A DNA stretch of 64,000 bases from Elsinoe ampelina. Taxonomy: Eukaryota. Positions within the stretch are counted from its first letter, which is position 1, and each line of letters starts with the position of its first letter. The DNA lies in contig ML992510.1 in NCBI GenBank assembly GCA_010093995.1, positions 1,119,339-1,183,338 on the forward strand, given 5' to 3'. The notes beneath the pieces were generated by a model. That model was not told where the DNA came from. It worked only from the letters and a program-made list of their open reading frames with translations, and made no database searches. This document shows positions 1-64,000 of this stretch, one piece after another. A program made the position numbers and the translations under genes.

Positions 1-478
1 ATAACACTATAAGCAATTCTATTATTCTTATACTAGGTCTTGTTCCTAACCTTATAGATTGCCTTAGTGCCTTTACTAGTATCTAGGGCTAGTTCTTTAG
101 GCTTTATAACTACTAGCATCTAGTTAATATTATAAATTATATATCTAAGTATATCCTTTTTAAGGAGGGCTACCTTAAGGGTTAATCTCTAAGCATTATA
201 GTTACTCCCTCTCTTAAGAATCTAAGTCTTAAGCATTTTTACTAATCTAGACATAATAATAGTAATTAGCTAAAGGCCTATTGATTTAATTAATGTAATT
301 AGCTTGTTTAAGCCGTTTAAACTGTTTAATTAAAGGGTTAATGCGGGCTACTATAAGTGTTTATCTTAATGTAGCTAGTCCAGAATTCAGTATAGGCGGC
401 TTAGTAATCCTTTTAATAATGACACGCTTAATTTGCTACAGCTTTAAGTGCTTTTGTAGAAGCGCTAGGCTTATAACC
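1..478 (-). mobile_element. RIP-degraded internal region of a Ty1/copia LTR retrotransposon (continues left of the window)
   Basis: Strongly AT-rich, TpA-rich and CpA/TpG-poor, with no long ORF, unlike the rest of the window. Directly abuts an LTR and a primer-binding site. Confidence 0.8.
462..478 (-). promoter_or_regulatory. Primer-binding site complementary to the tRNA-iMet anticodon arm (copia/Ty5-type), RIP-mutated
   Basis: Minus strand right after the LTR's terminal CA reads GGTTATAAGCCTAGCGC. Reversing two RIP-type changes gives GGTTATGAGCCCAGCGC. Confidence 0.75.
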
Positions 479-620
479 TGTTATAACTAGCAAATCGGAT
501 CGAGAGACGTGTGTTTTATTCAGAGAGTTACAATAACCGATTTATCTACCGTGCGTGCGCTGACTCATCAGTACCAGTTCTTCAGTACCAGAGAAGCTGT
601 ACCAGCCTTCCATTACAACA
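479..620 (-). mobile_element. 5' LTR (142 bp) of the copia-like element
   Basis: TGTTATAA...TTACAACA termini. Differs from 33941-34081 by 8 substitutions and 1 indel (hand alignment). Confidence 0.88.
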
Positions 621-798
621 CGTGCAACCTGGGCGGCTACACGCGACGACAACATCTCTCCTTCCGTGCCACCTGCAAAGATATCTATTCTGGGTCACCA
701 CCACCTTTCCCTATGGAAGCCCTCCGAGGATTGCTTTGGAGGCGAAACGCAATCTCGTACACTTTCCTGGACCTGCTCGGAGTGGCACTAAGACGAAC

Positions 799-1344
799 AT
801 GAATTCCCACTCATGGGAATCGTCCCGCAGCACCACGCCAGACGAAGTAGAGATAGCCGGTCACAAGCATTCTTTCAGAGATTGGGATCCTTCCAAATCA
901 TTATCCGAAGTCGCTGAAGACTACATGAAAACCAGGGATTATACCACACCGGTGCTCACTTTGGCCGACATACATGCCATGAAACGGACCGCCGAAGAGA
1001 AGAAAGTCGAAGAACAGATAGCCGCAAAACGGAAAGTCGCGCAGGATCAGATCTTGGATCAGACCGAATTGACTGCAGCGACCACAAAGGTTCCTCGGGC
1101 GAAACGTGCCAAACAAGCAACCTTGCCAGGCGCCACCAGGTACAATCTGAGACCACGCCGGGCTGAGACCATCGAATCAGGGACCACGGTCAACCACCAA
1201 AAAGCGCCTAAGAGAGCACGGGCTGCTGCCGCAAAAGCGACCAAGACTGGGAAACGTAAGGTACCTAATACGTCTAAAGCTGCGCCCCTTGAACGAAAGG
1301 GTCCCTTGAACAAGAAAGCGACACGCAGGAGCCGCTCAGGGTGA
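799..1344 (+). CDS. Hypothetical Lys/Arg/Ala-rich protein; start uncertain
   Basis: Open frame 511-1344 begins inside the LTR; first in-frame ATG outside it is at 799. No recognisable domain. Confidence 0.35.
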   Translation: MNSHSWESSRSTTPDEVEIAGHKHSFRDWDPSKSLSEVAEDYMKTRDYTTPVLTLADIHAMKRTAEEKKVEEQIAAKRKVAQDQILDQTELTAATTKVPRAKRAKQATLPGATRYNLRPRRAETIESGTTVNHQKAPKRARAAAAKATKTGKRKVPNTSKAAPLERKGPLNKKATRRSRSG

Positions 1345-1724
1345 GAGTGGTTCGTTGTTGGAGTAGCGCATGCTTTGGGGTATTGACAGTATACTTCATA
1401 CATGGTCACAGTCGCTTCTCTGTCAGATCCCTTGGCCGGCGCTTAGGACTTGCGCCCTCCTGCCCCGTCGTTCCAAAACCAAATGCGTCGTAGCTGAAGC
1501 GTCCTGGCATCAGCCCTCTCCCTCATCGACCTAGCTGAGTAGTACCTTGTTCCATTCGCTCGATCTGCGGTTGCATCGATTGGCTCTCAGCGCGGCGTCC
1601 ACCTTGACTGCGGTCGAAACCTCAATACGCTGGCAATTTGAGGCGCTTCTCGTCACAGGACGAATAGAGATAGATATGAAGTGCATACCGATGGCCCAGA
1701 GCTCTGACATACCCTCGAGTCGTC

Positions 1725-3836
1725 ATGGCTACCAAGGCTCAAAAGATTGAACCCATTTGCGAATTCACTGGAATTTCCGATATTACAAGTTGCCTCTTCT
1801 TACTCAGACCACTCAAGGAACCAGCTATCGAAGCCCTGAATGAGCCTGTGAATGCACGTTCTGTAGAGACGGCCACAAAATGCAATCCCGCCGGGCATGG
1901 AACCGTCACTGGTCACGTTGTTCGAGTACAAACCAGGGCCACTGAAAAGTGGGCCTGGACCGTGGGTTCTGGTCCATTGGATGATCTTCAGCTAACAGGA
2001 CTGAGAAGTCGCCATCTAACATTCTCGGCTCTCGGCTTCGCGGACGATGACACAAAGGAGGAGGTGACCACTGTTCTCGAGCTCCTCGACAATGAAGGCG
2101 CAGTTCTGGCGGATAAGCTGGATGCCGATCAACCCGAGACAGGCTTCGAGGTCATAGGCGGACGACGAGGTTTGATACGACCAAGAACAATCTTCTTTGC
2201 AGGCTACGAGTACGAATTCTGCTATCCAAAATTATCGACCGAGGAGCGCAAGGTGCAACGAGAGCTTCTACGTTCGGTGATGAACATTGATCCTGTCAGG
2301 GACATACCCTACCACGACTTGGAGAAGCTGGAGTATATCGACAGTGGGTCATATGGCAAGGTATACAAGCGCATGGACTATACCACTGGCAGAGTCTTTG
2401 CTCTAAAAAAGATATCGCTCGCCAAAATAGCTAAGCAGGGCAAGGGCTATCGTGCTGCAAGGGAGATACAGACCCTGAAAAGCATTCAACACGTTAGTAC
2501 CAAATGGATCGGACCTATCAGTCTGCTAACGTTTATCTAGATCAACGTGATTCGCAGTTTACCCTACCTTGACTCATTCTCGGATGTCGAAACCTCGATC
2601 TTGATGTCATACTTTGAGTTCACCCTCGACTCAGCAATGGGGGCTGGCAAGATCTCGAAGCTGCACATACCGGATATAATGTTCCAGGTATTAGCAGGTC
2701 TGAAGTACATCCATTGGGAGATCATGCAAGTTCATCGAGATCTCAAACCCAACAATGTGCTACTCCGCATCAAAGACAACGGTTCCATCATTGCAAAGAT
2801 AGCCGATCTTGGGCTTGCCACTGCACTCGTGCGTGGAATCGCAGACAGCAGCGGCGGCGGAAACACGTACTACAAAGCTCCAGAAGTCTTCGATCGATCC
2901 GTTCATCGCATTTCCGCCGCCGCCGACATGTTTTCCTATGCTGTCATGTTCTCCAATGTCTGGAACCCCAAGCGCTGGGAGCGGCGGCGAAGGGAAGCCT
3001 CTGATCGTGATCAAATAGACGGTACGTGGGGCTGTACAATTCAGAGCGTGATTGGAGATCAGGATCTGGGGGGCTTACAATGTTGGCTACATCGTTGCCT
3101 GGAATTCGATCCTGCAAGTCGCCCTACTGCTCTGGAGCTTGGTGTCGCCGTTGATGCCTTCGAATCCGAGCGGACTATACCCGACGTCGACAAGATGATC
3201 ATGAACAGATTGGTAGTTGACGTCTCGGAGCTGGAAGATCCCGAGGAATTGGAGAATCTCTTGGTAGAGAAAGTAGTGATGCGGATCTTGGGACGACGCA
3301 AGAAACAGCGCAGACACCAGGAGCAGCGGGATCTGCCAGCCGGTGGACGGAAAAGAGTCTTGCTGAAGAATGAGGCGCACCAAGAAGACCAACGTAGGCG
3401 CAAGAGACGCAAAGTATCTTTCTCAGATATGGATACAGACAGCCGACCCGGACCCATCCACTACAAAAGACGTCGAGACCGGTATCGGGACCCGCCACTA
3501 CAGGACCAGAACAGTGAGCATCCGCATGGGAACTCCAAGGCGACTGCAGCTAAATCGAGCTCTGGACTCCATCGGGACGCATTTGACTTCGAGCTGGAAG
3601 GGACTCGAGCCGCTCCGCCAGTCAACTACAGCGCAGGAATGGATTGGTCACCATATGCATCGGCCCGCGATGCACTCAAGACGTCAATCAGAAGCATTAG
3701 CGAGTTCCTCTCTTCACTTGGAGGCAAAACGTCGCCCAGACCGCGACTCGAAGAAAGACGTTTGGCAAGTGGCAATATGACTCCGCCACATATCAAGACA
3801 GAGCCCCCGGAACTCCAAAGCGACTCCGTCAGGTGA
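1725..3836 (+). CDS. Ser/Thr protein kinase, lineage-specific type; intron 2493-2540
   Basis: IDSGSYGKV, FALKK, HRDLKPNN, IADLG and YKAPE motifs. Splicing the GTTAGT..CTAAC..TAG intron restores SIQH-INVI in frame. Confidence 0.85.
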
Positions 3837-4230
3837 GAGGACGCTGCGTCGGCCCTTGCACCTCATTGGCCGCGCTAGTCAACACCCTGAACTTGAGGCA
3901 CTTCGAAAGACAATGGAACGACCCTGCGATCTCCTTCTTGTACTGATTTTGGATGTCTCTCTTCAATCAGATAGTACTCATCAGCTTGTTTCCCTACTAC
4001 GATGTCTCCACAGTTGAGAAATTCGGTCACTCCCGAAATCAATCAGGAAGTCGCCGCGGCGGGCTTCCGAAAAGGTTCTTACTTTGCCCCCTTGGAATAA
4101 TGCCATGTCGAATTTTCGAAGAAGACTGGTATTATTGGAGGTGGTCGAAGATTGAATCGTGATAGTGGTTATCTAAAAGCTAGTCGTCAATACATAAAAG
4201 TCCTCGTTTTCCATGCGAAATGTTCCATTC

Positions 4231-5427
4231 TCAGCTCCTCAGAGGCAGCACGTGGCTGGCACTGCAGCCCTGCCGACAGAGCGGACACTCCGCCCTCTCA
4301 CCCAACCAATCCCTGATGCAACCCCAGCAGAAGACATGCCCACAAGTTGTGGCCGAAGGATCCTTCATCGGTTCCAAGCAAAGTGTACACTTCCTCTGTT
4401 GACGACCGTCGATCCAGCCCATAGTATCTTGGTCGCCGAGGTGGATCCCAACGCCGTCTGGTCTGTCATCCTCTCCTGGTGTCTCTCCCTTTGTCCGTGG
4501 CTTGGGCGCCGGCTTTGGAGTGTGCGTGTTCTTCCGCACTCTGGCTTCGACTGCGGTCGTATCGGTACCGGAGTCGGCTTCGAACAAAATGGCATTATTG
4601 CTCGCGTAGCTGTTCGGATCCAGACTAAGCTCTACCCCGCCGTCGATGACGGCACTCCCTCCGGCAGCAGATGCTGCATTCGCGACAGCCGGCTGAGAGG
4701 AGTATGTGGTTTGTACATGAGTGTAAGCCTGCACAGCAAGCTGTAACGTGAGAAGCACACCGAGCACTTCGTAGCCAATCCTCTGCTCTGATGGGTCCAG
4801 TCGTCTCGTGAAGATGTACCGCAGGCCCCATATCCGCTTTGCAAGATGGTAGTATGCGCCGGAGAAGTAGAAGATGGCTAATGACAGAGCGTAGACGGGT
4901 GATGGGGAAGTGATGGTGTCAAGATTTGCGAGGATGTAGGATTGTAGTTTCTGTCCCCAGCTCTGGCCCGTGCCGGCCTTCCTGCTCTTCTGTGTTGACA
5001 GTCTCAGGGATATCTCCAGCTTTGTGCGAAGTTTTCGTCGAAAGGCGGGCAGGATGCGATTGAGTCCATAAGGTAGCAGGACTGACGATAGGATGTATCC
5101 GCTTCGCCGGAGTAGGGAAGGTAATCGTAGAGAGTCATCCTCAATCTGGATGATGTCGCAGTACTCTTCACCCAACGTGCGATTGCCAACGAAGGTTGTC
5201 AATCCAAGATAAAGGAGTTCGGTGAACGTGCGAGCTTCAGCGCCGTATGTGTGAGTGAATCGCGCGCCGTACAAGTTCCGCAGGACGGAGGAGAGGCGTT
5301 CGAGGAGGACTCCTTGGAAGTATGCATCCTTCTGATGGGCGCGTATTATGTCTGGTGATGAGGCGAATGGGTACTGGAACGTCTCTTCCGCCTTCGTCGC
5401 AGGCATATCAAGTACATGATCCGACAT
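4231..5427 (-). CDS. PEX10: Peroxin 10, RING ubiquitin ligase
   Basis: PDIIRAHQKD and TLGEEYCD motifs; C-terminal C3HC4 RING (CTLC..CGHVFCWGC..CPLC). Confidence 0.96.
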   Translation of the reverse strand: MSDHVLDMPATKAEETFQYPFASSPDIIRAHQKDAYFQGVLLERLSSVLRNLYGARFTHTYGAEARTFTELLYLGLTTFVGNRTLGEEYCDIIQIEDDSLRLPSLLRRSGYILSSVLLPYGLNRILPAFRRKLRTKLEISLRLSTQKSRKAGTGQSWGQKLQSYILANLDTITSPSPVYALSLAIFYFSGAYYHLAKRIWGLRYIFTRRLDPSEQRIGYEVLGVLLTLQLAVQAYTHVQTTYSSQPAVANAASAAGGSAVIDGGVELSLDPNSYASNNAILFEADSGTDTTAVEARVRKNTHTPKPAPKPRTKGETPGEDDRPDGVGIHLGDQDTMGWIDGRQQRKCTLCLEPMKDPSATTCGHVFCWGCIRDWLGERAECPLCRQGCSASHVLPLRS

Positions 5428-5618
5428 GGTAGAAATAGTGACTGACAAGACGGGGGAAGGGGAGCTTGAATTCGAGATTGGAGGTTGGACGGGAGTCTCT
5501 CGTTGCCGAGGTTCAATTTCGGAGCTTCGAAGCGACTTCACTGTTCGCACTGAGCAATAGTGTCTGTACAATTATTTTCACTGTATCGATCGCTCTAATC
5601 ATGAATCAAAACAGATGA

Positions 5619-6631
5619 CTACAACTTGCTTTCGGTCTGGCCATTCGTTCGCTTGGCTAGATTCCTGGCTGCTGGCAATATCATGCAAACATGGTGGCTG
5701 AGCGCAACCACATCGCCCGTGTCATCCATAACAACGATCTCAAGATCGTAACGACCATTTTTGATCTGCTTGGCCCTGGTCCGTACAAAAAGCAGATCAA
5801 CACCCTCTTCAGGTAATGCTTTCTTGACATCCAGGTTGAGCAGAAGTGTTGGGTACCAGAACTTTGCCGAACCTTTAGCTCGTGCTTCAGCCTCGGTGTC
5901 GATACCTTTCTCTTCAGCCTCAACCGAGTAAGGGTCTGTTTCTGATCGGAAGGCTTCTGGTAGTTGTGGGAACATATCTGCCACCATACCGAGACTAGTG
6001 TTGGTGAACTTCTCACCGTTTTTGAACGCCATCCATTGGTCGGCGAAGCTTTTCTGTGGTTGACCTTTCTTCGGAAAGAAGAAGCGCATGTTCGCAGAAG
6101 CTTTCCTAAAGTCTGAGAAGGGCATCCACTTGCGCTCCTTCCATATACTATCAGTCCCGGAGGTCATGGCAGAGAGATTGGAAGGTGGCGGTGGCGGATC
6201 TAGATGCCATGATGTTTCAAAGGTAGGCCCTTGTTCTTTGGTTATGTTTGTGTGCGTGAAGTAGCCGATGACTTCCTCTCGGCCATCCTGGATGAGCTGG
6301 ATGTGTATGGTAGAAGTGAGCCTGCCTAGTTTGACATCTCGGACCTTGAATGTCGCCGGACCAATTTGTGTTCTCCGGACAAATTCAAGATGAAGTGTGA
6401 TTGTATGCGGCTGATTTTGTTTCGATAATGTTTTGTTGAAGTGTGTAGTCGCCACTTGCATGAAGCAGGAAGTGATGTAACCTCCATGTGGGACTGTCAT
6501 GGTCAGTTGATATATGGAGGAGATGCCTCGGCAGACCCACCTGACCCTATGCACCAATTGTCATGGAAATGTGCTTCATATGTATGAGATGATACCTGCT
6601 TGACAGCGGTACCCTCTGCAAAGCTGACCAT
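5619..6631 (-). CDS. Hotdog-fold thioesterase-like protein, probably peroxisomal; intron 6494-6540
   Basis: Spliced WCIGS-VPHGGY, WYPTLLLNLDVKK and GRYDLE motifs; C-terminal SKL (PTS1). Confidence 0.85.
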
Positions 6632-7142
6632 GTTTTTCAATGTCTAAATGTGCGAAGATGGATGGTATGGACTGTCAAAGGTATCCAAGGTCATTCCCAC
6701 TACCTCGGCTCTCGTTTCCCTGGGCCAGTTCTACGCTAGATCGGTTTCAGCCAAGCGCCAAACTCTGTGAGGCGCCAATCGACGCGGGTCGTGCTTGGAT
6801 GTGGGGAAGCAATTTGGCCGCGATGCGTGCTTGATGATTCGGCGCAAACTCTCCGCCTGGCTGAGCAACACATTTGCGATATCCTCAGTCCCAACAGCCT
6901 TGCTGCACTTATCTTAACATCTCGACACGGAACAATCGCACTCAGCCTTACCGGGACATAGGACAGATATCCTCAACAATTGTCAGGACCTTATTCAACG
7001 GGAAGGCCCCTCGAGACCCTGCCAAAACACAACATCCCCACCATAGCGACCACCATCGAAACGATCACGACAACAAGATCAAGACGGCGCGGCACACTCC
7101 TCACAAATCGCCCACTGGCGAAAGCCGGCCCAGCATTCGGGT

Positions 7143-10100
7143 ATGGGCAATGTTAGCAGCAGGCAAGATGAGGACGCGACACTGTGCCTGAAGGACCAAC
7201 AACGCTGTACGATTCATGAAGAGCAAGGAAGGGTTGCAGTCTGACCTGTCATAGTTCACGTTAGCGGTCTGGTCATTTCCAATGGTCGAGGTCGAACACT
7301 TCTTCGAGTATCGCCAAACGCATATCCCGCCAGCCGGTATGCGGTTCGAAGAGACATTGGCGACGACAGTCCGATTGACTATGTCCAAGTGCGCATTGTT
7401 GTAGATATACCGCGATCGTAGCTGACACGTGCAGGATCCTGAGTCGACACTAAGCGGAGGAGCTCCGACATTCCTACTACGATTGCCAAATGATGAGGAG
7501 CTCACGTTCGCTTTCAGCTGCTCTGTCCGGCAGGCAACAGCAGTGGTATCGCCGGAAGGCCCACACGGTTCTACAAGCACCAGCCCGAGCGCCGACACGA
7601 ACATACAGGGATTGACGTTCGTCTTTGGATCATCCGCGAAAGAGATTGATCAATTGGTCACACGAGAATTCCATGCCGATCCAAACATCCACAAGAACCC
7701 CAATGTCGCGGTGGTGGGGGACTATTCGACCTCTGGATCGCCTACCACACAATTCTCATATACTTGGAAATGGAAGCCACCAAAGGCCAGTGAAGATATG
7801 GGAGGAGGATGGAGGACAACATGTAGCTTTGTCGAGTACGATCAGCGCGCGCACAAGCTGAACACTCTGGCTATCTTCTCCTTTTGGGTACAAAACACTC
7901 TGCGCCACCAGTATAGTCCACAGCAGCGTTCGCCACGACTTGAGACAATTTCTCCGCCACGATTACGAGTACCTTCGGCGCAATCGATCGAATCTAGAAT
8001 GAGCACAGTCAGTGATTCGGACGGAGAGCAGCCCAGTACTATTCCGGCGCCTCAATCGCCAACCGTCGAGCCTATTCCTGAGTATGGCCTTGGACTCATA
8101 CCCACGACAGCGAGCTCCATCGGACAGTCTGAAAAGCTGGACATTGGCAATGTAGGTCGACCTGGAGAGGATTTCAGCAATACTGAGGACGGTCCGCTGT
8201 TCCGCGCTACCATGAAATCACTCGAGTCCAAGACCGGGACTCTACGGACGCGTATGAAGCGTGTGCTCCGGACTGCGGAGACGGCTGAGAGCGCGCAGAA
8301 GGAGTACAACGAGGCAATCTACCAATTCATGGAAGCGCTGCGAGAGGCATCAAACTCGCATGCAAACGCCATCCGGCCGGCCTTGGAACACTACTTTGAA
8401 AAGATCGCAAAGGAGATTCTTGCTTACGAAAAGCAGAATGCTCAGGATCTGCGCAAGCTCATCATTGAGCCTATCAATAAGCTGTACAACGTCGACATCA
8501 AGCAAGCAGAGTCGAAGAGAAGAGATTTTGAGGAGGAGAGCAAAGATTATTATGCCTATGTCGGCAAGTATCTTGGGCAGCGGACCGACTCCTTGAAAGA
8601 GCGTAAAAGGGTCGAGAGTGATTCAAAATATCAATCCAAGAGGAGGACTTTTGAGCTGAAACGATTTGACTATTCTTCATTTATGCACGATCTGCACGGA
8701 GGACGGAAAGATCAGGAGATCCTATCACAGCTTACCAGATATGCCAGCGCGCAAGCACACGGCTATCTAAAGACGGCCAAGAAGGTGGAAGAAATGGTGC
8801 CAACGCTGGAGGCTCTCTGTCAGGAGGTCAGCCATGCTGATAAGGAATTCATGATGCAACGAACGGAGCGGGAAGAGAAACGACGAGCACTCGAGAAGAA
8901 TCCGAGGGCATCAGTCATTGATCCCGAGGGTGCTGCTCAGCTGAGTGCAGCGTTGGGAACGAGCATCGGTGGCAGGCCTGAGGCCATGTACAGCTCTTCA
9001 CCGCCACAAAGCTCGCTGCAGCATACGCAGAGTATGAATGGGTCTGTATTGTCAGCGACTCCGCCTGATATCACAGCTCTACCAGCACGGAAGATTAGCA
9101 ACAAGTTCAAGGGTATTCGAGACCTCGAAGACAATGCTGCAGAGGTTGCTCTACAAAATCCCGGTCAGATAAGGAAAGAAGGCTTATTGTGGTCGCTGAG
9201 CAGGCCTGGCGCACATATTGATCCAAAGGGGCTGAAGACCGCTGGCTGGCATAAGTGAGTATCGCGAATTATAGACTGAGATATCTACTGACAGCCCTAG
9301 GTTCTGGATCGTGCTTGACCAAGGAAAGCTTTCTGAATATGTCAACTGGAAAGACAAATTAGATCTGCACATGGAGCCAATCGATCTCCGGGTGGCCTCA
9401 GTGAGAGAAGCCCGCAACTCGGACAGGCGTTTCTGCTTCGAAGTCATCACGCCACAGTTCACCCGAGTGTATCAAGCACCGTCAGAGGATGACATGCGCA
9501 CCTGGATCGCTGCAATCAACAATGCCCTTCAAAGTGCGTTTGAGGCTAAGAACCAATCGTCATCGAACGTTTCTACCAATTCTGGAAGCTCGACCAGAAA
9601 GGACATCGCTGCTGTACTGACTGGCAAGTCGTCGTCGGTCGGTCACAAAGCTCACGGCATGCATGCGTCCAAGTTGCCACACCGTCATGCCACGACTGGG
9701 GACAGGCCTGGATTTATGAGGTTCGAAAATGATAACGCAACGTCAGAAGTGCTCATTCGCATCCGCGATGCTGATGAGGGCAACAAGTTCTGCGCAGACT
9801 GCGGATCTGACAGCAAGGTCGACTGGGTATCCATCAACCTGGGTATCGTCCTCTGCATCGAATGCTCGGGTATCCACCGGTCATTAGGTACACACATCTC
9901 GAAGATTCGCTCTCTGACTCTGGACACGTCAGTCTTCACACCCGATATTATCGATCTGCTCCTGCTTATCGGCAATCGTGTATCCAACATGATCTGGGAA
10001 GCTCGCCTGGACCGTTTTCTCAAACCCTCCCCACACAGCACTCGCGAACAACGCCTGCACTTTATCACTTCCAAATATAGCGAACGTGCATACGTCGAGC

Positions 10101-10888
10101 CCGACACCGCGCATGCCTCGGACGACATCCTTCTCACCGGCATCAAGCGCAACGAGATTCAAAAAGTCCTTCATGCCCTCGCCCTTCGCGCCAACCCCAA
10201 CGCCCAAGATCGCTCCCGCGGCACCCACGCGGTCTACCTCGCTCTCGCCGCCGCCGACCCCGCCCTACCAGGCTCCAGCCTCCCCAGCTCCTCTCCGAAC
10301 AGACCTAACTTCCCCACAACCCTCTCCCCACAACCGACCCACGCCCAGAACTCCCCCACCACCCCCGACCGACCCACCAGCCGCCCTCAAACTCCCCTCC
10401 GCAAACCCTTCCCCGTCGCAGAACTCCTCCTCCAAAACGGCGCCGACATCCCCACCGCCCCGTCTCCGTTCCCCCTCAGCCCCGCGGCGAGACAGTACCT
10501 CGACTACAAAGCCGAGTTGCGCAACGGCAAGCTCGGTCCCGGACAGATCGCCAGCGTGGGCACCTCCCCCGGCCGCGCAGCAGAGGTCGTGGACATCGTC
10601 CCTGTACCCCCACCGAAGGACGTGAGGGATACTCTCGACCCATCGCTCGGCATCGGCGGACGACCAATGACGTCAGGCGGCAGCATAAGGGCTGTTAGCG
10701 GGCTCGGCGTCACGGGCCTGGGAGGACAGGGGATCATGGGGGGATTGATGCGGGGGAATGATCGGGAAGGGAAGACGGAGGACGAGGGGGAGAGGAAGGA
10801 GAAGCCGACGGGGTTGAGGAAGCCGTGGAGTAATTCTGGGTTTGTGGGGGGCGTCAAGGCGTTGGGGGATGTGGGGAGGAGGTCGTAG
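7143..10888 (+). CDS. BAR-PH-ArfGAP protein (Csx2/Age1/centaurin-beta-like); introns near 7207-7254, 7389-7435 and 9255-9300
   Basis: MGNVSS start (possible myristoylation), DGPLFRA BAR entry, PH domain (RRFCFEV..W), ArfGAP zinc finger CADC..WVSINLG..CIECSGIHR. Confidence 0.9.
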
Positions 10889-11780
10889 GATGACTGTGTT
10901 TTTGAGGGGAGGGGGGTTGGGGGGTGGGATGGGGCGGGGGTTGAGGGTGGGGTGGGGAGGTGGCGGGGGAGGGAGAGGGGCCGGGATTTGAGAGAGAGGG
11001 AGAGGAGGAGGAGGGAAGGGCAAGGGGGATGGTGTAGGATATTGGGGAGTGGGAAGGGGGAGAGGCTGGTGGTGCTCTTGTCGAAGGGCTCGGCTTGGGT
11101 TTGAAGTGGGGTTTGCTTGTGAGATGGATGTATGCGATGGAAAGCCTGCTGGGCGGGTTCCCTTGGATATTAATGAAAGATTCTTCACGGCAATCTTCTG
11201 GGCTTATGTTTGTTTGCGCGGTGGTATGCAATCACGAACGGCAATGTGTTGGGTGTCACTCGCTGATGCCGTTGTGTTGTGTCGCGATCAAGCTGCGCGA
11301 GCCTCGCGGGTCAATCACGAGACGGGCCCCTGATTCGCACCGACAGCAACCGCGAGATACGCGCTCGAAATTGCGAAAGTGACGGACAGTCCTGGAGCGA
11401 GTGCGTTGTACTGCTCATGCTCGATCTTCTCCAGTCGGTGTAGGCTGTGTTTGTGCGATTGACCTTCGCGCGATTCGTCGTCACATTTTGATATCGTAAA
11501 TGCCGCGATTCAAAACATGCTCGTCCGAGCAGATGAGAAATGATCGTTGGGTAGTGTTCAAGAATTTTTTGATTCCGTAAAGCCATGCTGCCTGTATGCC
11601 TGCGCCAATTGGGGGCCTCCCTACTAGCATGGGTGTGCGAGTGTCTCCCTCCCCCATTTCCACTAGCTCTTTTGACCACATAACCGATCTTCCGGTGGAG
11701 TCATGGTCGTCCTTATCGCAGCCGCCATCCACAACCCCGTCGCCAACGCGTTCTCAAATCCTCCATCCGCTTCCCATCGC

Positions 11781-12151
11781 TTATCGCAGCCTCCTGGCCT
11801 CACGCTCGGACTCGAGCAGGCAGAGAATATCATCCTCCTTGACTGCGCATCGTTAGTCTCCCACACATCTCCCAAGTCGTGCGTCTTCCTACCAGGTCCC
11901 TTGACGTTACGGATGATGCTACGAGTGGTGTCGTCCATGAACTGGTATACTGTCAACTTCTTGCTCCCAAATGTCCAGGGAGATGCCATACCTCGACACG
12001 GACTTGTGAGACACCTCCACGCGAGCCTTGATGGGAGTTAGCTGATGTCCTTGGAGGGCTGGAGAAGTTTTCGAGGTGCAGTGGACGTACCGGTGCGGCC
12101 GAGGACACGGGTGACTTTGACGAGCTTGACGGGGACCTTGGCGGAATCCAT
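11781..12151 (-). CDS. RPS28: 40S ribosomal protein S28 (eS28); 4 exons
   Basis: Spliced product [68 protein letters not shown]. Confidence 0.97.
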
Positions 12152-12367
12152 GATGAGTGCGGAGTGGTTGTGAGTGGTGAGTGATTGTTTGGAGTGGGCG
12201 AGAAGTAAATGTCGTCGTCGGTAATCGTTTGCGCTGCAGTGGTATTCGTGAAGTCGACGGGGTCAGATTTTCAGCAGTGTGAAGCGGGATAGGCCGCGAT
12301 TTAGCCGAGCGGAATCTCGTCGTCGGACCCCGCCGCGATCGCAGACAAAAAGTTTCCCCACGTGTTG

Positions 12368-12418
12368 TGAGTCGATAATTTTATGGTCAAGGGTTGGTTA
12401 TTTGAAAGTTGTTGACTC
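12368..12418. promoter_or_regulatory. Two TGACTC-type cross-pathway control (Gcn4/CpcA) sites in the RPS28/HIS1 divergent promoter
   Basis: TGAGTC at 12368 and TGACTC at 12413, 135-185 bp upstream of HIS1. Confidence 0.5.
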
Positions 12419-12553
12419 GAAATCTGGCATTGAATCCGGATCCTCGCTTTGACAGTCGCTACATACTCCACAGTCGCCTTTGGTCGCGAATAGGCTCTTT
12501 CCTGTATCATCAATACCGTCCTATCTCCCGATCTCTCTCTCACATCCACCACA

Positions 12554-13613
12554 ATGCACACCGTCCCAGGCGTGGACGTCGCGTCCCACCTCTCCGACCG
12601 CCTCCTCTTCGCCGTCCCTAAGAAAGGTCGACTGAACGAGCAATCTCTCCAACTCCTCGCCGGTTCCGACATCCAATTCCACCGACACAACCGCCTCGAC
12701 ATTGCCCTCGTCAAGAACCACCCGATTGCTCTGGTGTTCCTCCCTGCGGCCGACATCCCGACATTCGTAGGCAAGGGAAATGTAGATCTCGGTATCACAG
12801 GGCGGGACCAGGTCGCAGAGCACTACGACAAGCGGGACCGGACGAGGGATGCGCCTGGTGGTCGGAGACGGACGATGGATGGGTCGGTGGTGGAGGAGGG
12901 AGTGGAGGAGGTGATGGATTTGGGGTTCGGGAGGTGCAAGTTGCAGGTACAAGTGCCTGAGGCGAGTGGGATCAATGATCCGAAAGAGCTGGTGGGGAAG
13001 GATGTGGTGACGAGTTATACGAATCTGGTGGAGGAGTACTTCCAAGGACTGGAGGCAGAGGTGTATGGCAAGGAGGGTGTGAATGGGGACGGGAAGAGGC
13101 AGCTGAAGACGAGGATAGATTATGTCGGTGGTAGTGTCGAGGCGGCGTGTGCGATGGGTGTGGCGGACGGGATTGTGGATCTCGTGGAGTCAGGTGAGAC
13201 GATGAGGGCGTCCGGATTGAAGGCGATCAGCACCGTGTTTGAGAGCTCAGCGGTGTTGATTCGGAGTAAGCGGCCGAGTAACGTAGAGATGATTGATCTC
13301 ATCACGAGCCGGATAAGGGGTGTCATCAGTGAGTCTAGCAGATGGTATAAAGCGCGGGACATGCTGACCTTCTACAGCCGCACAAAGATACGTCCTTTGC
13401 ACATACAATGTCGAGCGATCAGTATTACCACAGGCTGTCAAGATAACGCCAGGTAAACGAGCACCCACCGTGACATCTCTTGAAGACGCCAACTGGGTCG
13501 CCGTACAGGCAATGGTGGAACGATCCAAAATGGCCATCATAATGGACCAGATCATGGACCTCGGCGGCACTGACATTCTCATCACAAAACTCGAGAACTC
13601 CCGAGCAACATAG
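12554..13613 (+). CDS. HIS1: ATP phosphoribosyltransferase; one intron near 13330-13377
   Basis: LLFAVPKKGRL, DLGITGRD, GSVEAAC..DGIVDLVESGETM; last exon contains TPGKRAPT. Confidence 0.97.
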
Positions 13614-13710
13614 ATAATCATAATATCATCAAAATATGTAGCATTATATACCCTGGCTTTGCGATTTACACAAGCCGTACATGCTCCATATCAGGCCGTC
13701 CCTTCGGTCA

Positions 13711-15194
13711 TCACACTAGACCCTTCTCCTCGCGAGCCTTCTCCTCTTCCCACTTCTTGAAATCGAATCCCAGCTCCTCCACGCTCTTGATAGTCCACCT
13801 CTCCTCGCCCAAATCGTGATAAGCCTTCTTTATAGCCGGAAAGCGCTCCCGTAGCCAGAACTCCTGCTCACCCCAGCGAGGCGGCTCCTTCCCCTTTCCT
13901 GGCTCGTCAGAGCTCATAGCCCAGTCGTGCATCATGTTAATGTACTCCGCATCCTTGGGAAACTTGAGAAGGTGGAAGTTTCGTCCAACCCCTGACTCCT
14001 CCTGTTGACGCTCCTCCCAGGCTTCCATCTCTGCTTCTGATGGGAGCGAGATGCGGTTGGACCATAGGCGGGCTATTACGGCTGCTTGGGCCTCGGCCAT
14101 AGGGAAGGGAATGACGCGCTGTTGGAGGACGGGCATAGCTAGTGTGGGGATGGGGCGGTAGAAGAGGTGCTGGTAGGTGTTGTCGACATGGGTGCCGTCG
14201 GTGATGAGTGGAGGGTCGACCTCGAGCCAGGGGAAGGAGTAGAAGTAGCCGGTGCAGAAGAGCAGGGCGTCGATGTCTCGTTCGACATGACCGTTCATGA
14301 AGGTGGCGGAGTGGTCGGAGGGATCGAGGTGTGCAATCTCGGGTAGATCCAGGCGGTGAGTTCCTGAGTCAGACAGTAAGAACGATTCTGAGCGAGTCGA
14401 TTGCAAGAGAGGCTGGGCGCAAGTAGTGATGATTTGTGTGGCGATGTCGACACCTGAAGCGCCATTACCTATCAGGAGGGTTTTCTGGTAGACGATTAGA
14501 TGTGGTCAGAGCGTCACGGATACACACGTACCTTGCCACGATAGTCTTCGGGAGTCTTATAGAACATGGAGTGAGAGATGCTGTCCGGATCTTGTGATCG
14601 CCACTTGTCCAATCCTTTGATGGCAGGTATGTGTGGGACATTGAAGTGTCCATTGCTGGCTATGATGGCATCGTAGTGGAATTGCTGACGTTGCTTGTCT
14701 GCATTTTCAGTCGTGATTTGCCACCCGGGTAATATATCATCGTCCGATGGCTGAGCTTTAATTATGCGAGTGCCAAATTTGATGAGATGCTGTACGTCCT
14801 TCGCATAGTGCTCGATATATTCCGTGACAGTCTCGTGACGAGGGAACAACGACGAGTTCTTCGGCCAGGGCAGATCGGAGAAGCCCATCAGCCCGCGGGG
14901 TATATTGGTCTCCAGACGATCGTATACCGGCGAGAGGAACGTGTCGGGTGATGCATTTTCATTTGGATCCTGGTCATGTCTGGTTTGCGGTATAGGATAG
15001 TCGGGTGAAACACGCTTGTGTGAAGATTTGTAGTCCCAAAGGCCGCCAATCTTAGCGCGTTGTTCAAAGATGTCTATTCGCTGAAAGGCGTTTTCCGCCA
15101 ACAGGTACTTGGCTGAGGCTATACCAGAGGGACCAGCGCCAACGATAGCTACAGAGGAGATATTTAATATCCTATTGCATGCTGACGGCATCAT
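13711..15194 (-). CDS. Flavin-dependent monooxygenase (FMO1-like); intron 14485-14531
   Basis: GAGPSG FAD motif, HSMFYK FMO signature, GNGASG NADPH motif, CTGY. Confidence 0.92.
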
Positions 15195-16438
15195 CAAACA
15201 TAAAAGGACAAAATGAATGAATGACAACCAGGGTTCAGACGGTCGTGGAAGACCACATGAAGTGGATGCCAAGAGATATCACATCATCCCCGTTTCGATG
15301 CTATACATCACCCAGGCAAGCATGAATACTGCACTAGGTATCTGCTTCTCCGACTGCGCGTGGCATTGGAATGAGATACCAGGAAAACATGAGATGAATA
15401 GTGAGTATTAGCTAGGTATTGTAGACAGCATGCAGAGGGGTTACAGTATTGTCTATCTCCGCTTACTGTTTGTACGGAGAATGCTTGACCATAACGCCGG
15501 TCAAATTAACCAGGACGCTTCAAGGCGGCCGTCAAAATGACTCAATGGCGCTCTGGTTGAAAACGTCGTGTTGCGGCAAACGCCGTTCAGGCCATTAACG
15601 CCGCGGTCGCCAAAAAGGGATGAAAAGGATCTCATCTCGTGGGAAAGTCTCCGAACGGACGAACCAGGCGCCGAGGGATACTCAAAGGTAGGACCCATTC
15701 GTCTCCCAGTGCGGACATGGAATACAGGATTTTCGCGCCAAAGAGACTCTATCCTGGTCGGATGTCGTTGAATTATAAATCCTGCAAAAGACGTGCTCGG
15801 AGACTTTGATGCACGCTGCAGCTCCACGTGGTTGTACACAGGCGGGGACATGGGGAGGAACAAGGGAAGATGCAGCTGGCGGCGGAGGAACTTGACCCAG
15901 TCGGCCATCGGACGAAAACGCCCGGGCAAACTGTGACCGACAATGGCTCAATTTTTCTCATTCCTCCCTCCAACCCATCTCCACCACCGCCCGTTGCACA
16001 CTGGTGGCCTACTTGCTGACATGTCGTTGCCCTCATACATGCACAACCTGCTTACGCCAACACTCCGGTCGGTGAGCCACAAGGGGTTTGCCCGTAGACC
16101 CACCCATCTAAAATCTCATCTTGTAACCCAATTGCTGTCTCAACCACCCGGCTCGGATGAATTGCGTGCTAGGCAATCGACTCATTGCTTGTTCCAACGT
16201 TGCAATCATCCACTGGCGGCTTATGTCCGGAGACTATCCTGCCTGTTACAATGTCGCCATGCGAAGCATCTCCTATCTCCATGGTTGTTGCCCGATATAA
16301 GTATACCAGTCCTTCCTCTACTGACAACAGCCACCACAACTTGAAACCTTGCAGCACTACATACAGCTTCGGCAAGTCATCTTCACCATACATTCACCTA
16401 AAACTTTCCATCAGTCCAATATACCATCAACATCACCA

Positions 16439-18175
16439 ATGTCGGAAGCCGCCACTCCCAATCGGGAGCAGGGTCTCGCACCACCCAAAGAAAAAGACAT
16501 GCCAGCATCGTCCAGAACTAGCATCAGCGGACACAGCAGCCATGATCTGGAACTCACAGAGGAAAAGACAATCGATGGCGGTGAGCTTCAACCAGTCGTC
16601 ACCAGTGGTTATGCCACTGGCGCACGTCTGGTGGGAATCGTCTTGGCTCTTGTCCTCTCCATCTTCCTGGTCGCCCTTGACATGACCATTGTCGCCACCG
16701 CCATCCCCAAGATCACCGATGAATTTCAATCACTCGAAGATGTCGGATGGTACGGCAGCGCCTTCTTCCTGCTTGTCGCCAGCAGCACCAACATGTTCGG
16801 AAAAGCATACAAGTTCTTCCCCCTAAAGATCGTCTTCCTAACCAGCATCGCCATCTTCGAGATTGGTTCGCTCTTGTGCGCTGTTGCACCCAACTCGGTC
16901 GCCCTGATCGTCGGTCGTGCCATTGCGGGTCTTGGTGGTGCCGGTCTCGCTTCAGGAGCATACTCGATCATCGCTCTCTCGGTCCCACCCAAGCAAGCTC
17001 CAGCATACACCGGTATTCTCGGCGCTACCTACGGTGTCGCATCTGTCGTCGGCCCGCTCCTTGGTGGTGTCTTTTCCGACTCTGTCTCCTGGAGATGGTG
17101 CTTCTACATCAACCTCCCGATCGGTGGTGTCAGCGCTGCGATTATTCTTTTCTTCTTCCAGACGCCAAAGCGTGCAAAGATCCTTCAGGCGACATGGAAA
17201 GAGAAGATGCTACAGCTCGACTTGTCTGGTACCTTCCTCCTTACAGCCTCGATTGTCTGTCTCGTTCTGGCTCTCCAGTGGGGTGGTACCACCAAGACTT
17301 GGGGCAACAGAGATGTCATTGGCACTCTCGTCGGTTTCGTCCTCATAATGATCATCTTCGGCATCAACGAGTACTTTGTCCGCGACAGGGCTCTCTTCAC
17401 ACCAAAGCTCATGAACAACAAGACCATCATCCTCATGTGCGTTTTCATCACTCTCACGGGCGGCGGCTTCTTCACTCTGTTGTACTATCTCCCAATCTAC
17501 TTCCAGAGCATTGACGGGGTCTCGGCAGCCATGAGCGGCGTCCGCAATTTGCCTCTGATTCTGGCTGTTTCCCTCTTCTCCATCGTCTCTGGGGTTGTAA
17601 TCACTATTACGGGACATTACGCACCAGTGCTTGCCATTGGTGCCTCCCTCACCACAATCGGTGCTGGTCTGCTCTACACCTGGGACATTGGTACTCCCAC
17701 GGCTCAATGGATTGGGTACCAACTCCTGCCAGGTATCGGTGTCGGTCTTACCCTTCAGATCCCTGTCATTGTCGGCCAGAGTATCGTTGACCCAGAGGAT
17801 GTCTCCTCCGTCACGGCTATAATTCTCTTCTTCCAGACCGTCTCGGGTAGCATCTTCGTCGCAGTGGCTCAGTCACTCTTCACGAACCGTATCGTTGCCT
17901 ACACGGCCCAGAATATCCCCGATCTCAGCCCGGCACAAGTCATTTCGACTGGCGCCAGTGAACTTCGCCACGTATTCTTCGGCGAGCAGTTGCAGGGTGT
18001 ACTCAGGGCATACATGGCCGGTCTCAAGGATGCTTATGCCCTGGTCATTCCTCTCGCCGGCCTCGGTGCAGTGGTAGCTTTCTTGGTAGTTGCATGGGAC
18101 TATCGTGTGCTAAACCAGGCCAAGTCCTCAGACACTGAGCAGGCCGAGGTTGCTTCGGACAAGGAAAAGGCATGA
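16439..18175 (+). CDS. MFS DHA2/DHA14 14-TM efflux pump (AflT/GliA-like)
   Basis: [21 protein letters not shown] and [12 protein letters not shown] motifs; many hydrophobic segments. Confidence 0.93.
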
Positions 18176-19651
18176 GCTCACGCTCTAAACAAAGGTCAGA
18201 TTGTACAGGATTAGACAGGGGTTCAGTGCAAGGATTGATTTCAAGCATGGCGATAGGAGTTTGTGGTTGACGAAGTCACGAGGTTGCTCTCTTCTCGATG
18301 TACAATACATAATTAGATTACAGCATGATTGCAATGCGCACGCATATGCATCAAAGAACAAATCACCTGTCCTGTGACGTGGCACAGCGAATTCAGCGCG
18401 CGTACCTGCAGCATGTCGCTTACAGAGCTGGACGCTGATTGCGTACCGAGAGATGGGATGCATGACCTGTCAAAAACACTGTGCAACCGTGACAACATGG
18501 TAGGACAGGGATGACACTGACAGGCGGGACAAGGTTACACAAAGAGGGGACGACCAGGAGACGATCAGAGACGACTCGGCCGGAGCAGGAAAACCCTGAC
18601 CTGAAATGAGTGATCAAAGCATCACCGCGAGCAGAAAGGCTGCCACTTCCAAGAGACGCGATCAGGATTTGCTACCAGGATACTCTCCACGTGAACGACC
18701 AATTTTGCGCGCCATTCGCGGGTGTGGCTGTGACCATGGAAGATGAAAACCAGATCACCAAGGCAGATTATTACAAGACACATTATTATACTCTGGCGCC
18801 GTCACTTGGAAAGACATACGATTCTTTTAGTCTTATCACTCGCCCTTGCATATCGCAATATTGTTAATCTCCATGCGGCGGCCCACGGGAAAGCATCAAG
18901 CGAGAACGTGACGGCTAGATAAATTACCTGTCATCACGGCGAGTAGATTGACGTGCATCAAGTATCGGATGTTGGCTCGGTTTGATCGACCCGGGACACT
19001 CGAAGACGAGTCCAATTAATAGACGAGCCGCGGCTTTGTCCCCTTGTCCTCAACGAGTCTGTCTAGTGTGTGGAGACTGTGGACTGGGAAGACTGGTAGT
19101 ATCCTTTCTAGCTGGCCTTGATGGATCCAATGACTCTCTCCACACTAACAAAGTTTACCCATGCTTTTCAGGGACAACTTTGGAAGCGGACAAGCTCTCA
19201 CAAAGTGATACAGATGTCCGTTAAGATGCTAACGTGCAGTTGCCCGTTGCAGATGTCCGTTGACCCTCCCCCCGATCCATCATCCCCCTACCTCGGTGGT
19301 CCGGTACATCGACACCTCGCGCAGGACCGTTGACAAGAAGAGCTCGTGCATCTCGTGCATTGAACATCCTGGTCGTCTGTAATTTCTCCCTTTGTAAAAC
19401 AAACCTCAACCACGGCTCGTTTGCTACCTCCCATCCATCAAACCACAGATCTCTACATCTTCCCCCGAGTCAAACCACTCCCTCCGGGGCTGATCTTCCA
19501 AGCTCTGCAAAAGCCAGAGTCAGTCCGTCGCGCCTCGGTCTCTCATTCGTCAAAGTCCCTAAACCCCCCCAAATGCGGCCAGGGAAAGGGCGCTTGACTC
19601 CCGGCTCGTTCTTGGTCGATTGGTCGTAGCCGTCGATCAGGCGCGGCCGCC

Positions 19652-22600
19652 ATGTCGCAACTTTCGCCCTCTCGTCCAAGGGCCCGCAGCAATGTTACAG
19701 TTCGCATAGCGAGGACAGACGACGACTCGCAGATCCAGAGACATAATTTCTACATTTCCGCAGACCGCTCTGCCCAACTAAAACGGGTTCCCAGTCCCCT
19801 GGCCACCACTCATATCCCCTATGAACGCCATCAATACGACCAAGTGACATCTGCTGGCCGGAGTCCACGGAGTCCATATTCGCCAGCTCCCCTCACCGCC
19901 GGCTCATCAGGTTCTCAAAACTCATCGGGGACACCGCCATCGCCTAGTCGTCAAAAGGGTTCGACGGGCGATAAGACCTTTGACTCTATCAAAGCCGCCG
20001 CTTCACGACATGCTATTCTGGAGAGGTCGAGGGAAGAAGCAAAGTCAAGAGCAAGGGACGAGAGAATACAGCAGATGCAGGCACGAGGTATGGCTGGGTC
20101 TGCCTCAGGACCTCCGCTATCTACGGGTGATGGCACCCCCTCGCCACGGCTGCAAGTCATGAACTCGGCGCCTATCCAGCTACAGACGGACATCTCTACT
20201 AAGCGAACTGCATCGCTGGATTCCACCATGTCTCTATCACAAAGTCCATCGACGGCGTTTCAACCGCCCCAAATGCCGCCGATAGAGGATCCACAAGCTG
20301 TTGATATACCAGCCTTGATAGCAGCGGCTGGATCGCCTGAAGCAGCCATCCGGAAACTTCTGCATGAAAAGCACGAAGCGGCAAAGACAAATGCTCAATT
20401 ATGGCGATTAATGAACAAGCAGAAGGGGATGATGGAGACCTTGAACAAGGACTTGCAAAAGGCAGTCAAGGACAAGGATCGATACAGGAGGAAACTCAAG
20501 GAACAATTAATTTCTTCAGCATCAGTCTCGACCATGCCAGGATCTGCCATCCGATCGAGCATTGCCGACGAACGAGACGACAGCCAGTCGCCGAGCTTGA
20601 GCGAGCCGCCAGAGGATGTCATGGGATTGGGAAGGATGCCGAGCATCAGGAGCGAGGGAACGGACGATAATCTTAATACGCCATCATACACGGTCAGCTC
20701 ATTCAGTTCGCAGACGCCCGCATCGTCACTGGTCAGTCCGATGTACGTCAAGCCGATGGCTGCACCATTTTCAGATCGGAACGAATTACGATCACCACTG
20801 AGAGGACCTGAGATGAGCCAATTGAAATCGCCAGGTCTACCAGAACACAGAGTACCGACTGGCTCTCCTCCAGCATTGGTCACCAACGATCCGATGCAGC
20901 AAATGCATTCGCCGAAAGAACTGATGAGGGAGGACTCCGACATTCTCAACCGAACACCAAAGGTCAGCCAGATGCAAGGAAAGGGTGGCTTCTCGGCCGC
21001 GAAAGACCGGACACAATCGCTTGCTCGTAAAGGTCCTCCGGCACCTCTAGACCTGTCTCCGCAAAAAGCTTCGCAAATGGTAGACAATTCGAGCAGCGAC
21101 TATGCTGATTCGAGTGGTGGCTCATCCAACCTGGAACGTGGACGGAGAAAGACGAGAGCAGATGATGAGCGTGACAGAGAAGTGGAAATGCAAGAACGGG
21201 AGGAACAAGATCGGATAGCGAGGAGAGAAGCTGAGAAGCTCCGACTCGGAAGGCTTGAACGGCCACCACTCGAACGTGATATATCAATGGGCAACATGTC
21301 AATCACGAGCGAAGGATACAGTTCGCCGGAAGAGCCAGGATCTCCACACATCGCACAAGTCCAGACATATCAGTCACTCAATGCGCTCAATGCGCAGCTC
21401 AAGACTCCACAAGATCTTGAGTTTGCAGCAGAGCTGAAGAAGTCCATGGCACAGCATTCGGTCAGTAGTCCAGGTCTACCCATCAGTCCGCGACCAGCAG
21501 AGCGACCAGGAACAGCGCCAAATCCTACGCCTCGAAATCCTGGTAACCTGATATCTCCTCGCGCACCAAAGCAGCCAATTCCTGTGCCACCTCAGACACC
21601 ACTTACCACTGCGTCGCCGCATCTGACCCGGGCAGAGACTTATCCAAACCACGTAAAGGTGGAGGAGCCAGACACAGCTGCCACGGAAATGTTCGATGAG
21701 GATTCGATCACACCGCTGAGCAATACGCTGTTTTCGCCTGCAGGACCAGGCCCACGTACCCCAGGCGATATCTACAAGGGCTTCATGACCGACCAATGGC
21801 CTGGATTACTCTTACCACCCAACGCATTGCCATCAATCTACGTCAGAGTGGACTCTTCGCGGTTGAGACCGTCGAGGTATAGCTACATGGCCCCGAAGAC
21901 TTCGCAGGAGAATCCTGTCTTCAGTCTGGCAATTTACGCTAGGGACGACAATGCTCAGCTCTGGCGAATTGAGAAGACCTTGCTGGCCCTTACACAATTA
22001 GATGCGCAGCTCAAGTCTTCTTCGAAATTCAGAATGCGATTACCCGATCGAGCGCTGTTTCAAGGTCATGCCCCAGCCAGAATTGACGCAAGGAGATCCG
22101 CTCTGGGCAAATACTTTGATGTCATGCTCGACACGCCAATGGACGAGCAGGCTGCAAGCGTGGTCTGCGCGTTCCTTTCTTCTGACGCCATCGGTGCCGA
22201 AGTCAAGGAGTATTTCCAGGCCTCCCACATCCCCACTGGATCATCAGATAGTAACGAGCCAGTCAAGCCCAAGCCACGAAAGGATGGCTATCTCACCAAG
22301 AAAGGCAAGAACTTTGGTGGCTGGATTGCTCGATACTTTGTTTGCGATGGCCCAACTCTCAAGTATTTCGAAGCTCCTGGTGGGGCACAACTAGGTGCTA
22401 TCAAGCTCCAGTACGCATCGATTGGACGCCAGACTGCCAAGAGCGCACAAGAAGAGCTCGACGAGGAACACCAATTCCGACACGCTTTCTTGGTCCTCGA
22501 GCCGAAGAAGAGGGACAAGCAGAACTACGTCAAGCATGTCCTGTGCGCGGAGAGTGACGAAGAGCGCGATGCTTGGGTCAAGTGCCTGATGCAATACGTT

Positions 22601-25153
22601 GAGAACCCCGAAGAATCGAGACGACCTTTGACTGCCCGGCAGTTGACCGCACCTGACAGCCCGAAGAGTCCAAGAGTCCATAAGAGCATGAATGACATCA
22701 GGCGGCAAGATCCTCAGAGTTCAGCCAACTCACCTGAGATGCAGAGTCAGCTGCGCGCAGTCATCTACGACAACACCACAGCAGCAGACGCACCCGTCAT
22801 GGGCGGTCTCACCGTTGCCAATTCGCCTTCTCCGCCACTTGATGATCCGGAAGAGAGGATGCCGAACACACCACTACCAGTCATCTCTGGCCCGAAGAAT
22901 GGCATGAAGATCGAGGATGCTGGTGTCTGGGGCAACAAACGAGGACCTAATGTGTTGACCAAGGAATACAAGGAAAAGGACCATTCCCGTGATCAGCAGA
23001 AAGACAAGGAGCGGAAGCGTAGTATCTTCGCTTTCAAGGGACGATCTTCGACCGAGTCTACTCCGCGGGAGAGCATGTCCCAGAAAGAGCAAGGGGAGTC
23101 GCCCGCTCCTCGCGCCGTCTTCGGTGCTCATCTGGCGGAGGCTGTCGAATTCGCAGCACCTACCGATGTGCCTGTCCGACTACCGGCTGTGGTCTACCGT
23201 TGCATTGAGTACCTCCGTGCGCATGACGCTATCCATGAAGAAGGCATTTTCCGAATGTCTGGTTCCAATTTGGTCATTCGCGGTCTCAAGGAGCGATTCA
23301 ACTCGGAAGGAGATGTGCATTTGCTTGCCGCTGGTGAGCAAATGTACGACATTCACGCTGTTGCAAGCTTACTCAAGCTGTACTTTCGTGAACTGCCCAG
23401 CACCATCTTGACTCGAGATCTGCATCTGGACTTTGTCTCTTGTTTGGATCTGGATGGTAAGACCAAAGTTGAGGCATTCAACATCTTGGTCAACAGACTT
23501 CCTGCGCCCAATCGGGAGCTTTTAGAGAACTTGACTGCTTTCCTGAGGGAGATTGTGGACAATGAGGCTACTAACAAGATGAATGTCAGGAATGTTGGGA
23601 TTGTCTTCTCGCCCACGCTTAACATTCCTGCTCCGCTCATCTCGCTCTTCGTCACTGACCATGGCAAGATCTTTGGCGCGCCGATTGATATTGCCAGTGT
23701 TGAGAGCAAGCTGCCACAGCTCTTGTCGAGCCAGCCTGGTTCTGCTAATGGCAGTCGATTGACGCTGAACACTGAGGAAGCACGGTCTGGCAAGATGCAC
23801 TTGTATCCTGGCCAGGTCACTCCTTCGTCGGATGCGTCATTCTTTTCGCAACTTAGTGGTGCAGACTACTCCACCGCCCAACGCATGTTCAAGGAGCAGT
23901 ATGATACGGCGTATACACCTCCACCCATGTCAGCTGGTATTCGTGGTCCGCCTCCGGCTCCGATCCACGTTGGAGGGGCAATGCAGCACGAGCTGTCTGC
24001 TCTTCCGCGCAAAATTTCCGAAGCTAGCGAGCCACCTCTGTCTCCAATAAGACTGGCGCACATTCATCCTTCATCCCAGCCTCACCATTCCTTCCACTCG
24101 ATGAAGTTCCCGGATCCACCCATGGCTACTAGTACTTCTTCGGTACCTCTCCCCACCCAACGAGGATCGACTTCGTCAAATGCTCTGACTTCATCACCAA
24201 AGTCTCAGCATACTGTGTCTTCACACTCTTCGACCTCGACTCTCACAAATGGACAACATCGCGAATCGCTTGCATCGAACTCGAATACATCTCGTTCGGC
24301 GAGCACCACTTCCGGATTTGGATCCGGATCTGCGTACTCGAAGAATCTACTCAGTAATCTTAATGATATTGCCATCTCCTCGTCACCCTTGATGGGTGGA
24401 ACATCGCCCGAGTTCAACCGATCGGGCTTCTCACCTCACAACTCCATTGGACCTGGCGCCATACCATCCAACGCCAACAATCCACACTTTGATCCTACCC
24501 AATCGGGCGGACGTCTGGAGTCGTCCCTGACTGCACCTCAAATCGGCACCACTCCTGGATCCAGTCCCTTGATGAATATGCAAACTTCCGCCTCTGGCCC
24601 TGCAGGCGGTCTCAACCCCTATAGTCCAAGTATGTATTCTGCCAAATCCGCCGGGTCAAGCGGGAGCGCCGGTACAATGGGCGGCTCGCACACACCCAAC
24701 CCTTATGCACCCAGCCACTTGAATCCGTACAGTCCCAACGCTCATGCTCACGCCGACACAAGCCGGAACGGCTCTTTGGGTAGCGGAGGCAGCCCCAAGA
24801 CTGCAGATCGCACAGGCAGCCTTGACCAACGAAGCGTGAGCGACACCCGAACCGGCGGTCTCAGCAAAGAACACCAAACTCAAGCAGACCGCACCGGCAG
24901 CTTGGGCAGTCTAGGCAGTAACAAGTCTGGCGGCAGCGGTAAAGAAGAGAAGGAAGGGTTCGGACGGAGGTTGTTGAGGAGGCAGAGTGGGAACTTTTTG
25001 GTCAAGGCCGGGTTCATCGATGCGGAGAAGAGCAAGGGGTTTGTGTCTGGTGGTGGGAGGGAGGGTGTGGCGAGTCCGAGGGATGTCAAAGGAGGATTGG
25101 GATTGGGGGTCAGTAGTCCAAGGACTACGGGGGGTTTTGGGAGGAGGGAGTGA
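19652..25153 (+). CDS. BEM3: PX-PH-RhoGAP protein, Bem3-like
   Basis: PX-like region, PH domain (GYLTKKGKNFGGW), RhoGAP domain (EEGIFRMSG, ASLLKLYFREL, NKMNVRNVGIVFSPTL). Confidence 0.85.
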   Translation: MSQLSPSRPRARSNVTVRIARTDDDSQIQRHNFYISADRSAQLKRVPSPLATTHIPYERHQYDQVTSAGRSPRSPYSPAPLTAGSSGSQNSSGTPPSPSRQKGSTGDKTFDSIKAAASRHAILERSREEAKSRARDERIQQMQARGMAGSASGPPLSTGDGTPSPRLQVMNSAPIQLQTDISTKRTASLDSTMSLSQSPSTAFQPPQMPPIEDPQAVDIPALIAAAGSPEAAIRKLLHEKHEAAKTNAQLWRLMNKQKGMMETLNKDLQKAVKDKDRYRRKLKEQLISSASVSTMPGSAIRSSIADERDDSQSPSLSEPPEDVMGLGRMPSIRSEGTDDNLNTPSYTVSSFSSQTPASSLVSPMYVKPMAAPFSDRNELRSPLRGPEMSQLKSPGLPEHRVPTGSPPALVTNDPMQQMHSPKELMREDSDILNRTPKVSQMQGKGGFSAAKDRTQSLARKGPPAPLDLSPQKASQMVDNSSSDYADSSGGSSNLERGRRKTRADDERDREVEMQEREEQDRIARREAEKLRLGRLERPPLERDISMGNMSITSEGYSSPEEPGSPHIAQVQTYQSLNALNAQLKTPQDLEFAAELKKSMAQHSVSSPGLPISPRPAERPGTAPNPTPRNPGNLISPRAPKQPIPVPPQTPLTTASPHLTRAETYPNHVKVEEPDTAATEMFDEDSITPLSNTLFSPAGPGPRTPGDIYKGFMTDQWPGLLLPPNALPSIYVRVDSSRLRPSRYSYMAPKTSQENPVFSLAIYARDDNAQLWRIEKTLLALTQLDAQLKSSSKFRMRLPDRALFQGHAPARIDARRSALGKYFDVMLDTPMDEQAASVVCAFLSSDAIGAEVKEYFQASHIPTGSSDSNEPVKPKPRKDGYLTKKGKNFGGWIARYFVCDGPTLKYFEAPGGAQLGAIKLQYASIGRQTAKSAQEELDEEHQFRHAFLVLEPKKRDKQNYVKHVLCAESDEERDAWVKCLMQYVENPEESRRPLTARQLTAPDSPKSPRVHKSMNDIRRQDPQSSANSPEMQSQLRAVIYDNTTAADAPVMGGLTVANSPSPPLDDPEERMPNTPLPVISGPKNGMKIEDAGVWGNKRGPNVLTKEYKEKDHSRDQQKDKERKRSIFAFKGRSSTESTPRESMSQKEQGESPAPRAVFGAHLAEAVEFAAPTDVPVRLPAVVYRCIEYLRAHDAIHEEGIFRMSGSNLVIRGLKERFNSEGDVHLLAAGEQMYDIHAVASLLKLYFRELPSTILTRDLHLDFVSCLDLDGKTKVEAFNILVNRLPAPNRELLENLTAFLREIVDNEATNKMNVRNVGIVFSPTLNIPAPLISLFVTDHGKIFGAPIDIASVESKLPQLLSSQPGSANGSRLTLNTEEARSGKMHLYPGQVTPSSDASFFSQLSGADYSTAQRMFKEQYDTAYTPPPMSAGIRGPPPAPIHVGGAMQHELSALPRKISEASEPPLSPIRLAHIHPSSQPHHSFHSMKFPDPPMATSTSSVPLPTQRGSTSSNALTSSPKSQHTVSSHSSTSTLTNGQHRESLASNSNTSRSASTTSGFGSGSAYSKNLLSNLNDIAISSSPLMGGTSPEFNRSGFSPHNSIGPGAIPSNANNPHFDPTQSGGRLESSLTAPQIGTTPGSSPLMNMQTSASGPAGGLNPYSPSMYSAKSAGSSGSAGTMGGSHTPNPYAPSHLNPYSPNAHAHADTSRNGSLGSGGSPKTADRTGSLDQRSVSDTRTGGLSKEHQTQADRTGSLGSLGSNKSGGSGKEEKEGFGRRLLRRQSGNFLVKAGFIDAEKSKGFVSGGGREGVASPRDVKGGLGLGVSSPRTTGGFGRRE

Positions 25154-25919
25154 TCTGGACCCGAGAGACGTATCGCATGAGGGAGGAACAAACAAGACAG
25201 GGGGAGAGGGGAAAGTCAAGCACTCATTTCTGGACTTTGAGTCTCGCTTTCACTCCTAACGGCCTATCGAATGGCGCAACACGGTACATTCTGTTCTTTC
25301 CGGGGGGTCTTTATTTCTGCACACGCATATAGCGCTTTCTTTCTGGGGATGTTGTTTGGCAGGAAGAAGCATAGCAGGGCAAACCGAGCTTTCACGATTG
25401 CTTGAGGGAATACATTGGAAGGGCACATTTGGCGGTTATGATTGGGAAGGGAGGATACATCGATACCCATTTCGCTCTTTGCTTTTTGTTCATGTGGTTG
25501 TTTATTTCGCTGAGATTCTAGTTGAGGTCGAGACAGGTGTTGAGAATGTCAGCTCGGGCAGGAGGCAGGGGAAAGGTAGTTGAGATGGCTCGACGAATTG
25601 TCCGTGTACTGTATGAATGAACATGACAATCTCGGTGAAGGTTGAGCTAGTGCTCGTGATGTTGTGATCTGACGTGTTGTTGATAAGGCACTCTTCGTGG
25701 CGAGCAGGAAGCCAATCAGCAAAGCTTGTGATCACCCAAGGACCTGTGCTCTGCATGTCTATATAAGCCGTTGGAGTGAGGTCCGGGTTTGATGTCAGCT
25801 TCGTGTACTCCGATACTTCTCTCCGGCCATTCTTTATCACACAATCTCTGTCAAGTTTAGGGTAGAATTGTTCGGGATCGTCTACTTGTAATATTCAGAC
25901 CAGACTGGCTGCAACAATC

Positions 25920-27689
25920 ATGCTTGACATCTACCAGTCCGTCTCTAAGTACCCCTATAACCTTGGCTCCCACTCCCGGAAAGTGACCACCCCAAACGCT
26001 GATGCGCAGACATGGTTCGACCGCGGACTTATCTGGCTCTTTGGATTCAACCTGGATGAAGCTGCAAGATGCTTCACGCAGGCAATCGCCTGCGATGATG
26101 CGTGTCCGATGGCACACTGGGGCCTGGCATACGCACTGGGTCCGCACTACAACTTTGGCTGGCTTTCACAGGGTGAGGCGGCGAGGACCGCGACGGTGCA
26201 GAAGACCTTTGCTGCTGCACAGCGTGCTCTCTCAGTAGCCAGTAAGACTTCCTATATCACTCCCGTGGAGAAGGCGTTGGTTCGCGCCATACAAGCTCGG
26301 TATCCGCAGCAGACGCCACCAACGACGCTGGAGGAGTTTGGCGAGTGGAATCGTGGATATGCGGATGCTATGGAAGGAGTCTACCGTGAGTTCCCGGACG
26401 ATCTCGATGTCGCTGCACTTTATGCCGATGCTATGATGACCTTGACGCCGTGGAGACTATGGGATGTATCGAATGGGACACCAACTCCTGGTGCAAGGAC
26501 ATTGCAGGCCAAGGTTGTATTGGAGAAAGCATTGGGATCTCCCGGCGCACATGACCATCCTGGTCTGCTGCATTTGTATATCCACCTGATGGAGATGTCT
26601 CCGAACCCAGAGCTCGCCATACCTTTCGCCAACCTCCTACGAGGTCTGACGCCCGACAGCGGTCATCTCCAGCACATGCCTTCTCACATCGACGTTTTGG
26701 TAGGCGCCTACGATCAAGCAGCCACAGCGAATCAAATCGCCGGGACAGTCGACGACGTCTACCTCGAACGCCGCGGCCTCAACAGCGTCTACACCACCTA
26801 CGTCCTCCACAACATCACCTCGCTCATCTTCGCCGCCATGATGGCCGGCAACTCCACCGCGGCCCTCCAAGGCTGCGACCGCCTCGAACACATCCTCACC
26901 GAAACCTTCCTCTCCACCAAAGAACCCCGCATGGCCGACTTTGCAGAATCCTTCCTCTCCACCCGGCCCCACGTCCTCATCCGCTTCGGCCGCTGGACCG
27001 ACATCCTCTCCCTCCCCATCCCCCACGACCCAATCCTCTACTGCGTCACCACCACCACGATCCACTACGCCAAAGCCATCGCCCACGCAGCCCTCGACCA
27101 CATCCCCCCGGCCGTCCACCACCAGCGCCTCTTCCTCTCCTCCCTCGCCACCGTCCCCGACTCCCGCCTCACCTACCCCAACAACTGCCGCAAAGTCCTC
27201 GCCGTCGGCCAAGTCATGCTCGACGGCGAACTCGCCTACCGAAAGGGGGAGTACGATCTCGCGTTCCGTCGGCTCCACGACGCCGTCGCCATCGAGGACG
27301 CGCTGGGCTACTCCGAGCCGCCTGCGTGGATGGTGCCGGCGCGTCACGCCGCGGCTGCGTTGTTGCTCGAGCGGGACCGTGTGAGGGAGGCGGCGCGGCT
27401 GTACGCTGATGATCTGGGCGTGGTGTTTGAGGGGGTGCAGCCGGCGTTGCCGCGCGCGAGGAGGCATCCGAGGAATATGTGGGCTTTGGCGGGGTATGGG
27501 GAGTGTTTGGAGAGGTTGGGGATGGAGGGGGAGAGGGGCGAGGTGGAGAGGGAGTTGGAACGGGCGAGGAGGGGGGCGGATGTCAGGGGGGAGGTGAGTT
27601 GTTTTTGTCGGACGGGGAAAAGGGCGGAGGGGAAGGAGAAGAAGGGGGTCACAGCGGAAGGGGTGGGGAGGACATTGGAGAAATTATGA
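25920..27689 (+). CDS. TPR-repeat protein of an uncharacterised family
   Basis: AQTWFDRGL..CPMAHWGLAYALGP, HPGLLHLYIHLME, GHLQHMPSHID and HPRNMWAL; 589-aa intronless ORF. Confidence 0.8.
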   Translation: MLDIYQSVSKYPYNLGSHSRKVTTPNADAQTWFDRGLIWLFGFNLDEAARCFTQAIACDDACPMAHWGLAYALGPHYNFGWLSQGEAARTATVQKTFAAAQRALSVASKTSYITPVEKALVRAIQARYPQQTPPTTLEEFGEWNRGYADAMEGVYREFPDDLDVAALYADAMMTLTPWRLWDVSNGTPTPGARTLQAKVVLEKALGSPGAHDHPGLLHLYIHLMEMSPNPELAIPFANLLRGLTPDSGHLQHMPSHIDVLVGAYDQAATANQIAGTVDDVYLERRGLNSVYTTYVLHNITSLIFAAMMAGNSTAALQGCDRLEHILTETFLSTKEPRMADFAESFLSTRPHVLIRFGRWTDILSLPIPHDPILYCVTTTTIHYAKAIAHAALDHIPPAVHHQRLFLSSLATVPDSRLTYPNNCRKVLAVGQVMLDGELAYRKGEYDLAFRRLHDAVAIEDALGYSEPPAWMVPARHAAAALLLERDRVREAARLYADDLGVVFEGVQPALPRARRHPRNMWALAGYGECLERLGMEGERGEVERELERARRGADVRGEVSCFCRTGKRAEGKEKKGVTAEGVGRTLEKL

Positions 27690-27851
27690 GGTCATGGTAC
27701 GATGTGATTATGAATTTGAACGCCTTTCGGTCCCACAGTCTGTGAGCTCACGGTGTCTGTCCCCTACGACTCTTGTCATGTTGTCCGCACAGCTCTCGCC
27801 GACGACCTCGTTCCCCGGTCCCCAATTCGTCTTCCTACGGAGGTAGCCTCA

Positions 27852-29417
27852 CTACTTCCCCATACTCCCCTCTCCCTTCTCCCCCCTCCCCCTCCCCTCC
27901 CCCATCTCCTCAATCCTCTCCACCGCCACCTCCGCGTTCCCCCTCCTCCCCACCCTCCTCCCCATCCCCTCCCACTCCTCCCTCCCCAACACCCTCTCCC
28001 ACGCCCCCTCCTCCCCCGCAAACCGGACCCAATCCCCTTCCTCCCCACCCAGACTCTCCACCATCACCCCAGCGTAACGCAGCCACTCCCCGCTCTCGAC
28101 CACGCACCACCCCTCCCCTTCATACGGTCCACATATCCTCTCCCCGTGAGCCAGGGCGCGGACGACTTTACTCGCGTGCCCGTCGTCTGGCCATGTCTTG
28201 ACTGCCTCGAATACCCCGTCCCACGTCCTGTGCTGCTTGAGAGGATGGTACACCTCCCTACTCACCGCCTCGGGATGGAGGGCGGGGCAGCGCATCCCCA
28301 TGTAGAGAAGGACCGCGTGACGGGCGTGCCATTCTAGGAGACGAAGCTTGTTGGTCTCCGCGAGCCAGGGGAAGGAGAGGAAACGAGGGAAGAAGAACGA
28401 GGCGTTGAGGAGGTGGATGAGGAAGAAGTCGAGTTTGGGGCGTTTGAGGAGGGAGGGGTGTTGGGATGTGAGGATTAGGTGGGTGAGGGTTGAGTATTGC
28501 TCTGCTAGGGCTTGGGGGAGGGATGAGAGGGGGGAGGGAGGGGAGACGGGGTTTGGAGGAGGGGAAGGGAAAGAAGGGTTGGGCGATGGAGAGGGGGGGG
28601 AGGAGAGGGTGTACTGGGAGGCAAGGGAGATGAGGGGCTCCCAGGCGTGGTCGAGGATGGAGTCGACGAGGTCGAGGGAGGTGGACTGTTGGGCTGCGTT
28701 GAGGAAGGTGGGGTTGGCGCGGGCGGCGTGGAGGAGTGGGAGTAGGGGCTGTGGTGTGGTGATGGTTGTGGCGCGCTGTTCGGTGGCGAGGAAGAAGGGG
28801 AGGAGAAAGGCGCTGTGAACAGCTGTCATGGCGAGGGCTTCGGCGACCAGAGGGAGAGATGAGGTTTCGAGGGCGAAACCGAGATGGAGGAGAGGATGGA
28901 TGACGCCGCCAAAGAAACGAGCGAGCATGTCATCTGCGAGTGGAGTGCGGGCGAAGAGGTACTTGTTGACTGTCTCAGGAATGCCATCTGCATGAAGAGT
29001 CTGGCGGAAGAAGGTGAGGTAGTCGGAGTAGTTTTCTTGCTTTCCAAGGCATGATTGGAATGTCTCTTCGTTGGACAGGTCCTCGATGATCTGATTGTGA
29101 ATGGGAAATCGATCGCGTTGGTAGCTGGAGTTGTTGTCGTAGGCGACTTGGATATCCTCGGGGGAGGCGCCAATAGCTAGCAGCGTGATCAAGTGGTGGA
29201 CAATGTGATTGTGGAAGCCTTTGTCGTTGAAGTAGATGTCTGTAGACCATTAACAAAGGAGTGAGAGGACGACTGAGATGCATGTACCATGCTCTTCGTG
29301 GTTCTGCGTGAGCAGACGTGAAGTCACTCGGACGGACTCGGAATTGATATTGGAAGCCGCAAAGATCAAATCGTTAGGGCTAGATATCTCCAGCTGGATA
29401 TCCGAAATGGTAGCCAT
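27852..29417 (-). CDS. Questin oxidase / AflY / HypA-family oxidoreductase; intron near 29240-29288
   Basis: GFHNHIVHH, HPLLHLGFALE, LDFFLIH and DDGHASKVVRAL motifs. Confidence 0.88.
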
Positions 29418-30766
29418 GTTGTGAACCCGCAGGTGGCTTTGCTAAACAACTGACTCTGGTATGATGATATACCAGTAATGTCGACCGTGTGACCACGGAG
29501 GACGGAGGGATAAACGCTCCAGATGTGCATTCAACTTGGCTAATATGCACATCATGTCACACAGGTGGACCAGAAGGTATGCAGCGTCCTAGCTGGAGAG
29601 GAGATCAGGACACCAGGTCCACTGATCTTGGCGCCGGTCTTGTCGGTCTTGTCGGCGTCTCAATGCTTGTGAACAGAAGAGTCTAGCCGGTCTTGACACC
29701 GTAATTGCAATCGCAGGAGCGGTGACATCCAAAGAGGTCCCCGCTTCATGCTTTGTCAGCGAAAATGCCTCTCATCATGTGCGGGGAACGACCTGATGTG
29801 TTTGATCCGCAAAGGTGGAGAAGTCACATGAGGAGCTCCTATAGTAGAGGGTGCATGGCTCGCGCAAGACGATTGGCAACGATCCAGGTATTCGCTGACT
29901 GCGATGTTTGCGACCATGGAGGACGAAGAGCTCCGGGAATAAGAGCATGTGAGGTGCTGAGCGCTGCGATATCAGTCCAGAGTAGTCACCGACAACGACT
30001 TTGGAGGAAAGTCATTGCAGGTTTTGCGTGGACACAGGTACGTTCCGTGATATTATCAAGAGACGGAAGAGTAGAACATTGTTGTGACAGTGTCAAATTG
30101 CACAGAGAATTGATTAGTCAGCGAGGATACTTGCAGACAACCCTCCTCCCTGACCTCTTTATTCATGTTGACAGCCAGCTCCAAAACTCAGATTATGGTT
30201 TTAGTCACCGAGGAGACTATCTGAGATATGAGCTGTCAGGGCAATCAGGCCACCACCGTCTTGTCGAACTCGGCAGTTCTGGGATACCCTTCGCCTATTC
30301 AGTGTTCCAGAGCAGTGCCGACAGGCGATTCGGTAGCAATTCTCTAACAGAAACAACTCGCGAGATATAGTTGAAGTACTGAGACACGTAACACAGCAGA
30401 TCAGACATAACGGTAGAACGTGCCACTTGGCTTCACGCCTGTCTTGCCGTCCTTCAACTTGGCTTCTCGCTAATCTTCTTGCCGGATGTGAATCGTTCTC
30501 AGTCCCGGCAGTTGGGATCTACCGCTCGTAAAACCCGTCAAGAAGAAGCTATGAACTGCTCATTCTTGGTTGTTCTTGCTTCTTCTACGATACATTCGCC
30601 GTTGAGCCCGAATAACGGCGTTTACGACCATAAACCTGCATGTTGTAGCACGTATCATCTTGGATCTATGAGAATCTTTGCGAAGAATCTGATAATGACA
30701 ATCAATATATATATACTCCTAGGTTTGCATGACAGGTAAGAGCTCAGCACCAGTTGATCTGGCAAA

Positions 30767-32831
30767 ATGGCATTCATGATTTCCTTTCTCGTTACTATTC
30801 TTGCTTTCTTTTCTTCAAGCGTTTCTGCTGCATCTTGTTCTTCTGCCGATGTTGCTCAGATCAGGTCATCTGCAGCACATCCTTTGACTTTCTGTAATTT
30901 CTATCTTTCCATGTACGTCAACCAAGCACAATTACTCGAGACCAAGCTAACAACCTACAGTCCCAGGACCCGCACTCCTTTCAAAAAATTGTCTATGCTC
31001 AAGACCAAGAAAGCCTGCAAATGTATTGTCAGATCTCGCAGTGACAAGAGCACCTTCAAGCGAACTGCGCCAGCCATCAAATCACCTTCTCCCAGGTGTT
31101 CTGTCAAGGATATGGCAGCAGTTCAAGATGCTTTCTCTCGTGCAAAGGACTTCTGTGTCTTCTGGATTCCTCCTACGTATGGCTTCTCGTTGTCGATCAC
31201 AGACTTGCACTGACCGTCATAGTGATCGCGAGCGCCGACCGATTCCTAATCTCACGGTTGATCGCACCAATACTGCTTGCATTTGCATCAAGGGTCAGAA
31301 GCCACCCGCGGTCAAGACATCTTCTATCGGAACCATGAAGCCAATTACAAGGCGGCCGCGCAATTCATTCTTATCCTCGTCTAGTGCTCTGGTAAGCACG
31401 ACCACAAGTCTAATTGTTTCCACGACCTCCTCGACGACCACGACTACAACCACAACTAATATACCTACGACTACACGTACGACTACTTCTACAACTACTT
31501 CCTCACTTCCCACATCTAGTCTCGCAACCTCCACAACTACCACTTCAACTTCAACGATCACGACGACAAGCACGACTACAAGACCGACGACTACAACAAC
31601 CACTAGCTCCACAACCACCACAAGCCCGACTACAAGTACAACCACAACAACCACTAGCTCTAGCACAACTTCGACAACTTCTACCATTAGTGAGACAACC
31701 ACCGCCACCACCACCACCACCACCACCACTACTACTACCACTACTACTACCACCACCACAAGTGACGCAGCTACAACTACTACTTCAACAACTACGACTA
31801 CGACTACAACTTCGGACCAGCCGACGACAACGACAACAACATCAACCAGTACGACTGATGAGCCTACCACAACGACTAGCACTACTACTTCAAGTACAAC
31901 TACTACTACAAGTGATACGACAACAACCACAACCACAACTACAACTGATGAGCCTACCACTACGACTACTACTACTGCAAGTACAACTACTACTACAAGT
32001 GATATGACAACAACCACTACCACAACTACAACAGTTGAGCCTACTACAACTACTACCGCCACCACCACCACCACTACTACTACGAGTGAGACAACTACAA
32101 CCACAACTACTACCATTGAAACCACTACCACTACCACTACTACCACAACCACTACAAGCGATGAACCGACTACAACAACAACGACAACCACCACTCTAGA
32201 GCCTACGACAACCACTACTACAACCACAACTCTAGAGACCACTACGACGACCACTACAACCACCACCCTTGAGCCAACGACGACCACAACAACCAGTGAG
32301 ACTACAACCACCACAACGACGACAACAACTACTACCACTTCCACTACTACAACAACTTCGTCTCTCGCCACCGGGACACCTTTCGCAATTCAAATCCGGA
32401 CCTCAAACGCCAACTACAACAACAAATACCTCAAGCTCGCAGCTTTCGACAGCGCAAGCGACTACACAGTAGCCCCCTTCGGTAACACGCCACAAGAAGG
32501 TTTCAAGTTCGCTTATGACGCATCGAGCCAAAGCCTGGTCGAAGCCAGCTTCCATGAGACCTTCACCTTCACCATCCACACGCCATTCGGCGCCAATCCT
32601 ATAGCTCTCTTCACATCCCGGGACTCGACGACATACAGTCCATCCCAAGCCTTGTGTTCCATATCCGAGGTTCCAGCGACTCTAGGTTTGATTACTTGCA
32701 TGACCAAAGCGAAGCAGACTTACAAGCTTATCGTGAACACGAGCACGGGATGGATGTATTGGACGCAGGCGAATACGGCCTCATTCTCGGGATATGTGGA
32801 AGCGACGCTGTATATGGTGTCTTTACCTTAG
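30767..32831 (+). CDS. Secreted mucin-like protein: signal peptide, two 4-Cys modules, Thr-rich stalk, C-terminal globular domain; introns 30913-30960 and 31177-31222
   Basis: Hydrophobic N-terminus; canonical introns join ORFs 30767 and 31026 in frame; about 320 Thr/Ser-rich residues. Confidence 0.8.
31395..32360 (+). repeat. Degenerate (ACN)n coding repeat with recurring TTTTSDEPTT / TTTLEPTT units
   Basis: Directly visible in the sequence. Confidence 0.95.
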
Positions 32832-33124
32832 TTGAGGTGAATGGCGGATAAGAGGAAGAGCGTAATTACAAATTCGGGATCATTTGCTGGCAAGTTTGGG
32901 GTATGCACTGTGTGATCGCATGGTGTATAGCACCACGGATGTGGGTACAGCGACGGGGGTCAGTCGTTATATTCGAATCTATCTGCTACATTTGAATGTA
33001 CCTGTTGCGTCCCACATATTCCTCCCGAGCCGACACAGAGCCATGGTTTCCATCCTGCTAGGTGTGCCTAGCCTGCATCCGTCCTCCTGCGATTGCAGCT
33101 ACAGTGTGGCGTATTCTGTACTGA

Positions 33125-33436
33125 TCAGCTGATACAACTCGATAGATCATGGCACAACTCACAGCGACGCTGATTCTGATTTCTGTTTGCCATTCTCTTG
33201 GACTGAGAAGATTGTCCGACACGCTCCAGAATCTCCCTGGTCGCTTCATCCTGCAAGCCCGAAGTCAGGGAACCTCGCTCCTTGGCTTGGTCTTCGGTGA
33301 GAAGAGGACCCGCTGAGCCCGTATGGACCTGTCCCGTGGTTCGACTGGCGCTGGTGTTTGCCGATGTTGATGAGCTGGTAGTGCCCTGGCTAGTTGAGCT
33401 GTTGCCTTGGTTTGAGGAGCTACTGTTGTTGGACAT
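33125..33436 (-). CDS. Small Ser/Thr/Asn-rich hypothetical protein
   Basis: ATG-initiated ORF with a TATA-like TATAAG about 135 bp upstream and a possible 3' intron (GTGAGT..GCTGAT..CAG). Confidence 0.4.
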   Translation of the reverse strand: MSNNSSSSNQGNSSTSQGTTSSSTSANTSASRTTGQVHTGSAGPLLTEDQAKERGSLTSGLQDEATREILERVGQSSQSKRMANRNQNQRRCELCHDLSSCIS

Positions 33437-33940
33437 GCTTGCAGATTGCTTGTACTATATGTCTATTTCTGCTGTCGAATCTTCTGGAGGGTAGATGATC
33501 TGGGGTACTGGAGGAAGGGTCTGGAAGATGATGTTGTTGAACAAGGATATGGAAGAGTCCCTACCGTCCTTATAGACCACTTAGGCGCTGGGTCGTGCCA
33601 CTCATCTCGAGGCGCGGTGCATAGAATAGCATAGCCACAACAAAGTTGGGCCCATCGGCACCACTAGCTTCAGCGCCTCAGTCTGAGATGAGACAGGCAC
33701 GGTCAAGTCCCCGAAATCGTGCATCCAGGACCAGAGATCACAAGGATGATACTCATGATCCGAGCAGGACTTGTGACACTCAGCGCTTCGAGCCTCCGAT
33801 TTATTTCCGGCTCAGTCATGATGTCGTGTGATGGATGTTTGTCAGGCATTGCCTATTGGAGGATTTGACGCTGAAGCGGGGATGTTGAGAGCCGTGAGGC
33901 TTTGACCGCGGTGTGATTGTGGCACAGCTGCAGCTGGTTT

Positions 33941-34081
33941 TGTTGTAACTGGCAAATCGGATCGAGAGACGTGTGTTTCAGTCAGTGAGGTACAATAACC
34001 GATTATCTACTGTGCGTGCGCTGACTCATCAGTACCAGTTCTTCAGTACCAGAGAAGCTGTACCAGTCTTCCATTACAACA
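33941..34081 (-). mobile_element. Solo LTR (141 bp) with 5-bp target-site duplication
   Basis: TGTTGTAA...TTACAACA inverted termini, flanked by GGTTT at 33936-33940 and 34082-34086; near-identical to 479-620. Confidence 0.93.
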
Positions 34082-34214
34082 GGTTTCAGCAATCGCCGCC
34101 ATTCCAAGGCCACTGGACTTCGAACGAATTCAGGATTCCTGGAAACATGCGATCTCAGCTTAGTGGTCCGAAGAAAATATCCGAGCATGACCTTCACTTG
34201 TGATTCACAACAAG

Positions 34215-35677
34215 ATGGATTTCGATGATCGTGTGGAAGACCGACACAAGGCAGAAGCGTGGGAATGGTTCGAGCAGTTGAAGAAGGAAGCGGCCAACAT
34301 CGACACATGGATATCGACGTTCCGCAATGGAGACCCATCTGCCCCCTTGAAAGAGCAGATGGCCGGATCTTTCAATTGGTGTGTCACTGTCAAATTCTAC
34401 AGCGATGGAAAGAAATGGATTGTTCGTTTTGCTGTACCTGGCAAAGTCATGGACCCAGATGGCAAAATGTTTAGAGAGGTTGCGGCTATGCGATTCATCA
34501 AGGAGAATACCTCGATACCGATTCCCACCATACACGGATACGGTCCCGCGGCAGAGAACCCGTTGGGCCTTGGGGCATTCATCATCATGGACTTCATCGA
34601 GGGAGTCTCACTGGTCGATCTGTGGTCGGACAGACCAGAGGCAGCTGGCAAGCGGATCCTGAAGACCGATATACCAGACCAAGATCTACGATACGTCTAC
34701 AGTCAGGTCTCTTGCTTCTTGCTCGAACAGCGGGAAATGCCGTTCAAGCGAATCGGCTCACTGGCTCCAAGATCAGACGGCACTTTCGAGGCAAGCGTCC
34801 CGCCACTCACGCACAAGATGCAAGAGATCAATGCTCATGGAGGCATTCCCGTTGGAGGTAATGCACGTCCGATGCTATGGTATCGTGAAGAACCAGGCTG
34901 ACAGGTCGATCAGGTGGACCATCTGAAACGTTTAGCTCGACCACAGAATACTTCAATCACGTAGCCTCACTCAGCCTTCGCCAGCTCGAGGAGCAAGCCA
35001 ACTCCATCGACGATGCCGAAGATGGGCGGCAGAAATATATCAATCAGAAGCGTTTCGAAGCCATCATACCTCGATTTGTCGATGCTGAGCACGACAGCGG
35101 AAGCACATACTTGGTTTGTGATGACTTCAGGCTCGGTAATATGCTTGTCCGAAGCGAGACGGACTTGACCGTGGTGGCAGTCCTGGATTGGGAATGGTCT
35201 TATGCTGCTCCCTACCAAATGTTCTCTTCGCCACCACGGTGGCTCGTCATCGATTTGCCATACGAATTTGATGATGATAAGTATGTTCAGTACACGAAGC
35301 TACTGGACCTATTTCTAGAGGTCTTGAGTGAGGAGGAAACGAAAAGAGAGCATCCCGATTTGTGCAGTACGAGCGATGGGGATTCGCAAGCCATCACAAT
35401 GACGCCGCCAACCGACCCATCACGAGTGAGGCTTTCCGCCCGTATGCGGGGAACGCTCGAGGACGGCAAATTCTGGTTCCACGAGCTCATACAGAATTGC
35501 TATATCGGGGCAGACAACGAGCCCTGGTGGCGGCTGACCCAGCAATATCCTGATCTACTCAATTTGCCTATTGATGAGCAGGATGTCGAAGCTTTCGTGG
35601 CGAGGAAGATGAAGGACAAGGGAGAATACGATGCCGATCGACAGCGGACGTTGGCATCTAGGGAGCATAGCAGATAA
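34215..35677 (+). CDS. APH/choline-kinase-fold phosphotransferase; intron 34858-34913
   Basis: GSFNWC, WIVRF, EVAAMRFI..IPIPTI, CDDFRLGNMLV and VLDWEW motifs. Confidence 0.88.
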
Positions 35678-35864
35678 AACTTAGCATGATATTTTGATCC
35701 ATTTGTGTGAAGTGCGAGTGTTCGAGGGAGGACGATCAAGATTTGGTTGTGAAATCACGTGCTCCGGAGCCGCGTTCGCGCTCAAATTCCACTGTACGCG
35801 TACAGCACCCAACGCGTATCTCTCCACCACATGTATAACGAGATGCACCTCGGTGAACTACAGG

Positions 35865-38800
35865 ATGAAGAGAAAGCGTTTTCCGCACAGCGAGTTGAGA
35901 GCTCGCAAGAGAGCAAAGGCAGGAAATCCTGCCGATGACAGCGCTGCTCGGGCACTTCCTGACGCCGGTGTCCTGAAGTCGTACTATCCCATCGTCGACA
36001 CACTGCGGACATACCTATGTGCTCGCATTTCCAAGAACCGAGGACGAGCTCTTCAACAATGCTGCTCAAAAGACGACACTGCGATTTCTGCACTGCTCGA
36101 TACCACCATGGTTGGTAGCTTTAACGAGCCTCCTGCAGAACAAGAATGTGCCGGATATCTAAACGAGCTGAAAGTCTTTTCTCAAAAAAGATCTGAATCA
36201 GTGACAGGATCTACGTCTTCTTCACAGTCTCCTGCAATCCAAAACGTAGGTTAGCTCGGTGAGTTTTGCCATTTCATAGCTCATTTGACTACAGATTGTC
36301 GAATATTGTATATGGCTGTTATTCAGGAAACACAGCAAGACACCATACCCTCCACATATCCTGTGTCATGGCTATGTTAGATCGACTTTGGCTGGCAACA
36401 ACGGCGTCGAATTGAGCGCTACGACTGAGATTCCTGGATTGATCTGCCAGCATCCGAATCAGTATGTCGAGAAGCTCAGATCCAAGCCATGGTCTGAGCT
36501 ACCGGCTCTTCTTGGGGCGAAGGCAGAGAAGATACTAGTATCTCTCATCTTAGACTGCGGTCTATACAACCTCCTCAGGCCGTCTGGGAAGAATTGGGTA
36601 CAGATCAGCGGCACCCCAATAACAGAGATGCCTCAACTTGGCTCAACAGTGAAGGAGCCGCTCCCGATTCTCTCCAAATCGGCTGCAAATACCAAGAAGA
36701 GTCTTGCTACGGAAAGGAAGTCCAACGCTATCCGTTTCGTCCGACATCGCATGCTGTATGGCAAGCCGGTTCTGAATTCTTCTGGCAAGGCCACTTTCGG
36801 CCAACGACCAGTGCATGTGCTGAATCGCAACAAGGAGATCAACGACGATGAGGAGACTATACATGTGATGAAGTACATCTTCCCGCGGCAATTTGGTCTT
36901 CACAACGTGTTCACCTCGACCGTTGACAAGGAAGAAAGCGCACACCAATTCCTCGACTACACGATCCGAGAGCAAGAGATCAAGCGACAGATGCTCAAAG
37001 AGGCAGCGAAGGGTGGCAGAAACCCTATGACCGACACTCATCGCAAGACAAAGCTACCAAAGCGACTTCGAGGCGCTCCATTTGACCTGGTCAAAGCCAT
37101 CCGCAAACGCCACCAGACCTGCTCATACTCCCAACTCATCAACCACTACTGCCCAACCCCGACCCACCAAGACTCCAACAATATCCTCTCTCTTGCCACC
37201 CCAATCGCCCAGGTCTCCGCCTTCTGCCGCTCCGTCATCAACCACGTCTTCCCCTCTAATCTTTGGGGCAGCTCCCACAACCACCACCACATGCAGCACT
37301 TCATCCACCACTTCCTCGCCCTCCGCCGGTACGAGACACTCTCCCTCCACACCCTCCTTTCTCCCCTCCGCATCACGTCTCTCACCTGGCTCCGTCCCCC
37401 CTCCATCCCCTCCACCTCCCACCTCTCCCCGTCCGACCTCCACGCGCGCCGCGCCCTCCTCTCCTCCCTCCTCTACTGGCTCATCGACTCCTTCCTCCTC
37501 CCCCTGCTCAGCGCAAACTTCTACATCACCGAATCCTCTGTCTCGCGCAACACGCTGCTCTTCTTCCGCCACGACGTCTGGCAATCCATCTCCCTCCCTG
37601 CCCTCCACAGCCTCAAGGAGGAAATGTTCGTCCCGCTGTCTGCGGGGGAGGTGAGACGGATGCAGACTCGTGCGTCGCTGGGAGAGTCAAAGATCAGACT
37701 CCTGCCCAAGGAGAAGGGGGTGAGGCCTATTATCAATCTGCGGAGGAGGACGCTGGTCAAGGGCAGGGACGGGAGGATGGTGTTGGGACGGAGCGTGAAT
37801 GGGGCGCTGAAGCCGGCTTTTGCGGTGTTGAATTGGGAGAAGGGGGGGAGGTTGGGGGCGAGTTTGTTTAGTGCTGATGAGGTGGGGCCGAAATTGTATG
37901 GGTTTAGGGAGGGACTGAGGTGGAGGGGGAGGGAGGGGCAGAGGTTGTGGTTTGTCAAGGTGGATGTGAGGGGGTGTTTTGATAGTATTCCCCAGGGAAA
38001 GTTGATGGGGTTGTTGAGGGAGGTGGTGGGGATGGAGGGGTATTCCGTGGGGAGGTATGCGGAGGGGAGGGAGTTGAGGAGTAAAGCTGTGGGGGTGGAG
38101 GGGAGGGTGGCGTGGAAGTTTAGGAATGAGGCTGTTGGGGCAGGGGAGGAGGGGACGTTGAGTCAGATGCTGGAGGAGGAGCATGGTGAGAGGGAGGGGA
38201 GGGTGTTTGTTGATAAGGTGACGAGGAGGTATGAGTCGAGGGTCAAGGTGATGGAGGTGTTGAAGGAGCATGTTGAGAGGAATGTGGTAAGAATCGGTAA
38301 AGGAGTGTATAGGCAGAAAGTAGGCATACCTCAGGGGAGCGTGGTGAGCTCGCTGTTGTGTAGTCTGTTCTATGGTGATATGGACAGGAAAGAGCTGGGA
38401 TTCTTGGACGCAGAGGAATGCTTACTGATGAGGTTGATCGACGACTTTCTGCTGGTCACAACTCGAGAGGATCTGGCGAGGAGGTTTGTCAAAGTCATGC
38501 ATGAGGGCATGGCGGAGTACGGCGTTACGATCAAGCAGGAGAAGAGTCTGGTCAATTTTGACATTACCATTGAAGGGACAAAGGTCAAGAGGATGGCTGA
38601 AGTGGCCGACTTTCCTTACTGCGGACTCACCATCAACACAGCCAACCTCAACGTATCGGCCGACAGCGCGAGACGGCAGGCCCAAGATATGCGCGCAGCG
38701 GTCACAGTGGAGCATTCGAGGTTACAAGGCCAGAGCTTCTACCGCAAAGCATTGGAGTATGTACGGGCCTTCTGTTGCAATTCGGCTTCTGACACACCCC

Positions 38801-39481
38801 TGCAGCACGGCGAAACTGCACATGCAAAGTGTACTAATGTCGACGTCGTTCAACGATGTGACGCGGGTGCAGCATAATCTCTACCAGGCCTTCAAAGACA
38901 TGGGCTGGCGATGCGTTCACTACCTCGACAGCATGAGCGGTGGACGACAACCAGGACCGCAATTAATGATCCGTCAGTAGTGCCAGGGATAGTTCTGCAC
39001 GTGCGTTGTTGGCTGACCGGGTCTGCAGGGACGGTGGAAGATCTAATCGACTTTGCATACGCACTCATGAAGAAGCGTCGACGCGTAAAGGGCCTGAGGC
39101 TAGACTGGACGTGTTCAATCAGTCGACAAGAGATGCAGAGGTGAGTTGTTTCCTTATCTGTGCCACCATCTGGTGGCTGGATGTGGTGTGCTCGACATGC
39201 ACGATTCTTGCATGAATCTTGCTTGCGGCTGCAGACACCTGCAAGCCCCGCCGTCATTGAGAATTAGCGGGAACAAGCCGGATCAGGCCGGATTTTCAGT
39301 TTTTCTGCACTCGATGCTTTGACGCAGTGCTGACGATCGGTGTTTCGGCAGACTCGCATACCAAGCGTTGTTGGGAGTGTTTCAACGACGTCAGACAAAG
39401 CTTTTCATCGTTGTTGAATGGATAAGAATGCGGCTGTCGCACATGGAGGACGGGAAGAGGAAGGTCAAGGGTGGGGATTGA
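35865..39481 (+). CDS. TERT: Telomerase reverse transcriptase; introns 36246-36294, 38757-38805, 38973-39028 and 39141-39351
   Basis: HILCHGY, IFPRQFGLHNVF, T motif FYITE, IRLLPK/RPIINL, motif A VKVDVRGCFDSIPQ, B' GIPQGS, C LIDDFL, E FPYCGL. Confidence 0.97.
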
Positions 39482-40439
39482 AGCTTAACCGCCGTGGGAG
39501 CGAAAGGATGATGCACTCCTGTCTGAGAGTCAAGCACTGGGGGATGTGTCTAAGATCGGGAGAGGTTGGAGTTGTGGACAAGCACGACAGACTGCGCATT
39601 TCCTTTAATCGTCGATAAGAAAAGAAATGGTCTCTGTGATCTGCCAGAGCCGCAGGCTTAATCTGTGGGGAGAAGCACAAAATCGTGAGAATCTGGTGGC
39701 AGGAACGGCAAGAGGATGCGATGATTGGCGCGCCGCTTTTCATGACTTCAAGTGTCTCTGAAAATCAAGCTCGCTCGCCGCGTCTGATCCAAGGCTGGCA
39801 TTCCAAAGAGTGACAGCATTTGCTTCTCCCGTGCTGCGTCTTTGGGTCTTCGATCAAGGTTGAGGAATATTCCTCATCTTTATTACAGTAATATACCGCC
39901 CAATGCTTTTGTCCTCTCCTTCCTCGCCCTCGGCTTCACGTCAGCACCGTAATTACACCACGCCCACTCGACCAGATTAACATCCACGACTCATTAACAC
40001 GACACTCAGCCCTCAATTGCATTCTATTCTTTGCCAGCAGTGTCTAACCCCGCCTGTCACAGGCCAGACAACCCCCCTTCCCACCACACCATATCAATCA
40101 CCGTTGCTTGTTTGATGGCAAGCCGGTCCAAGTCAACTGTCTGACCGCACACCACAGACTCTGCCGCGTCTACGGAGTACACCTCATCGACATCCCCTCA
40201 TCGACCCGTTGGTTCCTGGAACGTGGCGCCCTCTTTCCTCAAAGTGGTTCAATGAAGATTAGAGCCCTGCTTGCCGCATCGAGCTAGCACCCGCCAGCCG
40301 CACTCGTTGAATCGGCCAATCGTTGGCCCCTTTCACCCCCGGACTCTGCGCTTGGGCTCATCTTGGAAAAGTTTGGCTGCAGTCTGGCCGTGCAGAAGCA
40401 AATTACAACGCCCCGGCCGGCCTGAACTGCAAAGACACA

Positions 40440-43049
40440 ATGCAAGTCGGCCTGGCCATCCATCCTGCGCCGGTCCATCTCTCTCGCTTTGATGATCCTG
40501 ACGCTGCCTTCTCTCACAAACACCCTCGTCGTCGACGAACCCGACATTCCTTTTGTATCACTATCCCAGAGGGTGACAATGTCCCCGTCCATTCTTTGAA
40601 CAGCCGCAAGCACCACGCCGTCAGGTCCGGCTCAACCGTCGCCGACAACAAACTTTCATTTCAGCCTCCTACTGTCAAGGCTATTGTAGACACTTCTTCA
40701 GACTCGGAGCCCAGCGACGGCACAGTTTCACCAAATCTATCTGCAGGCCCAGTGCCTCGCGTCCATTCTTTCGACATGGCTGTTCCGACTTCACGCTCAT
40801 TCACAATCGATATGCCAGTCCCTGATTCACCACCGGATCTTTCGTCCTCGAAATCGTCCAAGTCTTCTTCTTCCTTTCGATCTTCAATTCTTTCAGAAAC
40901 TCTCAGTACCGAGAACATAACCCATTTTGAGGACATTTCCCTGGACGAGAAGCGCGATTCGTACGACTTTGCTCAAAAGGATACTCGATCACGACCGGCG
41001 GCAAGGCCGCTTCACTCTATGATGGGTTCGAGGAAGAAGCTGGCACACACTGTAGATAACGTCCGGACTGTACATATTGCACAGAACAGATCTGGACCAG
41101 GCGTTCGACCATTGGATGAGCGGAGTACAAACATGCCAGTCCGCCAGATGCGACCTGGGTTCAGGAACACTTCAGGATCGTACGCACCACGATCACCCAC
41201 CATATCTGGTGAGTCAAGGTCGCCGTCACCTACTAAGGGCTTCATGCACAGCGGGCTGCAGCGATCTGGCGCATCAATTCCTGGATCAACTGCGCAGAGC
41301 TTCTTGTCTGTTCAGGGTGTGAGCAGGAGGAAGACATGGGCACCAGGACGAAAGACCGTCAAGCAATTGGAAGACGAGTATCACGACTCGGACGAGGATG
41401 TTCCTGAAGACGCCGTCATTTGGAATGTGCCCATCTCACCACTGGAGCCCTTCACTACCGCCTCTCGCGACCCGAGTCCAAGGCGCATGTCGTCACTTTC
41501 AAGCTTGTCCTCAAACGGACAGACTTACAAACATCCTTCAGCCCCAAATACTGCTGTCATGGCGCCTCACCCGAACCCACATCTCGGACTGCCCCGCAGC
41601 GCGACTACCGGCAGCTTTCCAAACGAACCCTTCACAGACATGTTCTCGCTTCGTGAGCGCCACAGGTCGTGGCAGAACGATCTCAGCAGCGAGGCTAAGC
41701 AGATCTCGCTTGCGCTTGAAGTACATGCGAACAAACCCTCGATCGACTCCAAGCTCAACACTCCAGCTGGTAGCCCTCCCAACTCCGCCCTCTCCCGCCG
41801 ACAGTCAAATGTCTCTAGCCTCTCCCTGCCACCGATTCAGAAGTCAAATGTCATGATTGACCCCCTTCCTATCTCAAAAGAAAAGGAAGCCGTCCTTGCT
41901 CGCACTCGCCCATCTTGGCTCCCACCCAAGAACAAGAAGGAGGAGCGCAAGCATCTCAAGGAATGGGAGCGCATGATGGCGCACTCTGCCATTGCCGACC
42001 GTCGCCGCGCAGCGAAGCAACTCGAAGAGCTCGAGTCTTCACGCCAGACCAAGGACAATGTCGAGCGTATTTGGGAGGATCACGTCCTGCCCAACTGGGA
42101 CGCTGTCATGAATGAGCCGCGAACGCGCGAGCTCTGGTGGCGGGGTGTCAACCCCAAAATCCGAGGTGAAGTCTGGAAGCGTGCCATTGGCAATGGTCTA
42201 CAGCTGTCGTCGACATCCTATTCCAAGGCTCTCGAGAGGTCCTCGTCACTCGATGAGGATGTCGTCAAGCAAATCTCTGTTGATGCTGCTGCCGCCTTTC
42301 CCGAGACTGGACTCTTCAAGGAGGAGACGCCGATGCATACTTCCCTGGTCGACGTCCTCAAGGCTTATGCAGCCTACCGACCATACACTGGCTACCAGTC
42401 CTGCATGACTCGTCCTGCGGCTGTCTTGCTTCTCAACATGGAGCCCTCGGACGCATTCATCGCCCTTGCCAATACCCTTAATCGATCTCTTCCCAATGCT
42501 TTCCTCACCAACGATCGTCAGGGCATTGACAAATGGACCGGCATTGTCTGGAGCACTCTGAAGTATAAGTATCCAAAGCTCCACGATCACCTGATCCAGA
42601 AAGCCCAGGAAGTCAAGGTTGAGAAGACAGAAGACTCTTTCGCGGTCGAGCGCAACGACTCTGTTGCGGCCACGCCTGTTCTCGAGACCATCTTATCCCC
42701 ACCACTTGAGCGCGTACCATCGCGGTCCACTAGCCGCTCAGGTCGTCCAGTCTCCAGTGCCGGCAAGGTCTACGGCGAAGAGCTTGTACGGCCAATGCTC
42801 GAGTCGCTCTTCACTAGACACCTCGATCTCGAGACTACCAGCCGACTTTGGGACGTGTATGTCTTTGAGGGCGATAAGCTGCTTGTTCGCGCTTTCACTG
42901 GTGTGCTCGGCCTGCTTGAAAGTGGTCTGTATGGTACCAAGGAGGAGATTCTGGCTGTGCTTGGACAGAGGGCTGCAGTTTTGGAAGTCGGGACCTCGGG
43001 GGAGGTGATGAAGGCCGTGAGAGAGGCGGGCAAGGTCGACAGGCGGTAG
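40440..43049 (+). CDS. TBC-domain Rab-GAP with an Sbe2/Sbe22-like segment
   Basis: DPLPISKEKEAVLARTRPSWLPPK, ELWWRGV..RGEVW and RLWDVYVFEG; start codon uncertain. Confidence 0.85.
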   Translation: MQVGLAIHPAPVHLSRFDDPDAAFSHKHPRRRRTRHSFCITIPEGDNVPVHSLNSRKHHAVRSGSTVADNKLSFQPPTVKAIVDTSSDSEPSDGTVSPNLSAGPVPRVHSFDMAVPTSRSFTIDMPVPDSPPDLSSSKSSKSSSSFRSSILSETLSTENITHFEDISLDEKRDSYDFAQKDTRSRPAARPLHSMMGSRKKLAHTVDNVRTVHIAQNRSGPGVRPLDERSTNMPVRQMRPGFRNTSGSYAPRSPTISGESRSPSPTKGFMHSGLQRSGASIPGSTAQSFLSVQGVSRRKTWAPGRKTVKQLEDEYHDSDEDVPEDAVIWNVPISPLEPFTTASRDPSPRRMSSLSSLSSNGQTYKHPSAPNTAVMAPHPNPHLGLPRSATTGSFPNEPFTDMFSLRERHRSWQNDLSSEAKQISLALEVHANKPSIDSKLNTPAGSPPNSALSRRQSNVSSLSLPPIQKSNVMIDPLPISKEKEAVLARTRPSWLPPKNKKEERKHLKEWERMMAHSAIADRRRAAKQLEELESSRQTKDNVERIWEDHVLPNWDAVMNEPRTRELWWRGVNPKIRGEVWKRAIGNGLQLSSTSYSKALERSSSLDEDVVKQISVDAAAAFPETGLFKEETPMHTSLVDVLKAYAAYRPYTGYQSCMTRPAAVLLLNMEPSDAFIALANTLNRSLPNAFLTNDRQGIDKWTGIVWSTLKYKYPKLHDHLIQKAQEVKVEKTEDSFAVERNDSVAATPVLETILSPPLERVPSRSTSRSGRPVSSAGKVYGEELVRPMLESLFTRHLDLETTSRLWDVYVFEGDKLLVRAFTGVLGLLESGLYGTKEEILAVLGQRAAVLEVGTSGEVMKAVREAGKVDRR

Positions 43050-43644
43050 AGAACGAGGAGGAGAATGATGAATTGGAAATGGCAAGGATTGGTGCTTGAC
43101 GGCAAAGGGATCATGAACAGTGTATGATACGATGACAGTTCTATTCTTACCATGACGAGCCAAGCGGCCGTCGCATGTGGAGAGTGTAATTCTTAATCAA
43201 AGAGTGGTATCCTTCTGCAGCCAACTTCCGGCATTGTTCTTTCGCTCGCCACGTGGCTGTGTTTGTTCCGATTTAGAAACATCGCTCTCGGTATCTTGGA
43301 TGCCACCATTGTCCTGATCTGGCCAGATTGTCTGCACATGCGGCTTTGCCTTGATTGTGCATGTACACCAATAGGGACGAGATACCAAGCGCTCATGCAA
43401 GCCACGAATATGCGAGAGACCGCGGATGGGACTCAGCTGAGCGGGGTCTACTTGCCTTCGATCGAAGTCTTGCCTCGACCTCTGTAGGATCTCTCTCATT
43501 CCGCCTCTGCATGACCAGGTCCTTGAGTCCTTCTGGTCGCCTGTCTGGGGGTTTTTACAGGCAGGCGCCCGCCTCGCCGTCCTTTGAACCAAGCACCATC
43601 GAGGGAGGTGATGCGCATGTTTAGCGACAGCGTTTCTTTTCAGC

Positions 43645-46600
43645 ATGCCGCCTTCAACTTCCAGGAAGGGGAAGGAGCCTATTCGCGATAGCAACACCGA
43701 GGTAGCCAGCAGCAGTGCGACGTCCCCTCAAGCCACTCGGACACAATTGGATAGCTCACAAGCCTACTCTATCGGATGGATATCCGCTCTCTCCATCGAA
43801 CGTGCCGCCGCAACAGCCATGCTCGATTTCGTACACGACAGTCCAAAGCACTTCGTCAAGCATGAGCGAGATTCCAACAGCTACACCTGGGGGTCGATGG
43901 GGAGGCACAACATCGTCATTGCCTCACTTGCTGCTGGCAGGTATGGTACCATATCGGCAGCTGTGACTGCGCAGAATATGCTTGCTTCGCTTCCGCACAT
44001 CAAATTTGCCCTCCTGGTAGGAGTCGGTAGCGGCATCCCCCGGCCGCGTCAAGGCGAAGACATTAGGCTTGGAGACGTTGTGGTCAGTAAGCCGGCCAGC
44101 ACCCACGGTGGAGTAGTCAAGTACGATTTTGGCAAGGTCCAAGCAGACGGCACGTTTGAGGTTACCGGGTTGCTGAATAGCCCTCCAGAGGTATTACTCA
44201 AGGGGATTGGTGTCTTGAAGAGCGAACATTTGTCCGAAGAATCGAAAATGCAAGCCCTCATTAACGACATGCTCGATAGACACCCTCGTATGCTAAGCTA
44301 CGGCTTTGCAAACCCAGGCCAAGACAATGACAGGCTTTTCCGACCTCGATCAACACATGTCATGACCAATGATCGTCACTCTGATACCAGGCGGCGCCAA
44401 TGCCACGCTTGTGATCCAAATCTGGAAGTCAAGCGGAAAGAGCGAGCTTCGGACGCACCTTCCGTCTTCTACGGAACAATAGCATCAGGAAATGCATCAG
44501 TCCGCGATGGTGTCAGCAGGAATCAGCTCGTCGACCGCATCGATAGCGCTGCGTTGTGCCTCGAAACGGAAGCTGCCGGACTGATGAACAACTTCCCGTG
44601 CCTCGTTGTCAAAGGTATATGCGACTACGCGGATGCTCATCGGAGTGACAAATGGCAGCCATACGCTTCCGCTACGGCTGCTGCATACACCAAGGAATTG
44701 CTCCTGACCATTGCCGCCGACGATGTACAAAGGGTGCAAACTCTGGACCAATTTCTGGGCGGTATCCGTCAACAGGGTGAGAGAGCTCTGCCCGACCGAG
44801 CACAACAGCACCGTTACTGATGGAAACAGTGATCTCCGGTTTCATGTCAATGTCACAAGAGTTCAGGCAGAGTCACAAAAGCATTTACGACCAGCATGAG
44901 TTCGAGCTTCTGCAATTGCTGCCGGTCGAGTTCGGTGCTATGAGCGATTCGTTTGAGGAGGAGCACCAACCCATCTGCCTCGACGGCACTCAATCGCGTG
45001 TCCTGGAGCACATTGAGGACTGGATGGAGAGTACCGAGGAAAGGACCATCTACTGGATGACTGGGCCCGTGGGAGCCGGGAAGTCTACAATTGCACGTAC
45101 AATTGCAAGTACAGTATGCTCTCGCCGACGGAATGGCCTGGTCGCTTCTTTCTTTTTCAGGCGTAGCGAGCAGACCCTTAGCTCTGCAGTCAACTTGGTG
45201 GGTACATTGTCACATCAGCTCTCGCAGAAGATTCCCGCTTTCAGGTTGTCAGTCCTAGGAGCCTTGAAGCAAGATTCAACCATCCGCAAAAAGTCTTTAG
45301 CCGAACAATTCAACCATCTTATTGCTACGCCACTACAAGAGGCCCTCTCAGCGGACGCCTTGCGCAACAGGACGGTCGTCGTAGCCATTGATGCATTGGA
45401 CGAATGTTCAGAAACGCAAAATGTGACAGCCATAATCTGCCTTCTCTCTGATATTGGGCGTCGAACCTGCTTGCGGACTTTGGTCACCTGCCGGCCGACT
45501 AGTCCACTCATTGAACAGATCCGGCAGATTGACCGAAAAGTCTATCTCGATATCAAGCTGCTGGAGATGACTGAGCTGAGAATTGAGAACGACGTTGTGA
45601 CGTACTCGACATCGAGTCTGCAGGGGCTGCGTGACCAAGACGACTACAGCACACGTGACGTTATTCCGGAACACCATGATCTGCTTGATCAGCAACCTCT
45701 CCAAGTCCACTCTGCAGCACTGGCCTCGAGATCCCTAGAGCGTGCCAATCAAGAGATTCCTGAAATCAGGCCCTCTCAGCATTCCAAGGAAGTCGAACAA
45801 CTGTTATCTATAGATTCTCAACATGCGCAGCGCGATGCCCTGAGTTCGTTGGCAACTCGGCAGCCACTGAAAGACGAAGGGGAAAGCGACAAGGCGCTCA
45901 AATCTGCGCGAGAGCTGAGTGAGGTGTCACAATCGTCGTTCTATGACGCCAATATTGGTCAGACATATGAGCAAACAATGCTTGACATAGACACAGTTCT
46001 AGTCGAAGACATTCCAGCGGAACTTGACGAATTCGCCAGCTTGTACAGATATGGTCGATTTAAAGAGGCACGCCGCTATTTCGAAGACGTTCTGGAAGAT
46101 CATGTGCAATTTTTTCCAGTCGCTGCCGAATATGCAGACTGCTTGTCTGAGCAAGAAGATTACAAGACTTTGAAAAACTTTGCTCTTGAACGGCTAAGTC
46201 AATATCCAAGGGCTGTTGAAGAGCCTGTGATCGACGCCGAGCGCATTTTCTTTCGTTTGCACAACGCACTTGCTACAGCGCACACCAACTTAGCCTGGGC
46301 CAATGGAACGGAATGTGCTTTTACAGCTTGGGATGCGATCGCTCTGCGATCGCTCAGCTCGCCTCTCGTAAATGAAGGCATAAGGGTGGGTACATTTAGC
46401 GATTTTTCAAGTCCAAGACTGACAATGAGTCTGTAGGAAAGGATTACTATACTTCGCTACAGAATTTTGTGTCTAATTGCCAAGTATTCGCAACGTTTAC
46501 TGGATGTCGCCATACAAAGCTACGTAAGAGACCTCGGGAGGTCGTTGATAGACGAAGCAATGCTGTTGATTTCAAATGACAGAGCCATGGAACTCTGCCT

Positions 46601-47297
46601 ACCACTGTTTGCCGCCCTTCGACACTCTCCTGATGCCGATGTGCGATCGATCATAGAAGCCTTCATCGGAAATACGCATCCTCGAGAAACACTTTCAGAC
46701 GCTGCCCTTCTAAACCTGATTGATAAGGTGGCCCTTTTCCAAGGCGTATTCTCCAACGCAGTTGAGGCGGGAATCCTAAGCGTCCAAGGCTGGGGCGACG
46801 CTATCAATATGGCTTGCGCGGACAAGATCAATCAGGCCACATATCTGCTCGAGGGACTGGGACATTCGCTTTGCCCTCGCTACATACTGCACTTAGCGAA
46901 CATGCAGGAGTTCCGAGAACCACGAGCACTTGCTCTGCTGGCAGCTGACTATAACGGCGGCTTGAGAGCGCTTCTGCTTCGGCTATTGTCCCAGTTTCAG
47001 TTTATCGAGGATTACGCGTCGTGTTGGCTCGTCCTCCATCGCCTGGCTCGGGCAGCCTCACAGGAACAAGTCTTCGACAAGTTGTTGTGCGAACACGTCA
47101 CAAAGCTTGCAGATTCGACGTCCAACATGCATGAGGTCAATCTTATGTTGGAGGCAATGAGTTTCTACGTTGGTGCCGAGACTCCCGGGCAACGATTTTC
47201 ATCGTTGACGCTCTCATCCGCAGAGTCCATGCGGCAGATGAGAGCAGAAAACGATTACATGGAGCGCTCGATTCTGGATGCTCACGAGGTGGAGTAG
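43645..47297 (+). CDS. NLR-like protein: PNP_UDP effector domain, shortened NACHT, helical/TPR-like C-terminus; introns 44777-44829 and about 46386-46436
   Basis: YSIGWISAL, DIRLGDVVV, ETEAAG..KGICDYAD; Walker A GPVGAGKST; Walker B VVVAIDALDEC. Canonical introns join the three ORFs. Confidence 0.82.
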
Positions 47298-47617
47298 GCA
47301 CCACTCCCAAGATGAGCTCCTGAAAATCCGGCGACGGACAGTGAAGTAGTGTAGAGATGCTGGTAAGCACTATGGCTTCGTGCTGTGGTTCAAAATCTCT
47401 TCTTTTCCCGGAGTCATGGCTCGCATGGTTTGATCAATGTTGTACAGAGCTAGGTGATTCTTTGCGAAGTAGTGTACCACCTGTTCCCCATGGCTACAGC
47501 TCAGATCGATTGCCAGCGTTGACATCCTTTTCAGAAAGTCATAGGGTTTCATGCGATAATCGGCCAGGATCCATGGTTTTGCCCTGATCACTAGGAGATG
47601 TGTGGTGTGTCGTCAAT

Positions 47618-48553
47618 TCACGATTGACGCAGTGGTAAGCGGTCATCGAACATATACGGTAAGGTCAAGTTGTCCTCCATGACCTGCTGTACCAGACTTT
47701 CTGCGTAATCGTCAACGACAATCGGCGTCATCGGGAAGTTCGTGACTATTTTCCTTTGCTTGACGCAGGGCCGATGGCTCAAACGAAACAATCTTCTGGT
47801 ATTAGATCGTAGTTGGCCGTCCACCCTGATTTCTACGTCAAATTCCTTAGGCTCGACACCATCAAAAACGAGCTCCGAAAAAAGATGCAGCGATCTCCCG
47901 AACACACCACTCGCCGTGGTTTTACGATCCACCAGATTCCAGCCAAGATTACACTCTTTTTGTATGGTAGATGCCTCTTCCTTGTTCGCAGTGAAGACCC
48001 AGCAATCTACCTCAGTGCCCTCCATCGCTCTGCTTGCACCGACCCCGCCCACATCGAAGAAATTGGTTGCGCTAATCGACGGCATCACCTCTCGATTACT
48101 CGTGACTGAGATCTCTCGGGGCGAACCTCGCAGTTCTTGAGGGTGTACGAGACCCAGTCTGGTCGTGCATGGAAAGAGTAGATCGCCTCGAGCGCTGCGG
48201 AGCTTGAACCCCGGGGGGTGTCGGAAGTATATGCGCAATACCAGCAGGCCACAGGCTTCTCCTTTGCCGTTGTTTGTCCCGGAATCCTTAAATCCCCATC
48301 TCGTGGTCTGCTGCAAGCTTATCATCACACGGGCTTTGGCGACCTCGTAGCTACCGAGCGGTTGGTCTCCTCCAGGACATGTGAAGAGTTTCTGTGCAGG
48401 CAATGGTGTTGTGGAGGCGTTTTCAAGAAGCATACTGTCGTAATTTGTGTACCTCCGTAGTTTTCTGGCCTGAGCCGGAGCTGCTGAAGTGGTGCTCGTG
48501 GCCTGTGTGGGCGGCGCATTTGTCGATGATGTTGAAGACGATGCGGCCGCCAT
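47618..48553 (-). CDS. Hypothetical beta-rich protein convergent with the NLR
   Basis: 311-aa ATG-initiated ORF with alternating hydrophobic/polar strands; no named domain recognised. Confidence 0.65.
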   Translation of the reverse strand: MAAASSSTSSTNAPPTQATSTTSAAPAQARKLRRYTNYDSMLLENASTTPLPAQKLFTCPGGDQPLGSYEVAKARVMISLQQTTRWGFKDSGTNNGKGEACGLLVLRIYFRHPPGFKLRSARGDLLFPCTTRLGLVHPQELRGSPREISVTSNREVMPSISATNFFDVGGVGASRAMEGTEVDCWVFTANKEEASTIQKECNLGWNLVDRKTTASGVFGRSLHLFSELVFDGVEPKEFDVEIRVDGQLRSNTRRLFRLSHRPCVKQRKIVTNFPMTPIVVDDYAESLVQQVMEDNLTLPYMFDDRLPLRQS

Positions 48554-49251
48554 CGCTCCGCTGGTGGGCGCTTATCGTTGTACGGTCCGTGAGGATTGGA
48601 AGCGAAGGCGTAACTGAAGCGGGTCACTCGACGCCCTCAGAGGGTGGATGGCCGGGCCATGAATGAGTAACACAACGATGCAGAACAGCGAATCGTAAAG
48701 GCAACGATGCATGCATTTGAAGAATAGTACTGCTTGATCCCCGCTCAAGCTGTTCCGCACAGCTCCAACACACTCTTGAACGAGGCTTGTGCCTGAAATA
48801 CACAACGTACCAATCAGATTGCGTGTTGGCTTGTGTCACTGATCGGGTACCTTGCCCAGGTGAAGAGGGTAAGATGGAGCTATTGAGATCAACTCAGCGC
48901 ATCCAAGTTCCACGAATTATTTTGGGAGGGGCGAAGCATTGCAGGAGGCGGTGATACTGTGGCCGATCACAGCCTGAAATGTAGCCGGATGCGATTTCTC
49001 GACACCATGATATGATGCAGTTTACAATGTTAATGCCAGAGTGTAGAAAATCTCACTTAGTGTGCGTTGAGAGCAGGAAAAGGCTTTCACCAGGTCTGAC
49101 TGCTATCATTCGGAGAGAAGCGACACAAAGCCATCAATAAGAGGCACGATTGTGAATCAGATATGTACAAGAAGAGAGCATCCCCCCAGTCACAGGGACG
49201 GCGCATGTCCCTTCATCTGCAATCGCGCTATCCGGGCTCACTCCGAGGCAC

Positions 49252-50087
49252 CTATGGAGTGGCCACAGCCACCCTGGCATAAGTAGCAGGCAACGGTTGC
49301 GTAGCCACAGGCTTCGCAGGATCCGCAGTGAAAGGCGGAAACGAGCCACCCTTGGGGTAGACTTCGATACCAGGCATAGTATAGTTGACCATTGGGGGCC
49401 AGTAAGGGTTGAAGAAGATACCAGGATCACGAGCATTGTCTGTTCATGTCAGCCCCATCCCACCCTTCTACCACGTCACTTACAAATCCCAGGAAACTTC
49501 CCCACCGGACTCGGCGTCCCTCCCGCGGCGCCCGAGACCTCGATCTGGGCACACCCAATATAAAACTGCGTCCCACCCACGGTCCCGGCACCATGAACAG
49601 CCACATGCTCCCCGCGCAACAAATACTGGCCATTGGGAATCTGACTCGGCACCTTGAAGGTATAATTCCTCCACCCATCCACCATCCAAGTCATACTCAC
49701 GCTATAATTCCCGAAAGTCCTGACACCCTGCTCGTAGACCTTGAACCAATCCCCATCACCCTGGTAGTTCCTCACGTCCGCCACCGTGGAGCGGGACATG
49801 TACGCGAACAACGGCCCCGGATGGCCGAGGACGTCGCGGATGGTGAAGCCGACCGTGTCGCCCGGTTTGACGGGGAAGACCTTTGTGCGGGAGGCGGAGG
49901 CGAAGGAGCCGTTGTTGCAGCGGATGTCAGGGTGGGAGACGTCGAGGAAGGGCGAGTTGGAGACGAGTTGCGGCAGTTGGCGGACGTATTCGTAGGGTTC
50001 GGTGGCGACGCCGTTGACGATTAGGCGTTCGAAGTTGTAGTGCGCGAGGGCGGGGGCCGCTAGGGCCAGGAGGGGGAGGAGGTGCAT
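49252..50087 (-). CDS. AA9 lytic polysaccharide monooxygenase; intron near 49440-49483
   Basis: Signal peptide followed by His1 (HYNF), then HPGP, GDWFKV, YLLRGEHVAVH and QFYIGCAQ. Confidence 0.95.
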
Positions 50088-51705
50088 GGTGAACGGAACG
50101 GAAAGGGGGGACGTAGCCGGTACGTCGGAGAAGTGAAAGGTGGTGGTGGTGGTCAGGGAAGGGGGGGGGAGAAGGGCTGATAGAAATGGGATATATAGAT
50201 TGCTTACGGATGGGATGCTTTCGATGCCATGACACGAGGAGATGCTATCAGGACTGTTTGCACAGTGGGGATGTATGTAACAGAAGGACGGCGTCAAGCA
50301 GGCGAGGTCGAAAAGAGTGTTTCGGAGCAAGTGGCCGTTTGCCCTGATTGGAGCGGAACCTTGTGACAAAAAACCTGGGGTAGAGAGATTCCGTCCAGTG
50401 GGCGACGGTCAAGGCCGCGGATGGCGTCAAAGCGAAATGAAAGTGTTACGGAGCGTCAGAGGAGATGGCCCGGTCGTCGCAGGAGTCGGCAGATTGGAGG
50501 GTGGTCTTGTGAGGTCCGCTGGGGTGTTGGCGGTGGGCGCTGGGCGTTTCAGTGGGGGGTGACCGGGTTGATAAAAGCAAAGGCTCGGTGGAAGATGCTC
50601 CGGGGAGGAATGAGGATGTACAAGTGCTTGGTGGCGTTGTGCTTGGAAGATGCAGGACGTGTTGGGTGACCTGGATGAGGTACAGGAGGATCTGTCGCCA
50701 AGCATATGCACTCGCCTCAACCAGTGTCCACCCTTGCAGCATACCAAGTCCGCCTCTCCTCTGTCACGCCGCGGTTGAGCCAGACCGAACCCGCCCGCTC
50801 GGCTCCTCCAAGGCATCATCATCCTGGCTGCTGCAGGTCCAGAAGGATTCACTTTCCCGACCTCCCTCCCGCTCTCCGACCTCCGTCCTCTGCCCTTGCG
50901 ATACAAGTCCGTCATACCGAACACAAAGCACTGTGATGTCCTCTAGACCCACCTCTCCATCTGCAGATCCGGACTCTGACCCCTGTCGCGCACAAAATGA
51001 CAGGCGAGGTGCAGCGCGAGAGTCCTTCAACGGCCGGGACAGCTCAACGGTGGTCAACGGTGGTCAACGGTAGACGCGCATAGGAGACGTCCTCTCGTGC
51101 CTGGCCTGCATGCAAGAAACGAAATGGCAGGACGAGGAGGTCCCTGTCTCTGATGCGCCTTTCTGTGTGGTTGTGTAGGATGTGAATCAGGAACAGCCGG
51201 TGGTCATGCACTGAGTATAGTCTTGGTGAGACATGGCTTGCTCGCTATCGAAGAAAAATGTCAGGTTTGTGTCACCACTATTTGCAGGAGAGAAATCACG
51301 CCACAAGGAGGAAACTGAGTGTTCTGGATCCTGTCTGTATTCTGGAACCTGTCCATTGTTTGATGCATGGGGATGCAAGGAATAGCTATGTACATTGAAG
51401 CTTTGAATGTGGGTACATGAAGTGAAATTTGTTTGACAAAGGAACATATGCTGTCCTGCCTGATCCCTTCCTATCCTGCCATGATGTGTACATGATCCCT
51501 GATGTGAATGCCGGAAACTCGTCCGCAATGTCGCTGGAACGCTGAAGCTGTATTTTGAGTTCGGGGTTGATCCAACCCGCTGTAAATGCCAGATGTCGAT
51601 AGCATGAAGGCGGTCTAGCCGTAGCCGCTGTAGTCGTGGTGGTATCAAGGTGTCGTGGTGAGTCGTCATAATTGTCGCTAAAGCACAAAGGAACATGATC
51701 AAGCA

Positions 51706-52245
51706 CTACGATGACCATGACCAATGTACGTCAAGCTCCTCGGGGTGAACCCACGAATTCCAGCCGGGCTGTTGCCAGAAGTTGCCGGGGAGGTTGAGTG
51801 TGCCAGCAGCGGACCGCTTCTTGCATTCCTTGTGCTTTTCACGCTTCTCCTCTTCCGATGCAGTGGCATTGTTGGCGTCAGGACAGTCCTCGACGTCACG
51901 ACGCTGAATCGACAACCATGTCTCCCCGTATTGATAAGAGACGCCGCCGTAGATGAACGAGGTCTTGCCGTCTTCGCAGGTAGCGTAGCCACTCATGGGG
52001 AGCGCTGTCCGGCATTGTGTCTCGTACTTTGTGTTGGGATCAGAGAATGTGAAGGTGAGCTCGGCGTCCGAAAATGGCTGCTCCCTCAACGAGTAAACCA
52101 TCCATGGTGACTTGTCCGGGTCCTGCTCCTTTGCACCACCGGGGATGTTGGCGGAGAGATGATTCGAATCGTACTGGGGAGTGGGGGCCGCGTGTGATAG
52201 AGGGGCGGCCAGTAGGACGGCGGGGAAGAGCGTTGACAGTCTCAT
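51706..52245 (-). CDS. Small secreted 4-Cys protein (effector candidate)
   Basis: MRLSTLFPAVLLAAPLSHA signal peptide; 179 aa; 4 Cys. Confidence 0.75.
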   Translation of the reverse strand: MRLSTLFPAVLLAAPLSHAAPTPQYDSNHLSANIPGGAKEQDPDKSPWMVYSLREQPFSDAELTFTFSDPNTKYETQCRTALPMSGYATCEDGKTSFIYGGVSYQYGETWLSIQRRDVEDCPDANNATASEEEKREKHKECKKRSAAGTLNLPGNFWQQPGWNSWVHPEELDVHWSWSS

Positions 52246-53650
52246 TTTGAGAAGTGTGATGTGTGCGAGACGTGCTTCGAAGAGATGAAAAGGCGTTGAC
52301 AAGATGCAGGTAATCTGTCAACTAAAGTTATCTGCCCTGTGGATACAGATAGGGCCGTGGCTTGGCTATGGAAATTTGCAGAACCAGGATCCAGGAACGA
52401 GTGTCTTTGGGGGAGATAAGACAACAGATGTGGGTTGTCGAGAACTTTTTTACTTTTGCCGCTACTAAAAGAAGATGGTCGAGTTGGACGTCAAAAGGGA
52501 GGTGGTGGGAGATAGATATGCGGTGCTTGCGTACCTGCCGCAAAGGGGTGGGGGCGAGAAGAAGGGAGTGGATAACAAGGTGGCAGCGAACAGGACGATG
52601 ATGAGGGAGGCTCTCAAACCCCCTGTTGCTGCCGGAGAGGCACCACCCAATCGTCGTGCGTAGACCTGAAACGCTGCTGAGGGTGCCAGTCTTTTTTGCC
52701 AAAATGCTGGGCTAGCTGACTTCCGGGGCTGGAAAGGCTACGGGTACCTTTAACCTTTAGCTTAGACCCCCCTACTGTACAAGCCGCAGACAAGCCGCTG
52801 GGAAAGCTGCACGTCTCCAGATAGGCGTCAGGGAAAAAGTCCACGGGCTGGTCTGTCCTCCCACCGTGAGTTTAGCTGAACTTGGCGCGGTGGGTCCAAC
52901 TGCGCCTTTGATCTGGTTTGCTGTCATTCAAATCTCACAAAAATTGATCGAGAGTTTAGCTGAACTTGGCACATTTTACTGCATGATGAAATCAAAGAGG
53001 CCGGACATGGGCGAAATTGGGGTTGGTCTGGTTGGTGTTGCTATCCCAACACTTTTGACCAACACTAACACAAGCTTACTCTTCAGTCGCATCTTGATTC
53101 GGACGTCCGACTCACGCTGAACTATGCGTGTCGATGCCATCATCGAATCTGCAGAGCCTCATTTGAGACTGCGCAAGCCGCCGCAGTCTATTCGTCACCC
53201 TCGTGTCCGTTCTTCCGGGAATTAGCTCAGAAGATAGAACGAGAAACCGATCACGTCTGATCATGGTGGAGAGGGATCGACCTCAATTAGCCCACCGGAT
53301 GTGCTGACACGGAGTCAGTCGCAGACGACGAAATTACGAGCGTCAGTTGCTCTTTTCTGTTTCGGCGGCCAAGACGATTCGCTGCCTCAGGTCTGAAGAC
53401 GCGAACCCTCGCGGCGTTTGCACCGTCGTGACCATCACCTCCCGCTAACTTCATGTCTGAAACACGCCTGCTGCACTTCTCGAGAGACACCCCCCCAGAA
53501 TCTCTGTATCACCAGTCCGCATCGGGCAGCCACCACGAGAAATGGTCGTTTTTGCAAATCGTATACAACCCGGCATCCGAGTATTAGCATAGATGTCATG
53601 CAGATACTTTAGGTCACACAGGTCAGCCTGCTGAGTACCGCATCATCAAT

Positions 53651-54784
53651 TCACAACCCTTGCAGAGAATCCCATGTCCTTTTCAACGCATCCACCGCAC
53701 CCTCCCTGGCTTCCTGCACAATTTCCGCCGCTGGTTGAGTTCTATCGACCAATCCTACACCTGTACCAGCGTAAGTTGTCAGCCTCCCATCGCTGTCGTC
53801 CCAACCCTGGTCTCCCTTCTTCATTGCTTCATCGTAAAGTTTCTTATTCTCTTCCAGGGGCATGCCCTTTTCCCAATCATGGTAGCTGGCGTTCAAAACA
53901 CCTCGTCCTCCGTAGTGTTTCGGCCATTCTGTTGTACCTCGGAGCGTATCGTATACACCGCTACGGACTGTGCTGACACCGCCGTCCCTGGCTCTGAGCA
54001 CCGCATCGCGGTACCCCTTGGCGAGTGTCGCTTCTTCTGCAGCAAGGAATTTGGTCCCAAAACATATACCTTGAGCACCGAGGGTCAGTGCGGCTGCTAT
54101 CCCACGTCCCTCCATGATACCGCCCGCGGCAATATACGCCGGCGCTTTGAAACCCTTTTCCTTGCTGAGCTTACTTACAGAGGCAATCACCTCAGGTAAG
54201 AGCGGTATCAGACCAGCACCATGGGTAAGTCCATGACCACCAGCATCCTGACCTTGCACGACCAGCACATCTGGCTTTCCATATTCCACCGCAGCAAGAG
54301 CCTCGGCCACAGTCCCAATCTGAACCCACACCTTGGTCTGGTTGTCCGTCGCCTTCCTGATCTCAGAACTCCAGTCGGCCAAGTGTGATAGCTCCCTCGG
54401 TGCAAACAACCAGATGGCGGCAGGACGCGAATCAGTCGCCGAGATCAAAGGCGTCACATCCGCAGGCTTCAGACCCCAGCAAAGAAATCCTACACCGACA
54501 GGAAGTGTTCCATTCGACGTGCGAAGTGGCGATGGAAGCTTTGATACGAGTCCGCGAGTCCTCTTGAGCTCTGCCCCAAGGAACGAGACATCAGAACCAG
54601 CCCCTATGAAGCCCAGACCACCTTTGCATACGATGTCAGCAAGATTGTAGTAGAAACAGAAGATGTATCATGTACCTGCTGCAGACACAGCTACCGCTAA
54701 TGGTGCAAGTGCAATCAGCCGCATGGGTGCACAAGAGATTAATGGTCCCTTTACCCTAGGGTAGTCCGCGAGAAGTGATGCCAT
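53651..54784 (-). CDS. Nitronate monooxygenase / 2-nitropropane dioxygenase family; intron near 54622-54675
   Basis: PLISCAPM..LAVAVSAAGGLGFIG, QGQDAGGHG and IAAGGIMEGRG motifs. Confidence 0.92.
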
Positions 54785-55792
54785 GATTAAAAGGCTTCGC
54801 GATACTAGACAGAGTCGGCGAGAATATATCAGTGCTTCCAATGACCTCTACATGTTGAAAATGCTTACCCCGGAAAACATGCCTCCGTTCATGCGGCGGG
54901 TCAAACAACGACGCCGGTACCGGTATCGCCCTCCTTGGCCACCTGAAGCTCTGAGCCTCGAAGCTGGACGCAACCGCAGTCGGAGTTGGACCAGTGCGAT
55001 CCAGAAAGCTCTCAACCTCGTTCAATGCCACAATTATGTATATTGTTTGCCAGGAATCGTGCCCGTATACAGACATGGTTGGGGTCACCGGCATACTGTG
55101 ATGTGTTCCAAGTGGCGAGAGATGGCTCCAGCCTGGACACGCCCGGGAGGTAAGGGCACTCATAAGCACCTCACGAGGTTCGCATCGAGCTAAGACACTG
55201 GCAGAAACAAGTCCAGGTGAGAATCCTGCACATATGACACCTACCATGAAGTAATGAGTATTCAACTCACTGCATAATCTATATCTTGCACGGTATCTGT
55301 CTTTGGCTTGTTTACTGATACCGGAGACCTTTCGTAATCCACTCCGCATAACGATATGGACATCATCGAGTTGTGCCCTTCACTGGTGGACCCTACCGTA
55401 TGGGAGGATCCAGATAATGGCAAGCTGGGCTTGGAGCTTCTGAGCAATGAAAAGGCTCAGACGTTCGTGGACGAGGTGGCTCAATCCTTTTTGGTGCAGC
55501 TCAGTCGAGACCGCGAAAGAAGCAAGATGACAGAATCATCCAAGACACCTTTCCCCGCCCTCCGCCGGGCCAAGACTTCTTCATCTCACCTCCCCGCCCC
55601 GATCGATGACACCAAATCCTGCCGTCGCTTTGAAATGCTTGTGTACGCTCGACATGCAGGTCAGCAGCCAATCTGACCGGAATCCCCGTGTTACGAGGTC
55701 CCCTTGACGTAGCTTGTGATCAATATGGAGAGCTGCTGTCCCCTACTTTGTATCTCTTCCGTAGCGGACAGCAGAATCAGCAAGCAAGTATT

Positions 55793-57351
55793 ATGGGTCA
55801 TTTCAACTTCTTATCGTTCTTCTTCCTCCTGACCACCAGCTTCTGCAAAGTCGCTGCACAATCAACACTCTTCGAACGTGGCACAGTCATCACCTTCAAT
55901 GAAGAGCAACAAGATTTCGAAGTGCTCCGCGAGACTTCAGTACTTGTGACTGGTGACACCATTACTGCCATCTTCCCTTCCTCCGGCAACGCCTCCGTCA
56001 ACATCCCCGCAGGTGTCACTCGTATCGCCGCAGACAATGCCATCCTCTCGCCTGGCTTCATCGACACCCATCGGCATGGCTGGCAGACGGCATACCGAAC
56101 CATGGCATCGAACACCACCCTGTCAGATTATGCTATCAGGATCGGACCGACTTCCTCGATTCCTGCAGCATTCACTGACGAGGACTTCTACCTAGGAGAA
56201 CTGATTGGCCTATGGGAAGGTCTAGATGCTGGCGTGACAGGCGTGCTCGACTACTCACATGGCTTCAGATCTCCTGCTGCCTCTTCGGCTCTTCTGGATG
56301 CTTATCTCGAGAGTGGCGCTCGGATCTGGTTCTGCTACGGCTTCAGTGATGCCAATGGATCCTTCCCACTGACCCAGCGCATTGCTGACTACCGAGCCAA
56401 AGCTCAAGATCCACGTTTGGCAGACAGCTCAGTAGTTATGGGAGCTGCCTTTGATAGCTGGGCTGCTGGTGCTGAGGCGATCGCACCACTTCTCGACTTC
56501 CTCAGGTACGCATTCCCGGATTAATCTGACAAGACTTGCTGACAGGTAACTGCAGGAACGATAACATCTCAGTCCTCTCTACTCACTACGTCGACGGCGT
56601 CTGGGGCTTTAGGAATTCCCCAAGCCTGCTCCGACAATTTGGCCTGATCAACGAGACCTTCCCAATCATCTTCGCTCACGCATCACTCATCCCCACCGCA
56701 GAGTATGAGATCTTGCGTCAATTCAACCACTATATCTCCATCGACCCCGAATCTGAATCTCACTATGGCCACACCAATGACGAGTCGGATTATACCATGG
56801 ATCAAGGCGCTCTCGGCGTCGACACCCACGCCACATATTCCGGCGATATCGTTACTCAAGCTCGTCTTTGGCTGCAACAAGTTCGTGCTCGATCATTCAG
56901 AAAGCTACTCCTGGACTGGAGAGTGCCCAGCACAAACCCGATGTCGGTTAAACAAGCCTTCCACCTGGCGACACGCTCCGGCGCACAGGCTCTCCGCCGT
57001 ACAGACCTTGGTGTCATTCGAGTGGGAGCAAAAGCGGATATTGTCGTCTTTGACGGCACAAGGATGAGTCTCCTCGGCTTCCGGGACCCTATTGCGGCTA
57101 TCATACTCCATTCCAACCCAGGAGATGTGAGAGATGTCATGGTGAATGGTAGATTTGTCAAGCGGGACGGGAGATTGTTGGCACCGAATCTTGCGAATGT
57201 CTCAGCGGCGTTTGCTAGGACGGCCCCGAGGATTCAGGATGTGATTGAGGCTGCTCCGTTGTCGCCTGTGGAAGGGACTTGGTCGAGTGGGTATCCTTAT
57301 GGTCAGCCGAGGAGGGTTGATGCTGTGAGGGGGAACGGGACGGGGTATTGA
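55793..57351 (+). CDS. Metal-dependent amidohydrolase (MTA/SAH or deoxyadenosine deaminase-like) with a predicted signal peptide; intron 56506-56555
   Basis: PGFIDTHRH, FAHA, PESE, ALGVDT, GAKADIVV and VMVNG motifs. Confidence 0.87.
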
Positions 57352-57823
57352 GTCATCACATATCCGCCTGGACAAGGACGGTCGCGTGCAGTGGCAGACT
57401 ACGAGACGTATTTGCCATGGTATGATGAATGTGGCAGAGTTCAAGCTTTCTCAGTCGTGTCGCCTGCCATCACGAGCGTGACATGTTGACATCTTTCACA
57501 TCTGAAATGAACCCAATTTTTACACTTCCTCATTGAACTCCTCCCATATTCCGACTTCGACACAAATACCACGACTTGTCCATACTCCCTTGAAAGAATC
57601 TGAGTGTAGGGTTTGAGCATTTGAATATGCTTTGATGACCCACAATTATTCGCGTTGAGCATTCACAGCCAACCATTTGAGCCGCAATCGACTTTCACCT
57701 CGCCCATGTTCCGCCAGCGAACTTCACTTTCATCCAAGTGAGCATCCACCCATATTTCTACCAGCGCTCCTTCCCGGGGAGTCGCGCTTGCCTTTCTAAC
57801 ATATTGGATATAATCTCGCAAAG

Positions 57824-58542
57824 ATGAACGCGCCAGACAGGTACGTCCCCTCCTCCTCTCCTTCCACATCCTTTCTCCATCGACCGAAAAATCCACATCT
57901 CCAAGCGCACACGAACCATGCCTTCACCAAGCAAGCGCACCGCCACACCTTCTCCCCGCAAGAAGACAGGCCACCGTGTAGGCGCAGACTACTTCAGCTT
58001 CGGCTTCGTTAGTAGCGCAGCCCGCGAATCAGCACAAATCACAAACTACCTCCCCCTCTCGAACAAATGCCCACGTATCGAGCACGGGTGTCAAGAAATG
58101 GGCGCTAACGACGATGAAAGGCACGAGTTGTTCCTACTAGGGGAAGGAGAGAAGAAGGTTACGTTCCAGACGGAGACGAGTAGGTCGCCCTTTGCACAAC
58201 CCACGTCTGAATAGGGTCAGGAAGAGGATCAGTAGCTGACACATGACAGGAGTACCCAACGCCACGCTCTTCACTTTCCGCAAAGAAGACCACACCCTCG
58301 CCAACCTCCTCCGAGCCCGTCTGCTCACATCTCCGAAAGTCCTCTTCGCAGCATACAAGGTTCCACATCCTCTGTTCGCAAATTTTGAACTGCGAGTGCA
58401 GACGGACGGGAGCATCAGCCCCAAAGACGCGGTGGTGCAGGCTTGCGCGGATATTGTGCAGGATCTGCAACGACTGGATCAGAACTTTGATACCGAGTGG
58501 GAGATCAAGAAGATTGCGCTGGGCGAGGGAGGGGGGATATAA
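57824..58542 (+). CDS. RPB11: RNA polymerase II subunit RPB11; introns 57841-58120 and 58180-58249
   Basis: Spliced MNAPDRHELFLLGEGEKK..KEDHTLANLL..AYKVPHPL..LRVQTDG. Confidence 0.96.
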
Positions 58543-59214
58543 TTCTGCTTTGAGGACGGCCGGACGAGGGTGTGTCAACGATATGAGGGGCGGGTAACAG
58601 GCAAGCTTGGTTGGTTGAGAAGGCAGCTACGAGGGCGTCCAGGTTTGGGCGGGCAGGAGGACTTGGGCGTGAGAGAGCAAGAAGAGATGGTGGGAGCATC
58701 CAGCTTGGGCGGTCAGCAGGGCATTGGGCGGCGTTTTTGGAGGGCGAGGCAAAAGTTACAACAGGAGACTATGAGATATGATACCCATCCAGAGGACCAC
58801 CAAGAATGAGAGCACCATTACAAGAAACTTATCGGCTGCATCGGAGCAGTCTACTCTCTCCATCACTTCCTTTGTCACGCCTGTCTTTCGTGAGAATCTG
58901 CAAGCCTCCATGGACCAACAGGGTCAAAAACATAATCTGAAAAATCGTGATAGTACTATTATCCCTCCCATCCCAGGGCTCAATCACTACATACATTTTT
59001 CCCGCCGCAAAGAACATCATCAACAACAACCCAAAAGGCATTGCGGTGCGGTATCTGCCTTTATTTTCTCCTCCACTCCCACCAACCCAAACGCCCTGTC
59101 CATTGCGGTACGTAAAACATCACTATCCATCCCCATCATTGATCCCCTTTGTCCTGCCCACTACTAAAGAATAGCAGAGTATTTACATCTCCCCTCATCC
59201 CACCCTCGCCTCAC

Positions 59215-60456
59215 CTACCGACCTCCATGGCCCTGCTGTCCCTGTCCCTGCCCTTGCCCTCCCATCGCCGGGTTCCCATGACTCTCGAACAAGTCCTCCA
59301 AATACGCGCTGGGCGCCCTGCTACCGGGTAGATCTTCACCATGCCCCGTCCCGACCTGCAGACTACTCGCGCTCGCCTGCGGGTTCAAGTGCCCGCCATA
59401 GCCAACGTTACTGTTCGGTCGTGCGATGCTGGTGCGTTGCCCCTCGCGACTGGGTGGTGCGAGCTGCATGTTGCTCATTGGACGGTTGAGGGAGGTGCGG
59501 CGGGCTTGGAGCGAGGGGGAGCCCTGGCCTGTGCCGCCGATGGTGGTTTGGCTGTTGCCGGAGCCGAGTTGGGAGGAGGGTGAGGCGTAGTAGCCTGCCG
59601 GGAGGAAGGTGGAGGAGCGGTTGTTGGCCGGGGCGAGGCCGGTCATGGGGATGTTGGTGGTGGCGTTGGAGGCGGTGGGGGAGAAGAAGAGGCCGCTGCC
59701 GTTGGAGGGTGGGATGGGGTTGCGGGAGGCGCGGTTAGTGTGGCGGTCGGATTTGTCGTTGAGGTCGAGGGTGGAGCCGCCTGGTGCTTGGTGGTAGAAA
59801 CCGCCCGCGGGTTTGAAGGGGTTGGATGCCCAGCCGCCGGGGTTCTTGGTCTCGGAAGCCATGATGGAGGCCATGGCGGCGCGTTTGACGGAGCGGTTGA
59901 TGGACCAGGCTACGAGGGCGCGCCAGGCGATTACGCAGAAGCCAAGGAAGGCGAGAACAGCACCGACCGCAATGAACACGGTGCCTTCTGGAAGGGAGGA
60001 CTTTTGCATGAAGGGTGCGTTGGCGGTGAAAGGAACAACCATGGTTGGGATACCGACACCTTGAAGAGTTGGCGCGCCAGAGAGACGGTTGGCGGCCGAG
60101 GGAGCAATTGCGGAGCCTCCGGATGTGGTGGTCACCACCCCGGTAGGGAAGAGGTTCGTGGTTGATCCTGTGGCAGAGCCGGAAGTCACTGATGCAGATG
60201 CAGACGCAGAAGCACTCCCGCTCCTCGTTCCACTGGCCGTCTGCGTGGGCTGGTTGTTGCCAGTCTGCGATGCGGTATTTCCTCCTCGAGTGTTGGTATT
60301 CTGGTTGTTGTTATTGCCATCTGTTGTCGTCTGTGCCTGAGATTCATTCGCATCTGATATTTGACTGAGGTTCGGAAGTTGTGCGCTGGCGAAGGACGAA
60401 AGGCAGAGAACGAGCAGGCATGCTAGAAGCAGCCGTATTTGCGATCGTTGCTTCAT
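59215..60456 (-). CDS. Type I membrane protein, Csi2-like
   Basis: Signal peptide, S/T-rich ectodomain, PFM..LPEGTVFIAVG transmembrane segment, LFFSPT, and RAPSAYLEDLF tail. Confidence 0.65.
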   Translation of the reverse strand: MKQRSQIRLLLACLLVLCLSSFASAQLPNLSQISDANESQAQTTTDGNNNNQNTNTRGGNTASQTGNNQPTQTASGTRSGSASASASASVTSGSATGSTTNLFPTGVVTTTSGGSAIAPSAANRLSGAPTLQGVGIPTMVVPFTANAPFMQKSSLPEGTVFIAVGAVLAFLGFCVIAWRALVAWSINRSVKRAAMASIMASETKNPGGWASNPFKPAGGFYHQAPGGSTLDLNDKSDRHTNRASRNPIPPSNGSGLFFSPTASNATTNIPMTGLAPANNRSSTFLPAGYYASPSSQLGSGNSQTTIGGTGQGSPSLQARRTSLNRPMSNMQLAPPSREGQRTSIARPNSNVGYGGHLNPQASASSLQVGTGHGEDLPGSRAPSAYLEDLFESHGNPAMGGQGQGQGQQGHGGR

Positions 60457-61019
60457 GGCTGTGATGTGACTGTCCAGGTCCTAAGAATATACTCCTCCTC
60501 AAAGGCGTGGCGTCCCAAGGCGTGACCCAGACACTGACGATGCTCAACCCCTTGTACGTTGCTCGTGGTCGATGAAACCTGCTCCTTTCCCTTTGCCTGA
60601 GGCTGTGTTGTTTTTCCCACCGGCGAGCCCCTTTCTTCGTCCAAGGGCGTCGATGTAGTAGCGAGAGAAGTCGTAGCGAGCGATAGTAATATCTAGACCA
60701 GCCTCCAACGAGTGACGAGAGCGCCAGAGCCTTGTGTAACTGTGGTGTTGAATAAGAGGAGTGTCTCACCAAGTCGTCAGCGAAAGGAGGGCGTGAAGAA
60801 GATTGAGAAACACGAGCCAACGGCGGGAGAGGCTCCACTGGGATCCACTCGCGAGCAGCTTCGCGGAGCAACAGGTCCGGCGGCGCAAACTCTAATCTCA
60901 ACCTGCAGATCTTATCGATAGCGGGCGTGAATTTTTGGAGATCTCTAAAGAAGGTCTCGGTCGACTTCGTATTCTTCACGGAGCTTCAACACGAGGTTCT
61001 AGCGTCGTATACCGCAGTC

Positions 61020-61654
61020 ATGGGAGTCCAAAAGAAGACGCGCAAGTTTGCGCAGACCAAGCGCTTGATCGGTCAGCGCGATGCACGACTGAAGAAGAAT
61101 CAAGCAAAGACAGAGACAAAGGCAACCAAGAAGGAGGATAATCTGGTTCGAGAGATGTAAGGAGATCGTTCTATGCAATACGATGCCCATAGACTAATAG
61201 TGTGTCCAGCCCGCAAGCACCCTCGTCCATGTTCTTCCAGCACAATGCAGCCCTTCAACCGCCCTACCAGATTCTCATCGATACCAACTTCCTCTCCCTC
61301 ACAGTCCACCACAAGCTCGAACTACAGAAGACTCTTATGGACTTGCTATATGCCAGTGTGCGACCCATCATAACAAGCTGTGTTCTTGCCGAATTGGAGA
61401 AGCTTGGTCCCAAGTACAGAATTGCGCTGAGAATAGCTCGAGACGAGAGATGGGAGAGGCTGGAATGCGACCACAAGGGTACATATGCAGACGATTGTAT
61501 CGTGGATAGAGTGTTCAAGAACAGAATCTATCTTGTCGGGACGAATGACAGAGATCTCAAGAGGAGACTGAGGAAGATTCCGGGCGTGCCAATCATCAGT
61601 GTGGCAAAGGGCAAATACGTGGTGGAGAGATTACCAGATGCACCCGAGCATTGA
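61020..61654 (+). CDS. FCF1: rRNA-processing PIN nuclease Fcf1/Utp24; intron 61157-61209
   Basis: MGVQKKTRKFA, ILIDTNF, CDHKGTYADDC and TNDRDLKRR..IPGVP. Confidence 0.96.
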
Positions 61655-62160
61655 TGAAAGCGTGTCTATTGATCGAAGAAAGAGTCATGGAAGTCACAAA
61701 GCAGGACAAAAAAGCAGGCCGAGAAGAAGAATCACTAGGTCTTCACTCACAGGGAAGCAAGTGCCCGGATACTGCAGAACTTGAGTGGAGGCAAAACTTC
61801 TCTGGAGCGGCCGAGAGGTTCGCGAAGATCGGGATTTCAGTGACAACAATGATCAGCAGTCGTCACGACCAATCAATCACGAAAGAGGAAATCAGGTTGC
61901 GAAGAGAACTTGATGATATTGACAAGCGATCCCAAAGAGGTGATCGGCAGATCGAATAACGATATGATAAAGCTCGGCTCAACGCCAGCTACGAAGCGAA
62001 GTCATCGTCCCTGGGACGGGAAATGTCTGTATATCCAAAATGTACAATAAACCAACTCTCATGAGAAACTCCAAAGGAACCCAGCGCCATCAGGCACTAG
62101 CATGCTTTCTTTTCCACCATGTTGCGCTAAGAAATAAGAGACCAAAAATTTGTCAACCCT

Positions 62161-62847
62161 CTATGCCTGACCCGGGAGCGAGTTCCAGCCAGTATCCTTG
62201 CCAGTCCTCCTCCGGGCAGCTTCAGGCTCGGCATCAGCGTCCCTCTTCCTGGCCTGACCAGGCAGCGAGTTCCACCCGGTGTCCTTGCCCTGGCGTCTGC
62301 GCCTAGCATCAGCCTCGGGCTCGGCATCGGGCTCAGGGAGAGCCTCCCTCTTGCGAGCCTGACCGGGGAGAGAGTTCCAGCCGGTGTCCTTGCCAGTTCG
62401 GCGGCGAGCAGCCTCTGGTTCGGCGTCGGCGTCGCGCTTGCGAGCTTGGCCGGGGAGAGAGTTCCAGCCGGTGTCCTTGCCCTGACGGCGGCGGCGGGCG
62501 TCGGCTTCTGGCTCGGCCTCTGGCTCGGGGAGAGCGTCGCGCTTGCGAGCCTGGCCGGGGAGAGAGTTCCAGCCGGTGTCCTTGCCAGTTCGGCGGCGAG
62601 CAGCCTCTGGCTCAGCGTCGGCGTCGCGCTTGCGGGCCTGACCTGGAAGGGAGTTCCAGCCAGTGTCCTTGCCTTGGCGGCGGCGGCGGGGCTCAGCCTC
62701 GCGCTTGACCATCTCGGGAACCTCGAAGGTCATGTCGTCGGCATAGTCGACATTGTCGATGGCGGAGGCGGAATCTTGGAGAGGGACAGCAACGACGGCT
62801 GTGGTGTAGGCGAGGATCGCGGCGGCGATGAAAGCGTTGAACTTCAT
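62161..62847 (-). CDS. Kex2/Ste13-processed repeat precursor, probable alpha-factor-type pheromone precursor (ppg1-like)
   Basis: Signal peptide and pro-region; six copies of GKDTGWNSLPGQA separated by RKR plus X-A/X-P dipeptide runs. Confidence 0.8.
   Translation of the reverse strand: MKFNAFIAAAILAYTTAVVAVPLQDSASAIDNVDYADDMTFEVPEMVKREAEPRRRRQGKDTGWNSLPGQARKRDADAEPEAARRRTGKDTGWNSLPGQARKRDALPEPEAEPEADARRRRQGKDTGWNSLPGQARKRDADAEPEAARRRTGKDTGWNSLPGQARKREALPEPDAEPEADARRRRQGKDTGWNSLPGQARKRDADAEPEAARRRTGKDTGWNSLPGQA
62164..62705 (-). repeat. Coding tandem repeat: alternating 87-bp and 105-bp units (192-bp dimer, about 3 copies)
   Basis: 29-aa and 35-aa spacings between successive peptide cores. 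Confidence 0.92.
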
Positions 62848-64000
62848 GTTTGCGATCGAACGATTGTCTTGATTGAGGTAGTATCAGACCCAAGCGGTCG
62901 AGATGCTGGTGGAGATTTGGATGGAGAGAGATGTTGAGTTGTCTTATATGGTCGAAGACCCCCTCTGGAATGAATGCAGATAAAGAATGAATATGGTCAG
63001 TGGAAATGAGCGTGATGTAATGACACGGCAAGAAAAGGAGATGTGAACGGGGTAAATACTTATTCAGAGGCGACTTCTTTGAATGCCATTGAAAGGCTGC
63101 TAGACGCTGAGACGATCGAGAACAAGGTGGATGTGAAAGTACTCGCCAGAAGTGGTGCTCAATAGGGTTTCAGATGCGTTGGCTCGCCACTCAGCATCCT
63201 CACGATCTGCCTGCCATGCGATACAGCCAGTGTTTGTCTGGGCAAAGGTCAAAGGAAGGGCGAAGCGGACTCGCAGCGTGCCTGTAGAGTCTTGCATGTA
63301 TCTTTCGATATCGTAGCGGGCAGTGTGTGGTGGCTTTGGTGTGGTATGCGGCAGGAAAGGCCAAGATGTCCGAAAGTAGTCCTCAATAAGAATTTCACCT
63401 GCGCCCTCACAAAGGCCGATCACGGCTCAGTAATGATCCTCGCGCGTCGCCTGCGGTCAATGAATTTTGGGTGCGAAAGTCTGGAGGTTGGCCCAGAACG
63501 TAGCATTGTAAAGACTTCCGACCCAGACGGTGGTTATGTGAAGCTTTGACTGTGTGGCCGCTTCCCAACAATGAGCGGTTGGTTAACGCTCAGCTCCACC
63601 CGTCATAGATCATGCCAGGTATTCTTGTGTACTGAGTATACGCAAGGCAAATGATGGGTATGAAGAACGCATGTTGGGATGTTCAGGTAGGAAGAAGGCT
63701 AAGTGACACGGATGTTGTCGGGTGAAGTGGAGGAAGATCAAACGAATCTGACAAGATGTGATATTGTCCTCAGACTGATTGACCCTGCTCACGCATTGTG
63801 ATATATATTCTGCAGGGGTCTTTTCCAGTTCCCTGCAGGTGCGAGTATGAATGCCACGGAGTCATGTCCGCGTCCTCAACAAGGATGTAGAAGAGTCGAC
63901 GTGAAAGTGCATAAGGTATGCGGCTCAAACCTGGATAACGGTAGTCTGCGCCAAGACAACGGCAATGATCGGCAAGAGAAGGGAAAGGCTCGAAGGTTTA

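What the first reader, a model, noticed from the sequence alone, without database searches (positions are those of the whole stretch)
10130..59960. Recurrent C-rich to G-rich strand-switch islands with fixed polarity, independent of gene orientation
Seen: about ten islands of 0.5-1.3 kb in which the + strand is first very C-rich, then abruptly G-rich. Approximate switch points: 10.6k (ArfGAP, +), 12.8k (HIS1, +), 14.0k (FMO, -), 24.9k (BEM3, +), 27.3k (TPR, +), 28.3k (questin oxidase, -), 37.63k (TERT, +), 49.8k (AA9, -), 58.4k (RPB11, +), 59.45k (CSI2-like, -). The pattern is its own reverse complement, so ordinary codon bias or transcription-strand bias cannot explain it, and it extends into UTRs (10890-11060). 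Known: C-to-G is the polarity of GC skew at bacterial replication origins. Inference: these may mark fixed sites of a bidirectional strand-asymmetric process (origins, or break/repair hotspots), or selected G4/R-loop/fold-back structures. I know of no named element that matches.
Basis: partly seen in the sequence, partly recalled or inferred. Interest (0 to 1): 0.75.

Follow-up and report, generated by a model that had tools for sequence, protein, structure and literature searches.

The report
Gene-anchored C-then-G skew blocks
In this grapevine-anthracnose fungus, kilobase blocks inside genes are written almost without G and then almost without C on the coding strand; they follow genes rather than replication origins, and they are an extreme, still unexplained form of a known fungal strand bias.

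Summary
The islands are real. All 10 listed switch points are recovered, and there are 11 C-to-G and 9 G-to-C flips against 0.29 and 0.11 in shuffles. The window is Elsinoe ampelina. The skew is strongest at silent sites: 4-fold sites reach 75% C in one arm and 67% G in the other. It lies inside conserved domains (TERT, HisG), runs into UTRs and sits in spliced RNA contigs.

The polarity is not fixed. Six true G-to-C sign changes exist, including the sharpest flip in the window, and all six lie between genes. Nine of 10 C-to-G sign changes lie inside genes. Ten of 26 genes are strongly G-rich on the coding strand around their stop codon (2.4 expected).

This is therefore a gene-anchored pattern: a block-like form of the gene-end GC skew of McLean and Tirosh (2011). 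It is not an origin map. Tests for fold-back pairing and for G-quadruplex motifs beyond composition were negative.

New here: the mid-gene TERT island keeps its position and polarity in four Elsinoe species and is absent from the three nearest relatives. The cause is open; I favour a transcription-linked strand bias.

This scan reported the same pattern at least ten times on other pieces of this genome.

The parts
10054..11185 (+). ArfGAP gene island. Sense C arm 10054-10483, mixed centre, sense G arm 10706-11185. The G arm runs 297 nt past the stop at 10888.
   Evidence: Third codon position (p3): C 0.67 / G 0.08, then G 0.70 / C 0.11. The 3'UTR part has skew +0.74.
12475..13279 (+). HIS1 (HisG) island, anchored at the 5' end. 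The C arm 12475-12724 starts 79 nt before the ATG at 12554. The G arm 12823-13279 lies inside the HisG domain and ends 334 nt before the stop at 13613.
13639..14393 (-). FMO-like gene island. On the + strand it is C-rich at 13639-13855 (the sense G arm, which spans the stop at 13711) and G-rich at 14089-14393 (the sense C arm).
   Evidence: Sense p3: C 0.62, then G 0.52.
24230..25183 (+). BEM3-like RhoGAP gene, weak island. There is a p3 C bias over 24230-24948. The G arm 24949-25183 ends 30 nt past the stop at 25153.
   Evidence: The left arm is only -0.16 at w=300.
26777..27706 (+). TPR-family gene island. C arm 26777-27218 and G arm 27412-27706. The G arm ends 17 nt past the stop at 27689.
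   Evidence: p3: C 0.84, then G 0.74. An RNA contig runs unbroken over 25808-27483.
27707..27787 (.). G-to-C junction between the convergent TPR and questin-oxidase genes. This is the sharpest flip in the window.
   Evidence: jump of -1.37 at 27760, between the stops at 27689 and 27852.
27788..28969 (-). Questin-oxidase gene island. On the + strand it is C-rich at 27788-28168 (the sense G arm, ending 64 nt past the stop at 27852) and G-rich at 28337-28969 (the sense C arm, inside the Pfam domain).
   Evidence: RNA contigs cover 28035-29239.
37078..38388 (+). TERT mid-gene island. The C arm 37078-37576 covers the telomerase RNA-binding domain. The G arm 37698-38388 leads into the RT domain. The switch at 37638 is 1773 nt from the start (35865) and 1843 nt from the stop (39481).
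   Evidence: Conserved in four Elsinoe species. An RNA contig runs over 36295-37838.
49603..50288 (-). AA9 gene island, on the 5' side. On the + strand it is C-rich at 49603-49751 (the sense G arm) and G-rich at 49873-50288 (the sense C arm, which starts about 198 nt or more upstream of the ATG near 50090).
   Evidence: The 3' end of the gene model is uncertain.
58491..58741 (+). RPB11 terminal G-rich segment. The switch lies near 58429, and the domain ORF is 58240-58539.
   Evidence: Weak: skew at the stop is +0.26.
58988..59837 (-). On the + strand it is C-rich at 58988-59307 (the sense G arm, 227 nt past the stop at 59215) and G-rich at 59485-59837 (the sense C arm).
   Evidence: Sense p3: C 0.81. 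The gene name was not verified (no Pfam hit).

Best explanation
The islands are a property of transcription units in Elsinoe, not of chromosome landmarks. On the coding strand, a block of about 150-630 bp is driven towards C and away from G. After a GC-rich mixed centre of 100-230 bp comes a block of about 150-690 bp driven towards G and away from C. This G block usually ends just past the stop codon.

Shown:
- The force acts on DNA or RNA letters, not on protein.
- It is gene-anchored.
- It has persisted at the same site since the Elsinoe ancestor.
- It is strong enough to change conserved proteins.
- Its size corresponds to a roughly 7-fold shift in odds per site.

Inferred:
- It is the extreme, block-like form of the gene-end GC skew known from yeasts.
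- It is most likely produced by a strand-asymmetric mutation, repair or conversion bias coupled to transcription.
- The G arm would act as a terminal, R-loop-prone zone for the sense transcript. The C arm would be the mirror zone for antisense or read-through transcripts.
- The bias may reinforce itself.

I put about 0.85 on the gene-anchored classification and about 0.4 on the transcription/R-loop mechanism.
For: Silent sites:
- 4-fold sites: neutral A .22 C .31 G .215 T .25 (2788 sites); sense C arms C .753 (627 sites); sense G arms G .669 (362 sites).
- The shift in odds is 6.7-fold in C arms and 7.4-fold in G arms.
- Two-fold codons: G-ending Q/K/E codons are 63% in neutral sequence, 35% in C arms and 89% in G arms. 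C-ending F/Y/H/N/D/C codons are 62%, 92% and 27%. The complementary letter is therefore also avoided.

Location: the skew lies inside Pfam domains, in UTRs and in unspliced stretches of spliced RNA contigs.

Gene anchoring:
- 10 of 26 genes have sense skew of at least +0.3 in [stop-200, stop+100], against 2.36 expected (P 0.0002).
- 11 of 38 skewed segments end 17-297 nt past a co-oriented stop.
- 9 of 10 C-to-G sign changes lie inside CDS spans, against 0 of 6 G-to-C sign changes.
- Mean 5' sense skew is -0.116 (P 0.002).

The state is derived. The TPR protein differs from the consensus of 26 homologues at 24% of neutral columns, with a net change in G minus C at codon positions 1-2 of -0.3. 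In the C arm the figures are 40% and -12.0; in the G arm, 32% and +12.0.

Persistence: the TERT arms are present in 4 of 4 Elsinoe/Sphaceloma TERTs. Mean G minus C at codon positions 1-2, per codon, is -0.29 to -0.33 in the C arm and +0.40 to +0.42 in the G arm, against -0.02 and +0.03 in 19 outgroups. The arms are absent in 3 of 3 nearest non-Elsinoe proteins. At columns where E. ampelina and E. australis differ, both still lean the local way (G arm +0.65 and +0.56, against +0.04).

Precedent: McLean and Tirosh describe a C-biased 5' end and a G-biased 3' end that affect 4-fold sites, amino acids and UTRs. Ginno et al. describe terminal G skew with R-loops in human genes (passages).
Against: - The strongest island (TERT) is in the middle of its gene, about 1.8 kb from either end.
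- The HIS1 and AA9 blocks sit at the 5' side, and HIS1 has skew -0.15 at its stop.
- Sixteen of 26 genes lack a strong terminal G block, including the whole first 10 kb.
- The published pattern is weak and gradual. Here the blocks are on or off, with edges under about 100 nt. Nothing I tested explains this.
- No stranded RNA, R-loop or polymorphism data were available, so the link to transcription rests on position alone.
- Many gene models are approximate (ORFs plus Pfam), especially AA9, the unnamed genes and the start codons.
- The HIS1 C arm shows no C-ward amino-acid shift (+0.3 over 10 changes).
- TERT amino-acid divergence between E. ampelina and E. batatas is no higher in the arms (30/397) than in the flanks (34/383; P 0.52). 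This argues against local hypermutation but does not separate mutation bias from fixation bias.
- No sequence-context signature of a known mutator was seen.
Confidence: 0.5

Rival explanations
1. Selected function. The bipartite block is maintained by selection as a transcription-termination or insulation element. The G-rich terminal zone would promote R-loop-assisted termination in a very compact genome. The C-rich zone upstream would stop hybrids from spreading into the gene body, or would terminate incoming antisense transcription.
For: - The position is held for the whole history of the genus, with parallel change in both lineages.
- The force needed is about ln 2 per site, like codon-usage selection.
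- G arms end 17-297 nt past stops.
- Human genes with terminal G skew are closely spaced and form 3' R-loops.
- Stops of convergent neighbours here are only 98-163 nt apart.
Against: - The TERT island is mid-gene, where termination would be harmful.
- Sixteen of 26 genes, in equally compact surroundings, lack a strong terminal G block.
- G-runs and G4 motifs are no more frequent than composition gives (19 against 17.4 +/- 3.2).
- The cost to conserved proteins looks high.
Confidence: 0.2
2. Recombination hotspots. Recurrent double-strand breaks occur at the switch point, and strand-specific repair of heteroduplex or resected DNA favours C on the strand that runs 5' to 3' towards the break. This would be a skewed form of biased gene conversion.
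For: - There is mirror symmetry about a centre.
- Arm lengths of 0.15-0.7 kb resemble resection and conversion tracts (my own knowledge, not a call).
- GC3 rises to about 0.75-0.82 in the arms and stays high in the centres.
- A population-scaled bias of about 2 would be enough.
Against: - It is not plain weak-to-strong conversion. In C arms, G-ending Q/K/E codons fall from 63% to 35%.
- Centres lie inside coding sequence in all 8 strong islands, not in promoters or intergenic gaps.
- The outer edges are sharp rather than decaying.
- Simple deamination of the resected 3' tail predicts the opposite polarity (inference).
Confidence: 0.1
3. Replication origins. The C-to-G switch marks bidirectional origins, as GC skew does in bacteria.
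For: Only the polarity fits: G-rich to the right and C-rich to the left of the centre.
Against: - There are at least ten islands in 50 kb, some only 1 kb apart (27.3k and 28.3k).
- The skew lasts at most 0.7 kb per side.
- Flips of opposite polarity lie between genes (6 of 6), and C-to-G flips lie within genes (9 of 10).
- G arms stop at gene ends.
Confidence: 0.02
4. Selected fold-back (RNA or DNA hairpin between the C arm and the G arm) or selected G-quadruplexes.
For: - Composition alone gives very stable predicted folds (-0.35 to -0.48 kcal per nt).
- Short words shared between the C arm and the reverse complement of the G arm exceed the shuffles in some islands: TERT 10-mers 15 against 5.0 +/- 3.3; the CSI2-like gene 8-mers 18 against 6.1 +/- 3.2; HIS1 7-mers 34 against 19.3 +/- 6.2.
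Against: - Folding energy is no better than with each arm shuffled in 60-nt blocks in 8 of 8 islands (z from -1.14 to +1.84, 12 shuffles each).
- The word excess fits low-complexity runs rather than pairing in register.
- G4 motifs number 19 against 17.4 +/- 3.2, and G runs of 4 or more are slightly depleted (z -2.6).
Confidence: 0.03
5. Protein composition. The islands are merely disordered regions that are first proline-rich and then glycine-rich.
For: Amino-acid use does shift. Between C arms and G arms, P goes from 9.9% to 2.6%, G from 3.6% to 16.4% and E from 2.5% to 11.4%.
Against: - The skew is strongest at 4-fold sites.
- It lies in conserved domains.
- It continues in UTRs.
- The one true composition effect in the window is the poly-Thr region 31386-32444, which looks different: it is A-rich and has no G partner.
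Confidence: 0.01

Closest known systems
[quoted passage not shown]
   Same: - The coding strand is C-biased early and G-biased late.
- 4-fold sites are affected.
- Amino-acid use changes.
- The skew extends into promoters and 3'UTRs.
- The cause is unexplained.
   Different: - There it is an average, gradual, weak trend in yeasts. Only 7.5-33% of genes were individually significant in the three model species, and the effect was similar at degenerate and non-degenerate sites.
- Here the blocks are on or off, with edges under about 100 nt and third-position purity up to 0.84.
- The C arm usually abuts the G arm near the 3' end rather than sitting at the 5' end.
- One island is mid-gene.
- The host is a filamentous Dothideomycete.
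Terminal GC skew and 3' R-loops of human genes (Ginno et al. 2013, PMC3787257; abstract and passages)
   Same: A co-oriented G-rich block on the non-template strand at the 3' end of a subset of closely spaced genes, including convergent pairs.
   Different: - No C-rich partner block is described there.
- There the skew is mostly non-coding; here it rewrites codons.
- R-loops are not shown here.
Transcription-associated strand asymmetry in mammals and bacteria
   Same: A strand bias tied to the direction of transcription, thought to come from different damage and repair of the two strands.
   Different: Known cases are uniform along a gene and small. Here the sign flips within the gene and the size is extreme.
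GC-skew switch at bacterial replication origins (established knowledge)
   Same: C-to-G polarity on the reference strand.
   Different: - The scale differs: megabases there, under 0.7 kb here.
- The bacterial switch is independent of genes.
- Here, flips of the opposite sign sit in every suitable intergenic gap.
GC-biased gene conversion hotspots (recalled)
   Same: Local rise of GC at silent sites, with a population-scaled strength of about 2.
   Different: - Biased gene conversion is symmetric between strands and always favours G and C over A and T.
- Here one of G or C is disfavoured relative to A and T at two-fold sites.

Membership tests
Fungal gene-end GC skew (McLean and Tirosh 2011) | The coding strand is G-biased at the 3' end of genes and into the 3'UTR. 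| tested here: met
   10 of 26 genes have skew of at least +0.3 around the stop, against 2.36 expected (P 0.0002). Mean skew is +0.20. The UTR parts have skews of +0.53 to +0.74.
Fungal gene-end GC skew (McLean and Tirosh 2011) | The coding strand is C-biased at the 5' end and promoter. | tested here: met
   Mean sense skew in [start-200, start+200] is -0.116 (P 0.002). Only 3 of 26 genes are at or below -0.3 (P 0.29). Start codons are approximate.
Fungal gene-end GC skew (McLean and Tirosh 2011) | Present at fourfold-degenerate sites, and changes amino-acid usage. | tested here: met
Fungal gene-end GC skew (McLean and Tirosh 2011) | A gradual gradient of modest size, with intermediate skew in the gene middle. 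| tested here: not met
   The blocks have edges under about 100 nt and p3 purity of 0.6-0.84. The C arm abuts the G arm. The TERT island is mid-gene.
Terminal GC skew / R-loop termination zones (Ginno et al. 2013) | A co-oriented G-skew block overlapping the transcript end. | tested here: met
   11 segments end 17-297 nt past a co-oriented stop. True poly(A) sites are not known.
Terminal GC skew / R-loop termination zones (Ginno et al. 2013) | RNA:DNA hybrids form there. | not testable with these tools
   No DRIP data are available.
Replication-origin skew switch | Switch points independent of genes, with the skew extending over the replicon arms. | tested here: not met
   9 of 10 C-to-G sign changes lie inside CDS spans and 0 of 6 G-to-C sign changes do. 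Arms are at most 691 bp.
GC-biased gene conversion hotspot | Weak-to-strong bias at all silent sites, symmetric between strands. | tested here: not met
   G-ending Q/K/E codons fall from 63% to 35% in C arms. C-ending two-fold codons fall from 62% to 27% in G arms.
Inverted repeat / fold-back element | The arms are complementary in register, beyond what composition gives. | tested here: not met
   MFE z scores range from -1.14 to +1.84 against arm-wise shuffles in 8 of 8 islands. There is some excess of short shared words in 3 islands.
G-quadruplex element | G4 motifs enriched over composition. | tested here: not met
   19 observed against 17.4 +/- 3.2 in phase-preserving shuffles across 16 arms.

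The most novel reading that the evidence does not exclude
Elsinoe has evolved, or lost the restraint on, a strand-directed process that writes C on one strand and G on the other, outward from fixed intragenic centres. Examples would be self-reinforcing paired R-loop domains, or a strand-specific repair or conversion system. On this reading the process is switched on only at certain sites and held there for the whole history of the genus. It is strong enough to recode telomerase and histidine-biosynthesis enzymes. The islands would then be a readable genomic record of where the process acts.
Probability: 0.2. Interest if true: 0.8.

Novelty: new variant of a known kind. Interest (0 to 1): 0.5.

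Why it matters
The cause of gene-end GC skew in fungi has been open since 2011, because the signal in yeasts is a weak average. In Elsinoe the same kind of signal is nearly saturated, has sharp edges, is either present or absent gene by gene, and is conserved in place across species. Individual loci can therefore be tested directly with strand-specific R-loop mapping, stranded nascent RNA, polymorphism spectra and allele swaps.

There is also a practical side. These blocks distort codon usage, protein composition, ORF calling (all six frames stay open) and tests of selection in this plant pathogen.

Tried and rejected
- Whole genome: none is held for this window, so no genome-wide metagene analysis was possible.
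- Sequencing runs: no RNA holder is listed. The laid runs are contigs, so strand, transcript ends and expression level cannot be read. Bins without cover (30.7-32.7 kb, and parts of TERT in X2, X3 and X6) say nothing.
- Strain or species differences: I hoped the runs would show some, but almost none fell in the arms, so no polymorphism spectrum could be made.
- Fold-back pairing and G4 enrichment: negative.
- Neighbour-base context at 4-fold sites: no motif. C3 is 0.71-0.83 and G3 is 0.65-0.77 for most contexts, with one low value of 0.40 at n=40.
- HIS1 amino-acid polarisation: weak. The G arm is +9.0 over 21 changes and the C arm +0.3 over 10. Most changes are shared by descent, also with Dothideomycetidae sp. 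11243, so they do not date the island.
- A/T asymmetry as an independent deamination signature: dropped. It is seen at p3 overall but is nearly absent at 4-fold sites, so it follows from two-fold codon choice. The C-rich 5' flanks are T-rich, not A-rich.
- Co-occurrence of terminal G blocks in both partners of convergent pairs: 1-2 of 6 pairs by the values, so no signal.
- Literature: 'Elsinoe' with 'GC skew' gave 1 irrelevant paper. 'Elsinoe ampelina', 'genome' and 'codon' gave nothing on skew in the 12 listed; the one paper opened mentions only a small tRNA set. Two broader searches found no description in filamentous fungi. brought up Ginno et al.

Full report
**What is there**

The window has GC 0.534 and no net skew. 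Nine appear at w=300 with a jump of at least 0.6: 10655, 12800, 14038, 24912, 27302, 28272, 37638, 49786 and 59417. The 58.4k switch appears at w=200 (58429).

A segmentation at |skew| > 0.3 gives 38 skewed segments, and none lies in the first 10 kb. Eight C-then-G pairs are separated by less than 250 bp, and these islands measure 686-1311 bp. Shuffling within 1-kb blocks gives 0.29 C-to-G and 0.11 G-to-C flips per replicate, against 11 and 9 observed.

**Identity of the DNA**

The HIS1 product is 100% identical to a protein named by NCBI as Elsinoe ampelina. Pfam confirms ArfGAP, HisG, FMO-like, RhoGAP+PH, questin oxidase, TERT (RNA-binding domain plus RT), AA9 and RPB11. The TPR gene has TPR-family homologues. 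The name 'CSI2-like' was not verified.

**It is a nucleotide-level effect**

In the reading frame, third positions go from C 0.61-0.84 with G at most 0.13 to G 0.47-0.74 with C 0.05-0.22. Pooled 4-fold sites:

| Class | Sites | A | C | G | T |
|---|---|---|---|---|---|
| Neutral | 2788 | .22 | .31 | .215 | .25 |
| Sense C arms | 627 | .089 | .753 | .072 | .086 |
| Sense G arms | 362 | .091 | .124 | .669 | .116 |

At codons where only a purine can end the codon (Q/K/E), G-ending falls from 63% to 35% in C arms. At codons where only a pyrimidine can (F/Y/H/N/D/C), C-ending falls from 62% to 27% in G arms. Each arm therefore both favours one letter and avoids its complement. That is not what GC-biased conversion does.

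The arms lie inside conserved domains: the TERT RNA-binding domain, HisG and questin oxidase. They continue into UTRs: the ArfGAP 3'UTR has skew +0.74, the 3'UTR of the CSI2-like gene +0.53, and the 5' flanks of HIS1 and AA9 have -0.50 and -0.56.

Third-position strings show on/off blocks with edges under about 100 nt, and a mixed but still GC-rich centre. The shift in odds is 6.7- to 7.4-fold per site (ln about 2). A modest but persistent bias is enough.

**The islands are in mature RNA**

Contigs of four public runs skip eight short GT..AG or CT..AC intervals, so they look like spliced RNA. They run unbroken through:
- the TPR C arm and part of its G arm (25808-27483);
- the whole TERT C arm (36295-37838);
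- the questin-oxidase arms (28035-29239);
- the BEM3 end (to 25451).

These are contigs, so they give no strand, no transcript ends and no expression levels.

**The polarity is a gene coordinate, not a chromosome one**

A C-then-G pattern is its own reverse complement, so orientation independence carries no information. Read in the sense direction, every island is C then G.

Using 26 gene spans (ORFs, Pfam, RNA joints and two tblastn mappings; several are approximate):
- 10 of 26 genes have sense skew of at least +0.3 in [stop-200, stop+100], against 2.36 under circular shifts (P 0.0002);
- 11 of the 38 skewed segments end 17-297 nt past a co-oriented stop;
- of the flips that are true sign changes, 9 of 10 C-to-G lie inside CDS spans and 0 of 6 G-to-C do (Fisher P 0.0009);
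- the sharpest flip in the window (27760, -1.37) is the meeting point of two convergent genes whose stops are 163 nt apart.

That criterion is largely met. What is fixed is the order within a gene.

**Exceptions**

- HIS1 and AA9 carry their block at the 5' side.
- The largest island sits in the middle of TERT. The switch at 37638 is 1773 nt from the start and 1843 nt from the stop.
- Sixteen of 26 genes have no strong terminal block.

**Derived and persistent**

Against 26 homologues, the TPR protein compares as follows (Fisher 49/200 against 81/219, P 0.006):

| Region | Differs from consensus (% of columns) | Net change, G minus C at codon positions 1-2 |
|---|---|---|
| Neutral part | 24% | -0.3 |
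| C arm | 40% | -12.0 |
| Centre | 36% | -1.3 |
| G arm | 32% | +12.0 |

For TERT, I aligned the window's exon with E. batatas (92% identity), E. australis (65%), Sphaceloma murrayae (63%) and 20 other Dothideomycete proteins. All four Elsinoe-lineage proteins share the same profile in 30-codon bins. The onset is near 37100, the sign change near 37650 and the end near 38350. Mean G minus C at codon positions 1-2, per codon, is -0.29 to -0.33 in the C arm and +0.40 to +0.42 in the G arm. The outgroups give -0.02 and +0.03.

The three nearest non-Elsinoe proteins lack the island: sp. NU457, Dothideomycetidae sp. 11243 and the unnamed P0245 (-0.01 to -0.08 in the C arm, +0.07 to +0.09 in the G arm). 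At the 68 G-arm and 59 C-arm columns where E. ampelina and E. australis differ from each other, both still lean the local way (+0.65 and +0.56 against +0.04; -0.34 and -0.26 against +0.09).

The pressure has therefore kept acting at the same place in separate lineages.

Two further results limit the picture:
- Amino-acid divergence between E. ampelina and E. batatas is not raised in the arms (30/397 against 34/383), so local hypermutation is unlikely.
- HIS1 gives only weak support. The G arm is +9.0, the C arm is +0.3, and the changes are largely shared with sp. 11243.

**Structures**

With each arm shuffled in 60-nt blocks, predicted folding energy is unchanged in all 8 islands (z from -1.14 to +1.84, 12 shuffles each). 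Short words shared between the C arm and the reverse complement of the G arm are in excess in three islands (TERT, the CSI2-like gene and HIS1). I attribute this to low-complexity runs.

G4 motifs number 19 against 17.4 +/- 3.2, and G runs of 4 or more are slightly fewer than expected (z -2.6). No neighbour-base context stands out.

**What it is like**

McLean and Tirosh (2011; abstract and the first two of four parts read) describe in most unicellular fungi a coding strand that is C-biased at 5' ends and G-biased at 3' ends. The bias is present at 4-fold sites, changes amino-acid use and extends into promoters and UTRs. They give two untested explanations: stage-specific mutation regimes of RNA polymerase II, or C-avoidance.

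Ginno et al. (2013; abstract and passages) describe terminal G skew with 3' R-loops in closely spaced human genes.

The Elsinoe pattern meets the defining features of the first paper but not its gradual, weak character. I found no description of it in the searched library. Earlier agents of this scan reached the same classification on at least ten other pieces of this genome. Their notes gave me the lead to the paper, which I then checked myself.

**Mechanism**

The following are shown:
- a letter-level directional force;
- anchoring to genes;
- persistence since the Elsinoe ancestor;
- moderate strength.

The following is inferred. A strand-asymmetric mutation, repair or conversion bias is coupled to transcription. 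The G arm is a terminal R-loop-prone zone for the sense transcript. The C arm is its mirror for antisense or read-through transcription. Self-reinforcement would account for the on/off blocks.

I put about 0.4 on this mechanism, and about 0.85 on the pattern being gene-anchored rather than origin- or hotspot-anchored. The mid-gene TERT island is the main unexplained fact.

Noticed in passing
window 31386-32444 (ORF 30951-32831, +): A 1-kb C+A-rich stretch (skew -0.57, AT skew +0.40). It is a poly-threonine, mucin-like repeat region with several tandem-repeat arrays. This is an ordinary amino-acid effect, not one of the skew islands.
   Followed up: yes
window 62165-62705: A block with GC near 0.70, made of tandem repeats with periods of 87, 105 and 192 bp. 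ORFs are open on both strands. Its nature is unknown.
   Followed up: no
window 25920-27689: Among the best 120 hits of the TPR-family gene there is no other Elsinoe protein. It is 49-60% identical to proteins of Aspergillus and Trichoderma and also of Streptomyces. This patchy distribution could reflect an old transfer.
   Followed up: no
window 37638 versus TERT CDS 35865-39481: The TERT skew switch lies within 35 nt of the midpoint of the coding span (37673). This may be coincidence.
   Followed up: partly
window 37474 to 38052: One RNA contig of run X3 joins the TERT C arm to its G arm. It skips 577 nt, the ends are non-canonical, and only 21 letters lie on the short side. It is probably an assembly or reverse-transcription artefact between compositionally complementary arms.
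   Followed up: no
window 33981-34034: A cluster of substitutions and small insertions between the window and the RNA contigs of all four runs. It lies between two genes with high contig depth.
   Followed up: no
window 11666-12037 (-): A weak ribosomal protein S28e match (E 0.0025, below the Pfam cut-off). It lies inside the small C-to-G unit at 11.7-12.3 kb, which I otherwise counted as lying between genes.
   Followed up: partly
literature, PMC8826637: A passage lists Elsinoe ampelina among 11 fungi with fewer than 30 tRNA anticodons. This could interact with the unusual codon use in the arms.
   Followed up: no
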